This document shows positions 1-52,295 of a stretch of 52,295 bases of DNA, in pieces. The notes beneath the pieces were generated by a model. That model was not told the DNA's origin, made no database searches, and was given only the letters and a program-made list of their open reading frames with translations. This stretch comes from a virus: the IMG/VR virus record IMGVR_UViG_3300003154_000003, positions 1 to 52,295 of that record. One strand, 5' to 3'. The position numbers were made by a program, and so were the translations under genes. How positions within the stretch are numbered: position 1 is the stretch's first letter; each line of letters starts with the position of its first letter.

Positions 1-22
1 AAATAATATTATTTTTCCCTAT
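1..22. repeat. Terminal direct repeat, identical to 52274-52295 (circular closure or terminal redundancy)
   Basis: aaataatattatttttccctat occurs at both window ends. The match cannot be followed further because the window stops there. Confidence 0.9.
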
Positions 23-68
23 AATATAATATATAGGGAAAATTTGGCTAAAATCTTCGAAAATATAT
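1..68. promoter_or_regulatory. Right part of the 80-bp concentric palindromic element L1 (origin-like); the left part is 52260-52295
   Basis: Inner arms are ttttccctat (13-22) and atagggaaaa (33-42). The outer arm tcttcgaaaatatat (54-68) is the reverse complement of 52260-52274. After joining the ends through the 22-nt overlap, both arm pairs share the symmetry centre 27.5. Confidence 0.6.
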
Positions 69-1900
69 TTTCCTTGTTTGAAAGTGAGTGCCTCTCTCAT
101 CATCTCTTCAAAGTCGCGGCATCGCTTTATTTCAGGACTTGTTATATTTTTTTCTGTAAATTCTAAACCTGTATCCTCAACTGTATAGTTTTCAGTAACC
201 TTTCGGCCGAAACCCCAAGCGGTAACCGCTTTACATTGTTTCTCATTGCAACCTATAGCAAAAACTAAAGAAGTTTCTTTGCCTCCGGGGTCCTTGACCC
301 TGCTCCATGCTTGCCATGTATCGCTATGGGTTGCCTCATCTCTTAAAGCGTCGCTTTCCTCTTTCGTTTCGCGGTATGCATCGAAAGCGTTAGCCGGTTT
401 TTCTGCGGCACCCACGGCAATCATAACCCGGCAAGAAGAAGAAACACCCATCATCGACGGCGCCTTATAATAGGTTACGGCGTGCGGGTGTTTGCAGTTC
501 TTAAGCCCGTCTTCTAATATTTTTGCTTCCCTTATCGAAAGTGTGATTATTACGCAATCCTCGTCTCCGTAGGTTTCTAAAATTTTTATGATTTTATATA
601 GTGTCTCCGTAGAGCGTTTATAAAAACTATTCTTACCCACGGATGAAAACTTTTTAGTATCAGCTAATATAAGCATTTTCTTATTGGTCTGCATCGGGTC
701 CCCACCATGTCCGAATAAAACATTTTTTATAACAGTTTTCGGCGCAAATAATCCATGATAGTCGTAACTACATATTGTTGCCGATGTTAAAAACATACGC
801 CTATCCTCTCGCTTTTGTGCTTTCTTCATAAATTTGCTTATCATGTCCGTAAACATTTTATCGACGGCCACAATAGAAACTTTTATTTCTCCATACTCCG
901 GCACCGCATGGATATTGATAAATTCCGATGACATTATAGCAAGCATTTTGTAAAGTTTTAATACCTCATCGAGTGATAAATCATATTTCCGCCTGACCAC
1001 GGTTAACTCTATCAACTCGTTATAAGTAGCCACGATTTCCCTTTCGGTAATATCGCTATAATTATTTTTAAAAGTCTTTGATAGCTTATGCTTAAAAAAT
1101 TCCCGGTCTTTGCTATCTAAATATACCATCATAACCCCGTTTTTTATTTCCCCCTCATCTAATAGCATCCCGTAATCTGCTATTATTTTACGCAGTTGTG
1201 GAAAGTCCTGTGTAATCCTTAGATAATTAGTAAGGTTAACCCACTTTGCCCCATCGGCCGCGGCATCATTGTAAACCACCATCCCCGCACCCCGGCCATA
1301 TTGTATTTCATGCACTTCATCAAAAATTATATTTTTAACACCCATTATCTTATTTAAAATCCTTTCGGCCGTGGTGTTCGGTCGGCTATGGGCTGCAAGC
1401 TGCAAAGCTACAAGTTTCTGATAAGTAATAACAATGCCCCGGTAATCGTTACAATGTAATATCTGTGTTACCGGACAGCTATAATAATGCTCGCAATCCG
1501 CGCACTTTTCGGCAAGTGGCAGTATAGGCAATTGTGCCAACTCGGGCCATTGGTGACACTTTTCTTCATTCAGTAAGCACCTATGATTTGAAGGTATGTG
1601 AATTATAACCCCGTCCGGGTTGTCCGAATACTTCCGCGCCTCTTTTATAATAGTATCGTCGGCAATCGCGTTAGTAGGCACAACGGCTAAAAATTTTTCT
1701 TTTCTGTTCATTGATTCCGCAATTAATGCGGTAGTAGCCCCGGCCCTTGTTGTTTTATAAGTACTCGCAATTCCACCCTTTATATTCTCATAGATAGACC
1801 ACGCCACTAATAACCGCGGGTCGCGCGTAATCTGACCTAATTCTATTTGAACCGTCTGTAATTGCCTCCTTATTACAGATGTACTGATAACTATATAAGC
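1..1900 (-). CDS. SF2 helicase, XPD/DinG-like with a Cys cluster; 5-prime part of an ORF that leaves the window at nt 1 and continues at 52273
   Basis: My own block-by-block translation shows the minus frame (codon starts = 1 mod 3) open from the TAA at 1903-1901 to nt 1. Motifs read: YKTTRAGATTAL (degenerate motif I), HRCLLNEEKC...EKCADCEHYYSCP (Cys cluster between motifs I and II), FDEVHE (motif II), LTSAT (motif III), WQAWSRVKD (motif VI-like). The start is unclear; the first canonical start is GTG at 1807. Confidence 0.7.
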
Positions 1901-1928
1901 TTATCACTCGATATGTAGCCAGTGAACT

Positions 1929-2225
1929 TTAAAACCTTTTCGTTTGCGCTTTATAAACTTTCTTATGTCCGTTCTCATATAACCGCCTTGTCTTTTCCGC
2001 CTTTCTTTCCTTCCGGGCACGGTCATTCAACTGCTTTTCTATGTGCTGCCATGATAACTCTGTAAGTTCTTTTGCATCAATGTCAATGAACTCTTCACAT
2101 ATCTGTATAAGGCTGTTTTGGGTTACCTCTGCCACGGGCTGAAACGCGCCAGTATTTCTTATAATTGCCTCATTTAATTCTTTATAAATTTCTATCAGGA
2201 CTTGATAAGGTGTTTCGTCGGTCAT
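1929..2225 (-). CDS. hypothetical protein, 98 aa, basic C-terminus
   Basis: Track ORF on the universal coding strand. Its ATG overlaps the stop of the small upstream ORF (ATGA). Confidence 0.55.
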   Translation of the reverse strand: MTDETPYQVLIEIYKELNEAIIRNTGAFQPVAEVTQNSLIQICEEFIDIDAKELTELSWQHIEKQLNDRARKERKAEKTRRLYENGHKKVYKAQTKRF

Positions 2226-2353
2226 ATAATCCCCATTTCTTTTTTTACAATGTTCGGCAGCCCTTCAACATCTTCAATAAACTGCTTTCCCATCTCTTCC
2301 AGTTCCCGGGCATCCGATAACTTCCGCAAAATCTTATTTATTTTTATTCTCAT
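2222..2353 (-). CDS. hypothetical small protein, 43 aa
   Basis: My own translation gives MRIKINKILRKLSDARELEEMGKQFIEDVEGLPNIVKKEMGII. It fills the gap between two track ORFs and its stop overlaps the next ATG. Confidence 0.35.
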   Translation of the reverse strand: MRIKINKILRKLSDARELEEMGKQFIEDVEGLPNIVKKEMGII

Positions 2354-2372
2354 GCTCCCGCATCCATTCCCG

Positions 2373-2627
2373 TTAATGTTTTTTCTCCAATTCGTCTACT
2401 GCATAGTATATTGACCGTCTTAAAGAATCTATACCATCTCTAAACGTTTTAGAAAATTCTTTTTCATGTTCGTTCGCCCTAGATAATTCACATGATATAG
2501 AAAATAATTTGTCACCAATTATATAAAGTTCATTGAGTTTATAAACAATAATCCACAATCCTATAGCAATTGATAATATTATTGTTTCCGTGATAAGTAA
2601 AATAATAGCTACATCCACGTTTACCAT
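2373..2627 (-). CDS. small membrane protein, 84 aa, N-terminal TM helix
   Basis: Track ORF with the hydrophobic stretch VAIILLITETIILSIAIGLWIIVY. It is the first gene after promoter-like element A1. Confidence 0.55.
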   Translation of the reverse strand: MVNVDVAIILLITETIILSIAIGLWIIVYKLNELYIIGDKLFSISCELSRANEHEKEFSKTFRDGIDSLRRSIYYAVDELEKKH

Positions 2628-2643
2628 TTATTGAGCCCCGCAT

Positions 2644-2715
2644 ATCATTTCAATTTAAAGCCACTTTTTAAGCCCGTGGCGAGGTCAGTATATAAAGGGT
2701 GGTGTATTCATATTA
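2644..2715 (-). promoter_or_regulatory. Conserved promoter/leader element A, copy 1
   Basis: This is a roughly 72-bp block nearly identical to 10354-10425 and 39908-39979, and partly to 27531-27594. On the minus strand it carries TTTATATA (2696-2689), a T6 run just upstream (2728-2723), and a conserved ATG 41 nt downstream (2648). Confidence 0.6.
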
Positions 2716-2777
2716 CCCCCACAAAAAACTCGCAGAATCGGGCCGTTTCCGTCAATCTGGCATGGGTTTACAGCATG

Positions 2778-2969
2778 TTACCGCAAAGCTTCCAAAACCT
2801 CCGCGACCATTTCCGCCCGGTCCGACCACGCGGATATTAATATTTTATACACTTCGTTAAATTTTTCAGCTCTTATCTTAAGCGATAAGAGCATAAAAAC
2901 AAGATAAATGTTCCGTCTTCTTTCCCGCTCAAAGGGTTTGTTAATTAGCTTCACAATTGTGAATAGCAT
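2778..2969 (-). CDS. hypothetical protein, 63 aa
   Basis: Track ORF on the coding strand; last ORF before the T-run and element A1. Confidence 0.4.
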   Translation of the reverse strand: MLFTIVKLINKPFERERRRNIYLVFMLLSLKIRAEKFNEVYKILISAWSDRAEMVAEVLEALR

Positions 2970-2987
2970 ACATCCCCCTCGAGCCGG

Positions 2988-3281
2988 TCACGGTTCCGGC
3001 TCGTCCCCCTCGTCTTCCTCAACCTCTGCAAAGTACATAAGTATAAGGTCAACTTTTTCATTAAGTTCCTCGATAGCCTTTTCAATTACCCGCAACCGCT
3101 CCGCGCATGTCTTTTTCTTCGGCACGTATGGTTTTATCGGGCCCGGTTTTACTGGCTGTACTACTGGCTCGGGCACACTGTCCCCGCCGCCTGTCACATC
3201 GTCCGGCAATGGTCCGGGCATTGGTTCACCTTTCTTATATCCTGTTAGGTATTCGTCGCACATGTTTAATCCTCCGTTCAT
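2988..3281 (-). CDS. hypothetical protein, Pro-rich centre and acidic C-terminus
   Basis: Track ORF 2988-3323. The internal ATG at 3281 overlaps the stop of the upstream 42-aa ORF (ATGA), so I prefer it as the start. Confidence 0.5.
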   Translation of the reverse strand: MNGGLNMCDEYLTGYKKGEPMPGPLPDDVTGGGDSVPEPVVQPVKPGPIKPYVPKKKTCAERLRVIEKAIEELNEKVDLILMYFAEVEEDEGDEPEP

Positions 3282-3406
3282 GCCGGGCACCCGCACGGCA
3301 TGGCTTTCTTTCCGTTTCTCCAATCGCTTAGAGCGTCTTCTATTTCCTGCCTTAGTTCCCTGCGTAGTTCTTCGCTGGCCGGTACTTTTTTCCTGCTACC
3401 CATCAT
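3278..3406 (-). CDS. hypothetical small protein, 42 aa
   Basis: My own translation gives MMGSRKKVPASEELRRELRQEIEDALSDWRNGKKAMPCGCPA. A GGGTGAG sits just upstream, and TTTTTATAT lies about 25 nt upstream of the ATG. Confidence 0.35.
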   Translation of the reverse strand: MMGSRKKVPASEELRRELRQEIEDALSDWRNGKKAMPCGCPA

Positions 3407-3542
3407 CTCACCCATCCACAATATAAAAATTTTAGATATCTATATGGAACCTGACACCAAAACCATAATTTTAAGAATATAGGCATTGAACCATATCCCA
3501 TATATTTTTTAGATTCCAGTATAAAACAAAATTCTGGCATTG

Positions 3543-3902
3543 TTAACCCTCGTCAATCACATATTCTTCATCCTGCACAACGGCGGGTTTATCTTCGGAA
3601 GTGTATAATATGAACTTACCCAAAACATAATCATAGGTAATTAATCCTTCCTGCACAATGTATATTAACCCGGTGTGCTTCATGAACGGGATTTGAGCGT
3701 CGAACTCGCGTATTATATCCGCGTCGGTTTCTCCGGCTTCCCGCATGGCATCCAGAATAATATTTAAATCTTTCACATCTTCCGCAGTATTAATAAGTCC
3801 GACCATACCGAACTTAATGTTTTTTCGCGTTTCCTCAAGCTGGCTATATGCGTTTCCCATAGCATTCGCCAGCGCTTCAAGTTTTTTATCAAGTTCTTTC
3901 AC
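3543..3902 (-). CDS. hypothetical protein, 119 aa
   Basis: Track ORF on the coding strand; no motif recognised. Confidence 0.5.
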   Translation of the reverse strand: MKELDKKLEALANAMGNAYSQLEETRKNIKFGMVGLINTAEDVKDLNIILDAMREAGETDADIIREFDAQIPFMKHTGLIYIVQEGLITYDYVLGKFILYTSEDKPAVVQDEEYVIDEG

Positions 3903-3953
3903 TCGTTCACCCTCTTAGTAGACTGCATGAAAAGGTTATTCATATCCGCACGC

Positions 3954-4202
3954 TTAATCTTTTTGATTTTTTTCTCTTTGTCTGGCTTCATCTCTGATTT
4001 GCTCCAATACTCGCCTTATTTCTTTCAATTGTGTATCTATTTTTTCATATTCTTTATTGAAATAATTAACAATGGCCGTTAAGTCCGGGGTTAAAACAGA
4101 CATGTCCGACGCCGATAAGGGCGCGGATAGAAGCACCGGGTCCGCATCTATAATATATTTATCGGGTTTGGTTTTTTTCTTAATCATGTTCTCAATCCTC
4201 AA
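3954..4202 (-). CDS. hypothetical protein, 82 aa, coiled-coil-like
   Basis: Track ORF on the coding strand; abuts its neighbours. Confidence 0.45.
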   Translation of the reverse strand: MRIENMIKKKTKPDKYIIDADPVLLSAPLSASDMSVLTPDLTAIVNYFNKEYEKIDTQLKEIRRVLEQIRDEARQREKNQKD

Positions 4203-4410
4203 ACCCCATCTGATAGCCGAACGGGTCCGGCGTCGGGTCCGGGTCCAATTCTATAAGGGTGGTGTCGCTGATTGGTATCGGCCTAGTATACGCTTTCATT
4301 CGTTCCAGTTCGTCCGATAACCTTTTTAACTCGCCCATAATTTTTATAAGCTTTTCCTCGATAAAATCAAGTCTATCCCCAACGCTCCGCCTATAAATAA
4401 CCTTATTCAT
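4192..4410 (-). CDS. hypothetical protein, 72 aa
   Basis: Track ORF; short overlaps with both neighbours suggest coupled translation. Confidence 0.45.
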   Translation of the reverse strand: MNKVIYRRSVGDRLDFIEEKLIKIMGELKRLSDELERMKAYTRPIPISDTTLIELDPDPTPDPFGYQMGFED

Positions 4411-4733
4411 CTGTTGCCCCCTTTCATATATTCACATTTGGCCTGATAGACCAAACCAGAAATATAAGCATAAATCATCAATTTTTCAAAAACCGTTGTT
4501 TCTTCATCTTTCAAAAGTTCTTTTATGGCTATGGTAACCGGGCCGCCCCGGATAATAAATTTATCAGCTAACCGCAACGCGTTATTTAAAACGTCGCCGA
4601 AAGCCCGGTCGGGCTGCACCATTCCCCGGATACTTTCAGTGTATCCCAAAGGATTCTTGGATGATGGCCATAAATAATTTGGCATGTCTGGCATTTCTAT
4701 AACCAGTACCTCATTATCTTTTAGCTTCCCCAT
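4407..4733 (-). CDS. hypothetical protein, 108 aa
   Basis: Track ORF on the coding strand. Confidence 0.5.
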   Translation of the reverse strand: MGKLKDNEVLVIEMPDMPNYLWPSSKNPLGYTESIRGMVQPDRAFGDVLNNALRLADKFIIRGGPVTIAIKELLKDEETTVFEKLMIYAYISGLVYQAKCEYMKGGNR

Positions 4734-4765
4734 ATTTAAAACATGGGTACCGGATTATATAAATC

Positions 4766-4984
4766 TTACGCGCCGAACAATTCTATATCATCGTGTGTAC
4801 TGGCTGTAAGTTTTCTTACAATGTAATCCATTGCGACTTTCGCTTCGCAGTATTCACCGGGGACCACTTCCAGCGGGCACCCACTGCACCCGGTTAGACT
4901 GCAAGCCATTGTGATTACTTGCAAAGCTTTATGTTTCTCGCTTCGGCTCATTAGGTCTATATCTTCCTTTGTTGGCATTTGCAT
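4766..4984 (-). CDS. hypothetical Cys-containing protein, 72 aa
   Basis: Track ORF 4766-5149, trimmed to the ATG at 4984 (MQMPTKEDIDL...). That ATG directly follows the stop of 4986-5285. The longer version overlaps that ORF by 164 nt. Confidence 0.45.
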   Translation of the reverse strand: MQMPTKEDIDLMSRSEKHKALQVITMACSLTGCSGCPLEVVPGEYCEAKVAMDYIVRKLTASTHDDIELFGA

Positions 4985-4985
4985 A

Positions 4986-5285
4986 CTATTTGTTCCCCCC
5001 GTCGTCGATATCATCCGGCATAACTGACATATCCCGGTATACTGCACTTTTGATAAGATAATAATTTTCAAACCGTGGCATCCATTTTTTACGGCTTCCG
5101 TTATCCGGCGCTTCCCCGAATATTTCCACATACATATGTTGCCCGGCACTGGCTCGGTTGATTGCCATAACTTGCGCTCTCTGTCTCCCGATTAATATAA
5201 CATCTCCTATATTAATCATGGAGCCGGGCACAATTTTAATGGTCGCCTCCGTCACATAGGAATACTTATATACTGGTTCCGTCAT
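4986..5285 (-). CDS. hypothetical protein, 99 aa
   Basis: Track ORF on the coding strand. Confidence 0.5.
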   Translation of the reverse strand: MTEPVYKYSYVTEATIKIVPGSMINIGDVILIGRQRAQVMAINRASAGQHMYVEIFGEAPDNGSRKKWMPRFENYYLIKSAVYRDMSVMPDDIDDGGNK

Positions 5286-5300
5286 GTTTTATTGCCCCCA

Positions 5301-5621
5301 TCACTTTTTAGCTGTTCGTTTTCCTTTAGTGGTATATATAGTTTTCTTCGGTTCCACCGGCGCCGGTTTTTGTTCGATAATCTCCCCGACTTTAAGGGTT
5401 TCATATGGTATAGGCGGATACTGTTTTAATCCGCAATCGTTGCGCTCGGTGTCCCACATCTGGCAAATTTCCTGCCGACATTTCGCAAAAGGTGAACGGA
5501 TAAAAGGACATTCTTTAACATCCCGTTCCAATCTGCCATGTACAAACTCCTTAAGCGTTTCGTTGTCGTCATCGTCCCCGGGATACTCGTCTGTAACCAT
5601 TCCCATAATTAACACTTCCAA
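5301..5621 (-). CDS. hypothetical Cys-rich protein, 106 aa
   Basis: Track ORF containing ECPFIRSPFAKCRQEICQMWDTERNDCG. Confidence 0.5.
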   Translation of the reverse strand: MEVLIMGMVTDEYPGDDDDNETLKEFVHGRLERDVKECPFIRSPFAKCRQEICQMWDTERNDCGLKQYPPIPYETLKVGEIIEQKPAPVEPKKTIYTTKGKRTAKK

Positions 5622-5833
5622 TTAAAGTTTATGTTGTCATCGTCGATTACTGCAACCCCGACGGTTAGCCGGTCGGCTATAAAGGCAAGCACGAAAAAGT
5701 CTGTCCCCTCTGGCAACATGACATAAATTAGATGTGTTCCTGTGGCAACCATTCCCCGGCCGTGGTCGTCGTCCTCATACTTAGCATCCCAATAAGATTG
5801 ATTATACTCTTCGTGTCTCTCAATTGTTATCAT
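5609..5833 (-). CDS. hypothetical protein, 74 aa
   Basis: Track ORF on the coding strand. Confidence 0.45.
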   Translation of the reverse strand: MITIERHEEYNQSYWDAKYEDDDHGRGMVATGTHLIYVMLPEGTDFFVLAFIADRLTVGVAVIDDDNINFNWKC

Positions 5834-5845
5834 CTGATTGCCTCC

Positions 5846-6073
5846 TTAAATAATTTCAAAAGAAATGTCCTCCATTCCCAAATCGCCTGTACCTTCCTTA
5901 AGGTCCTGCTGCTGTTCAACATACAGCATTATTTCCTCAAAAGTAATATCGGCTGTATAAAAACGATAAAATTCTTCATATAGTCTGGCAAGTTCGGTTT
6001 CCCCACATTTTTGTAATGTTGAAATGTGGTCTTCGACAACTTTGTTGTTAAGTTCTATGTCAACGTATAGCAT
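5846..6073 (-). CDS. hypothetical acidic protein, 75 aa
   Basis: Track ORF on the coding strand. Confidence 0.45.
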   Translation of the reverse strand: MLYVDIELNNKVVEDHISTLQKCGETELARLYEEFYRFYTADITFEEIMLYVEQQQDLKEGTGDLGMEDISFEII

Positions 6074-6100
6074 GGTTTAATTCCTTCTATGTAGCTAATG

Positions 6101-6295
6101 TTATATAATCCTTTTCCTTAGAACGCTTCCAAGCCTCAAAACGCCGGTGACTTCCTGCAATGGCTCATATATATAGAAGCGCCGCACCTCTCTATAAATC
6201 CTTAGTTCCTCGCTCATTCCGCACATGCTAAAAGCTTTTGTAGCATCTGCATAATACATAAAGTTTACAACGGTTTGCGCTGTTCTCATATCCAC
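6101..6295 (-). CDS. hypothetical protein, 64 aa
   Basis: Track ORF on the coding strand. Confidence 0.4.
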   Translation of the reverse strand: MDMRTAQTVVNFMYYADATKAFSMCGMSEELRIYREVRRFYIYEPLQEVTGVLRLGSVLRKRII

Positions 6296-6540
6296 CCCTC
6301 TAATGTAGTTTTAACCCCTACTTCTTTACATGCTGATTTAGGCACCCATGCACAAAGTCCGTCCGTAAATCGGAATAAGTGGGCTTTGTCTGTGCTATGC
6401 TCAATAGTTGCCACATGCCCGGTTATCCCCGTCCCATCAAATACCCACGATTCCACGGAATAATATTTTTTATGTTCAGTGTCGTGAATTTTTACACGGG
6501 CCGGGGCTTCATTTATTCGCCCCCTCTGGCATATCTTCAA
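6286..6540 (-). CDS. hypothetical protein, 84 aa (TTG start)
   Basis: Track ORF; GGGGTGGTG lies 5 nt upstream of the TTG. Confidence 0.4.
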   Translation of the reverse strand: MKICQRGRINEAPARVKIHDTEHKKYYSVESWVFDGTGITGHVATIEHSTDKAHLFRFTDGLCAWVPKSACKEVGVKTTLEGWI

Positions 6541-6679
6541 GCGGACACCACCCCGGGATTTTTAACCGGTCATCAATATAATTGTGCGTGACCCCACATT
6601 CACAATAATTTGACACGTTGCCCTTGATAAAATCCAAATACGGGCATTGCCCGCAACTTATAACTTTAATAATTTTCAT
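6509..6679 (-). CDS. small Cys-rich protein, 56 aa (Zn-ribbon-like)
   Basis: My own translation gives MKIIKVISCGQCPYLDFIKGNVSNYCECGVTHNYIDDRLKIPGWCPLEDMPEGANK. It is below the track size cutoff. Confidence 0.4.
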   Translation of the reverse strand: MKIIKVISCGQCPYLDFIKGNVSNYCECGVTHNYIDDRLKIPGWCPLEDMPEGANK

Positions 6680-6817
6680 TTATTTAGTACCCCCGCGTGA
6701 AATGATATCCTCGTTTAACATGTGATAAATTTTTTCAACATGTACCGGGTTGGCCAGTGTTATATTTTTTCTTATAAATACAATCATTGGCTCGTCATCT
6801 GATATAACCATTAACAT
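6680..6817 (-). CDS. hypothetical small protein, 45 aa
   Basis: Track ORF 6680-6874, trimmed to the ATG at 6817. That ATG is preceded by GGAGG and removes the overlap with the ArdC-like gene. Confidence 0.35.
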   Translation of the reverse strand: MLMVISDDEPMIVFIRKNITLANPVHVEKIYHMLNEDIISRGGTK

Positions 6818-6821
6818 ATTT

Positions 6822-7730
6822 TTATTCCTCCACGTTATCGGTTTCGTCGTCATCATCCTTAACGGTGCAAGCACCGCGGGTTATGTACTCCGCGGCCTTT
6901 GCAGCCCTTCCGGCAGCCCAAACGATAAGCTTCTTATCGTTCTGTAACTTTTCAAGCCACCCAACAATATAAGCGCTGTTTATATCGAAAGTTTCTTCGG
7001 CAATCTCCGCGCCCATCATACCAAGCAGTATAGACGCGCCCATTTCGGCTACAAGTTCTTCGCGGCTGTATGATTCACTTGCGAAAACGTGGTCATCGCC
7101 GTCTATTGCAAAACGGTTTAGACGCTTTGGATGTCCGGTGCTGTGGGTCATTTCGTGAAACATGGCACTATAATATAGTTCCGGCTTTTCGAACTTGTTT
7201 ATTTCCGGCACATTAACCTTGTCCAAAACCTCGCAGTAGTAAGCACCATCATCATAGTGTGTTACTTCCTTAAGTTCCTTAGAGTACAGTTCAACCACAT
7301 TTTCACATTCCTTAATAAGTTCATGCTTAACTGTGCTCTGCTTGCTCTCAATCCCTTCAACCTGCGAGATGTGGAACACATAGTAATATCTAAGCATTGG
7401 AATCCTGACAACTTCCGGGTTTCCATCCTTATCCTTCTTATCGGTCTTCTTTTCAAGCATCTTGAAGTATGTTATAAGGTGTCCGTGCTCTCCCTTCTTA
7501 ACACTTCCTCCGGCCTGCTGTGCCTGCTTGAATGTCATGTATTCGCCACCACCCGGCAGCATGAATAGATTGATACCATGATAAGGCTTTTGTGTAACCC
7601 AATTAACGGGCATACCTTCCGTCCATGTTCTGCGCCACGGTATAACGCCCGTTTCCAAAGCCTTAATCATTCTCTCAGTGACGATTTGGTAAACGTCTAC
7701 CGCCTTGTTGTTGTTGGTCTTTGTTGTCAT
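6822..7730 (-). CDS. ardC: ArdC-like protein: N-terminal ssDNA-binding domain plus C-terminal zincin metalloprotease
   Basis: The N-terminus reads VIPWRRTW...NWVTQKPYHGINLFML, which matches the ArdC/DUF1738 pattern. The C-terminal half contains the HExxH motif FHEMTHSTGH. AGGAGG lies upstream of the ATG. Confidence 0.6.
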   Translation of the reverse strand: MTTKTNNNKAVDVYQIVTERMIKALETGVIPWRRTWTEGMPVNWVTQKPYHGINLFMLPGGGEYMTFKQAQQAGGSVKKGEHGHLITYFKMLEKKTDKKDKDGNPEVVRIPMLRYYYVFHISQVEGIESKQSTVKHELIKECENVVELYSKELKEVTHYDDGAYYCEVLDKVNVPEINKFEKPELYYSAMFHEMTHSTGHPKRLNRFAIDGDDHVFASESYSREELVAEMGASILLGMMGAEIAEETFDINSAYIVGWLEKLQNDKKLIVWAAGRAAKAAEYITRGACTVKDDDDETDNVEE

Positions 7731-7785
7731 AATACTTTGCCTCCTATTCGTTAGTTAGTAGTATGCACGGCAAAGTATAAATAGT
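7731..7785 (-). promoter_or_regulatory. Promoter-like element B, copy 1 (upstream of the ArdC-like gene)
   Basis: The minus strand reads CTATTTATA-N7-GTGCATACTACTAACTAAC, then GGAGGCAAAG and the ATG. The same arrangement with the same N7 spacing occurs at 44651-44686. Confidence 0.5.
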
Positions 7786-7895
7786 TATCGTTTTTAAAAA
7801 AGTGTGATAGTTTACATATACATATTACCGTCGGGTCCGTCCACGACATTATAAGATAATTCCCCCTCGTCACCCTCTTCGACAATATCCGTCAT

Positions 7896-8153
7896 TTACT
7901 GTAAAGTTTCTATTAAAGTGGTCCCACATATTACAGCCCACGCAAAAGCCATAACGTCCCGGCGCTGGCCGAACTCTTCCATAACTTTACAAAATATTGT
8001 GAACTTGTCGTTTTCGACCATTAAAATATCGCCGATGAAGTCTAAAATTTCTTCAAAGTTGACCGGGGCTAATCCTTCCTGTATTATAGCCGGTTCGTCG
8101 GTCACATAAATATGTGGCTTTGGGGTTATTGCAAGGTTCTTTACAATGTGCAT
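7896..8153 (-). CDS. hypothetical protein, 85 aa (possible member of a small paralogue family)
   Basis: Track ORF. Its C-terminal EEFGQRRDVMAFAWAVICG resembles a motif in 8915-9271 and 9276-9692. Confidence 0.45.
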   Translation of the reverse strand: MHIVKNLAITPKPHIYVTDEPAIIQEGLAPVNFEEILDFIGDILMVENDKFTIFCKVMEEFGQRRDVMAFAWAVICGTTLIETLQ

Positions 8154-8449
8154 TTTCTCACTTCCTTTTTAGATATCCTAATTTGTTGACCATTTAAAGC
8201 CATGCCGCTTAAGATTCCTTCGGCGTAAAATTCCACCCGGGCCCCATATTTATCTTTATACTTATCGTTTATAGTTTTCAAAGTTTCCAGTTTTGAATCC
8301 CCATGCATAAAACCAAACATTATAATTTTCACAATGTCGCTTTCTACTTTGTCCCATTCCGGCGGATATCCGAAATTGATTTTATGCGTTTCGGAATCAT
8401 ACCCGAGTACCCGCCCGTCCTCTGTTTCGAAAACTTTTACAAATGTCAC
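8141..8449 (-). CDS. hypothetical protein, 102 aa
   Basis: Track ORF on the coding strand. Confidence 0.5.
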   Translation of the reverse strand: MTFVKVFETEDGRVLGYDSETHKINFGYPPEWDKVESDIVKIIMFGFMHGDSKLETLKTINDKYKDKYGARVEFYAEGILSGMALNGQQIRISKKEVRKCTL

Positions 8450-8501
8450 TCCATCGCCCGCCGTATTCGTTCCCTAAATGCATCTATGCGCCGCACCGTG
8501 T

Positions 8502-8888
8502 TTACTTGCGGCCCCCCGCTGATATTACTACGTTCCCCGTTTCCGTTTCCGAGTTCGTCACGGCTCCGGGGTCCGAGTTTATTTCTTTCATTATTTTCAA
8601 AAGTAGTTCATCGTGTAACTTTTGCGTTTCAATGTCATAGGATTTTAGTTTTTCTTCAATATATGATTCCTTTGTTTTAGCTGTTATCTGTGTCAGCATG
8701 TCTATTTTTGCTTCAATCTGTGCAAGCGTTGCCATTACTTCTTTTAAATCATTTGAAGTAAGCGTTTTGACTTCGGCGGCTATGTTATCGTATTCCTTCC
8801 CGGCGGCTATCCCGGCATCCTCCCGCTTAGTTTCCCGGGCCGCGGTCAACTGCCGCACCTGTTCAATATAGTCATTTATCGTTACCAT
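8502..8888 (-). CDS. hypothetical coiled-coil protein, 128 aa
   Basis: Track ORF with a heptad-like charged sequence. Confidence 0.5.
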   Translation of the reverse strand: MVTINDYIEQVRQLTAARETKREDAGIAAGKEYDNIAAEVKTLTSNDLKEVMATLAQIEAKIDMLTQITAKTKESYIEEKLKSYDIETQKLHDELLLKIMKEINSDPGAVTNSETETGNVVISAGGRK

Positions 8889-8914
8889 GTAACCACCTCA
8901 AAAAATTGATGGGG

Positions 8915-9271
8915 TTATTCCTCACCATCCGTGCTATTCATCAATTCAGCCAGCAGTTCACCAAAATTGCTTGGCTTTGGCTTGTACACCTTTTTCATGA
9001 AATCTTCCATACCGAAAAGGACAATTCCATATAGTACCCCATTGTCTCCGTGTATCTCATGAAGTTTTTTGAATATGTCAAAAAACCCCGCGATGTCTTC
9101 ACTTTCATGAAGCTTTGCATATGTTTTATGCACAGCCTCAATAAAGTGAATTTGTTTTATTCCACGGAAATTAAATGAACCGTCGTTCATTAGTTGTACA
9201 TATCCCCCGTCTTCCAATTCCACGCGGTCAACTTCTACCGCGTCGGATTTTTGTTCGGTTACTGTAGCCAT
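8915..9271 (-). CDS. hypothetical protein, 118 aa (paralogue of 9276-9692)
   Basis: Track ORF. It shares the pattern F-x6-H-x4-V...DI-x-K...GD-x-G-x2-Y-x-[IV]-[VL] with the adjacent ORF. Confidence 0.5.
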   Translation of the reverse strand: MATVTEQKSDAVEVDRVELEDGGYVQLMNDGSFNFRGIKQIHFIEAVHKTYAKLHESEDIAGFFDIFKKLHEIHGDNGVLYGIVLFGMEDFMKKVYKPKPSNFGELLAELMNSTDGEE

Positions 9272-9275
9272 TTCT

Positions 9276-9692
9276 TTACCCCCATACCTGCTTAGTTTCC
9301 ATCATTTCCTCTGCTTCGTCGTCCGGCTCATTACCGGATTTTTTGACCTCTCGTTTGGTAATTTCTTTTGCAAGTTCGGCTTCGATTTCTTCAATTGTTG
9401 GCATCGGTTGGCCTGTGATTGTCCGCATCATCATATTGTGTCGGGTGCTTTGTTCGACTTGGGCCCCCATGCAGATAAGAACCGCATAAGTCAACCCATC
9501 GTCTCCGAACTTGCCGGGAATTTCTTTAAGAATGTCTGAGTAGTCCATACCTGCCAGTTTTCTTATACCGATGTATGTAAGAACGCTCCGGGCAAGATGT
9601 GCCTTTGGCATCATGTGGAAATCTATTGTCAAATCGCTTATTTCAAGGTAATGCTCTTCGTCACCATAAAATAATTTAGTTGGTTCACTCAT
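9276..9692 (-). CDS. hypothetical protein, 138 aa (paralogue of 8915-9271), acidic tail
   Basis: Track ORF; carries the motif IPGKFGDDGLTYAVLICMG. Confidence 0.5.
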   Translation of the reverse strand: MSEPTKLFYGDEEHYLEISDLTIDFHMMPKAHLARSVLTYIGIRKLAGMDYSDILKEIPGKFGDDGLTYAVLICMGAQVEQSTRHNMMMRTITGQPMPTIEEIEAELAKEITKREVKKSGNEPDDEAEEMMETKQVWG

Positions 9693-9954
9693 TTGTTTCT
9701 GCCTCCATCTCGTTAATGCTTACGACTTTGAACGCTGACGCCTTAGATGCATTTAATGACGCGCCCGCGTGCAAGCCTAGCAACTTATCTATTTCTTTGA
9801 AGTCAAGCCCCTTAATATGATGCAAATAATAAATTATAGCTTGGTGTAAGCTAAGATTATATTGTGCATACGCTACCCTCAAAAATGAAGTGGGTATTTC
9901 AAAATCAACGGCTTCCTCCATACTATCACGTCTTAAATGTGTACTTCCTGCCAA
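9685..9954 (-). CDS. small HTH protein (sigma-70 region-4 / LuxR-like helix-turn-helix)
   Basis: Track ORF. LSLHQAIIYYLHHIKGLDFKEIDKLLGLHAGASLNASKASAFKV fits the region-4 HTH pattern. Confidence 0.4.
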   Translation of the reverse strand: MAGSTHLRRDSMEEAVDFEIPTSFLRVAYAQYNLSLHQAIIYYLHHIKGLDFKEIDKLLGLHAGASLNASKASAFKVVSINEMEAETNE

Positions 9955-10216
9955 TCCACATTTTATCTTGCTTTGCCATGTCCTGATTTATGCGCCTTAG
10001 TCTGTTTCCGGCGGCCTTTATGACTTCCTGAATCCTCATAAAGACTTCGGGCGGTTTTACTTCCCCGACCTTAAGAACCACATGGATATTATCATTTGTG
10101 ATAATAACCAATTCGTCCGGCACACCATCCACCATAAACACGGCGGGCGCTCCGCACTGCACATAGGCAACTGGCAACTTACTTAAAGGCAATGCTTTAA
10201 CGCTTATTACCTTCAT
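9926..10216 (-). CDS. hypothetical protein, 96 aa
   Basis: Track ORF; first sizeable gene after element A2. Confidence 0.5.
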   Translation of the reverse strand: MKVISVKALPLSKLPVAYVQCGAPAVFMVDGVPDELVIITNDNIHVVLKVGEVKPPEVFMRIQEVIKAAGNRLRRINQDMAKQDKMWIGRKYTFKT

Positions 10217-10353
10217 AGCAAAGTTTTTTTCTTCGTCTATTACATGTTCATACTGTACTTTTATTGTCGTTTCAATGCCCCCATTTTATTACATTTTGGG
10301 ATACTCTCTTTTAATACGCCGGATAATATAAACCTTTCTGTATGTCAACCAAC

Positions 10354-10425
10354 ATCATTTCAATTTAAAGCCACTTTTTAAGCCCGTGGAGAGGTCAGTA
10401 TATAAATGGTGGTGTATTCATATTA
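10354..10425 (-). promoter_or_regulatory. Conserved promoter/leader element A, copy 2
   Basis: Near-identical to A1 and A4. The minus strand has TTTATATA at 10406-10399. The conserved ATG at 10358 opens a 15-codon uORF (MMLVDIQKGLYYPAY). Confidence 0.6.
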
Positions 10426-10657
10426 AACCCCATGTGAAATTAGCACGGCGGGGCAAATCCGGCAAACCTGCACGGGCTAAAAGGGCCTGATATATCTAGC
10501 AAAAAAGCGCTTAATCCAAAGCATCTTATTTTAATATTTTATTTTTTATCTGAAAAATGTAATGTATGAGAATTTATTAAAATTTATTTGAGTCAGTAAA
10601 CGCATGAAGTTTTTATAAAAGATGGCATCCAACAGATAAAACAGTTTTCTTTTATTT

Positions 10658-10737
10658 TATATTTTCGAAGAAATATACAAAAAAGTCCCAATAATATAAA
10701 GTATATGGACAAATTAAACAATTTCTTCGAAAATATA
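10658..10737. repeat. 80-bp concentric palindromic element L2 (origin-like), paralogue of the junction element L1
   Basis: The perfect 17-bp arms TATATTTTCGAAGAAAT (10658-10674) and ATTTCTTCGAAAATATA (10721-10737) flank an imperfect inner dyad, gtcc..ggac (10685-10710), with the same centre (10697.5). An ungapped alignment to L1 gives 59 of 80 identities. The element lies in the most AT-rich intergenic stretch. Confidence 0.65.
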
Positions 10738-10892
10738 ATTATGTATTTATGAGCAATCAACAGATTAAAATAGGATAAAATCATTTATATGATTGCAAGT
10801 ATGAGGATATTATAATGATACCCCGGATTGTGGCCGGGGTGGAATAATATAGTTTCATGCTGCTATCTCAAATCTATAAATCCGTGGGTCTA

Positions 10893-10946
10893 ATATCGGC
10901 GGTGGGGTTTTTCCTCCTGTTTTCCCTAACGCCAAACCGCCGATAT
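10893..10946. terminator. Hairpin just downstream of the last tail gene (possible terminator)
   Basis: The arms atatcggcggt (10893-10903) and accgccgatat (10936-10946) form an 11-bp perfect stem with a 32-nt loop. On the plus strand it is followed by attttttatt. The long loop lowers confidence. Confidence 0.3.
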
Positions 10947-10955
10947 ATTTTTTAT

Positions 10956-12083
10956 TTAAGATATAAAATTCTGTTTTTGTGCCATCATTTGATTTTCTAT
11001 AAATGATAATATTTCGCCATATGTGGGTATATAGCTACCTAATTCCAGCCGGGTTTTATATCCGCTCTCGTCTATTTCATGCGTCACCCTATACACATAT
11101 AAGTTTGCTCCAAACGTATTACCATTGATAACCATCGACGGCACCTTACAATAAACCAAATCCCCGGCTTCGGCTTGCGTTGTCATTTCTAACGTGCATA
11201 CCCCGGATACTAAAGGCAATTGGTGTATATCGAATATAGAAGATGCAAGCCGGGCGCATAGTTCATTTGTTTCTATACTCCGGTCAATATCTAAAATGTC
11301 TTTGTCTCCTATGCCCCCCGTAACCCTTGCGTATTTTTGTACGGTTTCGTCATTACCGTATACGGTTACGGACCGGGCCATTTCTGTTACATCTACAATA
11401 AATTCAGAATCAACGTAGTTACGGGCACCCTCAACCACTTTATATTTATCGGTTGGGGTGGTCGGTAATGGTTGCCAGCTTGCGACGCAATCAACTAAAT
11501 TGTTATCAGCGTCATAAATAGGAATTGTTTTAAATGAGTATGTTAGAAGTTCCGCCTTTTCTAAAAACTTGATAACATCTTTAACATATTTAGTGTCTGC
11601 TTCAATGTTATAACTATCTAAAACTGTGCCGTTAGTGTCTATTAATGATGGATATTGCTCATGTATTCTATATAGTTCCGGCAGGATGGTTTTTAGAATT
11701 AGCCCGGTGCTGGCATCGGCAAACGAATAAGAATTTTTAATAAGTCTGTTGACCAATTCTACCCCGTGCCCGTGTGCCGTAATTGTTATCTGGTTGTCTG
11801 TTGCCTCGGATTTAGCACGCATTACTTTTATAATGCCGCTAAATATTTCACGCCATCTGTAAAGCCGGTTACGTGAATCTTCGTTTGCCTGAACCCGGAT
11901 AATATCGCCGGTCCTCATGCCACTTATAAAACTTTTCCCATCTATCCGGGCCCCGATTGTTAATGTTACTTCGGCGGTGTCTGCTTGCCACGGGAAAGTT
12001 TTTGTAATAGTTGCCCGGGATAACTTCGGGTAATATTTTTCATATGGGTAAACAGTATGCTGTGTTATTATTCTAAATTCCAT
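10956..12083 (-). CDS. distal tail / baseplate protein, 375 aa
   Basis: Track ORF; last gene of the tail module. GGGTGA lies upstream of the ATG. The call rests on position only. Confidence 0.45.
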   Translation of the reverse strand: MEFRIITQHTVYPYEKYYPKLSRATITKTFPWQADTAEVTLTIGARIDGKSFISGMRTGDIIRVQANEDSRNRLYRWREIFSGIIKVMRAKSEATDNQITITAHGHGVELVNRLIKNSYSFADASTGLILKTILPELYRIHEQYPSLIDTNGTVLDSYNIEADTKYVKDVIKFLEKAELLTYSFKTIPIYDADNNLVDCVASWQPLPTTPTDKYKVVEGARNYVDSEFIVDVTEMARSVTVYGNDETVQKYARVTGGIGDKDILDIDRSIETNELCARLASSIFDIHQLPLVSGVCTLEMTTQAEAGDLVYCKVPSMVINGNTFGANLYVYRVTHEIDESGYKTRLELGSYIPTYGEILSFIENQMMAQKQNFIS

Positions 12084-12087
12084 AACG

Positions 12088-14814
12088 TCACCCGAGTTTC
12101 CTTTCTCTGAATATCAACGACAGTGAAGCATCCGTATAAGTACCGCCGCTCTGTTCAAATGTCAAGGTATTAACACCATTGTTTAATTCCAACAGTTGAG
12201 CGCTTGATGTATCAAGTTCTATATTAAGAATCAAATCGTTTAATGCAGCACTTGAAACAATATCAGCGCTTATTTTTAACCATATCACGGTTTCGCCGTC
12301 ATATGTTACGCCATGCACGATAGATTCTAAGCTATAAGTATTTTCACCTGTTAATACTTCGTCGTCTATATCATACCACGCCGCCGGTTCCTGTAAATTC
12401 CCGGGGTCCATTGCTACCATTATCCGCGGGGTACCCTCGTATATGTCCATATCTAAAGTTAGCTGTGGGGTACCTATAACCGGGTAATAAGTCGGCACTT
12501 TGTAAATAATATATCCGTCGCTATCCAGTGTTAAACTTCCCGGTGAAACGGTATCAAGTGACACGTTATCAAATTCGTAAGCGTCGGCCCGCATCTTCCG
12601 GCTGGTGTATGGGTCCCGGTAATAATATGCTCCGGTACCATCGGCGTTTATTTCGACCTCCCCACCGACCAACATACATGAAACTAAATTTTCTTCAATT
12701 GTTGGTCTGTCATCGTTGATAATTGCCGCCCCGGAAACGTGTCCAAACCCTGTAAATTTTATGTATGGGTCTATCATAGGCACTTCATAATATACACTTC
12801 TTACGTGGTGGCTTGCTCCCTCTTCCCCGGTACACATTGAAAACTGAACGTCGCCGGTTGATGAAATTAAAGTCATTTCCATATAATAGTTTACTCCCGG
12901 GGCGAGTGGAATGCCCCGCACCCCGTCAAGCTGGCTATACATGTTTATACTGACTTCACCCACAACGTTTATATATATTGTTCCGTAGCCAATTATATTT
13001 TCGCGGTCTATGCTATCGAATATATAAATTCTATAGCTGCCGGGCAATGTCACCGACCGGACATATAAGCTGATAGTTTCGACGGAAACGGCTAACGGGT
13101 TATTAATGTTAAAAATGTATCCAAACGCTATGCTGTTTGTACAATTTCCTAGCTGCGTTTCTGCAATTCCGCCACTTTGTAAAGTTCCCTCGCCGTTCTT
13201 GGTGTTAAGTGTACCCCCACCCGTGCGCGGGTTATATGTGCATAGCTTAATACGTCCTGCACCACCGGCCCCGCCGTAGTAAGTAGACCCACCATAAGAA
13301 TAAGCATAGCCTGACCCACCGTTTGCAGTAATACCGGCCGGGGCAACAATGCTAATATCCTTTGCTGTTATTAGTATACCACCGCCGGACCCACTGCCTC
13401 CGCGATAACTACCGTATACGCTCCCGGTATCCCCATCTGCTTTTATACTGCCGGTGTTTGTAACTTCTATGGTTTCGGCTCTTAAGATAATGCACCCACC
13501 ACCGCGCCCACCTATGCCGCAAGTACTCTCTAAGTCAGTGTCCCCGGTAGCGCCGCCGCCGGACCCATGATAAATACCCGGTGAACCTGCCGGGGTGTCG
13601 TAAGTAGTACCGGCACTTGATGCATATAATATATGCCCGGGGTTTCCTACCCCACCATATCCACCGCCGCCGCCGCTATAACTTTCTAAACCTTTGCCTC
13701 CGCCCGGTCCGTCGGCGTTGGGATGGCTGACCCTGCCGCCCCAATACCCGGACCCATACGCGCCCAAAGTACCGGCAATTTTAATATGCTGCGCTCTGAT
13801 TTCGAGCGTGGTTAATTCTCCCATATATGATTCTAAGTCACCGGCTCCATACTGTAACATTGTTACACCGGCGGGGACAATAAAGTTTCTAATGTTATAA
13901 TGTAATCCGTTGGCATACATCCCGGCCGTGGCTACCCAATCTTGCCCGCCGTGGTCCCCGCCGCTTTCATTGGTCCATGCTACCCCGGATGTGTAGATAA
14001 TTGAACCCGAACCGGTTTTTGGATAATATGAAAAAACTTTGACACGGCCCATAGCACCCTTGCCGCCTTCATAAGTCACGCCGTTATAAGTGTAATTAAC
14101 ACCCGCGCCGCCGTCGGCTCTTATTATGCCCCCCTCATCTACATTAATATATGAGCATATTATAAGCACACCGCCGCCACTGCCAGCGCCGCCCTTATTG
14201 GTAGATGTTACCCCCCCATAAACCCACGTAAAGCCCGGCTCTCCATCGGCTGCTATTGCTCCGGTGCTCGAAACGTCAACACTTGTTGCTCTAATAATAA
14301 TACATCCACCGCCCCGGCCACCTCTTCCGGTTGCTTCCTCTGTACTGGCTGGCCCGGTAGCACCTCCACCACTTCCGAAATTAATATCCGTTCCGGCAAA
14401 TGTGCCGTAGGGTTGGCCAGCTAGTCCGGGGTATGAAACATAACCCGGCGTTCCTGTATATCCATAACCTCCGCCCGCACCGCTGTATGTAACCGCCAAA
14501 CCATGAGCCCCGCCCGGACCATCTGCGTTAAGGTGTCCATATCGGCCGCCGTGATATCCCGACCCATACGCAGCAAGCCAACCCCGGATTATAACAGTTT
14601 CCGCCCGTATTTCTAACTTCGTGCCCCCGCCCGCCAATGATGCACTGTCACTCATTCCACTTTGATAAACGGCGCGGTTGGTGTCCACGCAAAACGTGCC
14701 AATATTATAATGCAGCCCGTTAATATATTCATTATTTGCCGGATACCAATCATCTCCGCCGTGGTCCCCGCCGCCTTCGTTTGTCCATGTCATATTAAAC
14801 CCACCTATCGACAC
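12088..14814 (-). CDS. glycine-rich tail tip / fibre protein with an internal tandem duplication, 908 aa
   Basis: Track ORF. Two modules of about 270 aa start WTNEGGGDHGGDDW and WTNESGGDHGGQDW. They share LEIRA...AYGSGY.GGR...NADGPGG...GSGGGATG...GRGGRGGGCII.RA...ADG. The position after the tape measure and Dit-like genes supports a tail role. Confidence 0.55.
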   Translation of the reverse strand: MSIGGFNMTWTNEGGGDHGGDDWYPANNEYINGLHYNIGTFCVDTNRAVYQSGMSDSASLAGGGTKLEIRAETVIIRGWLAAYGSGYHGGRYGHLNADGPGGAHGLAVTYSGAGGGYGYTGTPGYVSYPGLAGQPYGTFAGTDINFGSGGGATGPASTEEATGRGGRGGGCIIIRATSVDVSSTGAIAADGEPGFTWVYGGVTSTNKGGAGSGGGVLIICSYINVDEGGIIRADGGAGVNYTYNGVTYEGGKGAMGRVKVFSYYPKTGSGSIIYTSGVAWTNESGGDHGGQDWVATAGMYANGLHYNIRNFIVPAGVTMLQYGAGDLESYMGELTTLEIRAQHIKIAGTLGAYGSGYWGGRVSHPNADGPGGGKGLESYSGGGGGYGGVGNPGHILYASSAGTTYDTPAGSPGIYHGSGGGATGDTDLESTCGIGGRGGGCIILRAETIEVTNTGSIKADGDTGSVYGSYRGGSGSGGGILITAKDISIVAPAGITANGGSGYAYSYGGSTYYGGAGGAGRIKLCTYNPRTGGGTLNTKNGEGTLQSGGIAETQLGNCTNSIAFGYIFNINNPLAVSVETISLYVRSVTLPGSYRIYIFDSIDRENIIGYGTIYINVVGEVSINMYSQLDGVRGIPLAPGVNYYMEMTLISSTGDVQFSMCTGEEGASHHVRSVYYEVPMIDPYIKFTGFGHVSGAAIINDDRPTIEENLVSCMLVGGEVEINADGTGAYYYRDPYTSRKMRADAYEFDNVSLDTVSPGSLTLDSDGYIIYKVPTYYPVIGTPQLTLDMDIYEGTPRIMVAMDPGNLQEPAAWYDIDDEVLTGENTYSLESIVHGVTYDGETVIWLKISADIVSSAALNDLILNIELDTSSAQLLELNNGVNTLTFEQSGGTYTDASLSLIFRERKLG

Positions 14815-15448
14815 GCTTATATATTATAGCGCTGCTTTCGCTCGATGTTAGCAATATATCAACTAATGCCCCCGACTCGCTGGCTGTTATTATGCTTCGT
14901 CCGTCCTCATCTTCGGATATACTCATCGGGTTATCATCGATATAAATATCATACTGTGATTCATTAATCGAATATCTAAAGGGTGTTTCAGATACTAGTC
15001 GAACGGTCCACGGGAAAGATGTTAAAAAGCCTATATCCTCTTCCGGTGTGATTTCTTCCAATTTGACTTTATATATCCACCCTTCATGGAATACAAAATC
15101 ATTAACCTGTTCCCGGGCAAATTCATTTAATACGGCTTGCCTCTGTGCTTCCGTGCGCTCTACCCCGGAAACGTGTAAGGTCATTACATCCCAACCCATC
15201 GGTCTAATAACATTAAAATTGCTTCCCGGGGTTTTTGTTTTCGACTGCACATAACTTAATACAGTTCCAAAATTCGTTACATTACATTCAATGCCGTTTA
15301 TTGTTGCTTTCGGTGGGACTGTATATTGACCCTGTAAATTAATTACAAGTGCTGATTGTGGTGTAAATCCCCGGGTAGCAATAAGCATATCCAAAATATC
15401 GGTGTCGGTTTGAATCCCGCCCCCCGCTATAGCCATGTAGTTAATCAT
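14795..15448 (-). CDS. distal tail protein (Dit-like), 217 aa
   Basis: Track ORF immediately after the tape measure gene and overlapping it by 4 nt. The call rests on synteny. Confidence 0.45.
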   Translation of the reverse strand: MINYMAIAGGGIQTDTDILDMLIATRGFTPQSALVINLQGQYTVPPKATINGIECNVTNFGTVLSYVQSKTKTPGSNFNVIRPMGWDVMTLHVSGVERTEAQRQAVLNEFAREQVNDFVFHEGWIYKVKLEEITPEEDIGFLTSFPWTVRLVSETPFRYSINESQYDIYIDDNPMSISEDEDGRSIITASESGALVDILLTSSESSAIIYKRVDRWV

Positions 15449-17673
15449 TGTCTAACACTTCCCGAACTTTTAGCACCAACCGCCGTAATAACTGACTTGC
15501 TAAAATCATAACTAATGCGCTTAACGTCGCCGGAATTGTTTATACTGCCAACGTTTACCGTCTGATTAACCTCAACCTTTCGGGCATCGGATGAATGTTT
15601 CGCGGCAGCACTTGCGTATATTGTGCCTGTATAGCTTGGATTGTATGACCCGGACCGGATTAAATCGCTCTCTAGTTTCATTTCGTCAATTGTCTGCTTC
15701 CGGGCCGTACTGTTTGCAGCTATAGCGGAAGTATTAGAATTGACCGATTCGGTTAACGCGCTGTTAATATCCGCAAGTAAGTTTGTAGCGTTGGCTTGCC
15801 CGGTTGCGTAGCTGGCCCAATTTGCAAGCGACCCGGTGGCACTTTCTGCTAATGATGCTGTTTGTTCTGCTGTCCTCGGTGTTGTTAGATAACTAAAGAA
15901 GCTTGCCGCTTGCTGTCTCGCTTTCGTGAAATCGGCATTAAGTGTTAATGTGGGTATATTTATACCGAATAGAGCGCCCAAACTGCTTACCGCTTTTGAA
16001 ATGCTATCAACCGTATTTAAAACCGTTGATACTATACCAAAGAACCACTTTGTAACGTTTGTATATACCCATTTGGCAACTTCTACAATTTCGTCTAATT
16101 GACGCCATGCTACTATAGCGGCCCCAATAGGTCCAATAAGCAATAAAGTAGTGTCGGATAAACTGTTTATCCAACCCATTAAACTATTAATAGCATCCGG
16201 TACTTTGACCTTTAACCAATCGTATAAATTGCCTAGTATCATAGTTAAATAGCTGACGGTTTCCGAAACTACCCCGTACCGTTTTTCTAATGCATATAGT
16301 ACTAATATGACTGCCGCAATTGCACCCACTATTAAAAGATATGGAGCCAATGCAGCCCACGACGTCCTGGCCCAAATAAGCTGTAACCCGGACAGCGCTT
16401 TTATACCGGTTGCTATCGGGCCTATCATCATTAAGATAGGTCCTATAGCAGCGCCAACGGCCAATAGCGCAACAACTCCTATCTGTATCGGTGCGGGCAA
16501 GTCTGCGAAAGCCTGACCAATTGCAATAATAGCCGGGGCAATCTGTTCTTTAAATATTGGCAGAAGGGTGTCTCTAAGCAACGGGACAACAATGTCTTTA
16601 AGCATAGGAAGAAAAGCATTTCCTATCTCTGTCGTGACGGCTGCGAAACTCGTTTTCATTTCATTAAGGCTTTGCTTTGCCGTTGCTCCCATTCTTTCGT
16701 AAGCTTGAGCGGCCGCGCCCTCTGCGTTGTTCATATCTTCAATAGCTTTTGCAGTTGTGGCCGAATTTTTACCCATTAATTCTGTAACAGCTGCCGCGGC
16801 TTCTGAACTGCTGAAATATGCATTTAAAGACTGTCCGGTTTTTTTGGAATCATCTTCTATAAGTTTCAATGCCTGTTGAAGTGTTCCCCCGCTTGCTATG
16901 AAATTTTTAAATGTTGTGCCTGAAAGTTCTTCGAATTTTTTCCCGGCTTGCTGTGTGGTATCGCCCAACTCTATAAACATTCTTTCTAGTTGTGTAGCGG
17001 CTACGGTTGTCGGGATACCTTGCATAGTTATTGCCGCAAGTGACCCGGCGACGTCTTCAAACCTTACACCCAACGCGGCGGCAACCGGGTTAACTTTATA
17101 AAGGCTTTGTGACATCTCTTCGAATGTTGTAGCACCAAATGCCGCGGCTTTGAACATGACGTCGCTTGCTCTCTGCACGGTTATAACATCTTTACCGTAT
17201 GCGTTGACCACTTGGGATAAACCTTTTACAACTGTATTTAAGTCAACGACTCCGCCTATAGATGCTTGGCTCGCGGTTTCCATAAAAGTAAATACATTGT
17301 CCTGACTAATTCCCGCGCTTAATGCGTCGTATAATGCCGGTGCTATCTCATCTGTAAAAATTCCATATTTGGCAGACAATGCGAGCACATCATCCGACAT
17401 GTCTTTCATGGCCGTGTCTGAAATGCCGGGCAACATCGTAAAAACCCGGCTCATATTATCTTCAAAAGTCACGGCCTGATTTGTCATAAGTCCGAGGGCA
17501 CCCGCCGCGGCAGTAATTGGCACGGTTAAACCCATCGTTAACCCGGTGCCTATGGTGGACGCCTTAGATGAAAAGTTGTCTATTGCTCTCCACTCTTTAT
17601 CTATATCGTCGGATAATGTCGATTTCAAACCGAACATTACAAAAATTTCGCCTAATATTTCCGCGGCTCCCAT
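15445..17673 (-). CDS. tail tape measure protein, 742 aa
   Basis: The TP901-type core pattern is visible (LSAKYGIFTDEIAPALYDALSAGI...ASIGGVVDLNTVVKGLSQVVNAYG). There are central hydrophobic segments and Ala/Ser-rich helices. The gene sits after the chaperone genes. Confidence 0.85.
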   Translation of the reverse strand: MGAAEILGEIFVMFGLKSTLSDDIDKEWRAIDNFSSKASTIGTGLTMGLTVPITAAAGALGLMTNQAVTFEDNMSRVFTMLPGISDTAMKDMSDDVLALSAKYGIFTDEIAPALYDALSAGISQDNVFTFMETASQASIGGVVDLNTVVKGLSQVVNAYGKDVITVQRASDVMFKAAAFGATTFEEMSQSLYKVNPVAAALGVRFEDVAGSLAAITMQGIPTTVAATQLERMFIELGDTTQQAGKKFEELSGTTFKNFIASGGTLQQALKLIEDDSKKTGQSLNAYFSSSEAAAAVTELMGKNSATTAKAIEDMNNAEGAAAQAYERMGATAKQSLNEMKTSFAAVTTEIGNAFLPMLKDIVVPLLRDTLLPIFKEQIAPAIIAIGQAFADLPAPIQIGVVALLAVGAAIGPILMMIGPIATGIKALSGLQLIWARTSWAALAPYLLIVGAIAAVILVLYALEKRYGVVSETVSYLTMILGNLYDWLKVKVPDAINSLMGWINSLSDTTLLLIGPIGAAIVAWRQLDEIVEVAKWVYTNVTKWFFGIVSTVLNTVDSISKAVSSLGALFGINIPTLTLNADFTKARQQAASFFSYLTTPRTAEQTASLAESATGSLANWASYATGQANATNLLADINSALTESVNSNTSAIAANSTARKQTIDEMKLESDLIRSGSYNPSYTGTIYASAAAKHSSDARKVEVNQTVNVGSINNSGDVKRISYDFSKSVITAVGAKSSGSVRQ

Positions 17674-17676
17674 TTT

Positions 17677-17823
17677 TTAACTCCCCGTGCTTAACCCGTG
17701 CTTCGGTTTCTTTGCTTCCTCTATGATTTTTTGTTCACGTTCGGCCCGTTCATTGTATGCTGCTAAACAAAAAATCCGGTCCGGTTCCGACATTGCCCGG
17801 TATTGTTCCGGGGTAATTCCCAT
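17677..17823 (-). CDS. tail assembly chaperone, second part (small ORF or frameshift extension), 48 aa
   Basis: My own translation gives MGITPEQYRAMSEPDRIFCLAAYNERAEREQKIIEEAKKPKHGLSTGS. The frame is +1 relative to 17858-18331 and is open from about 17 codons before that ORF's stop to 4 nt before the tape measure ATG. No SD precedes the ATG at 17823. Confidence 0.4.
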   Translation of the reverse strand: MGITPEQYRAMSEPDRIFCLAAYNERAEREQKIIEEAKKPKHGLSTGS

Positions 17824-17857
17824 CTTGCACAACAGGTCAAAGAAATTTTGACCTCTA

Positions 17858-18331
17858 TTACTCTTTGCGAAATTCGGCAGCCTCGTTAGTTTGGGCGGCT
17901 CTCTGCTTCGTAACCTCCATAATTATTTTTAACATGTCCTCAAGGGCAAAATATCCGCTTTTAAAGAACTCATAGTTTAGCGATTCGTCTATACATAAAT
18001 CAGCTAGTATGTTATACAGTTCATCGGCTGCGGTTTCTGCTTCCCGGACGTCGTTTGTGGTGCGGGTTTTCTTCATGGAGATTTGCGCAATTTTCATCTG
18101 TAATTCTTGCATATACATAACTTCGGCGGCAAGCGGTACCCGGATAATTACCTTAATATCTTCCCCCAATATTTCAGATTTGAAAGATATTGTTGCCCGC
18201 TGTTCCCATCCCCGAATCATAAGCTTTTCGGCAATGGTCATTTCCCGAGCATCTTTTTGTCTTAACTGCTCTGCTCTTTCCTTAACCTGCGCGGTTATTT
18301 TTTTATTCTCAATTTTGGCTTTGTCGCTCAT
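17858..18331 (-). CDS. tail assembly chaperone, 157 aa
   Basis: Track ORF lying between the major tail protein and the tape measure. The protein is acidic and helical. The call rests on synteny. Confidence 0.55.
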   Translation of the reverse strand: MSDKAKIENKKITAQVKERAEQLRQKDAREMTIAEKLMIRGWEQRATISFKSEILGEDIKVIIRVPLAAEVMYMQELQMKIAQISMKKTRTTNDVREAETAADELYNILADLCIDESLNYEFFKSGYFALEDMLKIIMEVTKQRAAQTNEAAEFRKE

Positions 18332-18369
18332 TGGTTAACCCTCACAAAAAAATAAAGTTCACAAAAAAA

Positions 18370-19107
18370 TTACGTGAACTTGGTTAATATAACCTCATCA
18401 ACTGCAAATTCTAATGACTGTGTATAGAAGTCATCGACTGGCATATTAAGAGTAATGTTACTTGCAGTTATACCGTAAGCAAACCATTTCCTCTTAAGTG
18501 TTCCGCTGCTATCGATTTCTTCCCCAATCAATACGCCAATGTCATTAAATGCATGGAAAGCATTTGTCCATTTGACAATACTTGCTGCATCCGTTCCGGT
18601 GTCACCGCAAGCCTGACCGATTAAGGTAAGGTCATACTGCACGGCTTCAAGTGTCATAGTTGTTTTAATCGCACCGACCTTTTGAAGCTGTGTACTTTGG
18701 CCCTGCACACTTACGCCTTTTGTATCGGCGCTCATGGGTATGCTGACATCTTTACACGTTGCAATATGTGTAAGGGCGGGTGTGCCGGTTTCGACGTCTA
18801 TATAATGTATTACAAGCACGTCATTTTCGGCCAATGCTGCAAATGCAATCTTTACGGTATCGGTTGCATTTGTTGCCGGTGTGGTTCCGTCGCTCTGCAT
18901 TTCCTGAACACTATAATAAACGCCGTTCTTTGTTAGTACTACACTGCCGTATTCTGCATGTTTTGCTAACTCGTATAGTTTGGCGCTGGCCTCTCCACTT
19001 GTTGCGGTGTGGGTTTCGGAATATTTCACGCCGCCCGCATACCATTTTACGTCTGCGGAGTATGGGGCGCCGCTTCCTGTTGCTGTGCTGCTTGATTTCG
19101 TAGACAT
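18370..19107 (-). CDS. major tail protein, 245 aa
   Basis: Track ORF, positioned after the tail terminator-like gene and before the chaperones. Its size and Thr/Ser/Gly-rich composition are typical. Confidence 0.6.
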   Translation of the reverse strand: MSTKSSSTATGSGAPYSADVKWYAGGVKYSETHTATSGEASAKLYELAKHAEYGSVVLTKNGVYYSVQEMQSDGTTPATNATDTVKIAFAALAENDVLVIHYIDVETGTPALTHIATCKDVSIPMSADTKGVSVQGQSTQLQKVGAIKTTMTLEAVQYDLTLIGQACGDTGTDAASIVKWTNAFHAFNDIGVLIGEEIDSSGTLKRKWFAYGITASNITLNMPVDDFYTQSLEFAVDEVILTKFT

Positions 19108-19170
19108 TCGGTTTATCCCCCTTTTCTCAATATATTTATACTACAACTATTTATGCTTTTTTACGCATGT

Positions 19171-19554
19171 TTAAATATCCTTCGTTACGTAGAAGTTAAT
19201 CACAAATAACGGCCTCTCTGCTTCATCATATCCCATGTTAGCCACGGACCCCGCCGCTTCTATTATTTTATACTTTGTTGAACTCACGGAAAAACTCCTT
19301 TTATTATTTAAGGTTGTAAATACTAGCTGTGCCTTTGTTTCGGCTGCATAATATCCACCCTTTGCCCCGCGGATTATTACCTGTACACCGGGGCGTTCAA
19401 CATACGGAATACGCAACGGTGGCTTTCCAGCATATGCAAACAATGCTACACATGCATCTGGCAGTGGTGGCATAATACCATAAAATAAATCGGTTCCGCT
19501 TGTACCAACCCCGGCGGTTTGTAATACATTTCCAATTTGTGCAAGCATACCCAT
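19171..19554 (-). CDS. tail completion / terminator-like protein, 127 aa
   Basis: Track ORF 19171-19596, trimmed to the ATG at 19554, which sits 1 nt after the stop of the upstream gene. The LFYGIMPPLPDACVALFAYAG pattern resembles DUF3168-type proteins. Confidence 0.45.
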   Translation of the reverse strand: MGMLAQIGNVLQTAGVGTSGTDLFYGIMPPLPDACVALFAYAGKPPLRIPYVERPGVQVIIRGAKGGYYAAETKAQLVFTTLNNKRSFSVSSTKYKIIEAAGSVANMGYDEAERPLFVINFYVTKDI

Positions 19555-19555
19555 T

Positions 19556-19930
19556 TTAACCAACCCTCTCAACAATATTTTTAATAAGTACTTCACGCTT
19601 CCTATTAACCGGGTCCTCTAAGAATTTAGATTTACCCGTCGGGTGGTGGAGTTCGGTTCTTTCGTGTACCCAAAACGCATAATTAGCACCATAGCCTAAC
19701 CGGGCCTTTATTGTTCCGGGCCTTTCATCAACGTCTAAACTTCGACTGTCCCTTAAGGTTCCGGTTAGAACCGGGCATTCTTCCGCGCTTTCGCCTAATG
19801 TGTCTTCCATTTCCAGAATGAAAGCGTCTTTTACATCATCGAAACGGTCATCCATCATTCGCTTAAGTTTCTGCTTAAGTCCCGGCTCGGTGACTATTTT
19901 AAACGTGGTTTTAACAACGGGTGCCGACAT
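19556..19930 (-). CDS. HK97 gp10-family neck/tail protein, 124 aa
   Basis: CPVLTGTLRDSRSLDV...GYGANYAFWVHE matches the gp10-family TG-L-S...Y-A-VE pattern. Confidence 0.55.
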   Translation of the reverse strand: MSAPVVKTTFKIVTEPGLKQKLKRMMDDRFDDVKDAFILEMEDTLGESAEECPVLTGTLRDSRSLDVDERPGTIKARLGYGANYAFWVHERTELHHPTGKSKFLEDPVNRKREVLIKNIVERVG

Positions 19931-20244
19931 TAGAAATACACCACCGTATACAGCACATTAGCATATCTATCATACATCTTTGCAAAGTCTTTTATATACA
20001 CGGTGTTGCTTCCGGGCAAAAGTATTTTATCCCGGTCATCTAAATTCGAAACATCGCCCGATATGTATAACCGCCCATTTGATACAATGACCTGACCCGT
20101 CGGGGTTTTGATATATGTTTTTTTGTTGCTTAATCTCGCAAAATAACTAACCCCCGTACCCCATGTAACCGTTCCGTCCGTGCCGGTTGTTGAATATGGG
20201 TAAATGGTAACGGGTGACTTTGTTAAATGCGAAATTTGTGTCAT
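19930..20244 (-). CDS. head closure / head-tail adaptor-like protein, 104 aa
   Basis: Track ORF; called from position and size only. Confidence 0.35.
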   Translation of the reverse strand: MTQISHLTKSPVTIYPYSTTGTDGTVTWGTGVSYFARLSNKKTYIKTPTGQVIVSNGRLYISGDVSNLDDRDKILLPGSNTVYIKDFAKMYDRYANVLYTVVYF

Positions 20245-20257
20245 GGTTTATACTTCC

Positions 20258-20515
20258 TTACATTTTACTGTATAATAAAAGTGCTGTGGTTATAATCCAT
20301 CCGAGTATAACATACAGCAATTTATCATATTTTGCATCTACTTTTCTAAGAACTTCTTTTTGACCGTTTATCATAGCGGTTTGCAATTCTTTTATATCGG
20401 CTTTGATTTCACATGCAAATTTATTTATCATGTCCTGTACTCTGCGCTCGTTTTCTAATTCTCCCTGTGCCCGTAATTTGTCGCAGCGGTCAACGGTCAC
20501 TGCATCGCCATTCAT
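20258..20515 (-). CDS. tail-anchored coiled-coil membrane protein, 85 aa (XhlA-like architecture)
   Basis: Track ORF with a charged helical N-terminus and a single C-terminal TM, LLYVILGWIITTALLLY. Confidence 0.45.
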   Translation of the reverse strand: MNGDAVTVDRCDKLRAQGELENERRVQDMINKFACEIKADIKELQTAMINGQKEVLRKVDAKYDKLLYVILGWIITTALLLYSKM

Positions 20516-20914
20516 TCAAATCATCCCCGGGGTGGTGTTTCTATCGAGTGGGAAACTACCCGCGGCGTCTGTTCTCTCTACTCCTTCGCTTGCGGCATCG
20601 TCGCCCATTGCTTGCGTCAGCATCTTTTCAAATTTCATTCTGTAACTTGATATACCCGGGGTTGCCCGCGTATAAGCATAGTCGCCTATTTGTTCGTGTG
20701 ACATTTCCATGTTCCCGCGGCTAAATTCGAAAAGTTCCAAAATTAAAAACGCTTGCATCATGTCCCTAACACTTGTTGACACTGTGGACGGCACCCTTTC
20801 CATTTCGTCATTAGTTAAAGAAATGTATGATGTTAACGCTGTGCTAGTTATATCGGCGGTGTCTCCCACGGTGTATGGGGATAATAGCGCTATTAAGGTA
20901 CCGTCCACGGTCAT
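20516..20914 (-). CDS. head-tail connector protein (gp6 / DUF4054-like), 132 aa
   Basis: Track ORF. The call rests on position and general resemblance only. Confidence 0.4.
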   Translation of the reverse strand: MTVDGTLIALLSPYTVGDTADITSTALTSYISLTNDEMERVPSTVSTSVRDMMQAFLILELFEFSRGNMEMSHEQIGDYAYTRATPGISSYRMKFEKMLTQAMGDDAASEGVERTDAAGSFPLDRNTTPGMI

Positions 20915-20920
20915 TTTTAT

Positions 20921-21358
20921 TCACTCCTTTATTAATCCGGCTTCCTTTGCTTTTCTCATCACTTCGGCCATATTGTCCGGTGTTTCCGTGGCTGTCACCG
21001 GGTCCGGGGTTACAGCATCCCCCACAACTTCGGCAAGCTGTGTTAATCCTTCTATTTGTTTCTTAGACCCGTTAGCAATGTTAATAAAGCTTACAAGCTT
21101 TGAAAATCCAGCGTTTCCAGCTAATCCCATTGCAAAGGCTCCCATTATATCATAGGTTCCTGCGGTGGTTACGGGTATTTCTAAATAATACATTCCCGCT
21201 GCCAGCATTACAAAAGCCGTTAGTACTGCATAACCGACCATAAATTCGGTAGTTTCACATTTCTGTTTATCTTTTGCTCTTTGGGTAACGTATCCCATCG
21301 CCATAAAGAAAACAGAGCCAATCATTGCCGCAATGGCAAGCATTAAATTTGGTTCCAT
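20921..21358 (-). CDS. membrane protein with 3 predicted TM helices, 145 aa (holin-like topology)
   Basis: Hydrophobic segments are LMLAIAAMIGSVFFMAMGYV, FMVGYAVLTAFVMLAAGMYY and IMGAFAMGLAGNAGFSKLVSF, followed by an acidic soluble tail. Confidence 0.5.
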   Translation of the reverse strand: MEPNLMLAIAAMIGSVFFMAMGYVTQRAKDKQKCETTEFMVGYAVLTAFVMLAAGMYYLEIPVTTAGTYDIMGAFAMGLAGNAGFSKLVSFINIANGSKKQIEGLTQLAEVVGDAVTPDPVTATETPDNMAEVMRKAKEAGLIKE

Positions 21359-21360
21359 GT

Positions 21361-23598
21361 TTACCGTCTCCGCGTGTTGTTTCTATATATTATATATGAA
21401 GCGACAATATAAGAAACTACAAAACTGCCGACAACATAACTATCTTTTATATGTGTACCGCCAACGTCTGCAATCCATGTTTGACTATCTGCTGAAATTA
21501 AGGCAGGTATATTATAATCTGTGCCGCCCGTGTTGTTAAATGTATACGTTGCGGCTGTCACACTTGTATTTGTCTGTACTGTGCTGCCGTTGAGTTTCCA
21601 TGTTACGTTCTCGGCACCATCTAAATTAACAGTGAATGTCTGTGCTGTATTAGGTTTTATATACGGTGTGGTATCCACCGGCAAATATGAAATAATCTGA
21701 TTCGGTGAAACTGTTATTATCCATGTCTGACTATCCCCAAATACTGGGGCAGTTATATTATATTCTCCGGCTGCTGTAGCTGGAAAAGTATAATGTCCTT
21801 CTGTGCTTCCGCTATCTGTTTCCGCTAAACTGCTGTCTACATACCAACTTATATCATCGGCTTGGTCTATGGTAACGTTAAATGTTATGGCGTTATCTTC
21901 GGCCACGGCTGGCGTTGTATCAATTGGTGTAAAATCTGTTATAGCGGTATAATTGTATTCCAAAGCAACATCATAATATTTTGAAGTTCCGGTTGTTAAG
22001 TCGCCTATATCTATTACGATATTGTCACCGCTGCGTTCCACGGTTGCGCCCGTCTGGTTTGATACCATCGACGGGTCGAAAAGCCTATCAGTGACGGCAA
22101 GCGGATATGTTAAGGTTGCTGCCGCCAGGTCATGCGTTGGTGTAAACACGAGATTTACTAAATGATGTGTGCTGTTATCGGTTTCCTGAACCTTTGTATA
22201 ATTTGTTACAAAGTAAAGCAATAAAGAAACATCGTGCGACTGCGTGGAGTTACTAACAAATTTAACATTCTGTAAATTCTTTGGAACGGCTACGCTCTGG
22301 TTTGTGCTCGTTAAAGGTGTTTCGGTTCCAGTAGAATTTATTTGAAACTTTGTGCCCGCATATCCTAAAGTAAATTCTCTTATAATGCTTTGGGGCAATA
22401 CGGTATTATACAATATTGTGTAATCTATGGTACTGTTCCAAAACCCGGCTGAACCTGTAGAACCTATATTAAGGTTTGCGGTGGTACCTGTTACAGATGT
22501 ATAAGACGTTGAACTATTAGCGCTTAGTTCTCCATTCTTATAAAATAGTCCCCTGTCTGTGGTGGGTGAAATTGAAACCGCGTAATGTGTCCAATTATAC
22601 ATAGCCGTTTTTGATTCGTTAACGGCTCCATAAGCGTATTTTGTACCGCCTGAATATACATAACCGGCATGTCTTAATGTTGCTGCACCATCGTATTTTA
22701 TACCGTATTGGTTAGCCTTATAAATAAGACGTGTCCCGTCTGCTTCGGGGTATCTGTATATTCCTGCAAGCATTGTTATTTCGTCGGTAATATTTAATGA
22801 CGCCGTTGACGTACGGTTTAATTGGTCATTACCATCAAAACGTAAAGCGCTGTTTGCATTACCGAAACGGTCATTTACTGGCGTTGCTGTAGTGGCACCG
22901 AGATTATTAGCGTTTGTGCTTATATCGTTATTATTTCCCTCAAACGGCCATGCGGCAACAACATTTGACTGTCTAGGATATGTTGAGATGTTGGACTCGT
23001 CCCAAACTTGATATGTCTGTACATTCGGAAAAATTATATACATGGCTGTTGCATTTGGCACCCCGACGGTTATAGTCATATCGGCAACGTTTCCGTTAAC
23101 CGTTTTATATAGATAACCAACGGCTCCGCCTATAACAACTTCAGAAAAATTTGAAACTATTTCTATATCGCCGTTTTTATCCATAACGTCGGCCGTATTA
23201 TAAATAAGTGCGGTGTCTACAACGCCTTCGTTATTTATATGCACATAGCTAAATTGTTTGCCGTTGTAGTCCTTAAGTTTCTTAAGTGTGTTCTCGTTAA
23301 ATTTCAACTTTGCTTTTTTGTCGGATTTTTCTTTATCTGAAATTAATAGCTTTCCGTCTATATCTGAAACTTTATAATTATTAGCGTTACTATTTTTAGT
23401 AGTTATTTGAATTTCCCCTGAAAATTTAGCGGGGCAATCTATCACTGTTTTATAACTGCCGCCGGTTTGGTCATCAGATGTTTTTTTATCATCGCCCGCG
23501 GCTACGGCTGACGCTGCACAACTTACTAAGAAAATACATGCAATAAATAATATTCCCAATTGTTTTATTTTGGGAATTAAGCTTGTAAACATCTTCAT
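21361..23598 (-). CDS. secreted, lipobox-bearing LamG/ConA-like lectin-fold protein with two Ig-like repeats and a C-terminal TM anchor, 745 aa
   Basis: The N-terminus KQLGILFIACIFLVSCAAS is a signal peptide with an L-V-S-C lipobox. NSALRFDGNDQL...ITMLAGIY fits the LamG_3 pattern. Two C-terminal repeats of about 65 aa follow (F.V......W..[DN][GS]...Y.F...G.Y.I...W). The protein ends VVGSFVVSYIVASYIIYRNNTRRR. There are more than 20 N-x-S/T sequons. Confidence 0.6.
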   Translation of the reverse strand: MKMFTSLIPKIKQLGILFIACIFLVSCAASAVAAGDDKKTSDDQTGGSYKTVIDCPAKFSGEIQITTKNSNANNYKVSDIDGKLLISDKEKSDKKAKLKFNENTLKKLKDYNGKQFSYVHINNEGVVDTALIYNTADVMDKNGDIEIVSNFSEVVIGGAVGYLYKTVNGNVADMTITVGVPNATAMYIIFPNVQTYQVWDESNISTYPRQSNVVAAWPFEGNNNDISTNANNLGATTATPVNDRFGNANSALRFDGNDQLNRTSTASLNITDEITMLAGIYRYPEADGTRLIYKANQYGIKYDGAATLRHAGYVYSGGTKYAYGAVNESKTAMYNWTHYAVSISPTTDRGLFYKNGELSANSSTSYTSVTGTTANLNIGSTGSAGFWNSTIDYTILYNTVLPQSIIREFTLGYAGTKFQINSTGTETPLTSTNQSVAVPKNLQNVKFVSNSTQSHDVSLLLYFVTNYTKVQETDNSTHHLVNLVFTPTHDLAAATLTYPLAVTDRLFDPSMVSNQTGATVERSGDNIVIDIGDLTTGTSKYYDVALEYNYTAITDFTPIDTTPAVAEDNAITFNVTIDQADDISWYVDSSLAETDSGSTEGHYTFPATAAGEYNITAPVFGDSQTWIITVSPNQIISYLPVDTTPYIKPNTAQTFTVNLDGAENVTWKLNGSTVQTNTSVTAATYTFNNTGGTDYNIPALISADSQTWIADVGGTHIKDSYVVGSFVVSYIVASYIIYRNNTRRR

Positions 23599-23613
23599 TT
23601 AACCAACCCTCTT

Positions 23614-24186
23614 TTATGCCTCTTTCAATACTTGCATGTAAACCGTACATGCTTTATCTGTTATAACAGCAATACCCATAGGCATATGTGCAAACGGTAG
23701 ATTAAACGGCCCTAAATACGTCCAATCGCTACTTTTTCCGGCTGATATGTTAAGATTAACATCATCAACATAATTTTCATTAATCGCGCCTGCATCTTTC
23801 CACGCCGAAAGGGGTTTATACACGAATATTATATTTAAAGCCGCGCCATCCGTTGCCATTAATCCAATCCTGCTTAATATAAACGTCTTGGTACCGTTGT
23901 AATCAGGATAAAATATAACGGTTCCGGCTTCTTCTAAAACTGCCTTATATACTCCCGTTGATAGCTTCCCCTCGGTTGTATCGGCCGTTACGACTGTATT
24001 AACCCCGCTTACATCCGTTAAAGCCATTGACTCCAAAACAACTTTCGGGCGATAGATAATAGCGTATACCTGCCGGGCACCTTCCGTATATGCTGTAAAA
24101 TGCACCTCGTTATTATTAGAAAGTGCTTCCAGCGCCGTTTTTGCGGCCGCAAGTGTTGCGTAAACTGCTACTGTGTAGCCGGTCAT
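23614..24186 (-). CDS. hypothetical structural-module protein, 190 aa
   Basis: Track ORF downstream of the capsid gene. Confidence 0.5.
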   Translation of the reverse strand: MTGYTVAVYATLAAAKTALEALSNNNEVHFTAYTEGARQVYAIIYRPKVVLESMALTDVSGVNTVVTADTTEGKLSTGVYKAVLEEAGTVIFYPDYNGTKTFILSRIGLMATDGAALNIIFVYKPLSAWKDAGAINENYVDDVNLNISAGKSSDWTYLGPFNLPFAHMPMGIAVITDKACTVYMQVLKEA

Positions 24187-24199
24187 TATCTACACCCCC

Positions 24200-24709
24200 T
24201 TAAGCTTCCACGTACTCGAGATATACTATAGCGTGCCCGGTTCCGCTGCTGCTGTCGGTGTGGGATATATACAGGTCTAAACGAGTACCGGCGGCAATGG
24301 TTGCGCTTGCGGGTGTGGTGCTGTGGAATGCTTTTGCAGCTTCCCCGGCGGCGGTAAGTGTACGTGTTGCTATAGTGGTCGGGCTGGCGGCGTCATCCTT
24401 TACGGTTATAATGGCGTCGCTGCCTTCTTTAACATAGGCTTCGGTTAGGTAGTCATGCATCTTAATTATAGTCATGGCCACCGGTGCAACAAAAACACCA
24501 TATAATACATAGTCAGAGCCGCTTGCAAGGTCCGCGCCCGTGGTTGCTAGTGCTGTAATTGTGCCTTGATTTGGTGTCAAACATGCGAATTTAGATTTAT
24601 GCACGTCTATTTCGTCGTCTATAAGCCCGAACTCTGTAACTAATTTTTCGGCAAGTGTCCCGGCTTTACCTCTAAAAGTGTTAACTCCAATTGCTGTATA
24701 TCCAGACAT
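24200..24709 (-). CDS. hypothetical structural-module protein, 169 aa
   Basis: Track ORF immediately downstream of the capsid gene. Confidence 0.5.
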   Translation of the reverse strand: MSGYTAIGVNTFRGKAGTLAEKLVTEFGLIDDEIDVHKSKFACLTPNQGTITALATTGADLASGSDYVLYGVFVAPVAMTIIKMHDYLTEAYVKEGSDAIITVKDDAASPTTIATRTLTAAGEAAKAFHSTTPASATIAAGTRLDLYISHTDSSSGTGHAIVYLEYVEA

Positions 24710-24781
24710 TGTAAATTTCTCCTTGATGTAATGTACTTTGGTAGTCCATCAATAAATTAAAGCAGTTGAAAAGTAAACTGC

Positions 24782-25750
24782 TTAAATTCCACTTCCTGCA
24801 TATATAAGACTGTATGCCTCGGTAACTACATACTTACCTTCCCACCAAAATTGTAATATGGTGTCGTGGCTCTTGTCTTCCTCGTATTGGTTGAAATGCA
24901 TACCGTAGTTTGGTGCGGTTTGCCTTACTCTCTGGCCGTCAACGATTGTTTCATAAGATACCTGCGGGGCGCTGAACTTCGGGTCATTGAAATAATGCAG
25001 TTCTATACCGGGGTTATTCCGGTCCATACCCATTATTGAGCCCTCATCAAGTCCACTTATGACACTGTGAACGTCTGCAACGGCCGGAACGGTTAGATTG
25101 TGCTTGTTGGTGGTTGGTAATCCATACATTTCTTTAAGTCTAAGCATCTCAACGTCTACCTGTGTAAGATATTTACGCAGTTCGTAGAAGTTGGTTTTGT
25201 GTAGGAATACATCTGTCAACTCGTACATGTAGCCGTCGCGTTCCATGTCCTGAGACAATGCAAGCAGGTCTATGAACGGGTTAGCGGTTGCGGCGCTCCA
25301 TACAGCACCCGGGCTAAACGTTGAAGTTGTCCCGGCTCCGGCCTTTGCGGCAGTTAGCCATGCATCATTTATGATGTATGCGAGCCAGAATCCGGCGGTG
25401 TTGTATGCCTTCATTAACTCATTTTGTCCGGGTATTTCTTCCCTTATTATATCGTGAGTTATGCGCATACTAAAGCCCTGTGCGCTGGTTACATCTGCGG
25501 CGGTGCTTGCCCTTCCGATGTTGAGTTCTGGCAAGTCGCTGCCTACCTGAACCATTGGTAAGGCTGTTGGGCGGTTAGTGTCTCCACTCATTCCGAGCGC
25601 ATCCGTTCTATATAAAAAGGCTTTCCCCTTTTCAGGAATTGGCCGGGCCAATCCCATAAATTGCAGGAAAGTTTCGGCCTTTTTATAAACCAAAGGTAAC
25701 GCGGCCCCCATCTTAAGATAGCGGTCATTTACTCCCTGTACTTCACCCAT
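24782..25750 (-). CDS. major capsid protein (HK97-fold expected), 322 aa
   Basis: Track ORF. Its size and its position after the protease/scaffold gene support the call. AGGAG lies upstream of the ATG. No motif-level proof. Confidence 0.6.
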   Translation of the reverse strand: MGEVQGVNDRYLKMGAALPLVYKKAETFLQFMGLARPIPEKGKAFLYRTDALGMSGDTNRPTALPMVQVGSDLPELNIGRASTAADVTSAQGFSMRITHDIIREEIPGQNELMKAYNTAGFWLAYIINDAWLTAAKAGAGTTSTFSPGAVWSAATANPFIDLLALSQDMERDGYMYELTDVFLHKTNFYELRKYLTQVDVEMLRLKEMYGLPTTNKHNLTVPAVADVHSVISGLDEGSIMGMDRNNPGIELHYFNDPKFSAPQVSYETIVDGQRVRQTAPNYGMHFNQYEEDKSHDTILQFWWEGKYVVTEAYSLIYAGSGI

Positions 25751-25775
25751 ATTTTTTCAACTCCTGTTAATTAAT

Positions 25776-26411
25776 TTAAGCCCCCGTGGCTGCTATGAAC
25801 ATGCCGGTTATCCCGACCAATGCGCTGTATTCGTCGCCATCTGTTCCGGCCGCTACATAATGCAGTGGAACAACACCGACGCCGCCGCTTGCTGCGCTGT
25901 CAAAGCTTAGTACATGGTCAGCGCTTCCGCCGGTTATATTATACTTAAGAGTTGCCCCGACGCCCTGAACACATGCATTTGACCCGTTACACATGATTGT
26001 TGCTTTCTGTATTGTCAGGAAAGCCCAAAACTCAACCTGTGCAATTCTGTAATACTTCCCGGCTAGTCTTTCGGCCAGTGTATCGGCTGCCGCGCTTGTT
26101 GCTGGCTTGTTCAAAAATTCGGGACGCCCTACGATACGGCCCACGACTAGCGTTTCGCCGTCCTGTGGAACTTCTACCATTGGCAACCCGCCACATGCTG
26201 AAAAAGTGCCCGCGGTATCGTTGCTTATTGCTACAATGTCGCCTTCATAAAGTTCATATTGGAACGTGTAGCCCGTCGCATACTGGCCCAACGCATCATA
26301 TACGCGAGATGTTACGGTTATAGCGCCCTCGTCCAATATGCATGTTAGACGTGGCCCCCTGATTCCATACTCGCCCGGTATTCCGCTTCTTCCGTCTGTC
26401 ATTCTTTCCAA
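25776..26411 (-). CDS. hypothetical head protein, 211 aa (decoration or auxiliary)
   Basis: Track ORF between the scaffold/protease and the capsid gene. Confidence 0.45.
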   Translation of the reverse strand: MERMTDGRSGIPGEYGIRGPRLTCILDEGAITVTSRVYDALGQYATGYTFQYELYEGDIVAISNDTAGTFSACGGLPMVEVPQDGETLVVGRIVGRPEFLNKPATSAAADTLAERLAGKYYRIAQVEFWAFLTIQKATIMCNGSNACVQGVGATLKYNITGGSADHVLSFDSAASGGVGVVPLHYVAAGTDGDEYSALVGITGMFIAATGA

Positions 26412-26426
26412 CTCCTTATATTATTT

Positions 26427-27455
26427 TCAGATTCTCCATAAGGCTTCAAGCGCTCTTTGGGATTCAAGGTCCTCGCTTATTTTTTTCTCCGTCTGCTTAA
26501 ATTCTTCTCCCTGTTCTTCGTCGTCTTCCTTTGTGGTTTTGACCATGTTGAGAACCTTTAAGGTAAATGCGCCGGGGTCCTTGTCAAATTCCTCTCTTAA
26601 TTTGGTTTCGGCTCCCTCTGCCTTAAGCTGGCCTATGGGTATCTGTGCTTTAATGTCGTTCCACTGCTGGTTTTTAATACCTGCAAGTCTTGCGGTTTCG
26701 GCTTCCTTATACGTCTTTAATTCGTCCTTAGTGGTTGTAAGTTCCGTATTCAGAACTTCTATTTTTTCTTTATATTCTGCTTCAAGCGCTTTAATACGCT
26801 CTTCTAAAGTTGGTTCGTTTCCTTCGGGCAAGTTCTTTTCCTCCTTAAATTCTTTATCAGGTTTAGAATTGAATAAATCCTTGACTTGGTTTAATAGTCC
26901 GTCAAGCGTTTTGACGGCGTTTAAAAATCCGCTCCCGCGGTCCGCGGGTATTGTATTGCCATCTTCAACAAAAACTAAAAGATGATTGGGTTTAACAGAC
27001 ATTAATTTATCTTCAACCGATACCCCATAAAATCCCGTTGAAAGTGATAATCTGCCTTCCTCAATAAGTTTATTAAGTTCGTCGGCACGGTTGTTAAAAA
27101 TTGGTTGTGCAAGTAATTTAGCATGTCCGGTTATTTCTATTTTGGGGTTTTGTACTTTCCCCACGACTTCCCCCCTTATTAGCTTAACAGCTTCATCCGG
27201 TGACTTTTCGAATAATTCCATATTCAAATGTTCACCCGCAAAAACTATAGGCAGACCGTCCCAATCAGATAAGTTTTTTTCGAATGCTTCTTTAGAAAAA
27301 AACTTACCATTTATATTGGCGTCCAACGTTTGTAATATTGCGTCGTGAACAGATACAAATTGACCTTTGTTTTCAAATTTTTCTGTCTGTTCCTCTGGCA
27401 TAATTATCACTGTAATATTATTATATCCATTAACTATAAAAATATTTTGTGTCAT
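26427..27455 (-). CDS. prohead protease fused to a coiled-coil scaffold region, 342 aa
   Basis: The N-terminal half reads FSKEAFEKNLSDWDGLPIVFAGEH, which resembles HK97-type prohead proteases. The C-terminal half is a charged coiled coil (LEERIKALEAEYKEKIEVLNTELTTTKDELKTYKEAE). It is the first gene after element A3. The start may instead be the ATG at 27401. Confidence 0.55.
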   Translation of the reverse strand: MTQNIFIVNGYNNITVIIMPEEQTEKFENKGQFVSVHDAILQTLDANINGKFFSKEAFEKNLSDWDGLPIVFAGEHLNMELFEKSPDEAVKLIRGEVVGKVQNPKIEITGHAKLLAQPIFNNRADELNKLIEEGRLSLSTGFYGVSVEDKLMSVKPNHLLVFVEDGNTIPADRGSGFLNAVKTLDGLLNQVKDLFNSKPDKEFKEEKNLPEGNEPTLEERIKALEAEYKEKIEVLNTELTTTKDELKTYKEAETARLAGIKNQQWNDIKAQIPIGQLKAEGAETKLREEFDKDPGAFTLKVLNMVKTTKEDDEEQGEEFKQTEKKISEDLESQRALEALWRI

Positions 27456-27530
27456 TGCACAATTAGTTTAATGATTTTTATAATGCAATGCGTGATAACG
27501 ATTTAAAAAAACGCTATGCGTGGGTGCATC

Positions 27531-27594
27531 GATTTAAAGCCACTTTTTAAGCCCGTGGTGAGGTCAGTATATAAAGGGGTATACTTTCCTATTA
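27531..27594 (-). promoter_or_regulatory. Conserved promoter/leader element A, copy 3 (most diverged)
   Basis: It shares gatttaaagccactttttaagcccgtgg.gaggtcagtatataaagggg with the other copies. The minus strand has TTTATATA at 27575-27568 and a T7 run upstream. The ATG at 27529 opens an 8-codon uORF. Confidence 0.55.
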
Positions 27595-27739
27595 ACAAAA
27601 AAAGTTATGCGTTTTCAGCCATCCGATAGCGAAAAGGGTCTTATATAATTTGAAAAGTCGGCGGTGAAACCCAATCCTATAAAAGTTAGTGTCGGAAATA
27701 CTGTTTAGTAAAAATAAAAGAAGTCGTTTTTAAAGTTTA

Positions 27740-27856
27740 TCAATCATTCAAAGTTCTTGATAAAGTTTCTTCGTCGTGTTCTTCGGCTTGTATAGCAAGC
27801 TTTGCGGCCCGCTTATCAGCCATAATAAACTTTTCAAGTAATATTTCATCTGTCAT
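27740..27856 (-). CDS. small acidic helical protein, 38 aa (candidate immunity/antidote partner of the upstream toxin-like domain)
   Basis: My own translation gives MTDEILLEKFIMADKRAAKLAIQAEEHDEETLSRTLND. GGGGTG lies upstream of the ATG. The ORF starts 37 nt after the MuF-zeta stop and is followed by T-runs. Confidence 0.4.
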   Translation of the reverse strand: MTDEILLEKFIMADKRAAKLAIQAEEHDEETLSRTLND

Positions 27857-27893
27857 ACTTGACACCCCATATATTCAATTTTAAATATCGTGG

Positions 27894-29369
27894 TTATTTA
27901 GTAACTATTAGTTTATAAGGCTTTCCGTATTCCACATCTGTATCGTATACCGCGCCAACATCACACATTTTTAAAACTTCGAATTGATTAATATTAGCTT
28001 GTTCGGCGGTATCTATAACCATTTCAAGCGGCACATATCTATGTTCCGCGCCTTCGCCCACCAACCGGCTAACATTTCGCTGCATGACTTTTTCTAATGG
28101 TAGATTGGTAGCCCTCAATTCAACTTCATAACCTAATGACCTATATTTATTTATGATTTTTTCGGCTTTGTCCTGCCGCTTCAATGTCCCGTCTATTATT
28201 ACGTTGCTACGTTCTTTTTGTATCCGGGCCTCTATTTGGTCTAATACGTCGCTGGCCTCATCGTGGAATAATGCGGCATTCGGGCCAGTATATCCCGGCA
28301 ACATGTGTTTTATATCATCGTTGTTTATATAGTTAAAACTATCAAAATCATTTACATATTTCTTAAGCCCGCCTTTACCTGACCCGGACGGACCCCCGAA
28401 CAATATAACCCGGGGTTTATTTCCCGTGGCGGGCTTCCCGGCAAATGTTTCTATTATTTCATTATGAACCATTTGCCGCTCTTCCGTGTATACCCCGTTA
28501 ACTTGATTCAAAAATTTAGATGTTCGGCCTAATCTAACCTGTTCATCTGTTAAAATTATTTCGTTCATAATAGCCGGATGCTTGCTTATTTCAAGTTGCG
28601 TTTTTATAAGTAGTTGCCGCTTTTCGGCATCCGGGGTTATCTTGGTATATTTCGCGGGTATGCTCTCCGGCAAGTTGACCGGTGGAATATCTGCCGGTTC
28701 GGTGGGTATATTAACCGGCGGCATGTCTCCCGGCTTTGGAATTACCGGTATATAAGTACATCTGCAATTAGGTTCACCCAATGGTGGGGCGTTGTCTATA
28801 CTATACGTTTTGCCGTTTCGGTCGCGGTGTAGCTGCCTAGTTTTTGCATCTCCTACCGCTAACCATTTTAACTCTTTTACCCCATGCTTTTTAAAACGTG
28901 TTTCGGCTCCTTCCCACTGAATGCGTTTTACTTCCGTGCGGGCAACCATTGAAGCATGAGAGCGGCGAGCATTAAAATAATCGTGAAGTTCCGACGCAAT
29001 GGAATCTTTCGGATATCCCCCCCGTTTATATTCCTTAACTCCCGTCGGCTTTCCCTCTTTTACCCCCCGGGCTATTATGTCGGCTACGGTCTTCCGCTGT
29101 TCTTCGGACGATTCTTTAAACCACGGCTTAAATATTTTTTTGTCCATGTTTGGGCCGCCGACTACCCACGTACCCCCCTTTGTAATCAAATCTTTTTTAT
29201 ATTGTTTAGAATATGCTAATGCTTCTTTCTGTACCTGCCTAACATTGATAGATGCTTTTAATAGATTGCTCGCGTCCATGTCACCGGATGCGTGAGATTT
29301 TGCCGCGCCTCTGGCTAATATCTGCGAAAATGCAATGTCAAAAATATTAAAAGCACCATCGAACGGCAT
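27894..29369 (-). CDS. MuF / SPP1 gp7-family minor head protein fused to a zeta-toxin-like P-loop kinase domain, 491 aa
   Basis: The MuF core reads ARTEVKRIQWEG...WLAVGDAKTRQLHRDRNGKTYSID...GEPNCRCTYIPV. A Pro-rich linker follows with repeated PPVN[IL]P. The C-terminal domain reads YTEERQMVHNEII...RVILFGGPSGSGKGG...NVIIDGTL...GYEVELRATNLPLEKVMQRNVSR, which fits the zeta / AAA_33 pattern. Confidence 0.7.
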   Translation of the reverse strand: MPFDGAFNIFDIAFSQILARGAAKSHASGDMDASNLLKASINVRQVQKEALAYSKQYKKDLITKGGTWVVGGPNMDKKIFKPWFKESSEEQRKTVADIIARGVKEGKPTGVKEYKRGGYPKDSIASELHDYFNARRSHASMVARTEVKRIQWEGAETRFKKHGVKELKWLAVGDAKTRQLHRDRNGKTYSIDNAPPLGEPNCRCTYIPVIPKPGDMPPVNIPTEPADIPPVNLPESIPAKYTKITPDAEKRQLLIKTQLEISKHPAIMNEIILTDEQVRLGRTSKFLNQVNGVYTEERQMVHNEIIETFAGKPATGNKPRVILFGGPSGSGKGGLKKYVNDFDSFNYINNDDIKHMLPGYTGPNAALFHDEASDVLDQIEARIQKERSNVIIDGTLKRQDKAEKIINKYRSLGYEVELRATNLPLEKVMQRNVSRLVGEGAEHRYVPLEMVIDTAEQANINQFEVLKMCDVGAVYDTDVEYGKPYKLIVTK

Positions 29370-29380
29370 AATAACACCGA

Positions 29381-30739
29381 TTACTTACCCAACGATTTTA
29401 TAATGGGTTTTTCCAACTTATCAAATTCTTTGTTTATCTGTGTTGTCATCTCTGCCGTTATCTTGTCCTCAACTTTTTTACTCTGTCCCATAAAGTCGCC
29501 GTTCTCATCTATTCCCGGGGCTCCGGTTTCTCCGGCTGATTTGAACTCTATTAGTTCCTGTATTTCCTCATCTGTCAGCGGGTCCATATCGAGCAATTCA
29601 AGCACCCGGGACGGTGGCAAAATTTTATATGTTAAGCATAATTCAGCCTTTTTTAAGTTGGCGTCGGTTTGGTCAATGCGCGGCGATGGAATAGAAATTT
29701 CGATATGCCAACCGGGCGGGAAACTATTATATGTGAAATACCTATTTAAAAGTATTTCAAACTGTTCTTCAATCCAACCGTGTATAGCGCTTATAACTTG
29801 CGAAAGTAATTTCTCGCGTTCCTTTTCTCCGCCAGCTAAACCGTTTTCTCCCTGCCTTGCTATAAATCCGGCGGGGCTTATATAATCAATGACCATGTTA
29901 TAAAGGGCCCCGATAACTTCTAAGTTATTGCTGTCGTCCTTTATGTTAAGGTCTACTAGTTCCATATTCTGCCTTAATTGAAACGCGGTGTCTTTACCCC
30001 AATTTTGCAATAGTATGTTTGCATATTCGATATCCCCAACGTTTCCGTTTTTGGTGCTGGCTGGCTGTGGTTCTGTAACCTTTATAAATAGAACCTTTGC
30101 ACCTACCCGGTTAACCTGTTGCATCTGGCTATTCCATGTGTATTTTAACATGTCTATAATGGGTATAAGTGGCAATAGTTCCGGGTCGCCGTCAATATAT
30201 CGGCTGGTTGGATTCATTATAATAGCGGCATTTTCGATTAATACGGTTTTGCCTTCGCTGTTTGTCTGCCAGCATTCAACCTCTCCCTCTTTGTTTAATG
30301 CTATTCCCTGCAACCTGCGGGCGTATATTGTAGTAACTCCCGGCGGGGCAATTGTGAAACTGTCGGCCGGTAAGTGGCGCAACTTCTTAAGAATAACCGC
30401 GTTGCTGTCTTCTGCTTTTCCCCACACGTCGTTAAAAATGCTTACGCCATGCCATAGGGTATCGTCATACGCTTTTTGCATCTGCGCCCACATACGCACG
30501 TCGTCACACATTTTTGACACTATAGTACTTTGCTCTTCGTCTATATTTCCGTCCGGGTCAATTACTGTAAGGGTGTACTCGTCGGGAAATATCAACGACT
30601 GCAACCGGCGGCTTATTCCTTTACCATAAATATTTTGCCGTGTGTTCTCTACCGTTTCCGGGGTTATTTCATCACTCGAGTAAATTGTCCCGGTCGATGC
30701 TATGTATACGTCGCCTACTTCGCCTTTTTCTTTTACCAT
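29381..30739 (-). CDS. portal protein, 452 aa
   Basis: Track ORF between terL and the MuF gene; the size is appropriate. The call rests on synteny. Confidence 0.65.
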   Translation of the reverse strand: MVKEKGEVGDVYIASTGTIYSSDEITPETVENTRQNIYGKGISRRLQSLIFPDEYTLTVIDPDGNIDEEQSTIVSKMCDDVRMWAQMQKAYDDTLWHGVSIFNDVWGKAEDSNAVILKKLRHLPADSFTIAPPGVTTIYARRLQGIALNKEGEVECWQTNSEGKTVLIENAAIIMNPTSRYIDGDPELLPLIPIIDMLKYTWNSQMQQVNRVGAKVLFIKVTEPQPASTKNGNVGDIEYANILLQNWGKDTAFQLRQNMELVDLNIKDDSNNLEVIGALYNMVIDYISPAGFIARQGENGLAGGEKEREKLLSQVISAIHGWIEEQFEILLNRYFTYNSFPPGWHIEISIPSPRIDQTDANLKKAELCLTYKILPPSRVLELLDMDPLTDEEIQELIEFKSAGETGAPGIDENGDFMGQSKKVEDKITAEMTTQINKEFDKLEKPIIKSLGK

Positions 30740-32154
30740 AATCCCGGCCTCCGGGTTTGTTTAAATATCTCTTTTGCTCTGTACTTGTTCCCTATTGCAT
30801 CTTCTTTGCCCGGCGGTTTATCGGTGGTTTCGTCGATGTTGAACGCCTGACAAACATAACGTAATGCATCCAGCCTATGAAATTTTTCTTTATCTTTTAT
30901 TTTAAGGGTTGGCTGCGCGTTAGCATCCAGCACTCGCGCATAAGTTCCTATTTCATCGAACAGCCCTCTATTATCTTGGTTATCAAAAATGTATAAACGT
31001 TTTTCTTTAAATAATCTTATAATTCTGCCAATGCCCACTTCGACGTCACTATACACCGGTTCCTCTACTTTTATACCCGCGTCGGTCCAATCCATACGAA
31101 ATTGTTTTTCAGACTTCGCGCCACCCATCCACTTAATAACGTGATTAAAATCTTCATATTGTTTAACATCGGCCACATGCTGCCCGGTTGTTTTGTTCCC
31201 GTCTAAACTGCTACGGTAAGCATAGAACCTGCCCCGGGCTTCGTCGGCAGCTACATACACCAATGCAGTGTTAACCGCTCCCGGGTCAATCCCCACATAA
31301 CGCGGCCACGCTGCCGGAATCGTAAAGGGTTTTATTCTGTGTATTTCCTCGTCGTAATCCTCGTATATCATACCGGCGGGCCTTGCATACTCTCCCATGT
31401 AGAACATTTTGAATTTCCACAGAGGCATAGTAAGTTTTCTTTTCTCGTATTCCTTTTTTGGAAAGGTTGGATTCATTATACTAGTAAATTGTATTACATC
31501 TATGTCCGGGTCGCCCGCTTTCCATTTATCATATATTTCTGTCTTCATCCATCCGAGATTATATATTGTTGTGGTGGCTAATACGCGGCCTTCGTATATC
31601 GATAACCTTCTTAATATAGCATCCCACGCCTCTATTCTGAAACTGTCCTGTCCCACTTCGTCAAGATGCGCAGCTTTAATTGTTGCTGATTCGAGCGAGT
31701 CCGGGTTATCTGCACTTGCAAAGAAAATATTATATTCTGTACCGTCCGGCTCGGTAACTTTCATAACTCTTTCGGATTTAACATATTTGCCAATGTGCAT
31801 GTGATAGTCAAAATAATTATTATATTCAGGTAATAATTTGCGCTGTTGAAGCGGATAGGAGGGCGATATTGCCATATAGTCGCCCGGGCCGCATTTCTTC
31901 ATTTCGTTCCATAACCACACCGGCCCTATTGCCGTCTTGCCGCTCTGCGTTCCAGCGAGAGCAAAAATAAAACGTTTTTCAGACATTAAAGCGGCTGCCT
32001 GTCCGTCGTGTGGGTATACTCGAAAAACTCCATCGGCATCAACTTGATATAATTTAGGTAGTTGTTGTTTTTTATTTAGGCTCGGGTGCTCAAGTTTTGT
32101 TCTTTGTTTCATGGTCACCCGCCTTCTTTTTGGTGTCCGGCATGATAATTTCAA
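30733..32154 (-). CDS. terL: terminase large subunit
   Basis: Motifs read: Walker A LAGTQSGKT, Walker B AAHLDEVG, and nuclease-domain acidic motifs VGIDPGAV and HRLDALRY. The start may be the downstream ATG (MKQRTK) at 32112. Confidence 0.85.
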   Translation of the reverse strand: MKLSCRTPKRRRVTMKQRTKLEHPSLNKKQQLPKLYQVDADGVFRVYPHDGQAAALMSEKRFIFALAGTQSGKTAIGPVWLWNEMKKCGPGDYMAISPSYPLQQRKLLPEYNNYFDYHMHIGKYVKSERVMKVTEPDGTEYNIFFASADNPDSLESATIKAAHLDEVGQDSFRIEAWDAILRRLSIYEGRVLATTTIYNLGWMKTEIYDKWKAGDPDIDVIQFTSIMNPTFPKKEYEKRKLTMPLWKFKMFYMGEYARPAGMIYEDYDEEIHRIKPFTIPAAWPRYVGIDPGAVNTALVYVAADEARGRFYAYRSSLDGNKTTGQHVADVKQYEDFNHVIKWMGGAKSEKQFRMDWTDAGIKVEEPVYSDVEVGIGRIIRLFKEKRLYIFDNQDNRGLFDEIGTYARVLDANAQPTLKIKDKEKFHRLDALRYVCQAFNIDETTDKPPGKEDAIGNKYRAKEIFKQTRRPGLW

Positions 32155-32671
32155 TGTGTGTAACTGGCACCTTTCCGGTGGTGTTTTCCCCGTCGCCTAA
32201 TCCTGCGCTTAGTTGTTCCAATTTAACAGCGCTTTCAATCATTTTATATAATGTGTTGATATCAATGTCGGGAGTTTGCCCGTTCTCGATTTGGTCTAAC
32301 AAATCCTTAAGTTTTGCTTCACCAACTTTTTGAACTTTTTGAGCTAGAGCAATATGTCTTTTTCTCATAGCTATTTTTTCTCTCATTTCCTCGGTCTTAA
32401 GTATTTTTAATTCCCATTCATCAATAGCATTTATGCGCTCTCTCCATCTGTAAGTATGACTGTATTGGTATAAAGCATGTGGGTTCTTATATTTTAGTAT
32501 TCTGGCTACGTTTATTATACTCCTATATTCCGGGGTTTTGGGGTTAACGTCTGGCCTTAATTCCATATAAATTTTAAAAGCCGCAAATGCTTTGTCGGTT
32601 TCCTCCGGTAATTGGTCCCACGGATAAACCTCATCGGGTATTAAAAATATATCGTTCTTGCGGCTTGTCAT
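32090..32671 (-). CDS. terS: terminase small subunit, 193 aa
   Basis: It lies directly upstream of terL and overlaps it. The N-terminal HTH-like pattern EETDKAFAAFKIYMEL...RSIINVARIL...YQYSHTYRWRERINAIDEW is followed by a coiled coil. Confidence 0.6.
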   Translation of the reverse strand: MTSRKNDIFLIPDEVYPWDQLPEETDKAFAAFKIYMELRPDVNPKTPEYRSIINVARILKYKNPHALYQYSHTYRWRERINAIDEWELKILKTEEMREKIAMRKRHIALAQKVQKVGEAKLKDLLDQIENGQTPDIDINTLYKMIESAVKLEQLSAGLGDGENTTGKVPVTHIEIIMPDTKKKAGDHETKNKT

Positions 32672-32683
32672 TTATTTGGCTCC

Positions 32684-33202
32684 TTATGTTGTCCTTGATT
32701 TGGTAACGGCTGACCCGCTATCCTGTAAGGTATGTGTTGAAATTATTGTCGCGTCGTCGTCCTCATAGGTTGTTATAGCGGTTTCGGATACGGTTTGTTT
32801 GTTTAATAGTATTGCGTGAATCTCCCGTATTTTCTGGCCGACGGTTGCGTCGGTGTTATGTACGGCGCTGCTTAGTACTTCATCTAATAAAACATCTTCG
32901 GCTGGCGTCACTATATCGACCGTCCGGGTTTCGGGGTCTATACCGGTACCCGTTACAGTTATACACAGTTCCCCGGCAGATGCAACCATAGCCGCGATAC
33001 TTACTAACATTTTATAGACGCCGGGCATGTGGGACGAACTAACCTCTACAAGTGATACCGCGGCCTCTGTTGCGCTGCCGCCGTTGATACTATACCAGAC
33101 GCTTAAACCTGATATTGTCCCGGTCATTCTGCTAATGTGGTCTACACTTTGGGTAATAACCCAATATATATATTTTCCTGTGTCGCCTACGTCTATCCTC
33201 AT
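32684..33202 (-). CDS. hypothetical protein, 172 aa
   Basis: Track ORF; GGCGGGGGA lies upstream of the ATG. Confidence 0.5.
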   Translation of the reverse strand: MRIDVGDTGKYIYWVITQSVDHISRMTGTISGLSVWYSINGGSATEAAVSLVEVSSSHMPGVYKMLVSIAAMVASAGELCITVTGTGIDPETRTVDIVTPAEDVLLDEVLSSAVHNTDATVGQKIREIHAILLNKQTVSETAITTYEDDDATIISTHTLQDSGSAVTKSRTT

Positions 33203-33372
33203 AGTTTGTTCATTCCCCCGCCTAAATTCCTGTTAGTAGTCATGCGTTTATTATATCCGAATTTGCGCGACCTCAACCGGGCGTAAGCGTGGGTAGTGGG
33301 CGGCTCTTCGGTGGTGGTTCCCGGGTAATCTGTACCCGGGTAAGTTGTAGAAGATGGGTATAATGTAGCCGT

Positions 33373-35043
33373 TTAAAATTCCCCCATTACCCACGTTGGA
33401 GCGCTGCTGTAAGTAATGTTTATGACACTTCCCGGGGCAAGGGTAAACCGGCCAGATGTTAGCCCGGTTGTTAACAGCGTGCCGCCAGACTTCGAAACTT
33501 TTATAGCGGAAACCGTGCCGCCGTATATGAACACATCTAAATTTACATGGAAAGTGTTTGTCCAACTTGTGCCGCTGCTTGGCACGGCTGGCGCTGTCAC
33601 GTTTCCAACCGGGTTATATCCATAACAATTAGATATTTCGCTATTGGTTCCCACCAACAAAGCCGCGGCGGTCACATATGATTTTATAAGGCACCCATCA
33701 AATTTATTATAATCCGACGTACCACTTTCTAAAATACCGTAACTGTGCCCCGTTATCATTCTAACCGCGCTTGCTGTGTTCTCGTTTGCATTAACGCAAT
33801 CAATCCCCGCGCCGGTGTTGTTATAACATTCCCCATCTACAAACCCGTTTCGATTTGCGGAAGTTAAAACTATTGCATCCCCGGCAATATCTCTTATCAT
33901 AAAGGTGCTGAAACTATTTCCATGACACCCGCTATCTATCTTTATGCCCTGTGGGGTTGTTGTTATCGGTCCACCGTATATAAACAAATTGTTAAAGTTG
34001 TTTCGGCTGCTGGTTGTCTGCATTAATATTGCTGGTCCTTTCGTATAACGTAAATCAAGATTTGAAAATACATTTTCTGCACATGTTGTTAAGCTTATTC
34101 CCGGGCTGGTTGCTGTTCCGTTGCTCGGGTCCTGCGTGGTTATTATATTGCATCCAACATTAAACCGGCTGTTGTATCCTAAAATGCATTCATTCCATAC
34201 GTTCGAACCCATTATATTACTTATCCGATTTCCGCCTATGTAATAAAGATTTAAAACCGGCCCGTGAATATCAACGGCTGTGATGTTACTTATTATATTA
34301 TTTGAGGTAGTAACCGAGGACCCGGCCCGGACCCGGACACCTGCCGTATTAAAGCCATAACTTGCGCTAAACTGGCTGTACAAATATACCTTATTAATAT
34401 GTAAATTTGTTAATGATGTTGAGCTTATAGTATCTATACCGGTGTCGATTCCGTAACGACATACTATATTATTCATATATAAGTCTGCGCCGTTAATTTG
34501 AATACCGGTATATAGCCATTCAGTAGTAACATTTTCCACTACACCCCCCGCACCCGTTTTAATACCTATTATTGTATTGGTTGCGGCATGTGATGCAAGG
34601 GTTAATGTTACATTGCGCACCGTAAAATATGACGCGGCCGATGCATCTATGCCTATTGTACATGCGTCTATAGTCATCACGGCCCCGTGAAAATCTATAT
34701 CCCCATAACTAACGGCCGTTAAATTTGAACCTAATGCAGCATTGCCGCCTATGTAATGTATGGTTGTATATGGGTGTGCGGCTAATGCCGTTTCTAATGC
34801 GGTTGCTACATCTGCATAGTCATCCACATCATACGTACATAAATTATCGTCGCCCACCGTAATTATTCCATATGTAGCAAAAAGCTGTTCGGGCGTTTTG
34901 CTCCGCCATTTATCAACGTCCGAGCCGCCGCCGCTTCCAGAATGTGCGGCATATATCCCCGCTTCCATCCGGTTAAGTTGTGCGGCGGTTATAGGTGTTG
35001 CCGTGCTCGGGTAATCTTCCCATGTTTCCGGTACAAATACCAT
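33373..35043 (-). CDS. tail fibre / depolymerase with a right-handed beta-helix, 556 aa
   Basis: The N-terminal WEDYPSTATPITAAQLNRMEAGI is a motif common at phage fibre N-termini. Repeated N-[IV]-x-x-x-N-[IV] beta-helix rungs follow (NNIISNITAV, NRISNIMGSN, NNFNNLFIYGG). No signal peptide. Confidence 0.6.
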   Translation of the reverse strand: MVFVPETWEDYPSTATPITAAQLNRMEAGIYAAHSGSGGGSDVDKWRSKTPEQLFATYGIITVGDDNLCTYDVDDYADVATALETALAAHPYTTIHYIGGNAALGSNLTAVSYGDIDFHGAVMTIDACTIGIDASAASYFTVRNVTLTLASHAATNTIIGIKTGAGGVVENVTTEWLYTGIQINGADLYMNNIVCRYGIDTGIDTISSTSLTNLHINKVYLYSQFSASYGFNTAGVRVRAGSSVTTSNNIISNITAVDIHGPVLNLYYIGGNRISNIMGSNVWNECILGYNSRFNVGCNIITTQDPSNGTATSPGISLTTCAENVFSNLDLRYTKGPAILMQTTSSRNNFNNLFIYGGPITTTPQGIKIDSGCHGNSFSTFMIRDIAGDAIVLTSANRNGFVDGECYNNTGAGIDCVNANENTASAVRMITGHSYGILESGTSDYNKFDGCLIKSYVTAAALLVGTNSEISNCYGYNPVGNVTAPAVPSSGTSWTNTFHVNLDVFIYGGTVSAIKVSKSGGTLLTTGLTSGRFTLAPGSVINITYSSAPTWVMGEF

Positions 35044-35061
35044 TTTATTTATCCCCCTGTC

Positions 35062-38000
35062 TTAAGATACATCTGCGTACAATGAAAACCTTTCAGATTC
35101 CGCGCCGTACAAACCACACCACGCCCACAGCGTCACGTTTTCGCCGGGTGCCAGTGCAGTATTAACCGCCTGTGGAGTAGAACTTAGTTTAATGCTATCT
35201 GCCCCCTTTATCGGGTCATTGTCTACCCATATATCTATCGTGGCGGGTGTGTCCCGGTCAAGATATAAATACGGTGTTCCGCTACTTCCCCCGGTGTTGG
35301 TTATTTTCAATGTCGGCTGTGTGCTGTTTTGTGCATAGTTCGGCACCAAGTTAGCCCACCAAAACGCATCAAAGTATAAATAATCCAATGCGTCCCCTGT
35401 ATACCACATTTCGCCGTCCCAATATTGGAACCCATCAATAGGTGGTATTGTGAACCCGAAATTATAATACTTCGATTCTCCGGCGGACTGTGGGCCGGTT
35501 GTAATGGTTATTACTCCATCGTTCTTAACATATTCTGCATTGGTGTTATTTGTACTGAATGAGTTTACAGCGACGCCGTTAAACCGTCTGTCGGCAAGGG
35601 TATATATAATAGTTCCGTTCGTGCTGTCTAATAGCACATCTTGAACCATTGAAACATTTAATTGCCCGCTTGCCCTTGTTTCCTCGGTGGTTAAATCGGT
35701 GTCGTTGAACGTCATCAAAGCGGATACGTCGAACGTAGATAAATTATATGCCGAAAATACCAATTGTGTAAGGTTTCCCATACCATGTGGTAAGCTTACC
35801 GGGTTGTCTGCTACGCTGTCCCACTGATTAGACCACGCACCCAAACCATAGAACCTTATATATTTGTTCACAGTGTCGGTTATGGTAACATTACCACTTA
35901 CCAGATAAGCACCTGTATAAGTTTGTGACAATGTAAAGGGCGTTGTATAATTCATATCGTTAGCGGTTTCGGTATAATATCCACTGTATCCGGTTTTTGG
36001 TACTTCGTAATAATCCGGTTCGCCGTCTTCCCCGTCTTCCAGTACTTCAACCGACCATTCATAACTATCTGATTCCGCGCCTTCAATGACATATAGCATT
36101 ATGGTATAGTACCCGGATGGCATACCTGTACCCCATGTGTATGAGTCACTGGTTGCACCTATTGCCGTATTTCCTGCAATGCCGTTATAATACCAATAGT
36201 AATTAGCTGCTTTATTGGTGCTCGCGCTGAATGTTCTTGTACTATTGTGCGGCAAGGTTGTACTAGCTGCCGGGCTGGTTTCGATAATGTTCAATGTTTC
36301 CGGTTCATATATGGTAATTTCCCACTCCACAAAATCGTCGTCGGTTTCCGCTCTAACCGTATATGTGCCGTTTGTTGTTGAAACGAAATCATATCCGGCT
36401 GCGTATCCCGGGGCGGCTGTTGTGTCGGTTTCCCTTAAGTTTCCGTCAACCTTCCACACAACGGATGTATTCGTATTTGTGGTAACATTAAAAGCTTTTA
36501 TGGTGTTCTTCGGCCAGCTAAATGATGCTGTACCGGGTGCATAGCTTTCTATTGTCTTCGGATTTGGTGCGGTTGCATATATGCTCAATTTCGGGGCTCT
36601 TGATGCATTACCGTTTTCTGAACTGTAGAAAGCTATATAATTATCGTGCTCGTTTCCAGCTTTCAGGAAAAATCCCTTGTTATACTGCGGATACGTTGCA
36701 AAAGATTGTACCAAGTCGGTTACATCTATCGATATATACCCATTTATGGGTATGTCTTCCGCGTTTATGGTATAATTACCGAATGGATACCCCGGCGGTT
36801 CGCTGGTTGGATTTACATAATTTAAGGTGTTTTGATAATCTCCGCCCGGATACGTCCACGCTGCCCCGGTTAATCTACTGTTCCAAGTTACCTGTGATTG
36901 TGTCCACGATTCGGCAGGAACAACTTTATATACTTTTATATCAGTGTCGTTGTTCCTTGTAACCCCGGCCGGATAATACCACCACAAATCAAGGGTAGCA
37001 TATCCAATATCCTCCGGGTCATAGCTGGTTAAATTGAAATACAGCAAATCCCTATAAACTGCACCGGTTGACGCAATTTGTCCCAAGTCTAAATAAGTGC
37101 CCGTTCCGAAATTACTATCGGGTGTAGTTGATTTTATACGTGAATCGGCAACTGTAACCGGTGCTTCCGGCGGGGTTTCGTTGCCAACCGTTACGGATGC
37201 ATAATAATATGTTGAACCTTCTGCATTGGTCAGTGTTAATGTGTAGGTTGTGCTTGCGGTTGGATATACCGCAACGGCTCCGCCGGATACCGGGGTAACG
37301 GCACCCACGCCGGAAATTGAAGCGCTTACCGCGTTGGTACTCGTCCAAATTAAATTAGACGATTCCCCGGCGGTTATACTGGTCGGGTTTGCCGTAAACG
37401 TTCCATACGGATACACGGCCCCACTGGCAGACTTTGACGCTTCGGCGGTGTTACCATACCGGCCGATATTTGCACGCGCACCGTTTGGCTGTGGCTCGAG
37501 ACTATAGGGCATTGTAGCCTTGCCGGTATCTATGCATATACTGTTAACCGTGTCGGCTGTCCATGTGCTCCCTGTCCACCGGCCCGCCGTGCTCTTAAGA
37601 TGATAATCCCGGGACCCATAGGCGCCCGTCATAAGATAAACCGCGGGGTCGCCGTGAATGTTATTAGTCATTGTAAACCCGCCGGACCCGCTGGCGCTGT
37701 ACGTATCCCCTACGTTATTATAGAAACAATTATTCTCTACAACAAAATGATTTCTTGGGAATATGTTAGCAATACCATACCCGGAATTAGTATAACCGGT
37801 TGGAGTTAGGGCGGTATTCATTATAATATTATTTCTAACGTAAGTTGTGTAACTGACCCCGCTTGCCGGTCGGATGTCTCTTTCTTCCCACGCTATAGCC
37901 TGTTGCCCGCAGTCATCGAAAACATTGTGCTCGATACGTGTATTTTGGAAATTCATTATTGAGATACCACTATTTGAATAACCATTATCTGAGTAGTGAC

Positions 38001-38985
38001 CCGTATAAGTAAAGGTGTTGTGGTGTATATAAACACCTTCGCCGTGTACGGTTGTGTCCGATGTGCCCCCGCTCGCGTGTGATAACCAAATACCGGAAGC
38101 GTAACCGTTATAAAATTTATTATTATTGACTTCAATGTCATTAAAATACGGACTTGTTGCGCTGCTTCCTATCTGCACGAGCGGGCCGCTATACGCCCCG
38201 CCGATACTGCTATAAAAAACATTGTTTCTTACATCGGCGTGCTGTATACCATCTGACAGCCTAACACATGAATTTGTACGGCTCTTAAGCACGTTATTTT
38301 CAACAAGTACATATTCGGCCGTCAGGAAATAAAAACATTCGTGCCCCAATTCCCACGCTGTATTATTTGTAATAGTGATATGGTCCGATGTTCTTATATT
38401 CATTCCGTCAATGTCACCGTACTGCATGTGTGTATTATCTATAGTCAGATATGACACATCATTAAACTGTACTAAAATATTCCCGCTGTCGCCTAAAGAG
38501 GTGTCTTGTGGGTGTCCACCGTCTAGGGTTATGTTCCTAATTGCTATATGGTTAGCACCGTTAACAGCATCAATCAAATTTAACCCGGTCGTGGACCGTG
38601 CGGCACTTGTAAATGTTATTACGGCGTCCTCGTCGCCGCTTAGAGTTATACCAGTGTTTGGCCCCACTATTTCAGATGGAACATAATAAGTATGCGGTCC
38701 TTTAAGATATACCGTAGTATACCCGCTCGCTTTGTTGTTATAAGCATAAGCAAGGGCATTAGTAATCATTGTGTGGTCCGTGCTGCTTGATAGCGTGCCC
38801 GTACATGTGTAAGTTGTGCCCCCGGCCGTATCTCCGGCATTGCCTGTATAACCAACGTACAAAACGGGCGGGGCTGCGGCGCCTGACCCGGCGGGGTGTA
38901 ATACTAATACGCTTATCGCAAGCAGTAGCAAAACACCATAAAATAGTTTACTAAAAGTATCAATCGGACCGGTCTTAAAATTCAT
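35062..38985 (-). CDS. secreted multidomain beta-helix glycanase-like protein (disaggregatase-like) with a DNRLRE-type segment and Ig-like repeats, 1307 aa
   Basis: The N-terminal signal or anchor reads FYGVLLLLAISVLVLHPAGSGAAA. PbH1-type rungs are present (ITITNNTAWE, VLVENNVLKS, VRNNVFYSS, IHHNTFTY, IEHNVFDD, VVENNCFYNN). The segment ADSRIKSTTPDSNFGTGTYLDLG...LLYFNL...VTWNSR resembles the DNRLRE domain. Two repeats of about 65 aa belong to the same type as those in 21361-23598. Confidence 0.6.
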   Translation of the reverse strand: MNFKTGPIDTFSKLFYGVLLLLAISVLVLHPAGSGAAAPPVLYVGYTGNAGDTAGGTTYTCTGTLSSSTDHTMITNALAYAYNNKASGYTTVYLKGPHTYYVPSEIVGPNTGITLSGDEDAVITFTSAARSTTGLNLIDAVNGANHIAIRNITLDGGHPQDTSLGDSGNILVQFNDVSYLTIDNTHMQYGDIDGMNIRTSDHITITNNTAWELGHECFYFLTAEYVLVENNVLKSRTNSCVRLSDGIQHADVRNNVFYSSIGGAYSGPLVQIGSSATSPYFNDIEVNNNKFYNGYASGIWLSHASGGTSDTTVHGEGVYIHHNTFTYTGHYSDNGYSNSGISIMNFQNTRIEHNVFDDCGQQAIAWEERDIRPASGVSYTTYVRNNIIMNTALTPTGYTNSGYGIANIFPRNHFVVENNCFYNNVGDTYSASGSGGFTMTNNIHGDPAVYLMTGAYGSRDYHLKSTAGRWTGSTWTADTVNSICIDTGKATMPYSLEPQPNGARANIGRYGNTAEASKSASGAVYPYGTFTANPTSITAGESSNLIWTSTNAVSASISGVGAVTPVSGGAVAVYPTASTTYTLTLTNAEGSTYYYASVTVGNETPPEAPVTVADSRIKSTTPDSNFGTGTYLDLGQIASTGAVYRDLLYFNLTSYDPEDIGYATLDLWWYYPAGVTRNNDTDIKVYKVVPAESWTQSQVTWNSRLTGAAWTYPGGDYQNTLNYVNPTSEPPGYPFGNYTINAEDIPINGYISIDVTDLVQSFATYPQYNKGFFLKAGNEHDNYIAFYSSENGNASRAPKLSIYATAPNPKTIESYAPGTASFSWPKNTIKAFNVTTNTNTSVVWKVDGNLRETDTTAAPGYAAGYDFVSTTNGTYTVRAETDDDFVEWEITIYEPETLNIIETSPAASTTLPHNSTRTFSASTNKAANYYWYYNGIAGNTAIGATSDSYTWGTGMPSGYYTIMLYVIEGAESDSYEWSVEVLEDGEDGEPDYYEVPKTGYSGYYTETANDMNYTTPFTLSQTYTGAYLVSGNVTITDTVNKYIRFYGLGAWSNQWDSVADNPVSLPHGMGNLTQLVFSAYNLSTFDVSALMTFNDTDLTTEETRASGQLNVSMVQDVLLDSTNGTIIYTLADRRFNGVAVNSFSTNNTNAEYVKNDGVITITTGPQSAGESKYYNFGFTIPPIDGFQYWDGEMWYTGDALDYLYFDAFWWANLVPNYAQNSTQPTLKITNTGGSSGTPYLYLDRDTPATIDIWVDNDPIKGADSIKLSSTPQAVNTALAPGENVTLWAWCGLYGAESERFSLYADVS

Positions 38986-39043
38986 GGTATCACTCTATAA
39001 AAATAATAGTGATACATCTATAAATAATTTTCTACGCAGTATC

Positions 39044-39244
39044 TTAAATAGATAAAGGGCATTTGTGCCAAACGTTGCCCGTTAGCACAACATAACCCGG
39101 GATAGTTTCGGGGTGCATGTCTTCGCGGTCCGGGTGTTTACAATAAAAAGTATCCTGCACCCGACACGATTTATTTTTATATCGCTCAAACGTGGCACAT
39201 TGTCCCAAATGTATACACTTATTACATGCTTCTCCGTCGGTCAT
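39044..39244 (-). CDS. small Cys-rich protein, 66 aa
   Basis: Track ORF containing CNKCIHLGQC...SCRVQDTFYC...HKC. Confidence 0.5.
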   Translation of the reverse strand: MTDGEACNKCIHLGQCATFERYKNKSCRVQDTFYCKHPDREDMHPETIPGYVVLTGNVWHKCPLSI

Positions 39245-39253
39245 AATATCCCC

Positions 39254-39445
39254 TCAATCTTTGTAAAATTCTTCTACTTCGTGAACTTTCACGATTTTTG
39301 ATTCGAGTATGCGGTCTAATGCTTCGTGGGCTGCATCAATTTCTTTATGATGTTCCATAGTCCATACCGCCCTTAGCACTTCCCGCACAATTTTAACGTT
39401 TTCTTCCAACGTTGTCATAGTACTTTGCACGCTCCGTCTTTGCAA
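39254..39445 (-). CDS. hypothetical protein, 63 aa
   Basis: Track ORF on the coding strand. Confidence 0.4.
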   Translation of the reverse strand: MQRRSVQSTMTTLEENVKIVREVLRAVWTMEHHKEIDAAHEALDRILESKIVKVHEVEEFYKD

Positions 39446-39912
39446 TCTTCTTTATTGTCGTCTGCCGTCCCGGTTGCCCGCGTTAACCGTTCCTTCCTTA
39501 TAACGGCTAGTTCTTTTTCGACGTTCAATAAACGCCTCCATAGTTCATCACGTTCCCGGTTATCCGCTAACATCCTTTGATAGCAATCAACGTGATAATG
39601 TTCTGTACCCAATAGTATATAGTTCTTTCCCTCTACCTTCTTACCACATGCCGTATAAGGGCATATATACACGTTCGCGGCTTCATTCTCCGGTTTGTAT
39701 ACCAACATAGCGACAGCATCATTAAATTCCGTGGCAAACTGATTAACCCGGCTAATAAAGTCCTGCGTTTGTTCGGTTCTCGGGTCATCTGCGAGCAACA
39801 AATCTAAAGAAGTTTTTCTAAGTTCCTTAAGAATTTTATGTGCATCGTTAAGCACTCTATCATATTTTTGTAGATTCATTCTATAGCACCTGATTATGTT
39901 TACTGATATCAT
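39415..39912 (-). CDS. Zn-ribbon plus coiled-coil protein, 165 aa
   Basis: Track ORF containing CPYTACGKKVEG...HYHVDCY. The listed ATG at 39912 is the conserved ATG of element A4. An alternative start is 39879 (MNLQKYD). Confidence 0.55.
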   Translation of the reverse strand: MISVNIIRCYRMNLQKYDRVLNDAHKILKELRKTSLDLLLADDPRTEQTQDFISRVNQFATEFNDAVAMLVYKPENEAANVYICPYTACGKKVEGKNYILLGTEHYHVDCYQRMLADNRERDELWRRLLNVEKELAVIRKERLTRATGTADDNKEDCKDGACKVL

Positions 39913-39979
39913 TTCAATTTAAAGCCACTTTTTAAGCCCGTGGCGAGGTCAGTATATAAAGGGTGGTATATTCATATTA
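39908..39979 (-). promoter_or_regulatory. Conserved promoter/leader element A, copy 4
   Basis: Near-identical to A1 and A2. The minus strand has TTTATATA at 39960-39953 and a T5 run upstream. It also shares an upstream ATTGACGGAAA box with A1 (40010-40020 versus 2744-2754). Confidence 0.6.
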
Positions 39980-40031
39980 ACCACCCCGAAAAAGTGGGAA
40001 ATCGCCGCCTTTCCGTCAATATATGAATGCA

Positions 40032-40310
40032 TCACATATATGCAATGTAACTAAACAAGGCAATGATTACAACTGACAAAACGGCAATAACAATAGTCAT
40101 AATACTTATTAGCTTATTGACTTCATAACAGCGCACACGAAAGCCCAAATCTTCGCCGCCACAATGCACCCGGCGTATATCCCAATCGGTCGTAAGGTGT
40201 TTACATATCGGGCACACCGGGTATTTTATACCCATTGGTCTATAATTACATGCTGCGGGCTCGTCATGCCACGTTTTAATTCTAACGTCTGTACTCGGGT
40301 CTAAATCCAT
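40032..40310 (-). CDS. Zn-ribbon protein with a C-terminal TM helix, 92 aa
   Basis: Track ORF 40032-40385, trimmed to the ATG at 40310 (MDLDPS), which is preceded by GGTGGGG. It contains CPICKH...HCGG and a tail IMTIVIAVLSVVIIALFSYIAY. Confidence 0.45.
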   Translation of the reverse strand: MDLDPSTDVRIKTWHDEPAACNYRPMGIKYPVCPICKHLTTDWDIRRVHCGGEDLGFRVRCYEVNKLISIMTIVIAVLSVVIIALFSYIAYM

Positions 40311-40443
40311 ATTATCCCCACCTTCATTACTGCTATTATTATTTTTCCGATTTCCGCCACGATTCCCCCGGTCAAGTAAGCACATACCGCAACCAGTATA
40401 AACAATATTATATTCCCGATTGCCTCATAATCTCTATCGTTCA

Positions 40444-40737
40444 TTAATCCACCCCGTCATATTTGAACTTCAATCTTTCCGGGTGCTCTGCTTTATGGCA
40501 AGCAATACAAAGCACCTCAATATTTGTACTTGTCCAATTCTTTATGTTTCGGTCTATGTGGTGTAGATGCATGTCACCTACTGCCCCGCACCGTTCACAC
40601 AAATCTAGCCGCCGCCCGCTTGCCTTCACCACGGCACGCGCACGGTAAAAACACGCTCTCCGGGTATTTGGTATATAATCGCTTATACATTCCCACACCC
40701 CGGGCGCAGTTTCAACAATGTCATTATTTCCACACAT
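40444..40737 (-). CDS. HNH endonuclease, 97 aa
   Basis: CERCGAVGDMHLHHIDRNIKNWTSTNIEVLCIACHKAEH is a classical HNH motif. I trimmed the ORF to the ATG at 40737, which is preceded by AGAGG. Confidence 0.75.
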   Translation of the reverse strand: MCGNNDIVETAPGVWECISDYIPNTRRACFYRARAVVKASGRRLDLCERCGAVGDMHLHHIDRNIKNWTSTNIEVLCIACHKAEHPERLKFKYDGVD

Positions 40738-40823
40738 AATAAAGCCTCTTGTTATGGTTAAGTTTATGTAATCCAAACTATATAAGCATTTCATTAGTTG
40801 AAAATGAATATAGTTACATGTGA

Positions 40824-41357
40824 CTAAAACCCGCGCATCTTGCACTCTTCATTTAATGAACGGGACCCGCGCCACTTGTTGAAATTTGCCCGGCGCTTCT
40901 TACTAAAATTTGTTACATATATAATACTCTGGCCTTCTATGAGCAATTGATGCACAGCAAGCCGTTTAATACGTTTATTCAACTTGCTCCGGGCCGTATG
41001 AAATTCGGCAATCATGCACGTATATAAAAAACAGTAGAGCACTTCAACCGTGTCCGGGTCATGGTATTTATAAGCCAAGTCCTTAATAAGTGTCAATACT
41101 TCCGGGTTAACGGTGTCCGTCGTGTTATCATATATTTTTACATAGTCGTTATATACCCGTTCCCGCCCGTGCTCTTCCGCCACCCCCTCGAGCACTTTGA
41201 AAATTTTATAATCTTTAGGACCATACCCGGATTTTATGGGTATGCACATACTGTTTTGCAAGGTGGCTTTTTGCGTTTTTAAGAAAATACACCATTCATC
41301 AAAGTCACCTTTATCAAAAAACATGTATCCGTGCCAGAATTTCGTTATTAGTTGCAT
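40824..41357 (-). CDS. hypothetical protein, 177 aa
   Basis: Track ORF on the coding strand. Confidence 0.5.
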   Translation of the reverse strand: MQLITKFWHGYMFFDKGDFDEWCIFLKTQKATLQNSMCIPIKSGYGPKDYKIFKVLEGVAEEHGRERVYNDYVKIYDNTTDTVNPEVLTLIKDLAYKYHDPDTVEVLYCFLYTCMIAEFHTARSKLNKRIKRLAVHQLLIEGQSIIYVTNFSKKRRANFNKWRGSRSLNEECKMRGF

Positions 41358-41435
41358 ATTATCCCCTGTTTACCATAATTAATTATTTATGGAGTTATAA
41401 AAAAGTGGTGGGTATAAAACAACTTCTGTAAAATA

Positions 41436-41660
41436 TTAATCTTCTAACATGCCTTGCTTCATTTCGTCGCCTTCCCTGCGGTCCATGTCATCCGTGAAAA
41501 AGTGTAATTGCTGATACATTTTGCTGATAACGGCCCATTCCCACCGGTTAAACTTACACGGTTCTTTCATAATTTTTTCTAATCCGTCCCTTAAGGCTTC
41601 GGCCTCTGGCCTGTCTAATCGTGTTAAAAAATAATGTAGTCCTAATTTTTCATCGTTCAC
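41436..41660 (-). CDS. hypothetical protein, 74 aa (GTG start)
   Basis: Track ORF 41436-41729, trimmed to the GTG at 41660, which is preceded by GGAGGCAAAAA. The longer version overlaps a 44-aa TM micro-ORF that I read on the same strand. Confidence 0.4.
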   Translation of the reverse strand: MNDEKLGLHYFLTRLDRPEAEALRDGLEKIMKEPCKFNRWEWAVISKMYQQLHFFTDDMDRREGDEMKQGMLED

Positions 41661-41791
41661 TTTTTGCCTCCATACCTTAAAGTGTATTGGTGGTTTAGCC
41701 AAAGTATAGCATAGACCCCGGCCGACCACCCCCCAACAGCAACCAACAAAGCCACTATTGCAATACCCACAGCCATTATACCGACTGCCAT

Positions 41792-41977
41792 TTATACACC
41801 ATCTCCATATATCTTACTGTTTATGATTAATCTGAGTTCTTCCATATCGCTATAATCGGGACTGTCCGGTTCGGAATCTACAAATTTTATCAAAAGTTCG
41901 GACAGCTTTAACATTTGTGACCGCGAAAGGCATGTCAGATTATATAATTCAACGGTGAATTTTTGGCATCCTGCCAT
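41792..41977 (-). CDS. hypothetical protein, 61 aa
   Basis: Track ORF; starts directly after the stop of the upstream gene. Confidence 0.4.
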   Translation of the reverse strand: MAGCQKFTVELYNLTCLSRSQMLKLSELLIKFVDSEPDSPDYSDMEELRLIINSKIYGDGV

Positions 41978-42703
41978 TTATTCACCCTCTATATAATCCT
42001 TTATGATGTTTGTAAGTTCCTGCAATGCTCGCAAGGCTAACCGGCTTTGTGCTTCAATATCATCTGCTGATTTAATCCCGAGTATATCATCAAGGTGCTG
42101 GAACACAACACAACGCTGTTTTCTTATTTTATCTTTATATTGTTCTTGCTCCCTTTCCGCGTTCTCCTTGATAAATTCTTTTAGCATGTTGCTGTATTTA
42201 TCGAGCTGTTCGATTTCTTCAACTGTTGCCCCCCCTGCAAAATCGCTGTAGTTCATTGCGCTATATAACAATTTCACGTCTTCCAGTGGCATATCAATTG
42301 TTAAGTTTTTGTTGCATTCGGATTTTTTCATATCGTGTTCGACCTTCTTTAATGTGTTGGATAAATAAAGGTATATCTGTCTCAATTCTTCGCGGCCCGG
42401 GGCAAGGATACCCGTCATTGTATATTCGTTGAAAAGATTGTAATACGTAACGGGCGTATATAAATAGTCGTTTAGGAAAGATTGAATCATATAAGCATGT
42501 TTAAGGCATACAAACGCCCCTTCCTGCCCGGGCGCACGTAAATTTAAGTGTGACAAAACCCCGCCTAGTTCCTGCACGCGAAATTGATAATATGATTCCG
42601 GCCTGTCCCCTTCCATTCTGAAAACGTTGTGTACATAATGGTTAAGCATGAATTTAATAGCTTCGGCTTGGTGTGGCTGCAATGCAATAACGGTTTCCAG
42701 CAT
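41978..42703 (-). CDS. hypothetical protein, 241 aa
   Basis: Track ORF and the largest early-region protein. No motif recognised. Confidence 0.55.
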   Translation of the reverse strand: MLETVIALQPHQAEAIKFMLNHYVHNVFRMEGDRPESYYQFRVQELGGVLSHLNLRAPGQEGAFVCLKHAYMIQSFLNDYLYTPVTYYNLFNEYTMTGILAPGREELRQIYLYLSNTLKKVEHDMKKSECNKNLTIDMPLEDVKLLYSAMNYSDFAGGATVEEIEQLDKYSNMLKEFIKENAEREQEQYKDKIRKQRCVVFQHLDDILGIKSADDIEAQSRLALRALQELTNIIKDYIEGE

Positions 42704-42948
42704 TATGATTGCCCCCGGATGATTTCGTTTAGTTCATAGCCGTATGTTTGTAAACTTTTTTCCAATGCATCATGTAACCGGGCTTTAAACGCTTTTTCGT
42801 ATGCGTCGGCATTCTCACTATGAATGTTTGGCGCCCGCTCTATTATCATCCTCAACAATTCCATTTCTCTTATTGACATACCCATATTAAAATCGCGGGG
42901 TTTCGTCAATTCCTTTTCTATCAATTCCCTTACATTGTCATTCATCAT
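42703..42948 (-). CDS. hypothetical protein, 81 aa
   Basis: Track ORF with coupled overlaps on both sides. Confidence 0.45.
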   Translation of the reverse strand: MMNDNVRELIEKELTKPRDFNMGMSIREMELLRMIIERAPNIHSENADAYEKAFKARLHDALEKSLQTYGYELNEIIRGQS

Positions 42949-43268
42949 TGCACCTCTTTATATTCATAGTATTTCTTATTAAGAGTGTATATTAATTCTT
43001 CTATACATTTGCGGGTTTCTTTTCTTTGTTCCCGGGTCCTGCTGCAATCTAATAAATCTTTAGCGTGTCCGTGTATAAGTTCCGCGGCATTTAGAATTTG
43101 TTTATTAAATTCGATTTCTTTTTCCTCTTCATCTTCAACAATTGTATTATAATGTATATCACATCTTGCACACTTCAAAACGCCATTAACTCTTACAAAA
43201 TATTCATGTTTACATTTATCCGGGGTTGCATACTTAACCGGGCCTTCCATCCTATTTAATTCATTCAT
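42945..43268 (-). CDS. Zn-ribbon protein, 107 aa
   Basis: Track ORF containing CKHEYF...CARCDIHY. Confidence 0.5.
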   Translation of the reverse strand: MNELNRMEGPVKYATPDKCKHEYFVRVNGVLKCARCDIHYNTIVEDEEEKEIEFNKQILNAAELIHGHAKDLLDCSRTREQRKETRKCIEELIYTLNKKYYEYKEVQ

Positions 43269-43271
43269 CTT

Positions 43272-43451
43272 TTATTCCTCTCCCTCTTCTGCCTTTATCC
43301 ATATCTCTAATCCTCCCCGGTATATTATTGTTATTTCATTGTCGGACACATCAACGTCTACAACCCCGTCTAATAATTCTTTTAGCTGTGTAAATGTTAG
43401 AACACTTGCCCGGCTTCCGATGCTATCAAAACCATATCCTATTATTTTCAT
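43272..43451 (-). CDS. hypothetical protein, 59 aa
   Basis: Track ORF 43272-43460 (GTG start). I prefer the ATG at 43451 because of its spacing from GGGGG. Confidence 0.4.
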   Translation of the reverse strand: MKIIGYGFDSIGSRASVLTFTQLKELLDGVVDVDVSDNEITIIYRGGLEIWIKAEEGEE

Positions 43452-43452
43452 T

Positions 43453-43665
43453 TCATGCACCCCCGTATGTGTCCGGGTCTTGCTCCCGGCTACACTCTGT
43501 TAAAATTGTGTGGGTGCCGTCTTCGTAGTCAATTATAATAGTCCCCTGCAATCCGGTTTCTATTCCTTCGGCTCCCCGCATAAGTTGTCGGACATCTTCA
43601 ACCGTTAAAAACTTTACATTGTATTTAATGGTGCCGCCGGGTACGGTGGCATGTGTATATTTCAT
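43453..43665 (-). CDS. hypothetical protein, 70 aa
   Basis: Track ORF, trimmed to the ATG at 43665, which overlaps the upstream stop (ATGA). Confidence 0.4.
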   Translation of the reverse strand: MKYTHATVPGGTIKYNVKFLTVEDVRQLMRGAEGIETGLQGTIIIDYEDGTHTILTECSREQDPDTYGGA

Positions 43666-43952
43666 TTTAATCCCTCTATGAGTTCGGGTTTTATTTCCCA
43701 ATCTCCCCGGATAACTTCGGAAATATACACGACGCCGGGATATGTCCGGTTAATGAAATTTTCGTGCTTGTCTATTTTCGCCGCGTAATTATTATCTGAT
43801 ACGAGCACCTTATTTAAAACGGCTGTATCATAATTGCGGCTCTTTCTTTGTTTGGTTCCTGCCGCGAACTGCTTATATAATTTTTTAATCTCTTCCGCGG
43901 TCATCGTTTCGCCTTGCTTTGCAAGGTATAGTACAAACTTAAAGGTTCCCAT
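43662..43952 (-). CDS. hypothetical protein, 96 aa
   Basis: Track ORF, trimmed to the ATG at 43952 (MGTFKF), which is preceded by GGAGG. Confidence 0.45.
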   Translation of the reverse strand: MGTFKFVLYLAKQGETMTAEEIKKLYKQFAAGTKQRKSRNYDTAVLNKVLVSDNNYAAKIDKHENFINRTYPGVVYISEVIRGDWEIKPELIEGLK

Positions 43953-44341
43953 TTTATAGCCTCCGATTATTAGGCTGCCGGTTCCCCCGTTGCCGGGCTT
44001 GTCCCCCCGAACCGGCCAACCTATGATTAACAATAGGATTGATATAAATATAAAGTTATCGGGTGGTTTTACCCTGCCCGGAAAAAGTGGTATTGTATTC
44101 TTCCTCTATGCGCTTCATATACATAGCATGAGCCACGGCCCGCCATGTATCGGCTGTTGACAACTTTTCTTTATTAGTCGTTGTAATCATCCCTATAATC
44201 GTCTATCATTTCAGACATTAACCGGATGGCTTCACGTTCCCCAAAGTTGGCGAATAGCTGATTAAATAATATATCAGCATCTTCCAACGCCTCCGGGCTC
44301 ATTCCCTCAACCGAAAAATATTTACTTATTTCTGGCATGTG

Positions 44342-44560
44342 TCACACCTCGATAACGGGCGGTTCCCAATAGGTCACATACGGCCTGTTTATCCTGACAT
44401 AAAGCGGAATTAGATTATTATTAAAACTGTCCCAATTGCAAATATCCCATATAGAACTTGTACGGTCCGACCATACACAAATCGCCGCCACCCCTTCAAT
44501 TCTATAATGCTGTTCAATAATTTTTTCTGCTTCATTTGATTTGATAGTTTTCTTTGTCAT
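44342..44560 (-). CDS. hypothetical protein, 72 aa
   Basis: Track ORF preceded by GGAGGCAAAG. It lies downstream of element B2 and a structured leader. Confidence 0.5.
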   Translation of the reverse strand: MTKKTIKSNEAEKIIEQHYRIEGVAAICVWSDRTSSIWDICNWDSFNNNLIPLYVRINRPYVTYWEPPVIEV

Positions 44561-44583
44561 ACTGCTTTGCCTCCGTTTATTAT

Positions 44584-44653
44584 AGGAAAGGATTAATCAG
44601 CTATCCCCCCGCCGCCTGTAATGGTTCCGGTCGGGGTGCCTTTATCCTTTCCT
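44584..44653 (-). promoter_or_regulatory. Structured 5-prime leader (nested stem-loop) between promoter-like element B2 and the 44342-44560 gene
   Basis: The outer 10-bp stem pairs aggaaaggat (44584-44593) with atcctttcct (44644-44653). An inner GC-rich stem pairs ccccccgccg (44605-44614) with ccggtcgggg (44627-44636), with one bulge. This insert is absent from the otherwise parallel B1 leader. Confidence 0.35.
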
Positions 44654-44686
44654 TAGTTAGTAGTATGTACTCAATCATATAAATAG
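44651..44686 (-). promoter_or_regulatory. Promoter-like element B, copy 2
   Basis: The minus strand reads CTATTTATA-N7-GTACATACTACTAACTAAG. The layout and spacing match 7751-7784. Confidence 0.5.
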
Positions 44687-44902
44687 GTGTTGGTCATTGG
44701 GTGCATTGATTGTTACCCCTTCAATTTTCACACCCGGCGAACCCGGTTTATTAGCCGCCCTTATTAATTCTTCCGCAATTCTTAACATCCGAGTCCGTAG
44801 GGCCCTATCTGAAATGTCCGCATTTACACCCTGCAATAGCTGTATAGAGTACTCAATACACTCTTCTTTCAATGTCTTTACACTGTCATGCATTACTTTC
44901 AC
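44675..44902 (-). CDS. hypothetical protein, 75 aa
   Basis: Track ORF; its stop lies inside the TATA-like box of element B2. Confidence 0.45.
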   Translation of the reverse strand: MKVMHDSVKTLKEECIEYSIQLLQGVNADISDRALRTRMLRIAEELIRAANKPGSPGVKIEGVTINAPNDQHLFI

Positions 44903-45037
44903 CCCCGCTTATTTTTCTTATGCCTCGGTGACCGACTGCGTTTTTTATCTTTTTCGCGGTCTATCTCATCTGTTAAATACTGCCAAAATGACTTTTTCGA
45001 CCTCTTAAACTTTGTCCACTCGTCCATGTGTACCCCC

Positions 45038-45436
45038 TTAATCCATGTCTACATAAAACCGTGGCAAGTGTCCGGCTTTTACTCTTTTCTTATTTGGTTT
45101 CCGGGCTTCGAACTTCCTAAACTCCTTAAAGGATGCTTTGCCAACAATTTTAACAGCATAACATTCATACTTTCTGACAAATTCCCGGGTATGGTCGCAG
45201 TTTGTAGAGGCTATAATAATGTCGCCTTCGTGGTAATCGTGCCCTATGTGAAAATGTGCGGCACCACATAGCGGGCACTCTTTTATTACTAAGTCGTTCG
45301 GGCCTAGCATATAGCCATCAACAAGCGGCAACGATACCGTATTTTTGCAATCGGTTAACTCCGCATTTGTTATAACGCGCTCGGTGTCCTGTTCTTCTAA
45401 GGTTTTTTCATCGCCATCAATTTTTATGTTTAGCAT
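45038..45436 (-). CDS. hypothetical Cys/His-containing protein, 132 aa
   Basis: Track ORF containing CPLCGAAHFHIGHDYH...CDH. Confidence 0.5.
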   Translation of the reverse strand: MLNIKIDGDEKTLEEQDTERVITNAELTDCKNTVSLPLVDGYMLGPNDLVIKECPLCGAAHFHIGHDYHEGDIIIASTNCDHTREFVRKYECYAVKIVGKASFKEFRKFEARKPNKKRVKAGHLPRFYVDMD

Positions 45437-45643
45437 TTAGTCACTTCCAAAACATTTTAAATCTCTATCATATTTGTGTTTGTCCACGATATGCACCCGA
45501 CACACTGGTTTTATTTCCAAATCGATTAATAGTTCCTGTTCCCCGGGTATAGTTAGTTTCAATTGTTTTATATCCATACCTGCCGTATTAACTGAAACGG
45601 TGGGCGCCGTATCGCCTATAAATTCCACTTTCAAAACCTGCAT
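45437..45643 (-). CDS. hypothetical protein, 68 aa
   Basis: Track ORF; abuts the next gene. Confidence 0.45.
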   Translation of the reverse strand: MQVLKVEFIGDTAPTVSVNTAGMDIKQLKLTIPGEQELLIDLEIKPVCRVHIVDKHKYDRDLKCFGSD

Positions 45644-45652
45644 ATATTCACC

Positions 45653-46204
45653 TCATGATATTATTATTTCATGGATTTTTATTAATTTTTCGGCGGGCAA
45701 TACACTAAAATTACAGCCTAAAATAATGTGTAAAGCCTTTTCCCGGTCTTGCTGTTGTTTTAAAATTTGTTTGGCTTCATCGGTGGCTGGCTCGAGCCAT
45801 GCAGTTAAACGGCCCCGGTGTACGCTCGTACCGTCGGGGTAGAACATTTCAAGATTATTTTTAACCTTTATCTTTCCTGCCGGTGTGACCCGGACAACAT
45901 AAGTTAGGGTTTTCTTACCATTTGAAAGCGCTATTATAACGTCGTCATCTTCTTTTAATTCGGTTAACCATTTATCAGAAATACAGCTTGCCGGATTTTT
46001 GGGCCGGTAAATATCCACTATTCTATATGCCGAACGAACCGACCCAACCGGGCGACCATTCATATAAAAATCTTTTTTAATCCGGTCCAATTTTACCACA
46101 CCGTCCGATATGCTTATTATACGGTCGGTTACAGTCCCGGTAGTCGTTCGCACATAAACCAAGTCATCGACTTTAAATTTAAAATTCTCAATCTTCGTTC
46201 CCAT
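45653..46204 (-). CDS. hypothetical protein, about 183 aa
   Basis: Track ORF 45653-46231, trimmed to the ATG at 46204, which is preceded by GGTGGGG. Confidence 0.5.
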   Translation of the reverse strand: MGTKIENFKFKVDDLVYVRTTTGTVTDRIISISDGVVKLDRIKKDFYMNGRPVGSVRSAYRIVDIYRPKNPASCISDKWLTELKEDDDVIIALSNGKKTLTYVVRVTPAGKIKVKNNLEMFYPDGTSVHRGRLTAWLEPATDEAKQILKQQQDREKALHIILGCNFSVLPAEKLIKIHEIIIS

Positions 46205-46451
46205 TATTACCCCACCAATACGGCCGGGCATACATTATAGGCTTACCGCCACATATTACGAAAACCTTTTTTTCGGCTCTGTTGCCCGGCTCTAAGATAT
46301 AGTCATATGTCGTTAATGCTGCATAACTTCCGGGCGGCAGATTGTGTTTAAGTCCGTCGTCCTCGGTTGCCACAATTACCTCTATATCTGCATTCCGTGG
46401 GTCCTCCTTGATAAAAGCATTAATTTGTTTCATAAGGTCCTTAAGCAACAT
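46188..46451 (-). CDS. hypothetical protein, 87 aa
   Basis: Track ORF on the coding strand. Confidence 0.45.
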   Translation of the reverse strand: MLLKDLMKQINAFIKEDPRNADIEVIVATEDDGLKHNLPPGSYAALTTYDYILEPGNRAEKKVFVICGGKPIMYARPYWWGNNGNED

Positions 46452-46583
46452 CCATATATTCCCCCGCCTGTTCTTTGATTAGCATGTGCTCGAGCCGGGC
46501 CTTTGAAGTTCCGGCGCGGGCCATAATATGAAGTGAGGTCAACTGTTCCATAAATCTAAGTTCTTTCATATCGTCCGCGAAAT

Positions 46584-46847
46584 TCATATAAAACCCATCT
46601 CCTTAAGCTGCTTAAACACGGTGACACATTGACGGACTTCATAGTTATAAAGTATAAGGTCCGCGTTCTCTTGTAGCTGCTTGTTGACGGGCTGCCATGC
46701 TCCGCCCCACTTCAAAAGTGACAGATAGTTAACGGCATATTGTGTTATATCGGTTACGTCTTCTTTTATCATCCCGTGTGTGAATTGGTCGGCCTCGGTG
46801 TTATTCAGGTCGGCCCAGACTGCAATCTTCTTTGACATCTTCGCCAC
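46584..46847 (-). CDS. hypothetical protein, 87 aa (GTG start)
   Basis: Track ORF; the start codon reads GTG in the sequence. Confidence 0.45.
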   Translation of the reverse strand: MAKMSKKIAVWADLNNTEADQFTHGMIKEDVTDITQYAVNYLSLLKWGGAWQPVNKQLQENADLILYNYEVRQCVTVFKQLKEMGFI

Positions 46848-46850
46848 CCC

Positions 46851-46991
46851 TTACATTTTCTTATAACATCGCTTATGTGCATATGTATCATTCAGTTCCG
46901 GTATTGAACGGCTTGTTATATGTATTGCCGTTGCTGGCCGGGCCTTCTTTCCACAATGCACGCATACAACAGTTTCATGTTTGTTCGTCAT
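46851..46991 (-). CDS. small Zn-ribbon-like protein, 46 aa
   Basis: My own translation gives MTNKHETVVCVHCGKKARPATAIHITSRSIPELNDTYAHKRCYKKM. GGGGG lies upstream of the ATG. It is the first ORF after the 46994-47209 intergenic region. Confidence 0.35.
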   Translation of the reverse strand: MTNKHETVVCVHCGKKARPATAIHITSRSIPELNDTYAHKRCYKKM

Positions 46992-47164
46992 TCTTTACGC
47001 CCCCATTGGTTAGTTTACATTATGTACATGTAAGTATATAAGCTTATCTAAATATATAAAACTTATCCTGCCCGAAACATTTATAAGTTCCAAAGTATTA
47101 TTATAACTTGTTACGGGTTGGCAATCTCGCCCGTGACTGCCTCCATATTGGCGAGTCACTACAA

Positions 47165-47200
47165 CACCACCCCAAGACTTTTTTAAAAAAGTGGCTCGCC
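47165..47200. terminator. Palindromic T6/A6 tract with a degenerate, inverted fragment of element A (probable terminator after 47210-47443)
   Basis: acttttttaaaaaagt is a perfect 16-bp palindrome and gives a T6 run on either strand. The flanks caccaccc and ttaaaaaagtggct match the two ends of element A in the opposite orientation, without the TATA octamer. Confidence 0.35.
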
Positions 47201-47209
47201 GGAAATCTC

Positions 47210-47443
47210 TTAAGACTTCGGCGAATAAACAATTTTCCAGTATTGGGTGTTGCTTGAATCCACGCCCTCGGACGCTATATAACCGCAGTCAATAGCAAGC
47301 ATAAAAGCACTTTTGTTATCCAGATGCTCCGTTTTAAGGTCGCTATACTTCCATACTTTATCTTTGAATTTCGGAAGTAACTGATTTAACCATATCGCAA
47401 CCTTACCCCGGGGCCGCCTATACATCGCTGTCCTTTTCGACAT
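47210..47443 (-). CDS. hypothetical basic protein, 77 aa
   Basis: Track ORF on the coding strand. Confidence 0.45.
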   Translation of the reverse strand: MSKRTAMYRRPRGKVAIWLNQLLPKFKDKVWKYSDLKTEHLDNKSAFMLAIDCGYIASEGVDSSNTQYWKIVYSPKS

Positions 47444-47606
47444 TTAAGCACTCCAAGCCTTTTATTACGGTGCCTATTACCGGGAAATCATAGCCGATAT
47501 CGGCCGCGAGCCTAAGAGCCCCCTTTAATCGCTCTACGTCCCGTTGGTCATCGAAAACAATATCAATTTCATTGCGGTTGTTCTCATCTATTTTTACCAA
47601 GTACAT
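47418..47606 (-). CDS. hypothetical protein, 62 aa
   Basis: Track ORF on the coding strand. Confidence 0.4.
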   Translation of the reverse strand: MYLVKIDENNRNEIDIVFDDQRDVERLKGALRLAADIGYDFPVIGTVIKGLECLNVEKDSDV

Positions 47607-47609
47607 TTA

Positions 47610-47810
47610 TTACCCTCCGAACACTGCCACGGACCCGGCAAATAATAGCACCGTGATTATAAGCAAGCCGAACGCAAGCAGCCCGGGCAAACCCCTTTGC
47701 CTGTCCTGCTTCTTTGTCTGTACCGCTGCCGCCTCAATGAGCAGTAGATAAAACGAATAAAACAACAGCATAGTATAAAGATATGTAACCGGAATAAAAA
47801 CATCGGTCAT
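47610..47810 (-). CDS. small membrane protein, 66 aa, 2 TM helices
   Basis: Track ORF with YLYTMLLFYSFYLLLIEAAAV and GLLAFGLLIITVLLFAGSVAVF. Confidence 0.45.
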   Translation of the reverse strand: MTDVFIPVTYLYTMLLFYSFYLLLIEAAAVQTKKQDRQRGLPGLLAFGLLIITVLLFAGSVAVFGG

Positions 47811-48028
47811 TCTTCGCTTTCCTCCTTTTCAATCCACGGCCCGTTATCATCTTCCCCGTCGTGGTATCCCTCGGAATATCCAATTAACCGGCCAGCGTTC
47901 CACACACTTAAAATTGTTAAGAATTGTTTGTGGTCCAATTCATGCCAACCAATTATAGGATATTTGTGTTTTTCCAAAGCCTCATTAATTTCTCGTTTTA
48001 GTTCATCATCGTGTTTCTGAATGCTCAT
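47807..48028 (-). CDS. hypothetical acidic protein, 73 aa
   Basis: Track ORF 47807-48079, trimmed to the ATG at 48028 (MSIQKHDD), which is preceded by AGGGGA. Confidence 0.45.
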   Translation of the reverse strand: MSIQKHDDELKREINEALEKHKYPIIGWHELDHKQFLTILSVWNAGRLIGYSEGYHDGEDDNGPWIEKEESEE

Positions 48029-48188
48029 AGTTTCCCCTTTCCATTCTGCAACCATGCAGTATATGCGTCTTCTATGCAATGTTCTAAGTCGTGTACTTCG
48101 TTAAGGTTGTCGCAATTCTCAATTATTGCAATGGTTATATTATAACCGTCGGGCTGTGCTGTGGTTGTCCTAAAACCTATTCCCATGT

Positions 48189-48638
48189 TCACACCTTCCA
48201 CCGTTTCGCTATCGGCCCCTTATCCCATGTTACCACAGTAACCGGGGTAAAACACCACTCTTCACCGTAGTTTGTCATATACCAATCGTCGGCATTTTCA
48301 AACCCCTTAAAGCCGTCTTCCTGCGCCCATTTGTTCCGCTCTTCCGGGGTGCTGTGCAAAAGGTCCACATGCTCAATTTTTGTAATGGTGGTATTTCCGA
48401 ACACATTAGTATATCTTTTACATTGAGATACCCGGTCCGGTGGATTATCGCATTTTGTTAGGCACTCTTCGCATAAATTTATTCGCCCGTGCGAAACTTT
48501 ATAAATAATATGCAGTTCATCCCCGACCTTAAGCCCCCGGCCCCTATGGCCAATTATGGTCATTCGGTTTGTCCTGCCGGACTTGATGCTTTCCACATGT
48601 CTTTTATCAACTACTTTTAACTGTCCCGTTATCATCAC
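48189..48638 (-). CDS. ASCH/PUA-like domain protein, 149 aa
   Basis: Track ORF. HVESIKSGRTNRMTIIG...LKVGDELHIIY resembles the ASCH N-terminal pattern. The assignment is weak. Confidence 0.35.
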   Translation of the reverse strand: MMITGQLKVVDKRHVESIKSGRTNRMTIIGHRGRGLKVGDELHIIYKVSHGRINLCEECLTKCDNPPDRVSQCKRYTNVFGNTTITKIEHVDLLHSTPEERNKWAQEDGFKGFENADDWYMTNYGEEWCFTPVTVVTWDKGPIAKRWKV

Positions 48639-48813
48639 ATCCTATGCTATTTTCTTTGTTCAAACGTTCGTATTCTGCTAAAAGTTCTTCCATTTCGCAG
48701 TGTAAAATAAACCGCTTGTCCTGCAATTCCTTAATAGTTTTATCAATTTTGTCTATGCGGTCGGCTCGTAGTCGTATCTTTTGCCATAAGTCGGCCCCCG
48801 TATCGCCTCGCAT
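48607..48813 (-). CDS. hypothetical coiled-coil protein, 68 aa
   Basis: Track ORF on the coding strand. Confidence 0.4.
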   Translation of the reverse strand: MRGDTGADLWQKIRLRADRIDKIDKTIKELQDKRFILHCEMEELLAEYERLNKENSIGCDDNGTVKSS

Positions 48814-48908
48814 TTTCTGCCTCCTAAAATGGGATTAAAAAACAATCCCAACGATTACATAAGATATCAGCATCAAAAGTATATATAAATATCCCTTCGT
48901 GGCTTCTT

Positions 48909-49157
48909 TCAATCAAACACCCCGTCAAAAATAGTTTCTATTATTGCAAAGGTTATTAATATAACCAATCCCAATGCAGCAAGGCATAAATGGAACACTA
49001 TAAAAACAGCATACCAAAACACATAAAAAATGTTTAGTATCAAGCGGAGCACACCGTAAACATTATGTCTAAAATCCTCGTTCGGTTCGTACCTGTGCGC
49101 ATTACGCATAAGCCATTCATAAAATCTTTCTATTGTATTCATACGTCGCCCTCCCAA
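48909..49157 (-). CDS. small membrane protein, 82 aa
   Basis: Track ORF with ILNIFYVFWYAVFIVFHLCLAALGLVILITFAII. Confidence 0.45.
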   Translation of the reverse strand: MGGRRMNTIERFYEWLMRNAHRYEPNEDFRHNVYGVLRLILNIFYVFWYAVFIVFHLCLAALGLVILITFAIIETIFDGVFD

Positions 49158-49414
49158 CCTATCGGGCCCTTGCCCTTTAATACGGGCGTAAAGTCCGGCT
49201 CTTCTTTGATGGAGATAAGCGCCCCCTCTACTGCATCCATTACCGCTGTATATTCGTCAACTTCTTTTTCAAGTTCGTTTAAATAGCGTTCCGGGTCAAT
49301 GTCGCAGAGATGGCAACCTACCCGGCCACAAATCGGCTGAAAAGCTTCACACCGCCGCACCTTGTATTTAAGGGTTTCTTCTATGCTCATATTTAAAAGC
49401 CCCCCGGTCTTCAA
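49139..49414 (-). CDS. hypothetical Cys-containing protein, 91 aa
   Basis: Track ORF on the coding strand. Confidence 0.4.
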   Translation of the reverse strand: MKTGGLLNMSIEETLKYKVRRCEAFQPICGRVGCHLCDIDPERYLNELEKEVDEYTAVMDAVEGALISIKEEPDFTPVLKGKGPIGWEGDV

Positions 49415-49670
49415 GCATCCGGGTTATAATATGTTTTGCGAGTGCTTCCTTTTCGTCCATCTCGCCCATGCGGTCTACATAAATCCTTATCAATATCTTT
49501 GTAATCTGTGTGGGGTTTTGTAGATATTCCCACAAATCGTTCATAAAGAACAGATACGAATACGAATCATTTTTAAACTCGTTGTATATGCCCATCCACT
49601 GTTCGAGCGTCTTAAACATCTCACATTTTTTCATGTGTAGTACTATAAAATCATGCGGTTCTGCCGTCAT
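49368..49670 (-). CDS. hypothetical protein, 100 aa
   Basis: Track ORF on the coding strand. Confidence 0.45.
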   Translation of the reverse strand: MTAEPHDFIVLHMKKCEMFKTLEQWMGIYNEFKNDSYSYLFFMNDLWEYLQNPTQITKILIRIYVDRMGEMDEKEALAKHIITRMLEDRGAFKYEHRRNP

Positions 49671-50099
49671 TTCCTGCGCCTCCCTGATTACTTAATTACA
49701 AACCTAATAGCCCACAAAAAAGCCCCTACTGCAAATATCATATATAAAATATAAAATACCTGCATCCACGCGGGAATCGGGCCGGGCACCTCAATATTAT
49801 TATTTATAAGTGTTGGTGGTATCGGTATCACTTCCCGCGCCTCCGTTCGTCGTGCCTTTTCAGATTAAGGTTTATGGAATCGTCCCACGGGTCCGCGGGT
49901 TTCCTTCGCTTATTATCCGAATGTGTACGCGGGCCCCCTTCGTCCTTAGTCGGTTTCAATTTACCACACCCTATATAAAGCCAGTATTTCAAGTGATGTT
50001 ATACCTCTTAAGGTACGTGTATCATAAAACAAAACCGGCTTTAATTCATCGCTGTTATAATCTACCATCTCGGGTTTATATACATATCCCCGGGGCACA

Positions 50100-50330
50100 C
50101 TATCCCAACCTGTTTACAAAGTCTCTTATCTCACGCTCTGCCGCAACATTGGCAATAAAAAATAAAACCGCCGATACCTCCGCACCATATGGAGGTATTA
50201 AAGAATTTAAAAAGCGCTGTTTTGCTTCCGGCAAGGTTTCTATGAATGCCAATATCTCTTTAGCATCTGCGGTTATGACTATCTCGGTGTCTATGTCCCG
50301 CGGGTCATAAGTTGTTACTAATTCAATCAT
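50100..50330 (-). CDS. hypothetical protein, 76 aa
   Basis: Track ORF on the coding strand. Confidence 0.45.
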   Translation of the reverse strand: MIELVTTYDPRDIDTEIVITADAKEILAFIETLPEAKQRFLNSLIPPYGAEVSAVLFFIANVAAEREIRDFVNRLG

Positions 50331-50577
50331 CGAAACCCCCCGCTAATACTATCCGGTAAAATAGCCACACCGGGAAATATAGGAGCATCAAGCCCAAACG
50401 CACGAACATTAATATTATATCCTGCATGATAAAATACAGCAGAAACATATTAAATACAATCCTCTTAAATCCACGTATTCGGTGCTTATATATGTAAGCA
50501 TAAACATCCGGTGCCGTTAAAGCATCCTCAAAGAATTTATCTATTCCTTTTTGCATCTTTTTAAATATGTCCTTCAT
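50323..50577 (-). CDS. small membrane protein, 84 aa
   Basis: Track ORF with IVFNMFLLYFIMQDIILMFVRLGLMLLYFPVWLFY. Confidence 0.45.
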   Translation of the reverse strand: MKDIFKKMQKGIDKFFEDALTAPDVYAYIYKHRIRGFKRIVFNMFLLYFIMQDIILMFVRLGLMLLYFPVWLFYRIVLAGGFDD

Positions 50578-50841
50578 TGTCCGGCCTCCGTATATTGTAC
50601 TTGCTTAATAATACGGCCTTGTGTACCGTATAAACCCCACCGTCCGGCACGAATCCAATCCGCGCTTAACTTCGTCCTTCATTTTCTAGGTCTCTCCCTG
50701 TCTGCTTTACGTTTAGCCTTCTTGCGTGCGAATATTTCAAGCACCTTTATATACTCGTCTACTTCATGGAATGCCTCAGCCATCAATTCGTCTTTCGATG
50801 CATCCATTTTATTCTTTAAGAAATCCCTTACAGTTTCAGAC

Positions 50842-51255
50842 TCAATTTGCAAGTTTACCCTCTCTTACAAGTTTCTTATATTTAATAATTAAATATTCAC
50901 TTTCGCCCGTTAGCATCCTTAATTCTTTATAGGTTGCTCCCGGGCATTCCTTAGGGGCCTTACCTATCCGGTCAAATGCCTTCATACTATCGGCCCGCAC
51001 ATACTCAATATGTTTCTTTTTATTCGGATAAAACCGACCATAACAATTTAGCAGTTCCCGGGCTTCCTCCACGGTCTCCGGCTTAAAGGTATGTCTTATA
51101 ATTATTTCCCGCTCGGGTGGGTGCTGGCATTCATTGCCACAATGCATACAAACATACTTACGCACTCGCGGCCAACCGATAAGTTGAACCGTCCCGCACA
51201 CCCCGCAATACTTAACCCTCCGCGTTTCCGGCTTTATCCTATAACCCCCACACAT
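50842..51255 (-). CDS. double Zn-ribbon protein, 137 aa
   Basis: Track ORF containing CGVCG...CMHCGNEC. It is the first gene after the primpol domain. Confidence 0.5.
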   Translation of the reverse strand: MCGGYRIKPETRRVKYCGVCGTVQLIGWPRVRKYVCMHCGNECQHPPEREIIIRHTFKPETVEEARELLNCYGRFYPNKKKHIEYVRADSMKAFDRIGKAPKECPGATYKELRMLTGESEYLIIKYKKLVREGKLAN

Positions 51256-51308
51256 TATATAATTCTAATGGTTTATATACCTTCGCATTCTCAATAATTT
51301 GGACCGCG

Positions 51309-52295
51309 CTATTCATGCAGATTCAGCCACGCTTTATAAAAGCCCTCACAATTTTCTATAAGTGTGGTGGTCCTTACACTTGGCAACTCAATACTAATTA
51401 TAGATTCAACGTGATATAGCGACTCGTTGAAATTATAGTCCTTCTGACCCTTAAATAGTTCCGTAAGGGCTACGGGGTCCTTCATACCGGCATTGTAATA
51501 CTCGCGCACACAGTATATACGCAGGTTGTGCCCTTCCTCGCCCTCTAGCTGTTGGGTTAAAGCCCATTCAAAGAACGGCCGAACCTTTCCCGCTCTTACC
51601 TTCATATTCTCCGGCATGTCTACGGCCTCGCTGGCCTCTGCTGCTGGCTCTTTAAATTCAATTCCGCTTATATCGACTATGCCAATTTCCAACTCTGTAA
51701 AATCCTCGCACCATTCACCGTTTATTAAAATTGCTGATTTGTTTCCGGTCTTTCTGTGAGTAGCAAAAGGCAACTTGACAAGATTACCGTATCCTTTTTT
51801 ATCGGCAATCATCTGTTTAGGGTAAACTTCACATTTAACTTTAGCAGTTTTGATAATATGTTTACCGAATAATTTGGCCTGTTTTGCGGCTACCGGTTGC
51901 AATAATATCCAAATATGATATGAAAACGGCGAACCGGACCATTCGAGGATAAAGGGTATGCTTAACGATTTTAGCAAGTTACCAATTTTATTAACATTCT
52001 CGTCTGATTGCTGACATTTTAAATTATATTGACTGTCCGAATCCTCGGGCTTTCTATGAGCATCTATGTCAAAGCATACCCATTTTACCATGTTCCCGGG
52101 TCCTAATGTGTAGGCGCCAACTGTTATTTCACCGGATAAATGACGCTGCAATAGTTCTTCGTCAACTTTACCATTTTCTTTATAGTAACTTCCGCTAGAA
52201 ATTTGTAAAGCGTAAGCGTCCTCCCGTGCTATAAGTAACTGTAAAAAGTTACATCTATTATATATTTTCGAAGAAATAATATTATTTTTCCCTAT
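51309..52295 (-). CDS. archaeo-eukaryotic primase-polymerase (AEP/PrimPol) domain; 3-prime part of the wrap-around helicase-primpol ORF
   Basis: The track lists 51309-52151 from a TTG, but the frame stays open upstream to the window end. AEP motifs read: HLSGEITVGAYTL...WVCFDIDAH (motif I DxD), SGSPFSYHIWILL (motif II), EVYPKQ...GYGNLVKLPFATHRKTGNKS (motif III). Confidence 0.8.
   Translation of the reverse strand: MGKNNIISSKIYNRCNFLQLLIAREDAYALQISSGSYYKENGKVDEELLQRHLSGEITVGAYTLGPGNMVKWVCFDIDAHRKPEDSDSQYNLKCQQSDENVNKIGNLLKSLSIPFILEWSGSPFSYHIWILLQPVAAKQAKLFGKHIIKTAKVKCEVYPKQMIADKKGYGNLVKLPFATHRKTGNKSAILINGEWCEDFTELEIGIVDISGIEFKEPAAEASEAVDMPENMKVRAGKVRPFFEWALTQQLEGEEGHNLRIYCVREYYNAGMKDPVALTELFKGQKDYNFNESLYHVESIISIELPSVRTTTLIENCEGFYKAWLNLHE
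52260..52295. promoter_or_regulatory. Left part of the 80-bp concentric palindromic element L1
   Basis: atatattttcgaaga (52260-52274) is the exact reverse complement of 54-68. The stretch 52261-52277 is identical to the left arm of L2 (10658-10674). Confidence 0.6.
52274..52295. repeat. Terminal direct repeat, identical to 1-22
   Basis: Exact 22-nt match to the window start. Confidence 0.9.

Follow-up and report, generated by a model that had tools for sequence, protein, structure and literature searches.

Helicase-primase fusions of mobile elements join unwinding and priming in one replication polypeptide (Kazlauskas et al. 2018, PMC5862659). The protein described here is encoded on a stretch of 52,295 nucleotides of viral DNA (IMG/VR record IMGVR_UViG_3300003154_000003, hereafter the window). 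It is predicted to unite both functions, as pRN1 ORF904, phage P4 alpha, T7 gp4 and the PrimPol-SF3/MCM fusions do, but its order is reversed (helicase N-terminal) and its predicted helicase is of the SF2 XPD-like type rather than SF3, SF4 or MCM. An XPD/DinG-PrimPol architecture is absent from the text of the survey (PMC5862659), from the BFVD full-length matches and from the literature searched, which likewise held no description of replication in viruses of Methanosarcinales.

TOTE conflict systems are defined by TPR, OB, TBP and effector (PMC12458937). The CAPP of Marinitoga and the AEP-TOTE family (PF22548) possess a primase-polymerase domain homologous to that of the window protein, with the DxD..H and SGxxxxH motifs in common. 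The window protein differs from them in the missing CRISPR or TPR/OB/TBP context, in the position of the domain C-terminal to a helicase and in a score below the cut-off of the NCBIfam CAPP model. XPD, Rad3 and DinG are helicases familiar from repair or from CRISPR, not as primase-fused partners. They share with the window protein the overall fold and the motifs DEVH, TSAT and Q..SR, and its four conserved cysteines between motifs I and II are candidate counterparts of theirs, whereas the absence of a PDB or Pfam sequence match to them, a lysine-less Walker A and moderate TM-scores (0.41-0.50) set it apart.

The origin of phage lambda lies in the linker-coding part of gene O and comprises four direct iterons and an AT-rich tract. 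The window gene likewise carries an AT-rich symmetric element, probably acting in cis, in its linker-coding region, an arrangement that would keep origin and initiator linked; it differs in having one two-part palindrome of ~82 bp instead of four direct iterons, and as an origin it is a candidate. Herpes simplex oriS and oriL and the core origins of SV40 and papillomaviruses combine an AT-centred palindrome with inverted recognition sites, a helicase-type binding protein and a possible hairpin form, and UL9 of herpes simplex is an SF2 helicase. Their proteins are unrelated to the one described here, their sites are intergenic and their hosts eukaryotic; the likeness is analogical only.

The window begins and ends with the same 22 nucleotides, AAATAATATTATTTTTCCCTAT (nt 1-22 and nt 52274-52295), as stated in the first-pass annotation, and no longer overlap exists at the contig ends. 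The minus strand of this overlap codes for IGKNNII, and its removal leaves a circle of 52,273 bp. That annotation had also claimed a minus-strand frame without any stop from nt 1900 to nt 1, continuing into a TTG-initiated ORF at the opposite end, and this frame was recovered: after the join it is open for 954 codons (1900 to 1, then 52273 to 51309) and terminates at a stop in 51309-51311. The frame arithmetic holds as well, with an ATA codon starting at nt 22 and the in-frame TTG at 52151 located 48 codons downstream. The 5' part of the frame (1..1900, minus strand) comprises the helicase domain together with the greater part of the linker, is covered by homologues and runs off the left window end; it is indeed missing from the ORF list, in which ORFs running off the window ends are not given. 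The 3' part (51309..52295, minus strand), in frame after the 22-nt join, carries the last residues of the linker, followed by the primase-polymerase and a helical domain at the C terminus.

Used as a query, the joined protein retrieved 106 relatives, dozens of them single proteins of 940-965 aa with 97-100% coverage and 40-55% identity. These full-length homologues are found in genomes of Methanosarcinaceae, in metagenomes and on viral contigs; the viral ones were found only with an alignment query, and single-protein scans of IMG/VR and INPHARED yielded nothing beyond a match of 24 residues and primases of Gordonia phages. In the alignment, the closest homologues cross the junction without insertion or deletion and share the pattern PIYYxIG...ELL..NRxDxYAxQ. 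The join through the 22-nt overlap is exact on three independent grounds: the frame is continuous, the closest homologues are gap-free across the junction, and a second palindrome copy in the window has the same span. In both copies the outermost paired bases lie 40 nt from the centre (82 nt overall; second copy at 10657-10738), and the outer and inner arms of the gene copy share one symmetry centre, at nt 27.5, only with this join, as had been proposed.

Two separate genes, with the 22-nt identity as an AT-rich palindromic coincidence or an assembly artefact and a stop and a start missing between them, would be the alternative. The overlap is indeed just 22 nt long, AT-rich and partly self-complementary, and some database matches are helicase-only or shorter (e.g. 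P0090, P0094 and P0103, ~510 aa). Against this stand the gap-free junction of the closest full-length homologues, a palindrome geometry restored solely by this join with the overall span of the second copy, and the nature of the listed 280-aa ORF. Its TTG (52149..52151, minus strand) codes for a Leu within the fused protein, at a position where the aligned homologues have no conserved Met or start codon. It lies ~37 residues downstream of the start of the primase-polymerase domain, 'CNFLQLLIAREDAYALQ' (domain limits according to the solved CAPP Prim-Pol structure), and the ORF is, judged by these limits, a truncated primase domain because it lacks those residues. Two genes are thus highly improbable, and the sequence is almost certainly that of a single fused gene of about 923-950 codons, restored by the join. 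One polypeptide in place of two genes, as the first-pass annotation had it, is borne out by the full-length homologues spanning the junction and by the truncated TTG ORF. Where a circular contig has arbitrary ends that fall within a gene, the gene goes uncalled and its 3' piece is mis-called as a short 'primase' ORF; the replication protein of this virus would in that way be missed or misread. An internal promoter for a separate primase was considered and rejected, as no conserved start codon follows the palindrome.

The length of ~940-950 aa given earlier stands as that of a single polypeptide, but its exact value is uncertain. The only ATG, GTG or TTG upstream of helicase motif I is a GTG at 1805..1807 (minus strand), for a protein of 923 aa. 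This codon is unlikely to be the real start, since homology with relatives continues ~17 codons further upstream, to about nt 1861. An AGGAGG (1865..1870, minus strand) resembling a Shine-Dalgarno sequence may belong to the start; it is followed after 3 nt by a TTA codon, which in the alignment falls on the start Met of homologues.

Identical ends and a biologically coherent joined sequence agree with a circular or terminally redundant genome, and circularity is inferred from the 22 nt together with homology. The window is best explained as either the complete genome or a contig with circular closure or terminal redundancy, linearised inside a gene. The chance probability of a contig break inside the 82-bp element is 0.0016, and a break exactly at the palindrome could reflect real DNA ends. 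The palindrome would then be a cos/pac or telomere-resolution site, the 22 nt a filled-in cohesive end or short terminal repeat, and the gene would be restored on circularisation. Cleavage sites are often partly symmetric, and the terminase of two relatives follows the gene at a distance of only ~2 kb. The centre of the overlap (11.5), however, is off both symmetry axes (7.5 and 27.5), the terminase is ~19 kb away in the window, homologues integrated in chromosomes keep gene and palindrome whole, and none of the related contigs examined terminates at the palindrome; an AT-rich hairpin could also cause loss of coverage and an assembly break. Real genome ends at this site are consequently improbable. 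Nor is the break likely to stem from a De Bruijn collapse of the inverted arms, which are only 11-18 nt long. Terminal repeats were not found in related contigs, and no small circular replicon was detected among them.

The window is, by its gene content and the hosts of homologues, assigned to a tailed virus of Methanosarcinales. It encodes a large terminase, a Mu-F head protein, a tape measure and a disaggregatase-repeat protein, and genomic homologues of the fused protein occur nearly all in Methanolobus, Methanosarcina or Methanococcoides, proviruses such as those of M. sediminis (CP133592) and M. hadiensis (CP136241) among them. In relatives the gene belongs to a replication module upstream of the terminase. 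A tRNA scan of the whole window gave no match. To our knowledge, replication of methanogen viruses is almost uncharacterised.

The N-terminal domain (85..1807, minus strand; residues 1 to ~575 in the numbering of the 923-aa form) is assigned by Foldseek and a Pfam ResIII match. Its top Foldseek PDB matches are XPD, DinG, Rad3 and CasDinG (E 5e-12 to 1e-9, TMt 0.41-0.50), with XPD 9p55 at E 4.7e-12. Sequence profiles do not place it in XPD/DinG (Pfam: ResIII 25 bits, DEAD 12 bits), and a PDB sequence search with the protein gave no helicase match. By its fold match, the N-terminal part is a predicted XPD/DinG-like SF2 helicase, an affinity not recognised in the first-pass annotation. Motif I is an atypical Walker A, KTTRAGATT (1730..1756, minus strand), in which the canonical GK[ST] lysine is missing. 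KTTRAG(A/C)TT is near-invariant across the homologue alignments and GxGK[ST] occurs in none of the homologues; ATPase activity is not assured because of the absent lysine. Four cysteines (C77, C102, C105 and C111; 1475..1579, minus strand), invariant in 88 sequences, are located between motif I and DEVH as in XPD/DinG and constitute a candidate Fe-S or metal site. Motif II (Walker B) is DEVH (1310..1321, minus strand) with D163, E164 and H166 invariant, and the further motifs TSAT and Q..SR are present.

The AF2 model of the joined protein (pLDDT 89.4, pTM 0.74) has weak stretches only at residues 813-830 and 581-600. The latter are the linker peptide encoded by the palindrome (pLDDT 54-56), predicted to be flexible. 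The archaeo-eukaryotic primase-polymerase domain (51651..52268, minus strand; residues ~605-810) was detected by Pfam, PDB profile and Foldseek. It scores 85.7 bits with PF22548 (AEP-TOTE; cut-off 27, E 4.8e-24), matches CAPP Prim-Pol 7nqd in the PDB profile search (E 7.6e-30, 27-28% identity) and is modelled by AF2 with pLDDT ~90. Foldseek, suggested earlier as a check on both halves, led to XPD/DinG/CasDinG for the helicase part and to 7p9j for this one (TMt 0.72-0.73, rmsd 1.9-2.9 Å). The AEP motifs DxD(+His) and SGxxxxH appear as CFDIDAH and SGSPFSYHIW. The catalytic D-I-D-A-H (52056..52070, minus strand) comprises D671, D673 and H675, near-invariant as are S715, G716 and H722. From profile and structure matches, the domain is assigned to the AEP superfamily, in an AEP-TOTE or CAPP-like clade, with predicted activity. 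An all-helical C-terminal domain (51312..51578, minus strand; residues 835-923) is seen in the AF2 secondary structure.

The closest domain families of the protein, AEP-TOTE, CAPP and the DRT UG10 PrimPol domain, would also suit a conflict, defence or counter-defence component in place of a replicative helicase-primase. DinG-like helicases are known in type IV CRISPR systems, and so atypical a Walker A would be unexpected in a replicative helicase. Yet neither the 11 flanking window ORFs nor the genes tabulated for L079 and L080 include TPR, OB/cold-shock or TBP neighbours, no cas genes were seen among the neighbours examined, and the NCBIfam CAPP model gives 101 bits against a cut-off of 200. 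In tailed viruses and proviruses the gene sits in the early/replication module, and among the window ORFs scanned no other helicase, primase or polymerase was detected. Membership in a TOTE conflict system was rejected, its TPR, OB and TBP neighbours being missing. A role in conflict or defence is accordingly improbable, and the fused protein probably serves replication.

The palindrome is split by the window ends. Its left part (52260..52295) runs through the outer left arm (52260-52274) and a spacer into the inner left arm, of which it includes the greater part. The remainder (1..68) contains the inner arms at 13-23 and 32-42 (TTTTCCCTATA / TATAGGGAAAA), the AT-only loop at 24-31 and the outer right arm at 54-68. 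The layout is a two-part one of ~82 bp, with outer arms of 15-18 bp, spacers of 10-11 nt, inner arms of 11 bp and an AT-only centre. As DNA, the gene copy folds with -19.2 kcal/mol (z = -6.5).

The palindrome is present at the same gene position in ~55 of 58 homologous loci. Of 47 distinct genes, 42 contain no stronger short-loop inverted repeat anywhere in their 2.8 kb, and there it always lies at a relative position of 0.62-0.66. Mean GC drops to about 0.29-0.31 at its centre. Arm pairing among 34 distinct sequences reaches 80.7% of cells, compared with 58.5% in shuffles and 37-51% in slid controls, and the covariation score of the arms (0.538 versus 0.181 in shuffles) was matched by none of 500 shuffles. 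Homologues integrated in chromosomes retain gene and palindrome intact. The family-wide occurrence and the covarying arms had been missed at first pass. In a partial-Mantel analysis, the only protein segment strongly covarying with arm sequences is, trivially, the palindrome-encoded peptide itself; the signal over the primase half is weak (r about 0.3) and not interpretable. Conservation and covariation suggest that the palindrome is probably an element selected at the DNA level and acting in cis.

A stable stem exactly at a domain boundary, with covariation that preserves pairing, could also act as an mRNA hairpin, e.g. in ribosome pausing between domains or in mRNA stability. The mismatches of the arms, however, are mostly transversions or antisense-type transitions and sense-strand G:U pairs are not in excess, the spacers are conserved in length and not complementary in sequence, and a non-coding second copy carries the same genome-specific arms. 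Action as RNA is quite improbable, even more so than real genome ends; the reading as a DNA site is preferred.

The second two-part palindrome (10657..10738), missed in the earlier reading, is located in a non-coding AT-rich region of 740 bp (z = -6.6) without any Rfam match, and an orthologous copy is present in L073, the closest relative. Its outer arms of 18 nt pair perfectly and correspond to the arms of the gene copy, while its inner part is divergent. In the window and in L073 each second copy bears the outer arms of its own genome, and for this reason the concerted change of arms between copies points to sequence-specific recognition.

In both genomes the intergenic copy directly follows the last late gene and precedes the early genes. 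With one copy at this late/early boundary and one in the replication gene, the palindrome might serve transcriptional control as a repressor operator, a TATA-type promoter or a terminator/attenuator. The TATA-like centre would suit a promoter, the succession of A-tract, stem and T-tract in many copies resembles bidirectional terminators, and concerted arm changes are compatible with a co-evolving repressor. The copy conserved throughout the family, however, is the one within the replication gene and not the intergenic one, and no conserved start codon lies downstream of it. Moreover, the hairpin of the window copy is not followed by a T-run on the sense strand, and a mid-gene terminator would yield stop-less transcripts. 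Transcriptional control is therefore unlikely, though less so than an RNA hairpin or real genome ends.

The preferred reading, very probable as a whole, is that of such a virus genome with a single gene for a replication protein of four parts, in which an XPD/DinG-like helicase is joined by a flexible linker to a CAPP/TOTE-type primase-polymerase, with a helical domain at the C terminus. Judged by other helicase-primase fusions, its helicase would unwind the DNA of the virus, and priming of the strand thus exposed would fall to the primase-polymerase tethered to it. The palindrome would act in cis as a DNA site that a factor encoded by the element recognises, and the second copy, upstream of the early genes, another site of the same kind. 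An AT-rich cis element in the linker-coding part, conserved with the replication gene, is what a replication origin kept within the gene of its own replication protein would look like, as lambda ori in gene O. This origin function, the likeliest single role, is put forward tentatively, at somewhat less than even confidence; the palindrome could equally be an operator, a promoter, a terminator or a packaging site. The window itself gives no origin location from skew, as GC and AT skew are uniformly negative without a switch anywhere, and the ORB-box pattern does not occur in it above chance.

Still more tentative is the full proposal. Tailed viruses and proviruses of Methanosarcinales may use an undescribed XPD/DinG-primase-polymerase initiator, with the ~82-bp palindrome in the part coding for its own linker as the origin. 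DNA would dictate the linker peptide (PIYYxIG, LLIxxxIRR and others), and the arms would co-evolve with the lineage, in some cases together with a second intergenic copy. Across about 60 related elements the palindrome offers a concrete, testable candidate for a viral origin or another important cis site, and a clear case of nucleic-acid constraint shaping the sequence of a protein linker.

Among 25 loci with long flanks, extra copies of lineage-specific arms were found only in the window and in L073. Tandem half-site duplications of the arms are present in L033 and L075.

The window carries identical 22-nt ends (AAATAATATTATTTTTCCCTAT), as the first-pass annotation had reported, with no longer overlap between them, and removal of one copy yields a circle of 52,273 bp. 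After this join a minus-strand frame is open for 954 codons: it runs from nt 1900, crosses the junction and reaches its stop codon at 51309-51311, so that the stop-free frame described earlier is confirmed; the accompanying count of 48 codons from an ATA codon starting at nt 22 to the TTG at 52151 is likewise right. The ORF tool output contains here just a 280-aa TTG-initiated ORF (51309-52151), because ORFs running off the window go unlisted. A homologue search with the joined protein retrieved 106 relatives, dozens of which are single proteins of 940-965 aa (97-100% query coverage, 40-55% identity). The junction peptide FPIYYIIGKNNIISSKIYNRCNFLQLLIAREDAYAL aligns without gaps to its closest homologues and has the pattern PIYYxIG...ELL..NRxDxYAxQ in common with them; the 22-nt overlap itself encodes IGKNNII. 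These full-length, gap-free matches uphold the earlier claim of a single polypeptide rather than two genes. Furthermore, the join re-creates a two-part palindrome, in which the inner arms (13-23 and 32-42) and the outer arms (52260-52274 and 54-68) have a common centre at nt 27.5, the single symmetry centre that the first-pass annotation had expected from precisely this join. A second copy of the palindrome (10657-10738) matches the gene copy in span: it measures 82 nt overall, and in both copies the outermost paired bases are 40 nt away from the centre. Judged by three independent tests (homologues, alignment and palindrome geometry), the join is exact, with zero bases missing or added. That a gene is cut by contig linearisation is an ordinary occurrence; here the two pieces form a single gene, which lies in the viral replication module and encodes a helicase-primase fusion.

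GTG at 1807 is the sole ATG, GTG or TTG ahead of motif I and gives a product of 923 aa. The conserved N-terminal sequence DPRLL.A..IYE extends upstream of it to a TTA codon, which occupies the alignment position of the Met in other homologues and has AGGAGG 3 nt before it (1805-1900, minus strand). Neither this stretch nor L073:9914-10036, from the closest viral relative, contains ATG, GTG or TTG upstream of the conserved N-terminus, and L073 has CTG at the position of the TTA codon. TTA and CTG may be non-canonical starts.

Pfam places an archaeo-eukaryotic primase domain (AEP-TOTE, PF22548) at residues 637-783, with 85.7 bits against a cut-off of 27, and a weak match to the ResIII helicase at residues 25-180. 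A profile of 88 homologues matches the solved Prim-Pol domain of the Marinitoga CRISPR-associated Prim-Pol (E 7.6e-30). This alignment begins at CNFLQLLIAREDAYALQ, which precedes the TTG by about 37 residues, and the 280-aa ORF therefore represents a truncated domain. The AlphaFold2 model of the joined protein, built from the 88-sequence alignment, is confident (pLDDT 89.4, pTM 0.74); in fold comparisons its N-terminal ~575 residues match XPD, DinG, Rad3 and CasDinG (E 5e-12 to 1e-9, TMt 0.41-0.50), and the primase part matches CAPP (TMt 0.72, identity 27-28%). The alignments display the helicase motifs II (DEVH), III (TSAT) and VI (Q..SR). Motif I, KTTRAG(A/C)TT (1730-1756, minus strand), which the window shares with nearly all of its 88 aligned homologues, lacks the canonical Walker A lysine, with Ala or Cys in its place and a conserved Lys/Arg just upstream. 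Four cysteines (C77, C102, C105 and C111) are invariant between motifs I and II, the placement of the Fe-S cluster in XPD/DinG helicases. We infer a replicative helicase-primase. DinG-like helicases and TOTE-type primases occur solely as separate proteins in the viral structure library, which holds no full-length match with the same helicase-primase architecture; nor was an XPD/DinG-like helicase N-terminal to a primase-polymerase found in the searched literature or among full-length predicted viral structure matches. Homologues already exist in databases, mostly unnamed or called after the TOTE primase domain alone.

The defining partners of TOTE systems are TPR, OB and TBP (PMC12458937). None of these occurs around the gene in the window or in the gene neighbourhoods of two relatives, and membership of a TOTE conflict system is rejected for that reason; domain homology alone accounts for the database name 'TOTE conflict system primase domain'. 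Virion genes of the window include those for a large terminase subunit, a Mu-F-like head protein and a tape measure protein, and every large ORF is on the minus strand. A 1,307-aa protein (35062-38985, minus strand), probably acting as tail fibre or depolymerase, has beta-helix and disaggregatase-related domains or repeats of a kind typical of Methanosarcina, and it supports the host assignment. Genomic homologues of the joined gene belong nearly all to Methanolobus, Methanosarcina or Methanococcoides, and in two relatives small early genes surround the gene, with the terminase a few genes downstream. The virion genes, the hosts of the homologues and the early-gene position therefore identify the window as a tailed virus of Methanosarcinales, with the gene within its replication module.

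The junction peptide motif is encoded by a DNA palindrome in the window and in homologues, with differing arm sequences: TTTTCCCTATA / TATAGGGAAAA encode FPIYYIIGK in the window, CAAATCTCCTTAT / ATAAGGAGATTTG encode NLLITYSIRRFD in the homologous locus L002, AAACCGCTTATA / TATAAGCGGTTT encode KPLIYYIISGL in the homologous locus L008, and many further variants occur. The palindrome lies between the helicase and primase anchors in about 55 of 58 loci and is the top short-loop inverted repeat of the entire gene in 42 of 47 distinct full-length genes, always at a relative position of 0.62-0.66. It is also present in the distant homologues L018 and L072, and absent from L017, L038, L051 and L004; the degenerate palindrome of L004 may be the sign of a provirus in decay. 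The inner arms, perfect and 8-14 bp long, surround an AT-only centre and are flanked by non-complementary spacers of about 8-10 nt on each side, with outer arms of 8-20 bp on the same axis; mean GC is ~0.29-0.31 at the centre vs ~0.42 across the gene. Paired cells make up 80.7% of an alignment of 34 distinct sequences, vs 58.5% in shuffles (slid controls: 37-51%), and the covariation score is 0.538 vs 0.181, a value reached by 0 of 500 shuffles. Pairs with changes on both sides number 14/14 in the outer and 10/13 in the inner arms. Folded as single-stranded DNA, the elements have z-scores of -6 to -10, and the protein model has just two low-confidence stretches, of which the encoded peptide (residues 581-600) is one. 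The palindrome inside the linker-coding DNA is a selected element; it is conserved and covarying, and the linker 'motif' is therefore a by-product of nucleic-acid constraint. No prior description of such a palindrome was found in the searched literature. At L033:3227-3313 and L075:7639-7718 its left half is tandemly duplicated in frame within the gene, in an iteron-like manner.

The second copy is situated in an ORF-poor, AT-rich region of 740 bp (10217-10955) that separates the last late gene from the first early genes. Its 18-nt outer arms are perfect and identical to those of the gene copy; the inner portion is diverged. L073, the closest viral relative at 55% identity, possesses an orthologous intergenic copy, with arms of its own sequence TTCATCTGAAATTT, identical in both L073 copies. 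This agreement of the arms within each genome, combined with their difference from one genome to the next, points to recognition of the DNA by a sequence-specific, co-evolving factor, although gene conversion between the copies might produce the within-genome match. A bare hairpin or mRNA structure fails to explain this pattern; with arm mismatches that are mainly transversions or antisense-type transitions, and sense-strand G:U pairs not in excess, an RNA hairpin is very improbable. The 740-bp region further contains direct repeats flanking the palindrome (GCATCCAACAGATAAAA at 10625-10641, GCAATCAACAGATTAAA at 10753-10769), GC-rich hairpins (about 10811-10849 and 10893-10946) and a block conserved with L073 (10353-10391), and yielded no tRNA or Rfam family. 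Beside the second palindrome of L073, an intergenic GTTTCCACTGGAAAC is followed by CCCCGG (L073:3714-3735); it resembles an archaeal origin recognition box and has no counterpart in the window.

The palindrome would be a cis site for replication, and we tentatively favour a replication origin, because the element accompanies the replication gene throughout the family, because its AT-richness and symmetry recall helicase-loading origins such as those of SV40 (the core origin) and HSV (oriS, with UL9), and because the lambda ori within gene O gives a precedent for an origin in the initiator's linker-coding region. GC skew is uniform across the window and gives no origin signal, and a comparison of protein segments with the arm sequences gave no segment that clearly covaries with them. 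A transcriptional operator, promoter or terminator is a rather unlikely reading of the palindrome. For viruses of methanogens the palindrome is an origin candidate open to direct test. A random break within the 82-bp element has a probability of 0.0016, so the position of the contig break is not due to chance; it may stem from coverage loss or assembly failure at the AT-rich hairpin, or from real DNA ends or nicks at this site. That the palindrome serves as a packaging or terminus site is improbable, and the centre of the 22-nt overlap (11.5), off both local symmetry axes (7.5 and 27.5), speaks weakly against symmetric cos cleavage.

Further domain fusions occur in the window on the minus strand: the Mu-F-like head protein is fused to a zeta-toxin / kinase-like P-loop domain (27894-29369), and an ArdC-N anti-restriction domain and a zincin metallopeptidase are combined in one protein (6822-7730). 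In Methanolobus sediminis (CP133592, locus L080) the homologous gene lies inside a ~12-kb island (about 4700-16200) with genes for an S49-type protease, an IstB-like ATPase, a ParB-methyltransferase and a large terminase, the latter being the only virion gene recognised there. The island adjoins BREX (BrxL) genes and may be a satellite or provirus remnant. A Methanolobus MAG contig of 3.37 Mb (NZ_CAXXKW010000002.1) contains three helicase-primase paralogues (L004, L008 and L016).

Follow-up and report, generated by a model that had tools for sequence, protein, structure and literature searches.

The window analyzed here is the whole of IMG/VR record IMGVR_UViG_3300003154_000003, positions 1 to 52,295. 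Its first 22 bases (1-22) are identical to its last 22 (52274-52295), the longest exact overlap of the two ends, so the sequence represents a circular unit of 52,273 bp. Every gene of the circle is on the minus strand, and genes typical of tailed viruses are present (large terminase, tape-measure protein, SPP1-gp7-like head protein, and tail terminator). This is the genome of a tailed archaeal virus with a Methanosarcina-type host. Two observations point to this host, namely disaggregatase domains in a 1307 amino acid protein and the presence of replication-gene homologues in genomes of Methanolobus and Methanosarcina. In the 1307 amino acid protein (35062-38985, minus strand) the disaggregatase domains, of the Methanosarcina kind, accompany a beta-helix. 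This protein probably depolymerizes the methanochondroitin sheath and marks the host, and similar proteins are found in relatives.

The genome also encodes an anti-restriction type protein that joins an ArdC-N domain to a zincin metallopeptidase (6822-7730, minus strand), an HNH endonuclease (40444-40845), and a DUF7004 protein (40824-41357). A big AT-rich non-coding gap of 740 bp (10216-10956) lies between the late and early modules. GC-rich stretches within it (near 10380-10500 and 10810-10960) look structured, and neither Rfam nor a tRNA scan gave a match in the gap. A search of GenBank phages returned only remote matches to Gordonia phage primases.

The replication gene is an open frame of 954 codons on the minus strand that runs from 1900 over the contig junction to 51312, with its stop codon at 51309-51311. 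The 5′ part (77-1900) encodes an XPD/DinG-like SF2 helicase with a cysteine cluster and the 3′ part (51309-52273) encodes an AEP PrimPol domain (approximately 51732-52172) followed by a C-terminal helical region. The helicase part makes up the N-terminal two-thirds of the protein; its best structural matches are XPD and DinG, its cysteine cluster is conserved, and in Pfam it has only a weak match to ResIII. Pfam also places an AEP-TOTE domain in the replication protein (4.5e-24), and the PrimPol part matches the CAPP PrimPol 7nqd in the PDB (5e-28) and 7p9j by Foldseek (4e-12). On these matches we predict that the protein is an XPD/DinG-like SF2 helicase fused to a CAPP-type AEP PrimPol. More than 80 homologues of about 950 amino acids each align over its whole length, which confirms that the frame is truly continuous where the circle closes.

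The replication gene may use a non-canonical start codon. On the minus strand between 1900 and 1711 there is no in-frame ATG, GTG, or TTG ahead of the sequence MNRKEKF, whose methionine is near nucleotide 1711, and yet the 63 codons upstream of it encode a conserved helicase motif-I region (YKTTRAGATTALIAES) and are preceded by a strong TAAGGAGG. It is this combination that suggests an unusual start. The gene calls of the closest relatives (P0001, P0002, and P0006) are truncated in the same way.

Embedded in this frame, at the junction of the contig ends, is a two-tier palindrome that we refer to as palindrome A. Both of its arm pairs share an axis at 27.5. The outer left arm (52260-52274, ATATATTTTCGAAGA) is a perfect 15-bp complement of the outer right arm (54-68, TCTTCGAAAATATAT), and the inner left arm (13-23, TTTTCCCTATA) is a perfect 11-bp complement of the inner right arm (32-42, TATAGGGAAAA). 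Between the inner arms is a spacer or apical loop of 8 nt that consists only of A and T (24-31, ATATAATA). The terminal overlap of the contig (1-22, equal to 52274-52295) includes the internal-loop segment on the left side (2-12) and the greater part of the inner left arm.

The initial annotation had described a concentric double palindrome at this place, and in circular coordinates it is present exactly as described, including the axis and the 15-bp outer arms; the inner arms had been given as 10 bp and are 1 bp longer. The claim that the element is translated without a stop also holds, as the 954-codon frame passes through it on the minus strand (..IFPIYYIIGKNNIISSKIY..). Its proposed location in a linker between helicase and PrimPol agrees with the Pfam and structure matches and with the AF2 model, in which pLDDT is 40-50 over residues 551-567 (numbering of an 891 amino acid form) and above 80 in the flanks. 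These low-confidence inter-domain residues are encoded by 11-61 on the minus strand, which is the inner palindrome.

Palindrome A is far outside what the composition of the genome predicts. Not one of 200 genomes simulated with a first-order Markov model contained two concentric arms of at least 10 bp, and the expected number of 15-bp arms per genome is 0.005. Folded as DNA, the 106-nt element reaches -19.2 kcal/mol, compared with -6.8 ± 2.1 in local dinucleotide shuffles (z-score -5.9 to -6.3), and none of 200 shuffles folds as well. Symmetry along the genome is highest at this element, with 34 of 50 positions paired (genome mean 12.5, s.d. 3.2). Allowing up to one mismatch, the inner half-site matches the genome only at the two inverted arms, and there are no iterons or extra half-sites in the genome outside the palindromes.

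To place the element in a wider context, about 80 loci that encode homologues of the replication protein were collected, and their linker DNA was extracted. Pairing was profiled by distance from the axis in 44 dereplicated sequences; pair types were counted in the 43 sequences with a linker palindrome (L035 was excluded). A palindrome with two tiers, reaching about ±50 nt, occurs at the same axis and codon in 43 distinct homologues (approximately 30-55% amino acid identity; from Methanolobus and Methanosarcina genomes, metagenomes, and IMG/VR), in which the arm sequences vary and their complementarity is kept. The axis lies 9.5 nt after the first base of the proline codon of a P-I-Y-Y-I-I-G motif in nearly all homologues, and the center of the palindrome is conserved in sequence (consensus CCTATATATTATATTATAGGG). 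Arms measure, for example, 24 bp in L005, 16 and 14 bp in L012, and 15, 8, and 8 bp in L078. The homologues have 27-42 symmetric Watson-Crick pairs out of 60, against a background of 24 ± 2.1 for the best of 72 centers.

The pairing profile has the same tiers as palindrome A. Pairing is 84-90% at 6-15 nt from the axis (inner stem), 45-58% at 16-25 nt (internal loop), and 61-72% at 26-45 nt (outer stem), and it drops to a background of about 26% beyond 50 nt. Positions in the inner and outer stems have three to four pair types each, far above column-shuffle and slid controls. In alignment A2, 73.4% of the cells are paired, compared with 57.6 ± 0.8% after shuffling (a value reached in 0 of 500 shuffles) and 35-49% in slid controls. 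Cells in which both sides changed number 280, against 125 in the shuffled alignment, and the covariation score is 0.391, against 0.153 for shuffled (0 of 500) and 0.08-0.15 for slid controls.

Of 17 sequences folded as DNA, 13 have z-scores of -5.9 to -12.7 and one two-tier hairpin architecture; the other four are weaker or less uniform (among them L061 at -5.6, L074 at -3.9, and L059 at -3.4). RNAalifold on a MAFFT alignment recovers only the inner seven pairs because MAFFT loses the register of the outer arms, and axis-centered ungapped counting was used in its place. This covariation and the linkage to the gene show that palindrome A is a cis-acting DNA site under selection, and one that belongs with the replication gene.

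A few loci have features of their own. L062, L066, and L074 are three loci on a single 3.4-Mb contig of a Methanolobus MAG (NZ_CAXXKW010000002.1), each with a replication gene and its own variant of the palindrome. In L080 (7671-7799) and L020 (5738-5866), the left inner arm (AAATCTCCCTATA) is present once more in direct orientation some 47 nt upstream, within a linker insertion of 17 codons. A single-protein scan of IMG/VR found neither the window itself nor close relatives, and a search of IMG/VR with the 15-mer arm gave only unspecific chance matches.

The mismatches in the arms bear on the molecule under selection. Both G:T and A:C are rare in the arms and about equally frequent, with 5 G:T against 10 A:C cells in the inner tier and 43 against 46 in the outer tier. 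There is no excess of G:T on either strand, so both strands are equally constrained, and the alignments thus show a constraint that acts at the level of DNA and not of RNA. The effect extends to the protein, in which linker residues covary as reverse-complement codons: proline with glycine (CCC/GGG) and leucine with arginine (CTT/AAG). Further complementary pairs are leucine with serine (GCTTAT/ATAAGC) and serine with aspartate (TCTAT/ATAGA). By this codon-level pattern, the amino acids of the linker are largely dictated by the DNA of the palindrome.

The genome contains a second copy of the element, palindrome B (10657-10738, axis 10697.5), in the 740-bp gap between the late and early modules, in a regulatory region upstream of the early genes. 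It is the next-best palindrome of the genome and has the two-tier geometry of palindrome A, with perfect outer arms of 18 bp (10657-10674 and 10721-10738) and degenerate inner arms. The two palindromes have the arm sequence TATATTTTCGAAGAAAT in common, and the outer arm of A recurs only in B. The closest relative, L205 (55% identity), is arranged likewise, with one copy in the linker and another between genes 8.2 kb upstream (axis 3334.5), and both share arms that are particular to L205 and unlike those of the genome studied here. Arms that are the same within a genome and different between genomes argue for sequence-specific recognition in addition to symmetry. Within ±6-10 kb, most relatives have no second copy.

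The element is not confined to the linker. In L035 and L084 (36% identity) the linker is without a palindrome, and an element of the same architecture is in a 135-bp spacer just after the stop codon. In L051 (29% identity) the palindrome is likewise outside the linker, about 245 bp downstream of the gene; in L059 (25% identity) it is within the linker. The sites of L035/L084, L051, and L059 are recovered by a covariance model (R2) derived from the elements in linkers, as are sites in loci that were added later. The split-gene loci L211 and L212 were set aside because they look degraded or frameshifted and are not clean two-gene arrangements.

Some homologues are mosaic, with N-terminal and C-terminal halves of 92% versus 33% identity, or 55% versus 84%. 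Discordant helicase and primase halves are found in the pairs P0016/P0031, P0077/P0079, P0079/P0085, and P0080/P0082, and in L070 compared with L072. Several of the breakpoints fall close to the palindrome on its 5′ side, in the DNA some 80 nt away from the axis, and the palindrome is thus inherited with the primase half. Similarity of the outer arms tracks the primase half (beta 0.83) and similarity of the inner arms the helicase half (beta 0.43), values from pairs that are not independent and that carry no significance test.

One reading of the element is that it arose by chance or in the assembly. The region is AT-rich and is located at a contig junction, as would be expected of chance symmetry in AT-rich coding DNA or of an assembly artefact at the contig ends. 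This explanation has practically no probability left: neither the 200 simulated genomes nor the 200 local shuffles produced a match, and the palindrome recurs in isolate genomes and, in the interior of contigs, in many assemblies made independently. Chance symmetry was rejected on the simulations, the shuffles, and the conservation taken together. A stem-loop in the mRNA (for processing, ribosome pausing, or attenuation), or an internal archaeal promoter for a primase-only product, would account for the position at a domain boundary and for the center that resembles a TATA box (TATATATTATATTATA). We give this only a slight chance, because G:U is not favored among the non-Watson-Crick cells on either strand, intergenic equivalents exist (L035, L051, copy B, and copy B of L205), no conserved start codon follows the element, and a promoter would not need long covarying arms. 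A structured RNA was rejected on the missing G:U signature, the intergenic versions, and the empty Rfam and tRNA scans.

The initial annotation had also named a packaging or termini-related site, as the assembly breaks here. This would be a cos or pac site, or a concatemer-junction palindrome that is resolved to ends, at which the assembly opens. For a target of 100 bp in 52 kb, the probability that contig ends land inside it is about 0.2%, so the coincidence probably has a cause; the end overlap of just 22 bp and the HNH endonuclease encoded by the genome would also be in line with such a site. We nevertheless consider it very unlikely. The open frame crosses the junction, with its continuity confirmed by full-length homologues, the 22-bp overlap is off-center from the axis, the palindrome is present twice in the genome, and the large terminase gene is 20 kb away, while linkage to the primase gene holds at any distance from the terminase. 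The contigs of relatives end away from the palindrome, and the packaging alternative is unsupported for this assembly. A protelomerase target or hairpin telomere was rejected too, as no such enzyme was found among 41 proteins scanned with Pfam (10 of them also with PHROGs), no protein of protelomerase size gave a match, the frame runs over the axis, and there are two copies. Because the assemblies of relatives break elsewhere and the gene reads through the junction, we favor poor sequencing or assembly through an A/T-rich hairpin, rather than a physical end, as the cause of the break. A better contender, though still an unlikely one, is that the element is no origin and is bound instead by a symmetric protein of regulation or recombination, as would be an operator, a partition site, or a core site of the lox/FRT/dif kind. 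Its copies would then act together, for instance by looping or through inversion or excision of the 10.7-kb early region. With arms of 11 bp around 8 nt, the inner palindrome fits the layout of a tyrosine-recombinase core site (inverted arms of 11-13 bp about an A/T spacer of 8-10 bp; for lox, FRT, and dif sites the spacer is 6-8 bp). The two copies per genome with genome-specific arms imply sequence-specific recognition, copy B occupies a regulatory gap, and recombination breakpoints cluster next to the palindrome. Against this, Pfam recognizes no recombinase, integrase, ParB, or repressor among 41 proteins (a set that takes in nearly all those of the genome with at least 120 amino acids; 10 were also compared with PHROGs), and a site bound by a protein would not usually have arms that reach ±50 nt and covary freely. 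What stays constant across the family is that the element accompanies the primase gene, within it or immediately 3′, and not that it is positioned at a promoter. In the integrated copies of Methanolobus and Methanosarcina the gene is intact, so the site is not attP, and the arms differ among relatives of the same host genera, which speaks against a dif-type site.

We lean, with modest confidence, toward palindrome A as a cis element of the replication module, most probably a replication origin of the stem-loop or cruciform type. The argument for origin function is its linkage to the replication gene and an analogy with plasmid pRN1 (PMC4234260). The stem-loop of pRN1, about 100 nt long and 3′ of the primpol-helicase gene, is needed for replication and can be relocated (PMC4234260). 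Its structure is conserved and its sequence is not, and it has kin in pRN2, pSSVx, and pHEN7 (Berkner et al. 2014, PMC4234260). Specific binding of Rep to this stem-loop could not be demonstrated (PMC4234260). Similar stem-loops follow the primase-helicase genes of Bordetella phages BIP-1 and BPP-1, and have been proposed as origins (PMC4234260).

The element described here resembles that of pRN1 in several ways: it has the size of an extended stem-loop of about 100 nt, with pairing out to about ±50 nt, it is linked to an AEP primase-helicase gene, it keeps its structure and not its sequence, and it varies in position, which here is the linker or 3′ of the gene. It differs in that it is in frame inside the gene in this genome and about 40 homologues and 3′ only in L035/L084 and L051. 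The helicase here is N-terminal and of the XPD/DinG-like SF2 type, whereas that of pRN1 is C-terminal and SF3. Further differences are the fixed two-tier stem, the sequence-conserved A/T center, and the second copy in some genomes.

Origins within initiator genes are found in lambda (ori in O), SPP1 (oriL in gene 38, with a distant oriR), P2 (ori in A), and pT181 (ori in repC). The initial annotation had cited lambda as precedent, and the likeness holds for the location of a cis site in the reading frame of its own replication protein, in the part that codes for a linker; SPP1 is similar in its second, distant copy. The analogy with lambda is loose because direct iterons are missing here. In these four systems direct iterons or a nick site serve a sequence-specific initiator, in contrast to one long covarying palindrome without iterons.

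Palindromic origins are also known from herpesviruses (oriS and oriL, with the SF2 helicase UL9) and as the core origins of SV40 and papillomaviruses. All of these resemble the present element in an A/T-rich center between inverted recognition elements. Herpesviruses share with it, in addition, an SF2 helicase at the origin, an oriS that is recognized in hairpin form, and at least two copies per genome, but their origins are intergenic, and the helicase here matches XPD and DinG best. Phage P4 has ori plus crr and an alpha primase-helicase with origin repeats. It is comparable in combining a primase-helicase with two separated cis sites that share repeats and differs in its Toprim primase, SF3 helicase, and direct iterons. 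We know of no XPD/DinG-type helicase that acts as an origin-binding initiator, and literature searches returned no description of this palindrome element.

If palindrome A is an origin, the A/T-only center may melt in supercoiled or transiently unwound DNA, after which the two-tier palindrome would extrude or would be kept open by a symmetric protein assembly. The exposed single-stranded loops could then serve as the loading place for the 5′-3′ XPD/DinG-like helicase and as the template for priming by the fused PrimPol. The palindrome would be placed in the sole part of the gene that tolerates it, the flexible linker between the domains. Palindrome B may be a second origin or an auxiliary cis site that is read by the same recognizing factor.

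An origin or other protein-recognition site in the replication gene was the central proposal of the initial annotation. That the site is a selected cis-acting one is borne out by covariation in 43 homologues; initiation at palindrome A, the extrusion of a cruciform, and the identity of the recognizing protein are steps that we infer. The annotation had also suggested a skew analysis, which does not single out the junction. Since the genes all share one strand, GC skew is negative throughout the circle, and it does not switch at the junction. In third-codon-position skew the only sign changes are near 10-12 kb (from negative to positive, near copy B) and near 40 kb, and not at copy A. The extremes of the detrended and third-position skews are at boundaries between early and late modules, so skew is uninformative for copy A.

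More tentatively, palindrome A may be a translated origin. A cruciform-type origin that doubles as linker code could have been born when helicase and primase genes fused across or beside an origin. Recognition would be bipartite, in line with inner-arm similarity that follows the helicase half and outer-arm similarity that follows the primase half, the palindrome would mark a boundary for the shuffling of the two halves, and together with B it would form a two-site system. We regard this fuller scenario as speculative.

The element is a case of dual coding, in which DNA structure sets the residues of a protein linker, visible as the covariation of P with G, L with R, and L with S. It extends the association of AEP primases with stem-loops of about 100 nt, first seen in pRN1, to another helicase class and to the Euryarchaeota. 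We are aware of no replication origin described for the tailed viruses that infect methanogens. For a whole family of viruses and proviruses of Methanosarcina and Methanolobus, palindrome A offers an exactly located candidate that mutation can test, and the palindrome with its gene could give a compact rep-plus-ori cassette for methanogen vectors.

Follow-up and report, generated by a model that had tools for sequence, protein, structure and literature searches.

The window, meaning the whole 52,295-nt stretch of DNA that was analysed (IMGVR_UViG_3300003154_000003), appears to be the genome of a non-integrating, siphovirus-type virus of the Caudoviricetes infecting Methanosarcinaceae in anaerobic sludge, a reading to which a probability of roughly 0.85 is given. 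The genome (~52.3 kb, GC ~43%) is circular and complete, with a 22-nt terminal overlap (1..22, repeated directly at 52274-52295), and is classed by IMG/VR as 'direct terminal repeats' and 100% complete. Every recognisable gene (n=97-98, coding 93%) lies on the minus strand, the one-strand layout described by the first-pass annotation, and neither tRNA/tmRNA genes nor Rfam matches were found in the genome. It was obtained from sewage sludge, and near-identical contigs occur in four wastewater, bioreactor-sludge or sludge runs belonging to four studies; the listed holders of near-identical DNA include no RNA datasets.

Assignment to the Caudoviricetes follows from an HK97-fold capsid, a terminase-portal module and a tape measure. 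The packaging and head genes, on the minus strand like all stranded features given below, comprise the terminase small (32090..32671; phrog_6299, E 6e-14) and large (30733..32154; phrog_2, E 6e-26) subunits, a portal assigned by position (29381..30739; 35% to the gene in the same slot of the methanogen virus vir524), a MuF minor head protein fused to a zeta-toxin-like kinase (27894..29369; PF04233 and PF06414) and the major capsid protein (MCP; 24782..25750), whose predicted model (pLDDT 80.7) matches capsids of phages and haloarchaeal viruses in Foldseek. The MuF-toxin fusion is also named in the first-pass annotation, and only its MuF half is shared by the relative IMGVR_UViG_3300038673_000301 (G001). 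The tail module (10956..20244; PF12691, PF10145, TIGR01760) contains a tail terminator (19171-19596), a tape measure (15445-17673) and distal genes, as well as a probable tail tube (18370-19107) and a tail chaperone (17858-18331) that are common with vir524 and take their roles from position. Known from its genes alone, the morphotype is siphovirus-type (long tail), with a tape measure and tail terminator and no tail sheath family recognised in the genome.

The replication protein is informative about the host. A helicase and an AEP primase form one frame of ~954 codons running across the contig ends through the terminal overlap, and G001 holds an equivalent 954-aa open frame internally. The helicase half (1..1900; PF04851) is SF2-type with a Cys cluster and shows 44-54% to Methanosarcinaceae chromosomal genes, and the primase half (51309..52295; PF22548, E 2.7e-23; NF040561) is of AEP-TOTE type, so that the AEP primpol and Cys-cluster helicase reported by the first reading are both present, joined in a single frame. 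The closest labelled relatives of the fusion lie in Methanosarcinaceae chromosomes, from the family of Methanosarcina hadiensis (40-46% over ~945 aa, the full length). In a 301-genome class sample, 12 genomes matched at E<1e-100, all of them Methanosarcinaceae, and the best value outside that family was 5e-47; the fusion was found in 0/201 genomes from the phylum of a Clostridia MAG, 0/72,556 plasmids and 0/50,697 phages. As counter-evidence, Bacillota clusters in the ESM Atlas are feature look-alikes of the helicase. One relative's fusion gene (G072) sits within an integrated provirus, an island that also carries genes for an integrase, a terminase, a tape measure and capsid-type proteins. 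The helicase-primase linker carries a palindromic element (52260 on through 1..68, unstranded) conserved in G001, with a second, intergenic copy at 10657..10738 (also unstranded); G001 likewise has two copies, and the inner dyad is kept in six Methanosarcinaceae chromosomal homologues. This palindrome is a candidate replication origin from which replication would start, and since no DNA or RNA polymerase besides the primpol was recognised, host enzymes are presumably used.

A second link to this family is a 1307-aa signal-peptide protein (35062..38985), the putative adhesin, which combines a right-handed beta-helix (PF08480, PF13229) with a disaggregatase repeat/DNRLRE domain (PF06848). Its best named relatives come from Methanomethylovorans, Methanosarcina and Methanolobus, and nearly all named relatives are Methanosarcinaceae; the sole match among plasmids is from Methanomethylovorans hollandica (40% over 735 aa), and among the 14 controls only M. 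acetivorans matched PF06848. A genome scan with patterns drawn from a Methanosarcinaceae-rich alignment found at least 77 loci, and among the matches listed 70/77 are titled Methanosarcinales or Methanosarcinaceae. Among solved structures, the protein comes closest to the uronic-acid polysaccharide beta-helices AlgE4/AlgE6, and both domains and fold fit a predicted disaggregatase. The packaging genes come just downstream of this gene in the window, in G001 and in a second virus, and the gene occurs on a 183-kb virus-like contig too. It is followed by the gene of a 556-aa beta-helix protein without signal peptide (33373..35043; weak PF13229; 48% to its G001 counterpart), a possible spike.

Capsid genes point the same way. 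MCP homologues are present in Methanosarcinaceae genomes, and a broken MCP with its following gene (56%) lies inside a 418-kb Methanosarcinaceae contig. From their sequences, the genes adjoining this remnant are taken to encode a permease and a monomethylamine methyltransferase with its corrinoid protein. MCP matches in a 301-genome phylum sample were confined to genomes that had been drawn before from the same class. Methanogen viruses are the only matches of portal and MCP among 50,697 phage records, and a search of 251 genomes of the order yielded no portal. Taken together, the homologies of the replication protein, adhesin, chromosomal capsid remnant and portal indicate that the host is almost certainly an archaeal methanogen and very probably one of the Methanosarcinaceae, which upholds and narrows the earlier proposal of a methanogen host without an integration module. 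By adhesin identity alone, Methanomethylovorans is slightly ahead of Methanosarcina as the genus. That proposal was to fall if a peptidoglycan hydrolase or integrase turned up, or if the closest terL and MCP relatives were exclusively bacterial; neither outcome arose, and the best named terL relative is from a Methanosarcinales MAG (58%), ahead of bacterial MAG-labelled ones (52-54%).

Counting against the assignment, the composition-based and spacer-based checks that had been suggested gave no link to a host. No match above shuffled controls was obtained, against the genome or its relatives, for 2,678 spacers from ~55 Methanosarcinaceae genomes, all from GTTTCAAT-type arrays, and whole-genome BLAST against 177 Methanosarcinaceae genomes gave no array among the best two candidates per genome. 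A partial spacer match (23/25) to the relative L332 was rejected, with 12 mismatches over 37 nt and within the null, as were two 34-nt partial contig matches with non-CRISPR flanks. Tetranucleotide similarity (r 0.05-0.36) was uninformative and did not favour Methanosarcinaceae. The 121-kb contig behind L020 was discarded as provirus evidence; over the part covered it carries no host genes but a second virus oriented the opposite way.

Regarding lifestyle, PF00589 gave no tyrosine integrase candidate in the genome and matched 14/14 controls, G001 and five capsid relatives likewise yielded no integrase, and Pfam and NCBIfam recognised no recombinase, amidase, lysozyme or pseudomurein endoisopeptidase family in 109 ORFs; the absence of integrase, tRNA and murein hydrolase noted from the letters alone was thus reproduced. 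A partial weak PHROG match (E 8e-4) at 40824-41357 was rejected as an integrase, its counterpart in a relative being DUF7004. To judge from this gene content, the virus is unable to integrate into the host chromosome. Lytic growth is favoured with reasonable confidence over a carrier state: exit from an S-layer-walled host would occur by membrane disruption, with an endolysin unneeded, and restriction would be evaded via an ArdC-type anti-restriction protein (6822..7730; phrog_7245, PF08401, PF18818) and avoidance of GATC and CCWGG. The complete absence of GATC (0 sites vs ~87 expected) fits repeated passage through restricting hosts; it gave no narrowing of the host, since a search of five Methanosarcinaceae genomes turned up no DpnII. 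Provided that the host call holds, persistence in the same host as an episome or carrier state without integration is the less likely alternative to strictly lytic growth. The replicon is common to integrated proviruses, remnants of the lineage's capsid genes lie in host chromosomes, the nearest described virus (vir524) is temperate, archaeal tailed viruses occasionally gain integration modules (PMC8651126), and a preprint on psiM2 reports a non-lytic cycle other than lysogeny (10.64898/2026.10.07.757236). Such persistence would, however, have to do without a partition ATPase or repressor family recognised by Pfam or NCBIfam and without an integrase, and the absence of GATC again fits repeated passage.

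A host among other sludge methanogens (Methanomicrobiales, Methanotrichaceae or Methanoperedenaceae), with Methanosarcinaceae-like modules gained via recombination, is improbable. It would account for head and tail genes that are closest to vir524 (seven common proteins; record host Methanomicrobiales), for an MCP cluster member in a Methanospirillum MAG and for MCP relatives on small contigs in three same-class genomes outside Methanosarcinaceae. However, both modules that have to cooperate with the host, the secreted adhesin and the replication protein, lead to Methanosarcinaceae, as does the MCP remnant in the chromosome, and GC is ~43% here against 58% in vir524 and 57% in G181:C2. MAG bin labels are unreliable for the MCP cluster members (one Caldisericia, one Methanospirillum), and such labels on short viral contigs (also Gemmatimonadales and KSB1; G080:C12, G181:C2) were set aside as weak. 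A phage of Firmicutes or other bacteria that gained archaeal-looking genes in sludge is very improbable and largely refuted by the evidence at hand: the tape measure (best phage matches Clostridium phages, 39% over 41% of length), ArdC (best phage matches bacterial phages) and zeta-type kinase are of families widespread among bacteria and bacterial MAG labels occur on some terL relatives, but the 109 ORFs include no endolysin or amidase family, the helicase is absent from the 201 genomes mentioned above, none of the 50,697 phage records gives a bacterial match to portal or MCP, the adhesin is of Methanosarcinaceae type and AGGAGG precedes only 4/97 starts.

The Methanosarcinaceae assignment gains little from general genome features, and the host arguments from single strand, zinc fingers, TATA octamers and sequons are weak. 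Small Cys-rich proteins and single-TM micro-proteins do exist as annotated (CxxC in 11 small proteins; a hydrophobic 19-mer, KD >2, in about nine). Sequon enrichment of secreted proteins holds for a 745-aa membrane-anchored surface protein (21361..23598; 23 seen vs 13 expected), which is replaced by a different 999-aa gene in the close relative L001, and not for the 1307-aa protein (21 vs 22). The repeated promoter-like elements are real and form two families: A (~68 nt; four copies at 39906..39981, 27529-27596, 10360-10427 and 2650-2717) and B, a looser family of 3-5 copies with a purine run then a BRE-TATA-like word (47006..47048, with copies near 1879-1905, 7747-7784 and 44649-44686). The TATA octamer TTTATATA of family A is not conserved in G001, where only a TTAATATG-like word upstream and the GGGCTTAAAAA part downstream are retained. 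TTTATATA is intergenic in 7/16 cases on the coding strand and 2/12 on the other, with intergenic DNA making up 7% of the genome; this DNA is AT-rich and the enrichment is therefore partly compositional. Transcription may start from the BRE/TATA-like sites. A credible sigma-70 pair had been said to be lacking; one family A copy scores 9/12, a weak pair at a level freely reached by chance. The 'strong AGGAGG sites' were overstated, given their frequency, and neither Pfam nor NCBIfam backed the XhlA-like protein and the sigma-4-like HTH. A putative holin (20921-21358) was assigned to no family by the ESM Atlas. T-runs are visible by eye; within 1-12,000, hairpin terminators occur about as often as chance predicts.

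Much of the methane formed in digesters and sediments comes from Methanosarcinaceae. Metagenomic virus-host links exist (PMC12143468), and a survey from 2022 named no isolated head-tailed virus confirmed for this family, MetSV being spherical and the host of MetMV unconfirmed (PMC9796341). As a complete and apparently lytic genome that has a syntenic relative and near-identical DNA in several wastewater studies, the window is a concrete isolation target, probably of a new family. The 1307-aa host-type surface protein may help the virus to pass the host's sugar matrix; acquired from the host family and secreted, it would bind or degrade the extracellular glycan. A bolder and rather doubtful reading is that this is the type genome of an undescribed family of non-integrating Methanosarcinaceae tailed viruses and that infected cells secrete the captured glycanase, which dissolves the aggregate matrix, so that progeny would reach cells shielded in clumps or sludge granules. 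If true, an archaeal matrix depolymerase outside the virion would fill the role that endolysins and tailspikes have in phages. Disaggregatase activity is confirmed for the M. mazei enzyme only, and aggregated M. mazei cells are reportedly MetSV-resistant (PMC12369344); a virus-borne relative lets the breach of aggregate protection by viruses be tested directly.

Among described viruses, the closest is vir524 (BK063669; record host Methanomicrobiales), with a similar head-tail gene order and common portal (35%), MuF (48%), probable protease (24%), adaptor-position gene (37%), probable tail tube (40%), chaperone (35%) and HNH genes. It differs in size and GC (38.5 kb, 58%), is temperate (integrase, tRNA-Leu), encodes PCNA, lacks a disaggregatase-related gene and a match to the helicase-primase fusion, and has no detectable similarity in MCP or terL. 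Homologous proteins amount to 20-50% within families and <10% between them (PMC8651126); vir524 shares 7/98 at a looser threshold, below that range, which suggests a new family of tailed viruses. By the same measure G001 belongs to the family of this virus (37/98 proteins at E<=1e-4, collinear, MCP 65%). One weak common protein each was found for vir525 (BK063673; record host Methanosarcinales; portal 23%; 49 of 60 kb compared), which has a tail sheath, baseplate and reverse transcriptase, and for vir249 (BK063678; Methanobacteriales; MCP 25%; 1/98), which encodes both an integrase and a pseudomurein endoisopeptidase, the latter family being absent here. Integrated elements of Methanosarcinaceae (e.g. 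G072:C1 873-909 kb) have the fusion (40-46%) and linker dyad in common with the virus; the G072 element has an integrase, and its structural module gives no BLAST match. The described Methanosarcina viruses MetSV and Eurekaviridae share the inferred host family and are spherical with a linear 10.6-kb genome and spindle-shaped, respectively, neither being head-tailed (PMC10342651, PMC9796341, PMC12451623). Finally, compared by domain architecture, the viral 1307-aa protein shares PF08480, PF06848, the beta-helix and the signal peptide with the M. mazei disaggregatase and related surface proteins, whereas it differs from the disaggregatase in having one repeat domain and another C-terminal part, and in being encoded by a virus.

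Homology gives the Methanosarcinaceae good support as the host family, short of proof since none of 2,678 Methanosarcinaceae CRISPR spacers matched the window and k-mer host matching was uninformative. The first-pass annotation had proposed a methanogen-type host, a conclusion upheld here on stronger evidence than its own, namely the replication protein, a 1307-aa disaggregatase-related protein and the capsid lineage. In circular form, the genome joins the helicase from its left end to the AEP primase from its right end in a single frame of ~954 codons, and this fusion is not an assembly artefact since a frame of identical length (954 aa) sits inside the contig of a syntenic relative, G001 (IMGVR_UViG_3300038673_000301). 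DNA and protein searches of 177 genomes from the family of Methanosarcina hadiensis recovered full-length homologues at 40–46%. In a 301-genome sample of the class, 12 genomes matched at E<1e-100, 12/12 from that family, and the best match outside it had E 5e-47. The bacterial control, which was a sample only (201 genomes from the phylum of a Clostridia MAG), gave 0 matches, and none was found among 72,556 plasmids or 50,697 phages; the ESM Atlas returned Bacillota feature look-alikes of the helicase, without alignments. A tyrosine integrase lies 26–37 kb from several chromosomal copies, and the sole annotated copy, in genome G072, is surrounded by integrase, terminase, tape-measure and capsid-type genes, so this locus is a tailed provirus. 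A dyad in the helicase-primase linker, conserved in G001 and six chromosomal copies, may be the replication origin, with coding constraint able to account for part of this conservation. The tape measure and ArdC have their top matches in bacterial phages, as expected since both families are widespread.

The 1307-aa protein (35062..38985, minus strand) carries a hydrophobic N-terminal signal, PF08480 and PF06848. Its best named relatives belong to Methanomethylovorans (41–42%), Methanosarcina (36%) and Methanolobus (30%), its sole plasmid match is from Methanomethylovorans hollandica, and 70 of the 77 genome loci among the matches listed are titled Methanosarcinales or Methanosarcinaceae, in a scan seeded from proteins of that same type. 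The N-terminal domain is predicted to form a right-handed beta-helix (pTM 0.86), closest to mannuronan epimerase A-modules and then to glycosidases, lyases, adhesins and tailspikes; the predicted fold fits polysaccharide binding or cleavage and does not by itself prove catalysis. The domain is missing from five capsid relatives at a greater distance (most are partial records), and this suggests a host-specific capture of the gene. A virus-borne matrix enzyme would be a novel reading of this protein and a candidate function; a literature search combining disaggregatase and virus turned up a single review and nothing else, and the passages that matched do not describe a viral copy. A second virus encodes a beta-helix and disaggregatase-repeat protein (L296:2480-4726) immediately ahead of its terminase and portal genes, and a 1340-aa disaggregatase-related protein is encoded at L024:10001-14023 on a 183-kb contig, possibly a large methanogen virus, that also has genes for DNA ligase, RNA ligase and thymidylate synthase.

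The head genes comprise terS and terL (both by profile match), the portal (assigned by position), a MuF protein fused to a zeta-type kinase (27894-29369) and an HK97-fold capsid protein (24782-25750), whose model (pLDDT 80.7) resembled HK97-fold capsids in a structure search. The capsid profile was positive in 5 of the 177 genomes of the Methanosarcina hadiensis family, and matches in a phylum-wide sample were limited to genomes of the same class. In G044, a broken capsid gene and the gene following it (56% to its window counterpart) lie 129 kb into a 418-kb contig, next to what we take from sequence to be a monomethylamine methyltransferase (split at an amber codon), its corrinoid protein and a permease; a smaller remnant lies within a 2.6-Mb contig of G034. 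One Methanosarcinaceae genome bin includes a viral contig of 46.7 kb (L132-L134, G080:C12; capsid 40%), which encodes an AEP, ribonucleotide reductase, thymidylate synthase and dUTPase of its own; no integrase was found on it. In the phage collection, the portal matched vir524 (BK063669, Methanomicrobiales) and vir525 (BK063673, Methanosarcinales) only, and the capsid matched vir249 (BK063678, Methanobacteriales) alone and weakly. terL stands at 22–26% to bacterial phages and falls in a broad 50–58% clade of mixed MAG labels whose best named member is from Methanosarcinales; it is uninformative about the host.

Several sequence-only arguments of the first-pass annotation proved accurate as descriptions: all 97–98 recognisable genes are on the minus strand (93% of the DNA covered), the tRNA search was empty, and counts gave eleven small proteins with CxxC and about nine hydrophobic micro-proteins. 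None of these traits is known to separate archaeal from bacterial viruses. GC runs at ~38–47% along the window. The repeated upstream elements are real, and TTTATATA is over-represented in intergenic DNA on the coding strand; the reading of family A as TATA promoters is unproven, since in G001 the flanking words are conserved and the octamer is lost. A closer likeness to BRE-TATA is apparent in family B, where a TATA-like word comes after a purine run. Sequon richness, claimed for secreted proteins generally, is confined to the 745-aa protein, and AGGAGG, described as strong, seldom precedes starts.

The expected lack of an integration module and of a murein hydrolase was borne out, as none of the 109 ORFs matched an integrase, recombinase or cell-wall hydrolase family in profile searches. 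The PF00589 search, empty for the window, was positive in 14/14 controls; no integrase was found in G001 or five capsid relatives either, and the sole match in G080 lies on a contig other than the capsid-bearing one. Lytic growth is favoured with reasonable confidence. A carrier or episomal state is possible instead, since this virus has its replicon and some of its virion module in common with temperate viruses, and modules of archaeal tailed viruses are gained and lost (PMC8651126). Cell exit would proceed by membrane disruption through small hydrophobic proteins such as that at 20921-21358, for which the family search was empty. A host with an S-layer wall, as described for all Methanosarcina (PMC12369344), is consistent with the lack of an endolysin. 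Strong restriction pressure is suggested by ArdC together with site avoidance: GATC is wholly missing (0 against ~87 expected) and CCWGG all but missing (2 against ~21). G001 instead avoids CTAG (1 against 33) and CCWGG (0 against 16), a hint that the hosts differ in their restriction systems.

Several proteins vary between relatives. In the window the MuF C-terminal domain is a zeta-type kinase; G001 has another tail of ~360 aa in its place, and vir524 seems to have none. Such swapping looks like a polymorphic MuF effector. The membrane-anchored surface protein at 21361-23598 is replaced at L001:3933-6932 by a largely unrelated 999-aa protein flanked by genes mostly 85–100% identical to the window, possibly a superinfection-exclusion or receptor-masking cassette. 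In a variant of the relative (L020:5359-6755), an IS200/IS605-type TnpA-TnpB pair, an RNase H and an MJ1673-family gene replace other early genes. The 908-aa glycine-rich distal tail protein (12088-14814), whose gene is internally duplicated (a 44-nt repeat recurs 810 nt away), is a candidate receptor-binding fibre. Within 17677-18331, a stretch that includes the tail chaperone, a short 51-aa ORF lies between the chaperone and the tape measure; it is kept in G001 and L001 and has the placement seen in frameshifted tail-chaperone pairs.

The first 22 bases of the window equal its last 22, and its IMG/VR record gives direct terminal repeats and 100% completeness; contigs mostly 95–100% identical to it occur in four runs from four studies of wastewater, bioreactor sludge and sludge. 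Some IMG/VR viruses are already spacer-linked to Methanosarcinaceae (PMC12143468), and this virus may be among them. It shares 37/98 proteins, collinear, with G001 (capsid and terL 65%), within family range, and 7/98 with vir524, the closest described virus, below the family boundary of 10% shared proteins (PMC8651126); it therefore probably represents an undescribed family, a provisional placement from the comparison with vir524. The virus tests as a member of the Caudoviricetes, and a siphovirus morphotype is likely from its genes, since the window encodes a tail terminator and a tape measure, and tail family searches found no sheath family in it; the virus would work in the manner of other archaeal siphoviruses.

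Follow-up and report, generated by a model that had tools for sequence, protein, structure and literature searches.

Genomic context of the intergenic palindrome

The stretch of DNA analysed here (the window, 52,295 nt) is the 52.3-kb circular genome of a tailed archaeal virus, whose host is probably of the Methanosarcina type. All its genes lie on one strand and are co-oriented. The palindromic element at 10657-10738, referred to here as copy B, occupies a non-coding gap (10217-10955) that extends from the stop codon of the last tail-module gene (10956-12083, minus strand), upstream in the direction of transcription, to the start of the first gene of the next operon, which consists of small genes (9926-10216, minus strand). 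A first-pass annotation, made from the sequence alone, had set the same limits for this gap and described its interior as almost pure A/T. The stretch around copy B (10521-10820) is indeed the lowest-GC 300 nt of the genome (21% GC), but with 17-26% GC in 100-nt windows that wording was too strong.

Other features share the gap with the element. Two GC-rich hairpins (10821-10946, minus strand) stand between the tail-gene stop and copy B, one with arms at 10893-10903 and 10936-10946 and the other reading CCCCGG...CCGGGG at 10821-10839, and they are likelier than copy B to be transcript-end signals. Between copy B and the next operon lies one of four copies of a promoter- or leader-like repeat, composed of TTTATATA and a hairpin (10352-10466, minus strand). 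Scans for tRNA and tmRNA genes found none. Rfam returned nothing over the window at its gathering threshold and, for 10150-11000, a chance-level match only (E = 0.75). Comparison of 25 kb of the window with GenBank phages by megablast gave no match, tblastn against the same phages gave no relative, and the exact 17-nt arm of the element had nine single, unpaired chance matches across IMG/VR, none of them in a relative.

Structure of copy B

Copy B is built of 18-nt perfect inverted arms, TTATATTTTCGAAGAAAT (10657-10674) and ATTTCTTCGAAAATATAA (10721-10738), around a 46-nt interior; the arms are thus one nucleotide longer than the 17 first described for 10658-10737. Also as described, the interior holds an imperfect inner dyad with the same centre as the outer arms, 10697.5. 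This degenerate dyad, GTCC...GGAC with an A/T centre (10685-10710; GTCC at 10685-10688 and GGAC at 10707-10710), is paired in the DNA fold, aligns with copy B of the closest relative, and is the counterpart of the CCCTATA...TATAGGG core found throughout the family. As single-stranded DNA the element folds with -16.1 kcal/mol (z = -5.4), which none of 200 shuffles equalled, and a covariance model of the family scores 52.3 bits at 10650-10745 (E = 1.3e-6; 6.8e-8 once the filters are switched off). A 17-nt direct repeat, imperfect and not adjoining the arms, surrounds copy B (10625-10641 and 10753-10769).

The architecture of the element is a nested inverted repeat, and no array of direct repeats (iterons) was found. 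The 17-mer arm, allowing at most 3 mismatches, occurs five times in the window against 0.41 expected, a number reached in none of 100 shuffles, and four of the five matches are the arms of copy B and of a second copy, copy A, 10.67 kb away. The arms of the two copies are identical or near-identical over 17 nt, the left arms having the same sequence, and an ungapped alignment yields 59 identities in 80 positions, exactly the number given in the first-pass annotation. Copies B and A are also the two longest perfect inverted repeats of the genome with a spacer of up to 100 nt. With filters off, the covariance model found no third copy in the window; a weak inverted repeat at 43653-43730 was considered and is not a member of the palindrome family. 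TTCGAA, the core of the arm, is neither enriched nor depleted (16 observed, 12.2 expected).

Copy A lies inside the helicase-Prim-Pol gene

Copy A spans the junction of the contig, where the last 22 nt (52274-52295) duplicate nucleotides 1-22. Its left part (52261-52295) comprises the outer arm (52261-52277) and the greater part of the left inner one, and its right part (1-67) the inner dyad (13-23/32-42, TTTTCCCTATA / TATAGGGAAAA) with its loop (24-31), followed by a right outer arm (51-67) with 2 mismatches. All tiers are centred on 27.5, the DNA fold reaches -19.2 kcal/mol (z = -6.5), and the 11-nt inner arms contrast with the degenerate GTCC/GGAC of copy B. The first-pass annotation had missed both the circularity of the contig, evident from the 22-nt overlap, and the location of the junction copy within an open reading frame.

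The frame in question crosses the contig junction with 954 codons and belongs to a helicase-Prim-Pol gene of about 920-950 codons. Its 5' part (1-1807, minus strand; the open frame extends to 1900 and the start codon is uncertain) encodes an N-terminal SF2 helicase of the DinG/XPD-like type (Foldseek to DinG 6fwr, E = 1.5e-7), not an SF3 helicase and not a C-terminal one. The 3' part (51309-52295, minus strand) encodes the linker contributed by copy A and then an AEP Prim-Pol domain (Pfam AEP-TOTE, E = 4.5e-24; PDB CAPP Prim-Pol 7nqd, E = 1.2e-27; Foldseek 7p9j, E = 5e-12). Copy A corresponds to codons 612-638, in the linker between the two domains, so that it is embedded in frame inside a gene rather than intergenic. 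The frame runs uninterrupted through copy A, more than 100 full-length homologues align over 97-100% of the query, and the peptide encoded by the centre of copy A is predicted to be unstructured (residues 613-630, pLDDT <50).

The position of the contig break within copy A could in principle mark the physical ends of the virion DNA, in which case the element would be a cos or pac signal. The end of the terminal overlap falls where stem meets loop in the inner dyad, and the probability that an arbitrary break falls inside an 80-nt element is ~0.15%. A loss of coverage or an assembly failure at a very AT-rich palindrome accounts for the break equally well, however, and the overlap is off-centre on the dyad, unlike the staggered cut of a cosN-type site. 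In addition, the site lies within an essential gene distant from the head-morphogenesis genes, and two assemblies of the virus of the closest relative, locus L010, break elsewhere, each at a different position. A packaging signal would further leave unexplained both copy B and the family-wide linkage of the palindrome to the helicase-primase gene, and we regard it as very improbable.

Conservation of the linker palindrome

The palindrome is hosted by a family of viruses and proviruses of Methanosarcinales. Some 40 distinct homologous genes, whose proteins share 27-56% identity, carry a nested palindrome of ~90-96 nt at the matching linker position, and in 33 of 41 distinct genes the linker holds the best short-spacer palindrome of the entire ~2.9-kb gene. 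The arms vary by lineage and yet remain complementary, in as many as three concentric tiers where 25-36 out of 45 symmetric pairs match, and pairing persists in homologues whose identity is as low as 27-29%, among them one from a Methanotrichaceae genome. Arms of the inner dyad measure 8-18 nt and its spacers 5-13 nt, a geometry that in many lineages would suit a tyrosine-recombinase core (inverted arms of 11-13 bp, spacer of 6-8 bp), but the dyad is one part of a far larger palindrome. Across 1.0 Mb, the covariance model gave one match per locus at the linker site, in addition to copy B in both the window and L010. The gene-embedded copy is the ancestral, family-wide form of the palindrome, and copy B is a non-coding paralogue of it. 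Among the fetched loci, none of which has terminal overlaps, there was no small circular contig carrying the helicase-primase gene alone as a minimal replicon.

Complementarity was quantified in a set of 30 sequences, whose pairing counts are biased toward pairing by the extraction of the elements through symmetric centring. In this set, 69.8% of the cells were paired, compared with 51.0% after shuffling (0 of 500 shuffles reached the observed value) and with 35-46% in slid registers. Cells with changes on both sides numbered 263, against 120 in the shuffles (again 0 of 500), and the covariation score was 0.436 against 0.161. When synonymous codons were resampled with the protein held fixed, 300 trials never reached the observed palindrome in 27 of 42 genes; in 34 of the 42 it was reached no more than 3 times. 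Isolated mismatches in the arms were distributed as 14 G-T, 24 A-C, and 77 others, without the bias toward wobble pairs expected of RNA, which argues for a constraint on the DNA rather than on the sense RNA. Together with the near-zero recovery in resampling, it points to a DNA-level element, of which the conserved peptide PIYYIIG appears, judging from these patterns, to be a by-product. If this is right, the case would be one of overlapping codes, in which a DNA palindrome would set a conserved peptide within a disordered linker, and it calls for caution when such motifs are read as signs of protein function.

The same observations bear on a role at the level of the transcript, in which copy B would be a terminator or insulator hairpin of the late (tail) operon, or an element stabilizing the 5' or 3' end of an RNA, and copy A an mRNA hairpin causing ribosome pausing or attenuation between the helicase and primase domains. 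Both copies fold strongly and would be transcribed from the single coding strand, and in each of the two genomes that possess it copy B follows the tail operon and precedes the next promoter-like repeat. Against this, G-U-compatible mismatches are not in excess in the arms, and an RNA hairpin needs no strict two-fold symmetry with unpaired spacers of equal length. The sense strand has no T-run after copy B, the two GC-rich hairpins nearer to the stop codon are better candidates for a terminator, and Rfam offers no match. A terminator within an essential gene would also be hard to justify across ~40 lineages. A scan for sigma-70 promoters and intrinsic terminators found 0 terminator-like sites in 9800-11300, a result that, coming from a bacterial model, is uninformative for an archaeal virus. 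A transcript-level function is therefore considered unlikely.

Intergenic copies and concerted evolution of the arms

An intergenic second copy was found in the window virus and in its closest relative L010 only (L010, L145, and L146 are 100% identical), and it occupies a syntenic position in both. The tail gene before copy B is 48% identical to L010 2293-3492, which precedes the B copy of L010, and on the other side the first gene of the next operon is homologous to L010 4017-4343 (E = 3e-15), in support of the synteny. The orthology of the two B copies rests on this synteny, since their sequence similarity alone does not establish it. In L010, copies A and B carry the arms peculiar to that genome, lie 8.2 kb apart, and are 91% identical in inverted orientation. 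The same holds for the window, in that the outer arms of each B copy are of its own genome's A type. Similarity is 63/82 and 80/88 within the genomes and 62/91 and 62/89 between them. Inside each genome the two copies thus show concerted evolution of their arms. A search of IMG/VR with the arm pair of the L010 and L098 types retrieved only unrelated chance palindromes.

The first-pass annotation had named as a critical observation the existence of relatives that keep the replication genes and lack the element. For the embedded copy the outcome is favorable, since it is kept almost everywhere, while the intergenic copy is shared with the closest relative only; copy B is therefore a lineage-specific addition and not a universal second origin. 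All more distant relatives are without a second copy within about +/-10 kb of the gene, and the family therefore appears to need no second site. The position of the single copy can nonetheless change. At locus L098 the linker has no palindrome, and an element with 26-nt perfect arms is found 17 nt past the stop codon of the gene. The palindrome can thus exist outside an open reading frame, and, if the origin reading given below is right, the family would provide a natural experiment in which the element lies inside, beside, or far from its gene.

Such relocations, of which there are at least two (copy B in the lineage that includes the window and L010, and the shift to a site past the gene in L098), are also what would be expected of a selfish or self-maintaining palindrome without a viral role, comparable to REP/MITE sequences or to Rickettsia palindromic elements. 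Template switching within the strand, or repair, would keep it symmetric, and occasional events of self-copying would have given rise to copy B and to the L098 location. Self-templated correction could indeed yield strict symmetry, the element is translated as a tolerated linker of predicted disorder, and copy B is bracketed by the 17-nt direct repeat described above. This repeat, however, is imperfect, stands off the arms, and is absent in L010. The copy number is never high, the window having two copies and nearly all relatives a single one, and the position in the same gene is constant down to proteins of 27% identity. Where the linker lacks the palindrome, the element is found immediately beside that same gene, and copy B has remained syntenic, with intact and co-varying arms, at ~50% protein identity. 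An element maintained for its own sake thus seems a doubtful explanation.

A site of site-specific recombination is another reading of the same features. The inner dyad, with inverted arms of 11-13 bp and an A/T spacer of 8-10 bp, resembles a 13-8-13 arrangement and could be a core of the lox/FRT/dif type, with the outer arms as accessory sequences. One copy per genome would then serve to resolve replication dimers, and two copies would allow the early segment of ~10.6 kb to be inverted or excised. Copies A and B bracket the early-gene segment in both genomes, the two copies of L010 are 91% identical in inverted orientation, and co-varying arms would be expected of a recombinase that co-evolves with its site. 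On the other hand, Pfam and PHROGs revealed among the ORFs of the window neither a recombinase of the tyrosine or serine class nor an integrase or Xer-like protein, and a search of 52 small ORFs for recombinase, ParB, HTH, or Orc1 domains found none. A host XerA could not track arms that differ among three proviruses (L026, L030, and L038) within one Methanolobus genome. Integrated proviruses retain an intact helicase-primase gene, so that the site is not attP. A three-tier palindrome of ~96 nt by far exceeds a recombinase core, and the inverted isoform is present in neither assembly, where the genes are all co-oriented. Recombination is for these reasons judged improbable.

A candidate replication origin coupled to its putative initiator gene

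The existence of the element, its conservation at the DNA level with covarying arms, and its physical linkage to the helicase-primase gene are direct observations. The best explanation of them, still a tentative one, is that the palindrome acts in cis as an origin of replication or as a site at which the helicase-primase loads, and that copy B is a second or auxiliary site of this kind. Either the helicase-primase or a partner would recognize the outer and middle arms, which are specific to each lineage, in a symmetrical fashion, on duplex DNA or on an extruded cruciform, while the pure-A/T centre would melt or supply the tips of the hairpins. The helicase would then be loaded, and the Prim-Pol domain would prime on the single strands exposed at the site. 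With the site inside the gene of its initiator, protein and site could not be separated. We infer each of these steps (binding, melting or cruciform extrusion, and priming), as well as any role of copy B in replication. In this virus and its closest relative, the copy B found in the AT-rich stretch that separates the tail operon from the operon after it would offer a second loading site, whether as an extra origin or as an auxiliary site similar to crr of phage P4.

The first-pass annotation had proposed a layout with two origins, or with one origin and a regulatory or partition-type copy, based on inverted boxes around an AT-rich centre. The boxes, the AT-rich centre, and the two copies stand, but the junction copy turned out to be in frame inside the helicase-Prim-Pol gene. 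The parallel with ORB-type origins recognized by Orc1 found no support. Among the window ORFs scanned against Pfam and PHROGs, none showed an Orc1/Cdc6 or MCM domain, an AAA+ initiator, or Rep, and the arms, which differ by lineage, track the replication gene of the virus.

Nucleotide skews contribute little to the question. The GC skew of the whole sequence is monotonic and gives no origin signal because every gene is on one strand. The skew at four-fold sites varies smoothly, with peaks at 0-5 kb and 47-50 kb and a trough at 25-27 kb. It was rejected as evidence for an origin, since capsid and tail genes occupy the region of the trough; the skew tracks highly expressed structural genes and is therefore confounded by codon usage. 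Covariation of the arms, for its part, would be expected equally of a recombinase or repressor site, a point that weighs against an origin. To our knowledge, SF2 helicases of the DinG/XPD type are not a known origin-melting class, unlike the SF3 helicases of pRN1 and SV40.

In its broadest form, the proposal, which we advance with slightly more reserve, is that these Methanosarcinales viruses may have as their origin a three-tier palindrome of ~90 bp in the linker of their own helicase/Prim-Pol, forming with it an indivisible, co-evolving module. PIYYIIG would be merely the translated DNA structure, and one subclade would possess a second, intergenic copy whose arms co-evolve with the first, as a second origin or a partner comparable to the P4 crr. 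If so, this would be the first candidate replication origin for a widespread group of methanogen viruses of which none has been isolated. The hypothesis is directly testable, given that synonymous recoding can abolish the palindrome and leave the protein unchanged.

Comparison with known replication systems

The closest parallels are found in replicons with a primase-helicase. In the archaeal plasmid pRN1, a 100-nt stem-loop beside the AEP-primase/helicase gene (ORF904) is required for replication and still functions when displaced, and a similar stem-loop lies beside the replication gene of the Bordetella phage BIP-1; the alpha protein of P4 is discussed in the same work (PMC4234260). Replication of N15 starts within repA, which encodes a primase-helicase (PMC2847241). 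The palindrome described here shares with pRN1 and BIP-1 an imperfect hairpin or palindrome of ~100 nt coupled to a gene for an AEP primase-helicase fusion and, like the element of pRN1, it is position-independent: it may occupy the linker, follow the gene as in L098, or, as copy B, stand 8-10 kb from it. In pRN1, however, the stem-loop comes after its gene, the helicase is a C-terminal SF3 enzyme, and the function is proven, whereas here the element is mostly inside the ORF, the helicase is N-terminal and of SF2, and the function is predicted. No sequence relationship between the two elements is detectable.

The location of the element, and only its location, recalls lambda O and N15 repA, where a cis site lies within the coding sequence of the (here putative) initiator and both are inherited as one unit. 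The lambda ori is situated in the region of gene O for the inter-domain linker and consists of direct iterons and an AT-rich block, in contrast to the nested palindrome of the present family. If the origin reading is correct, the family would have a compact rep-plus-ori module of one gene with an internal site, possibly useful as a replicon for genetic tools in Methanosarcina and Methanolobus. The primases of N15 and P4 are of the TOPRIM/DnaG type, unlike the AEP found here. P4 has two cis sites, ori and crr, both composed of direct octamer arrays and bound by the alpha primase-helicase. The window resembles it in having two sites that are kilobases apart and share a common recognition sequence, and in having a primase-helicase as the sole dedicated replication protein. 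The two differ in that P4 uses octamer direct repeats and requires crr, while copy B is missing in most relatives; the more distant relatives have no second copy near the gene, which suggests that a second site is not generally required.

Among viral origins with dyad symmetry, oriS and oriL of HSV are palindromes with a pure A/T centre and inverted boxes for an origin-binding protein with an SF2 helicase, UL9, and are present in several copies, and the virus has a primase of the AEP superfamily. All of these traits (palindrome, A/T centre, inverted boxes, several copies, SF2 helicase, AEP primase) have a likeness here. HSV is, however, a eukaryotic virus in which UL9 and the helicase-primase are separate proteins and the origins lie between genes, and not embedded in one. 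Archaeal ORBs are likewise inverted boxes around an AT-rich stretch, with a consensus common to the family; they are bound by Orc1/Cdc6 and lie beside the orc1/cdc6 genes. The window yielded no Orc1/Cdc6 gene, and the arm sequences, specific to each lineage, follow the helicase-primase gene. Their variation between related viruses argues against a single host ORB consensus.

As an in-frame DNA palindrome, finally, the element can be compared with the Rickettsia palindromic elements, which are in-frame insertions in protein genes, multi-copy and scattered over unrelated genes. The likeness lies in a DNA palindrome that is translated, with a conserved peptide as its presumed by-product, and the difference in the single conserved position of the present element within one gene family.

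The intergenic palindrome and its setting

The intergenic palindrome of the window (copy B) lies at 10657-10738, where the first-pass annotation had placed it. Perfect inverted arms of 18 nt (10657-10674 and 10721-10738) surround a 46-nt interior, and the inner GTCC/GGAC dyad is concentric with them. As first described, it shares 59 of 80 positions with the palindrome that crosses the contig ends (copy A, 52261-52295 and 1-67), and it stands in a non-coding gap (10217-10955), bounded on one side by the last tail gene and on the other by the gene that opens an operon of small genes. The 300 nt around copy B are also the most AT-rich of the genome, although the earlier wording, "almost pure A/T", was exaggerated (21% GC). 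No perfect short-range inverted repeats in the genome are longer than those of copies A and B, whose arms make up four of the five matches to the arm motif in the window (at most 3 mismatches; 0.41 expected).

Other repeats are found in the same gap. Copy B is bracketed, at a distance of about 16 nt on each side, by an imperfect 17-nt direct repeat (10625-10641 and 10753-10769; GCATCCAACAGATAAAA / GCAATCAACAGATTAAA, 14/17). No such repeat is seen at the corresponding copy of the relative L010, and in AT-rich DNA it may have arisen by chance. Two GC-rich inverted repeats, ATATCGGCGGT...ACCGCCGATAT (10893-10946) and CCCCGG...CCGGGG (10821-10839), stand between copy B and the stop codon of the tail gene, where they probably mark the ends of late-operon transcripts.

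Copy A within the helicase-primase gene

Copy A had been described as a junction element. Once the circle is closed (52,273 bp, as the first 22 bases of the contig recur at its end), it is instead located inside a 954-codon open frame, and the gene is continuous through it, since more than 100 homologues, each of about 950 residues, span the whole frame. The product consists of an N-terminal DinG/XPD-like SF2 helicase, matched by DinG 6fwr, and a C-terminal AEP Prim-Pol (Pfam AEP-TOTE, E = 4.5e-24), matched by the CAPP Prim-Pol structures 7nqd and 7p9j in both sequence and fold. Together with the DinG/XPD fold match, the cysteines C108, C133, C136 and C142 (CxxCx5C), which are invariant or nearly so in the homologue alignment and lie in the N-terminal helicase domain (residues ~108-142 of the window's protein), suggest that the Prim-Pol is fused to a helicase with an Fe-S cluster, a combination not found among solved structures. 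This is the only replication protein identified in the window. The linker separating the two domains contains the translation of copy A, YIFEDFSQIFPIYYIIGKNNIISSKI, a stretch to which AlphaFold assigns a pLDDT below 50 and no secondary structure.

The 22-nt overlap (1-22 = 52274-52295) stops one base before copy A's left inner arm does, placing the assembly break at the stem/loop boundary of the inner dyad. This break is the sole indication of a cos or pac site. It would be very unlikely to fall in an 80-nt element by chance (~0.15%); however, assembly failure at an extremely AT-rich palindrome explains it equally well, and the L010 assemblies break at other positions. The break is either technical or a physical end.

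A gene-embedded palindrome conserved across the family

Copy B thus leads to a conserved, gene-embedded DNA palindrome, and is more interesting than first described. Among relatives drawn from IMG/VR, GTDB genomes, and JGI metagenomes and assemblies, the best short-spacer palindrome of the whole ~2.9-kb gene falls at this single linker position in 33 of 41 distinct genes, and the palindrome is also present in homologues with only 27-29% identity. Its arms vary by lineage yet stay complementary: TTTTCCCTATA/TATAGGGAAAA in the window, and AAAATCTCCTA/TAGGAGATTTT, AAAAACTGCTAAT/ATTAGCAGTTTTT, AAACCGCTTATA/TATAAGCGGTTT and AACCGTCTAT/ATAGACGGTT in relatives. The inner arms enclose a pure-A/T centre of 5-13 nt and, in most lineages, one or two extra concentric arm pairs extend the palindrome to ~96 nt, with 25-36 of 45 positions symmetric. 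The layout of the inner dyad would suit a lox/dif-like recombination site, but no recombinase was detected with Pfam and PHROGs in the ORFs of the window, and such a site leaves the three tiers and the arm diversity within one host genome unexplained.

With each of 30 sequences centred on its own best symmetry, a choice that favours pairing, 69.8% of cells are paired, against 51.0% in shuffles (0/500) and 35-46% in slid registers, and double-change cells number 263 against 120 in shuffles (0/500). When synonymous codons were redrawn with the amino acids fixed, 27 of 42 genes gave the palindrome in 0/300 draws, and 34 of 42 gave it in no more than 3/300; the conserved peptide PIYYIIG is CCCTATA...TATAGGG translated. 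Isolated mismatches (14 G-T, 24 A-C, 77 other) show no G-T excess, which points to the symmetry of the DNA, rather than a sense-strand RNA hairpin, as the constrained feature. The location of copy B would suit a terminator or RNA hairpin, a function at odds with this mismatch spectrum, with copy A and with the absence of T-runs. The embedded palindrome is an element at the DNA level and is family-wide; no description of a gene-embedded DNA palindrome of this sort was found in the literature searched.

A covariance model built from the embedded palindromes of the family was applied to 1.0 Mb of relatives. Each locus gave a single site, at the linker, apart from exceptions of two kinds. The first is the B copies of the window and L010. 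The second is the relative L098 (36% identity), where the linker palindrome is lost and an element with 26-nt perfect outer arms is found at 5013-5106, starting 17 nt after the helicase-primase stop codon. Its core is CCCATAT...ATATGGG, and its arm opens with TATAAATATTGTTC, as in copy B of L010. Outside the open reading frame the element can at least persist, and perhaps function, yet it remains coupled to the helicase-primase gene; the linkage is with the gene and not with its reading frame. Such relocations would be expected of a selfish, self-correcting palindrome, with which the single conserved position and the long retention of copy B are hard to reconcile.

No third copy was found in the window. 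An 11-nt inverted repeat with a spacer of 56 in coding sequence (43653-43730; GTGTATATTTC / GAAATATACAC) partly resembles the arm motif (3-mismatch match at 43711-43727); it gives no hit with the covariance model and is probably chance.

The second copy among relatives

Whether both copies are conserved in related contigs, a question raised by the first-pass annotation, has a divided answer: the embedded copy is family-wide, and the second occurs only in the closest relative, L010 (helicase-primase 56% identical), the same virus as L145 and L146. It is absent by BLAST, half-site search and covariance model from relatives with ~10 kb of flank on both sides, and from the relative L147 within ~5 kb on each side. 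In L010 it lies 8.2 kb upstream of the embedded copy and is syntenic with copy B of the window, with an orthologous tail gene on one side (48% identity) and an orthologous first gene of the next operon on the other. Both B copies lie upstream of a leader-like block common to the two genomes.

The outer arms of each B copy are those of its own genome. Copies A and B agree at 63/82 positions in the window and at 80/88 (inverted) in L010, against 62/91 between the two A copies and 62/89 between the two B copies. Because similarity within genomes exceeds that between them, the two copies evolve in concert, whether through gene conversion or because a single diverging recognition factor has to be matched by both.

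A possible role in replication

The most economical reading, which we infer tentatively and at slightly less than even chances, is that the palindrome may be a cis-acting replication site used by the helicase-primase. The arms would be recognised symmetrically, the A/T centre would melt or a cruciform extrude, and helicase loading and then priming would follow. A site embedded in the initiator gene would necessarily be inherited together with its initiator, which fits the lineage-specific arms observed. Copy B would be an added second site, acting as an origin in itself, as a helper of the embedded copy or in a newly acquired role.

By analogy, precedents exist for each ingredient, both among stem-loop or palindromic origins coupled to primase-helicases and among origins located inside initiator genes. 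In lambda, ori is located in the linker region of gene O; P4 replication uses two distant sites, ori and crr; and the origins of HSV are palindromes that have an A/T centre and occur in several copies. In pRN1, replication depends on a 100-nt stem-loop beside the AEP-primase/helicase gene; the stem-loop remains functional at a displaced position, and similar ones adjoin related phage genes (PMC4234260). Replication of N15 initiates inside its own primase-helicase gene, repA (PMC2847241).

A gene for an ERCC4/XPF-type structure-specific nuclease is found directly upstream of the helicase-primase gene in L147 (4641-5357) and ~2.7 kb upstream in another relative, L144 (6489-7325); none was detected in the window. 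If the palindrome undergoes processing as a branched structure, such a nuclease could matter.

Genome organisation and host

All plausible genes lie on the minus strand. The window belongs to a tailed virus, as it encodes a tape-measure protein (15445-17673) and tail, head-tail connector, minor-head and Mu-F-like proteins. Neither its DNA (25 kb compared by megablast) nor its replication protein (tblastn) has a match among isolated phages and viruses in GenBank.

A strong clue to the host is a 1307-residue protein (35062-38985, minus strand) that combines a beta-helix with disaggregatase domains (Disaggr_repeat E = 2e-45, Disaggr_assoc E = 2e-40). It probably serves the virion as a depolymerase of the methanochondroitin matrix of Methanosarcina; L146 codes for a similar protein. 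Since relatives of the replication gene are also found in Methanolobus, Methanosarcina and Methanotrichaceae genomes, the host is very probably a member of the Methanosarcinales.

Among the other genes, one (27894-29369, minus strand) encodes an unusual fusion, in which a zeta-toxin / AAA_33 kinase-like domain (E = 1.5e-22) is attached to a Mu-F-like minor head protein. In the early region, between copies A and B, an ArdC-like protein (6822-7730, minus strand; ArdcN and zincin-like metallopeptidase, both ~1e-28) has a possible anti-restriction or ssDNA-binding function. Direct repeats inside the genes for structural proteins of 908 residues (13936-13979 / 14746-14789, 86% identity) and 745 residues (21473-21520 / 21719-21766, 77% identity) are probably repeated protein domains.

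A 70-115-nt repeat occurs in four copies (2642-2756, 10352-10466, 27529-27596 and 39906-40020), each in an intergenic gap heading a block of minus-strand genes. Its invariant core, read on the minus strand, is TTAATATGAATACACCACCCTTTATATACTGACCTC.CCACGGGCTTAAAAAGTGGCTTTAAATTGAAATGAT, within which an archaeal TATA-box-like TTTATATA precedes a small hairpin, CCAC...GTGG. The repeat looks like one promoter and leader reused by all four operons, and its hairpin/leader part is also recognisable in L010, at ~3885-3925.

What the first reader, a model, noticed from the sequence alone, without database searches (positions are those of the whole stretch)
27740..29369. Capsid-internal MuF protein fused to a zeta-toxin-like kinase, followed by a 38-aa acidic ORF (candidate packaged effector plus antidote)
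Seen in sequence:
- Residues about 1-205 carry the MuF/SPP1 gp7 signature (…HRDRNGKTYSID…GEPNCRCTYIPV).
- A Pro-rich linker follows, with a duplicated PPVN[IL]P.
- The C-terminal roughly 230 aa match the zeta/PezT-type P-loop kinase pattern (YTEERQMVHNEII, FGGPSGSGKGG, IIDGTL, GYEVELRATNLP…QRNVSR).
- The residue after the Walker lysine is Gly rather than Ser or Thr.
- A 38-aa helical acidic ORF with its own SD starts 37 nt downstream and is followed by T-runs.

Established knowledge: MuF-family proteins are packaged in the head and can be ejected with the DNA. MuF-toxin fusions with a downstream immunity gene are known from temperate Firmicutes phages. Zeta toxins phosphorylate UDP-GlcNAc.

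Inference: an injected enzyme that manipulates nucleotide-sugar or nucleotide pools of the host envelope pathway, with the micro-ORF neutralising it during assembly. If the host is archaeal, this would be a new context.
Basis: partly seen in the sequence, partly recalled or inferred. Interest (0 to 1): 0.72.

Follow-up and report, generated by a model that had tools for sequence, protein, structure and literature searches.

The report
Swappable virion kinase in methanogen virus
A tailed virus that very probably infects the methanogen Methanosarcina encodes a head protein (MuF) fused to a zeta-toxin-like kinase, one of several swappable cargo domains likely delivered into the host; the design is already known from phages, but the archaeal host is unusual because it lacks the cell-wall pathway that zeta toxins normally poison.

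Summary
Window 27894-29369 (minus strand) encodes a 491-aa protein with three parts:
- a MuF domain (Pfam E=4e-12);
- a Pro-rich linker with duplicated PPVN[IL]P;
- a zeta-toxin-family P-loop kinase (Pfam E=1.5e-22).

An AlphaFold model of the kinase (pLDDT 96) matches zeta, PezT and AvrRxo1 best. A 38-aa acidic ORF follows 37 nt downstream.

A virus 92.7% identical in flanking DNA keeps MuF plus linker (92% identity to residue 234). It then carries an unrelated C-terminal domain. This cassette swap is the hallmark of a polymorphic, virion-delivered effector.

The host is very probably Methanosarcina:
- a disaggregatase-like protein has relatives only in Methanosarcinales genomes;
- the head genes resemble only methanogen viruses.

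The substrate is undecided. UDP-GlcNAc kinases, an NAD kinase and a polynucleotide kinase are all nearly equidistant by sequence profile.

The antidote role of the 38-aa ORF is unproven. Small acidic ORFs are enriched after this kinase module (7/14 versus 2/53). This one has no detectable homologue.

It is not new in kind. MuF-zeta fusions in phages (Iyer 2017), MuF polymorphic toxins (Jamet 2017) and zeta-toxin genes in haloarchaeal viruses are already published. I rate it a new member of a known kind.

The parts
27894..29369 (-). 491-aa MuF::zeta-like kinase gene (whole ORF including stop)
   Evidence: ORF list. Pfam MuF plus Zeta_toxin. Independent contigs show the same architecture: P0004 540 aa and P0010 602 aa.
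28740..29369 (-). MuF (SPP1 gp7-like) head-incorporation module, residues 1-210
   Evidence: PF04233 on residues 119-206. PHROG head-morphogenesis and minor-head families. 47.6% identical over residues 7-210 to the short 217-aa MuF of methanogen virus vir524.
28662..28739 (-). Pro-rich linker, residues 211-236, with duplicated PPVN[IL]P; it is also the recombination junction
   Evidence: Motif positions. Protein identity with L039 stops at residue 234. DNA homology with L039 stops at window position 28667.
27894..28661 (-). Cargo, residues 237-491: helical N-terminal extension plus zeta/PezT/AvrRxo1-clade P-loop kinase
   Evidence: PF06414 E=1.5e-22. AlphaFold model pLDDT 96.4. Foldseek against PDB: zeta 2.6e-9, PezT 1e-8, AvrRxo1 2.6e-7, polynucleotide kinases about 1e-4. 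BFVD 'Zeta toxin domain' phage proteins with TMq 0.8.
28371..28394 (-). Walker A loop G326-G333 (GPSGSGKG), with Gly instead of Ser/Thr after the lysine
   Evidence: In 146 family members the residue after the lysine is S 110, T 19, G 13, A 2.
27740..27856 (-). 38-aa acidic ORF (MTDEILLEKFIMADKRAAKLAIQAEEHDEETLSRTLND): candidate partner or immunity protein, unproven
   Evidence: Small acidic ORFs are enriched after the kinase module. No homologue found.
27863..27868 (-). Shine-Dalgarno-like GGGGTG, 6 nt upstream of the small ORF's ATG
   Evidence: 50% of long ORFs in the window have a match of at least 4 nt at this spacing, against 19% of random positions.
27709..27722 (-). T-runs after the small ORF (oligo-T, terminator-like): end of the terminase-portal-MuF transcription unit (inferred)
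   Evidence: Sequence read. No bacterial-type hairpin terminator was found there.
27529..27596 (-). One of four copies of a repeated element with a TTTATATA box plus conserved leader: presumed promoter of the next (capsid/tail) unit
   Evidence: Repeat families D1/D2. Sequence read.
29381..30739 (-). Probable portal protein (452 aa), directly upstream
   Evidence: Position between the large terminase and MuF. 35% identical to the gene in the same position in vir524. Its only relatives in the phage collection are two methanogen viruses. No portal HMM hit.
35062..38985 (-). 1307-aa beta-helix / disaggregatase-like protein: host indicator (context, not part of the effector)
   Evidence: PF06848 2.3e-45 and PF08480 2.2e-40. 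All 15 confirmed relatives in 185,579 species genomes are Methanosarcina or Methanosarcinales.

Best explanation
This is a polymorphic, virion-delivered effector of a tailed virus of a methanogenic archaeon, most probably Methanosarcina.

1. The N-terminal MuF module (residues 1-210) takes the protein into the procapsid next to the portal. This step is inferred from the SPP1 gp7 / Mu gpF paradigm.
2. A Pro-rich linker (residues 211-236) tethers an exchangeable C-terminal cargo and serves as the recombination junction. The exchange is shown here.
3. In this virus the cargo is a P-loop phosphotransferase of the zeta/PezT/AvrRxo1 clade. Its catalytic constellation appears intact, so it is presumed active.
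4. It is probably released into the host cytoplasm with the DNA. There it phosphorylates an abundant diphosphate-containing small molecule, either a UDP-sugar or NAD(+). That would cripple a host pathway or a defence early in infection. This step is inferred.
5. The canonical zeta mechanism, in which UDP-GlcNAc-3P poisons MurA, cannot be the mechanism in a murein-less host.
6. The 38-aa acidic ORF that ends the operon is a candidate inhibitor or chaperone. It would keep the kinase silent in the producing cell. This is plausible but not shown.
For: Domain fusion:
- Pfam MuF E=4.4e-12 plus Zeta_toxin E=1.5e-22 in one uninterrupted ORF.
- The same architecture occurs in independent contigs P0004 and P0010.

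Fold:
- The model has pLDDT 96.4.
- Foldseek against PDB gives zeta E=2.6e-9 (TM 0.6), PezT 1e-8 and AvrRxo1 2.6e-7 (TM 0.62). PFKFB2 follows at 4.7e-5 and the polynucleotide kinases at 1e-4 or worse.

Catalytic residues aligned to zeta (residue roles from PMC3062530):
- K46=K332, D67=D351, T118=T395, R120~K397, E100~D377, R158=R435, R171=R444.

Polymorphism:
- L039 is 92.7% identical to the window over 11.2 kb of DNA. Its MuF protein is 92% identical up to residue 234.
- Beyond that point it carries an unrelated domain of at least 338 aa with an HExxH motif.
- P0006 and P0007 carry DRAT and ADP-ribosyl-exotoxin domains on homologous MuF modules.
- vir524 and vir525 have short MuF proteins without cargo.

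Module mobility:
- The kinase with 46-52% identity occurs fused to a portal (L001) or stand-alone (L003, L004).
- L001 and L003 share no other gene with the window.
- In the wider family it is fused to MuF, portal, prohead protease, ART-PolyVal, NUDIX and 2H domains.

Archaeal host.

Small ORF:
- 10/14 kinase genes are followed by an adjacent small ORF, against 10/53 control genes (p=4e-4).
- For small and acidic ORFs the figures are 7/14 against 2/53 (p=1e-4).
Against: - No experimental datum exists for packaging, ejection, activity or toxicity.
- Walker A lacks the canonical Ser/Thr (GKG).
- The uracil contact Thr128 of zeta is Ile405, and Thr121 is Arg398.
- The sequence profile is nearly as close to Pnkp1 (1.5e-16) as to zeta (1.3e-18), so the substrate class is not fixed.
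- The small ORF has no homologue, was not called by the depositors' gene finders, and is too short for coding statistics.
- The enrichment test used naive ORF calls and phylogenetically non-independent loci.
- Two more distant relatives (L006, L020/L021) have no small ORF downstream.
- Host assignment is indirect: there is no CRISPR spacer match and no provirus.
Confidence: 0.65

Rival explanations
1. One reading: a classical zeta-type UDP-GlcNAc kinase toxin. The injected enzyme phosphorylates UDP-GlcNAc or UDP-GalNAc and blocks host envelope glycan synthesis. The 38-aa peptide is its specific antitoxin.
For: - Best Pfam, profile and fold matches are zeta and PezT.
- The catalytic Asp, the beta-phosphate-binding Thr and a basic residue at the Arg120 position are kept.
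- A downstream small acidic ORF is enriched.
- The virus also encodes a disaggregatase-like protein. From own knowledge, disaggregatase degrades methanochondroitin, whose precursors derive from UDP-GlcNAc.
Against: - Methanosarcina has no murein and no MurA target (own knowledge).
- The uracil contact T128 is not conserved.
- AvrRxo1 (NAD kinase) fits equally well by TM-score (0.62).
- The family occurs in viruses of hosts with very different envelopes.
- Canonical epsilon/PezA antitoxins are encoded upstream and are about 90 aa or larger (own knowledge). No similarity to them was found.
Confidence: 0.25
2. The cargo is an NAD(+)/nucleotide kinase of the AvrRxo1 type, or a kinase acting on nucleotide-derived immune signals. 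It would be delivered as a counter-defence or metabolic-takeover enzyme. The downstream small ORF would play the role of AvrRxo1-ORF2.
For: - AvrRxo1 gives the highest query-normalised TM-score among PDB hits (0.62) and a profile E-value of 1.2e-13.
- Like AvrRxo1-ORF2 (own knowledge), the partner gene lies downstream.
- Family members are fused to NUDIX, 2H/Acb1-like, HD and ART domains, all of which handle NAD/ADP-ribose/cyclic-nucleotide chemistry.
- A universal substrate would explain the spread of the family across bacterial and archaeal viruses.
Against: - E-values are 2 to 5 orders of magnitude weaker than for zeta/PezT.
- No residue-level test of NAD binding was possible.
- Domain co-occurrence in other proteins is only circumstantial.
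Confidence: 0.25
3. The cargo is a polynucleotide 5'-kinase (Pnkp1 / T4 Pnk-like). It would be packaged to repair tRNA or RNA cut by host anticodon nucleases.
For: - The best single-sequence PDB hit is Pnkp1 (3.3e-5), and the profile hit is 1.5e-16.
- Some family members carry 2H/LigT or HD domains, as RNA-repair enzymes do.
Against: - Foldseek ranks polynucleotide kinases 4-5 orders of magnitude below zeta/PezT/AvrRxo1.
- The Pfam Zeta_toxin score is 80 bits, against 37 bits for AAA_33.
- No phosphatase or ligase domain is present in this protein, and none was found among the 34 window ORFs scanned.
Confidence: 0.1
4. The 38-aa ORF is not a gene, or is a gene unrelated to the kinase. The stretch would simply be the 3' untranslated end of the operon.
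For: - Not called by the depositors' gene finders and absent from a 15-billion-protein collection.
- No homologue among 12 other downstream small ORFs (best uncorrected p=0.04) or in PDB.
- An SD-like match of this strength occurs at 19% of random positions.
Against: - Small, mostly acidic ORFs follow the kinase module whichever protein it is attached to.
- Three pairs of them are homologous to each other.
- The ORF lies inside the block that differs from the near-identical virus.
Confidence: 0.4
5. The element is a bacteriophage, not an archaeal virus.
For: - ArdC-N/MPTase and MuF are typical of bacterial mobile elements (PMC5512222).
- SD-type ribosome-binding sites are used.
- No tRNA, CRISPR or integration evidence ties the element directly to a host.
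Against: - The portal-position protein has relatives only in two methanogen viruses among 50,697 phage records.
- Five further structural proteins match vir524.
- Disaggregatase domains have relatives only in Methanosarcinales genomes.
- The repeated TTTATATA-box element sits at the heads of the gene blocks.
Confidence: 0.07

Closest known systems
MuF polymorphic toxins of temperate phages (Jamet et al. 2017, PMC5576092)
   Same: A conserved N-terminal MuF domain, variable C-terminal toxin or effector domains exchanged between close relatives, and a small ORF directly downstream. That paper reports such an ORF for 89% of MuF toxin genes.
   Different: That survey covered bacteriophages and bacterial genomes only, and its text contains no mention of kinase or zeta domains. 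Here the host is very probably an archaeon. Temperate status is not shown: no integrase was found among the ORFs scanned.
Zeta-toxin-like kinase fused to MuF, or embedded in polyvalent proteins, of phages and conjugative elements (Iyer, Burroughs, Anand, de Souza, Aravind 2017, PMC5512222)
   Same: [quoted passage not shown] The idea of a virion-delivered early effector is the same.
   Different: That paper interprets the kinase as weakening peptidoglycan. It also notes a paucity of polyvalent proteins in archaea. In a murein-less methanogen that rationale fails.
Epsilon/zeta and PezAT toxin-antitoxin systems (UDP-GlcNAc 3'-kinases; PMC3062530)
   Same: Fold, Walker A lysine, catalytic Asp, Thr118 and the two lid arginines.
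   Different: About 18% identity. GKG Walker A. A family-specific YTxERxxxH helix and an HxE motif. T128 is replaced by Ile. There is no epsilon/PezA gene upstream. The protein is fused to a virion protein rather than being part of an addiction module.
AvrRxo1-ORF1/ORF2 (type III effector NAD kinase with a downstream small binding partner)
   Same: A delivered effector of the zeta clade. Comparable structural similarity (TM 0.62). A small partner gene lies downstream.
   Different: Delivered by a secretion system into plant cells. ORF2 is about 100 aa. No sequence relationship to the 38-aa ORF could be tested.
'Zeta toxin' genes of haloarchaeal tailed viruses (HVTV-1 gene 115, HCTV-1, HCTV-5, HCTV-16)
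   Same: The kinase domain is about 30% identical. The gene lies in the head module directly after the 'head assembly' gene. The host is archaeal, and the role is unknown (PMC4284463).
   Different: There the domain sits in a 1313-aa multidomain protein (in HCTV-5 together with ParB) and is not fused to MuF.

Membership tests
Phage Mu F / SPP1 gp7 head protein family (PF04233) | Match to the family HMM above the curated threshold | tested here: met
   47.2 bits against a cut-off of 29.6, residues 119-206. PHROG minor-head and head-morphogenesis families down to E=1e-25.
Phage Mu F / SPP1 gp7 head protein family (PF04233) | Gene located in the head module directly after the portal gene | tested here: met
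   The order is TerL, the 452-aa portal-position gene, then MuF. vir524 has the same order. The portal itself has no HMM support.
Phage Mu F / SPP1 gp7 head protein family (PF04233) | Protein present in the virion | not testable with these tools
   Needs virion proteomics.
MuF polymorphic toxins | Conserved MuF N-terminus with unrelated C-terminal domains in close relatives | tested here: met
   L039 is 92% identical to residue 234 and unrelated after that. P0006 carries DRAT and P0007 carries ADPrib_exo_Tox.
MuF polymorphic toxins | Small ORF (<150 aa) immediately downstream as a putative immunity gene | tested here: met
   A 38-aa ORF lies 37 nt downstream. Its function is untested.
MuF polymorphic toxins | Encoded by temperate bacteriophages or prophages of bacteria | tested here: not met
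   The host is very probably archaeal. No integrase was found among 34 ORFs scanned with Pfam.
MuF polymorphic toxins | C-terminal domain is toxic and is neutralised by the downstream protein | not testable with these tools
   Needs expression assays.
Zeta/PezT toxin kinases (PF06414) | Match to the family HMM above threshold, and the zeta fold | tested here: met
   80.5 bits against a cut-off of 22.3. Foldseek top hits are 3q8x, 1gvn and 2p5t.
Zeta/PezT toxin kinases (PF06414) | Canonical Walker A GxxxxGK[ST] | tested here: not met
   The motif is GPSGSGKG (G333). The same variant occurs in 13 of 146 family members, often as GKGT as in adenylate kinases. It is therefore probably tolerated.
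Zeta/PezT toxin kinases (PF06414) | Catalytic base Asp67 and lid arginines Arg158 and Arg171 | tested here: met
   D351, R435 and R444 align with them. They are at least 90% conserved in the 66-sequence family alignment.
Zeta/PezT toxin kinases (PF06414) | UDP-GlcNAc-binding residues Glu100, Thr118, Arg120 and Thr128 (PMC3062530) | tested here: inconclusive
   T118=T395. R120 becomes K397 and E100 becomes D377, both conservative changes. T128 becomes I405, so that contact is lost.
Zeta/PezT toxin kinases (PF06414) | Cognate epsilon/PezA-type antitoxin gene upstream in a two-gene addiction module | tested here: not met
   The MuF domain of the same polypeptide lies upstream. The only candidate partner lies downstream and has no similarity to solved antitoxins.
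Zeta/PezT toxin kinases (PF06414) | UDP-GlcNAc kinase activity | not testable with these tools
   Needs a biochemical assay.
Polynucleotide kinases (T4 Pnk / Pnkp1 / CthPnkp) | Closest fold and sequence relatives are polynucleotide kinases, with associated phosphatase or ligase modules | tested here: not met
   Foldseek E-values are about 1e-4, against 1e-9 for zeta. There is no phosphatase or ligase domain.

The most novel reading that the evidence does not exclude
The virion-associated 'zeta toxin' family, to which this cargo belongs, may not be a cell-wall toxin at all. It would instead be a delivered kinase for a universal metabolite or immune signal (NAD+, ADP-ribose derivatives or UDP-sugars). 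It would be held in check by hypervariable micro-proteins of 30-100 aa that travel with it as a two-gene cassette. In Methanosarcina it could act together with the virion's disaggregatase-like enzyme: outside, the matrix is degraded, and inside, the supply of its precursors is blocked. That would be the first polymorphic effector-immunity cassette described for an archaeal virus.
Probability: 0.2. Interest if true: 0.7.

Novelty: new member of a known kind. Interest (0 to 1): 0.4.

Why it matters
Zeta-domain kinases are common in phage head modules: 3,589 cluster representatives at E<=1e-10. No phage-borne member has been tested biochemically as far as the literature searched here shows. The usual reading, that they weaken peptidoglycan, cannot hold in a methanogen without murein. 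This locus therefore gives a clean test case for their real substrate.

It also shows that MuF-based cargo swapping, known from temperate bacteriophages, operates in viruses of methanogens. That group of viruses is barely characterised.

If the small acidic ORFs prove to be inhibitors, they would define a new class of very small immunity proteins.

Tried and rejected
Searches and methods that led nowhere:
- Megablast of 12 kb around the gene against 50,697 phage records found no match.
- Exact look-up of the protein's contig found nothing on record.
- Single-sequence AlphaFold of the full protein was unusable, pLDDT 37. It was replaced by a model built from a 66-sequence alignment.
- A scan of 185,579 species genomes with the close kinase alignment found no relative. 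No provirus was therefore found by this route.
- The 66-sequence alignment was too diverse for locus retrieval.
- The metagenome scan added only one informative locus, L042.
- The 38-aa ORF has no PDB sequence match. It has no significant similarity to 12 other downstream small ORFs and is not in the protein collection.
- I tried to find a near-identical relative covering the small ORF, to read its substitution pattern. Contigs L039 and L040 both stop short of it. L040 and the 5' end of L039 break at copies of a 68-115-nt repeat, and L039 ends inside its alternative cargo.

Ideas considered and rejected or downgraded:
- A dead kinase because of the GKG Walker A. Rejected: the variant recurs in 9% of the family and all other catalytic residues are kept.
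- A polynucleotide kinase. Downgraded on fold ranking.
- A fusion caused by an assembly or frameshift artefact. Rejected: the ORF is continuous and the architecture recurs in independent contigs.
Full report
**1. What is in the sequence**

The feature lies on the minus strand. ORF 27894-29369(-) encodes 491 aa. These include the duplicated PPVN[IL]P (217-222 and 229-234) and the Walker A loop GPSGSGKG, with Gly333 after the lysine.

Pfam assigns Phage_Mu_F to residues 119-206 (E=4.4e-12, above the curated threshold). It assigns Zeta_toxin to residues 315-461 (E=1.5e-22, 80.5 bits), with AAA_33 far behind at 37 bits. PHROGs give minor-head and head-morphogenesis families for the N-terminal half.

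Thirty-seven nucleotides after the stop codon, an ATG at 27856 opens a 38-aa ORF (pI 4.56, net charge -5):
- A GGGGTG motif lies 6 nt upstream of this ATG.
- Two stop codons and oligo-T runs follow the ORF.
- After that come about 285 nt without a convincing ORF. This stretch holds one copy (27529-27596) of a 68-115-nt element present four times in the window.
- On the coding strand the element carries a TTTATATA box and a conserved leader. Each copy sits at the head of a block of genes.

I infer that the operon containing the terminase, portal-position, MuF::kinase and 38-aa ORFs ends here, and that the capsid/tail operon starts at this element.

**2. The kinase domain**

A single-sequence structure model failed. 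A model of residues 237-491 built on a 66-sequence family alignment is very confident, with pLDDT 96.4 and pTM 0.92.

| Foldseek hit in PDB | E-value | TM-score |
|---|---|---|
| zeta (3q8x, 1gvn) | 2.6e-9 | 0.59-0.61 |
| PezT | 1e-8 | about 0.53 |
| AvrRxo1 | 2.6e-7 | up to 0.62 |
| PFKFB2 | 4.7e-5 | about 0.39 |
| Pnkp1 and other polynucleotide kinases | >= 1e-4 | 0.44-0.48 |

The fold assignment is therefore sound.

By sequence profile the family is almost equidistant from enzymes with different substrates:

| PDB protein | Known activity | Profile E-value |
|---|---|---|
| zeta | UDP-GlcNAc kinase | 1.3e-18 |
| PezT | UDP-GlcNAc kinase | 7.9e-18 |
| Pnkp1 | polynucleotide kinase | 1.5e-16 |
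| AvrRxo1 | NAD kinase | 1.2e-13 |

Residue mapping, with residue roles taken from the zeta-UNAG structure paper PMC3062530:

| Zeta residue | Residue here | Status |
|---|---|---|
| K46 (Walker lysine) | K332 | kept |
| D67 (catalytic base) | D351 | kept |
| T118 (beta-phosphate contact) | T395 | kept |
| R120 | K397 | conservative change |
| E100 | D377 | conservative change |
| R158, R171 (lid arginines) | R435, R444 | kept |
| T128 (uracil contact) | I405 | lost |
| T121 | R398 | changed |

The family also has its own near-invariant motifs, YTxERxxxH before the P-loop and an HxE motif.

The GKG Walker A is not a private lesion. Among 146 family members the residue after the lysine is S 110, T 19, G 13 and A 2, and GKG often reads GKGT as in adenylate kinases.

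My reading is that this is an active phosphotransferase of the zeta clade. Its substrate probably contains a diphosphate. Homology cannot tell whether that substrate is a UDP-sugar or NAD.

**3. The family and its carriers**

An exhaustive profile search found 7,981 cluster representatives at E<=1e-3, 3,589 at 1e-10 and 213 at 1e-30. Among the best 150:
- 63 are stand-alone proteins of about 300 aa;
- 69 are 400-1000 aa, mostly with the kinase at the C-terminus;
- 16 are giant proteins of up to 4,564 aa.

Pfam on the 69 mid-sized proteins shows fusions to MuF (5), portal (3), DUF2213 (2) and prohead protease (1). There are also fusions to ART-PolyVal (1), NUDIX (3), 2H/LigT and HD domains.

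Viral structure matches (BFVD) are phage proteins already labelled 'Zeta toxin domain containing protein'. Their TMq is about 0.8, which means the helical N-terminal extension belongs to the module. One of them is fused to an Acb1-type phosphoesterase.

The closest relatives (46-52% identity) occur in three settings:
- fused to a portal (L001);
- stand-alone near MuF (L003, L004);
- fused to MuF (L002).

L001 and L003 share nothing else with the window at E<1e-4. The kinase is thus a mobile module that attaches to whatever enters the capsid.

**4. Polymorphism, the strongest new evidence**

A Logan contig, L039, is 92.7% identical to window 39939-28667 over 11.2 kb. Its MuF protein is 92% identical through residue 234, the end of the second PPVN repeat. 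After that it is unrelated for at least 338 aa.

The replacement domain has no Pfam hit. It contains VHEMMHH, an HExxH motif read by eye, so 'metallopeptidase' is only an inference. It matches three PHROGs of unknown function.

Homology to the window resumes, on contig L040 from the same sample, at 27558 at the latest. The variable block therefore includes both the kinase and the 38-aa ORF. The right-hand junction is not assembled.

More distant MuF relatives behave the same way:
- P0006 and P0007 carry DRAT or ADP-ribosyl-exotoxin domains.
- Methanogen viruses vir524 and vir525 have short, cargo-less MuF proteins.

This pattern defines polymorphic toxins and effectors.

**5. Host**

- The 1307-aa ORF 35062-38985(-) has Disaggr_repeat and Disaggr_assoc domains (E about 1e-45 and 1e-40).
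- All 15 confirmed relatives of that ORF in one-genome-per-species GTDB are in Methanosarcina, Methanosarcinaceae or Methanosarcinales (29-37% identity).
- The portal-position protein has only two relatives among 50,697 phage records. They are vir524 (host Methanomicrobiales) and vir525 (host Methanosarcinales).
- Five further structural proteins match vir524.
- In the phage collection, the kinase half finds its best matches in haloarchaeal tailed viruses.
- The capsid proteins of L001 and L003 hit only a haloarchaeal virus capsid.

An archaeal host, most probably a Methanosarcina, is therefore very likely. The evidence is indirect: there is no spacer match and no provirus.

**6. The small ORF**

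Position:
- Small ORFs of 30-109 aa, mostly acidic, directly follow the kinase gene in the window and in L001-L004, L010, L011, L013, L014, L015-17, L019, L022 and L042.
- They do not in L006 and L020/21.
- In L005 a homologue of the L015 small ORF lies adjacent but on the opposite strand.

Enrichment, using the same naive ORF caller for kinase and control genes:

| Next ORF | After kinase genes | After other genes of >=200 aa | Fisher p |
|---|---|---|---|
| adjacent, <=110 aa | 10/14 | 10/53 | 4e-4 |
| adjacent, <=110 aa and acidic | 7/14 | 2/53 | 1e-4 |

The loci are not phylogenetically independent and the gene calls are crude, so this is supportive evidence, not proof.

Sequence and translation signals:
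- Three pairs of small ORFs are homologous to each other (L003/L004, L014/L022, L015/L005).
- The window's peptide matches none of them (best uncorrected p=0.04). It matches nothing in PDB and is not in the protein collection.
- Its SD-like motif is as good as that of half the genes in this genome. A motif of this strength also occurs at 19% of random positions.

The partner lies downstream, which fits polymorphic-toxin immunity genes (PMC5576092). It also fits AvrRxo1-ORF2 (own knowledge). It does not fit epsilon/PezA, which are encoded upstream. I put the partner or antidote role at about 0.35-0.4.

**7. Comparison with what is known**

- Iyer et al. [quoted passage not shown] They also note a paucity of polyvalent proteins in archaea.
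- Jamet et al. 2017 defined MuF polymorphic toxins with downstream small ORFs in temperate bacteriophages. Their text mentions neither kinase domains nor archaea.
- Zeta-toxin genes in the head-tailed haloarchaeal viruses HVTV-1 and HCTV-1 are noted with unknown role. In HVTV-1 the gene encodes 1,313 aa and follows the head-assembly gene.
- The two papers on archaeal and methanogen viruses that I checked mention neither zeta nor MuF. A targeted search found nothing relevant.

The architecture and the idea are therefore published. What this locus adds:
- a methanogen-virus example;
- direct evidence of cargo swapping at the linker between near-identical viruses;
- a host in which the textbook target does not exist.

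**8. Verdict**

| Question | Verdict |
|---|---|
| Observation | confirmed |
| Novelty | new member of a known kind |
| Interest | moderate (0.4) |

Noticed in passing
window 2642-2756, 10352-10466, 27529-27596, 39906-40020: Four copies (77-88% identical) of a 68-115-nt element. On the coding (minus) strand each carries a TTTATATA box followed by a conserved leader of about 45 nt with a GCCAC-N11-GTGGC inverted repeat. Each copy sits at the head of a block of minus-strand genes, so it looks like a repeated archaeal-type promoter/leader. Contigs L039 and L040 of a related virus begin exactly in these copies.
   Followed up: partly
window 35062-38985 (-) and 33373-35043 (-): A 1307-aa beta-helix protein with disaggregatase domains, next to a 556-aa beta-helix protein. 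The disaggregatase-like protein has relatives only in Methanosarcinales genomes. These are candidate virion depolymerases or receptor-binding proteins for the Methanosarcina matrix. They are encoded upstream of the terminase genes, not in the tail module.
   Followed up: partly
window 6822-7730 (-): A 302-aa protein with ArdC-N (E=4e-28) plus an MPTase-PolyVal zincin peptidase (E=7e-28). This is the anti-restriction and polyvalent-protein hallmark pair, here in a probable archaeal virus.
   Followed up: no
window 21361-23598 (-) versus L040 3933-6932: A second variable locus. The 745-aa gene (weak PKD-like hit) is replaced by a non-homologous 999-aa gene in the near-identical virus, while the flanks are 87-90% identical.
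   Followed up: no
L039 10534-12249: The alternative MuF cargo in the sister virus contains VHEMMHH (an HExxH motif). It matches only PHROGs of unknown function (phrog_33618, E=5e-13), so it may be an uncharacterised metallopeptidase effector.
   Followed up: partly
L042 2431-3717 and 3813-4451: The stand-alone kinase and the next gene share an N-terminal leader, 'K.K.T.KRKAHYRTIKG'. The next gene is a 212-aa protein with a JAB-like HxHPSGSSSFSPED motif. The leader may be a capsid-targeting sequence, an alternative to MuF fusion. Related basic G-rich motifs occur in P0003 and P0005.
   Followed up: no
alignment A4 (P0016, P0017, P0019, P0021, P0022): Many stand-alone family members start with a conserved module of about 40 aa, M..R.K.IKG..Y.Y.Q.S.R..GKVK.K.V.Y.G. 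Its function is unknown.
   Followed up: no
window 51309-52151 (-), 40824-41357 (-): An AEP-TOTE-type archaeo-eukaryotic primase domain (E=3e-23) and a DUF7004 protein (E=8e-39). The window has no tRNA genes. No integrase was found among the ORFs scanned.
   Followed up: no
L005 4640-4801 (minus strand) versus L015 3570-3797: Homologous small proteins (EIPxEH[WF]DDDxP motif, shuffle z=8.3) lie next to the kinase gene in both loci but in opposite orientations. The neighbourhood is thus kept across an inversion.
   Followed up: partly
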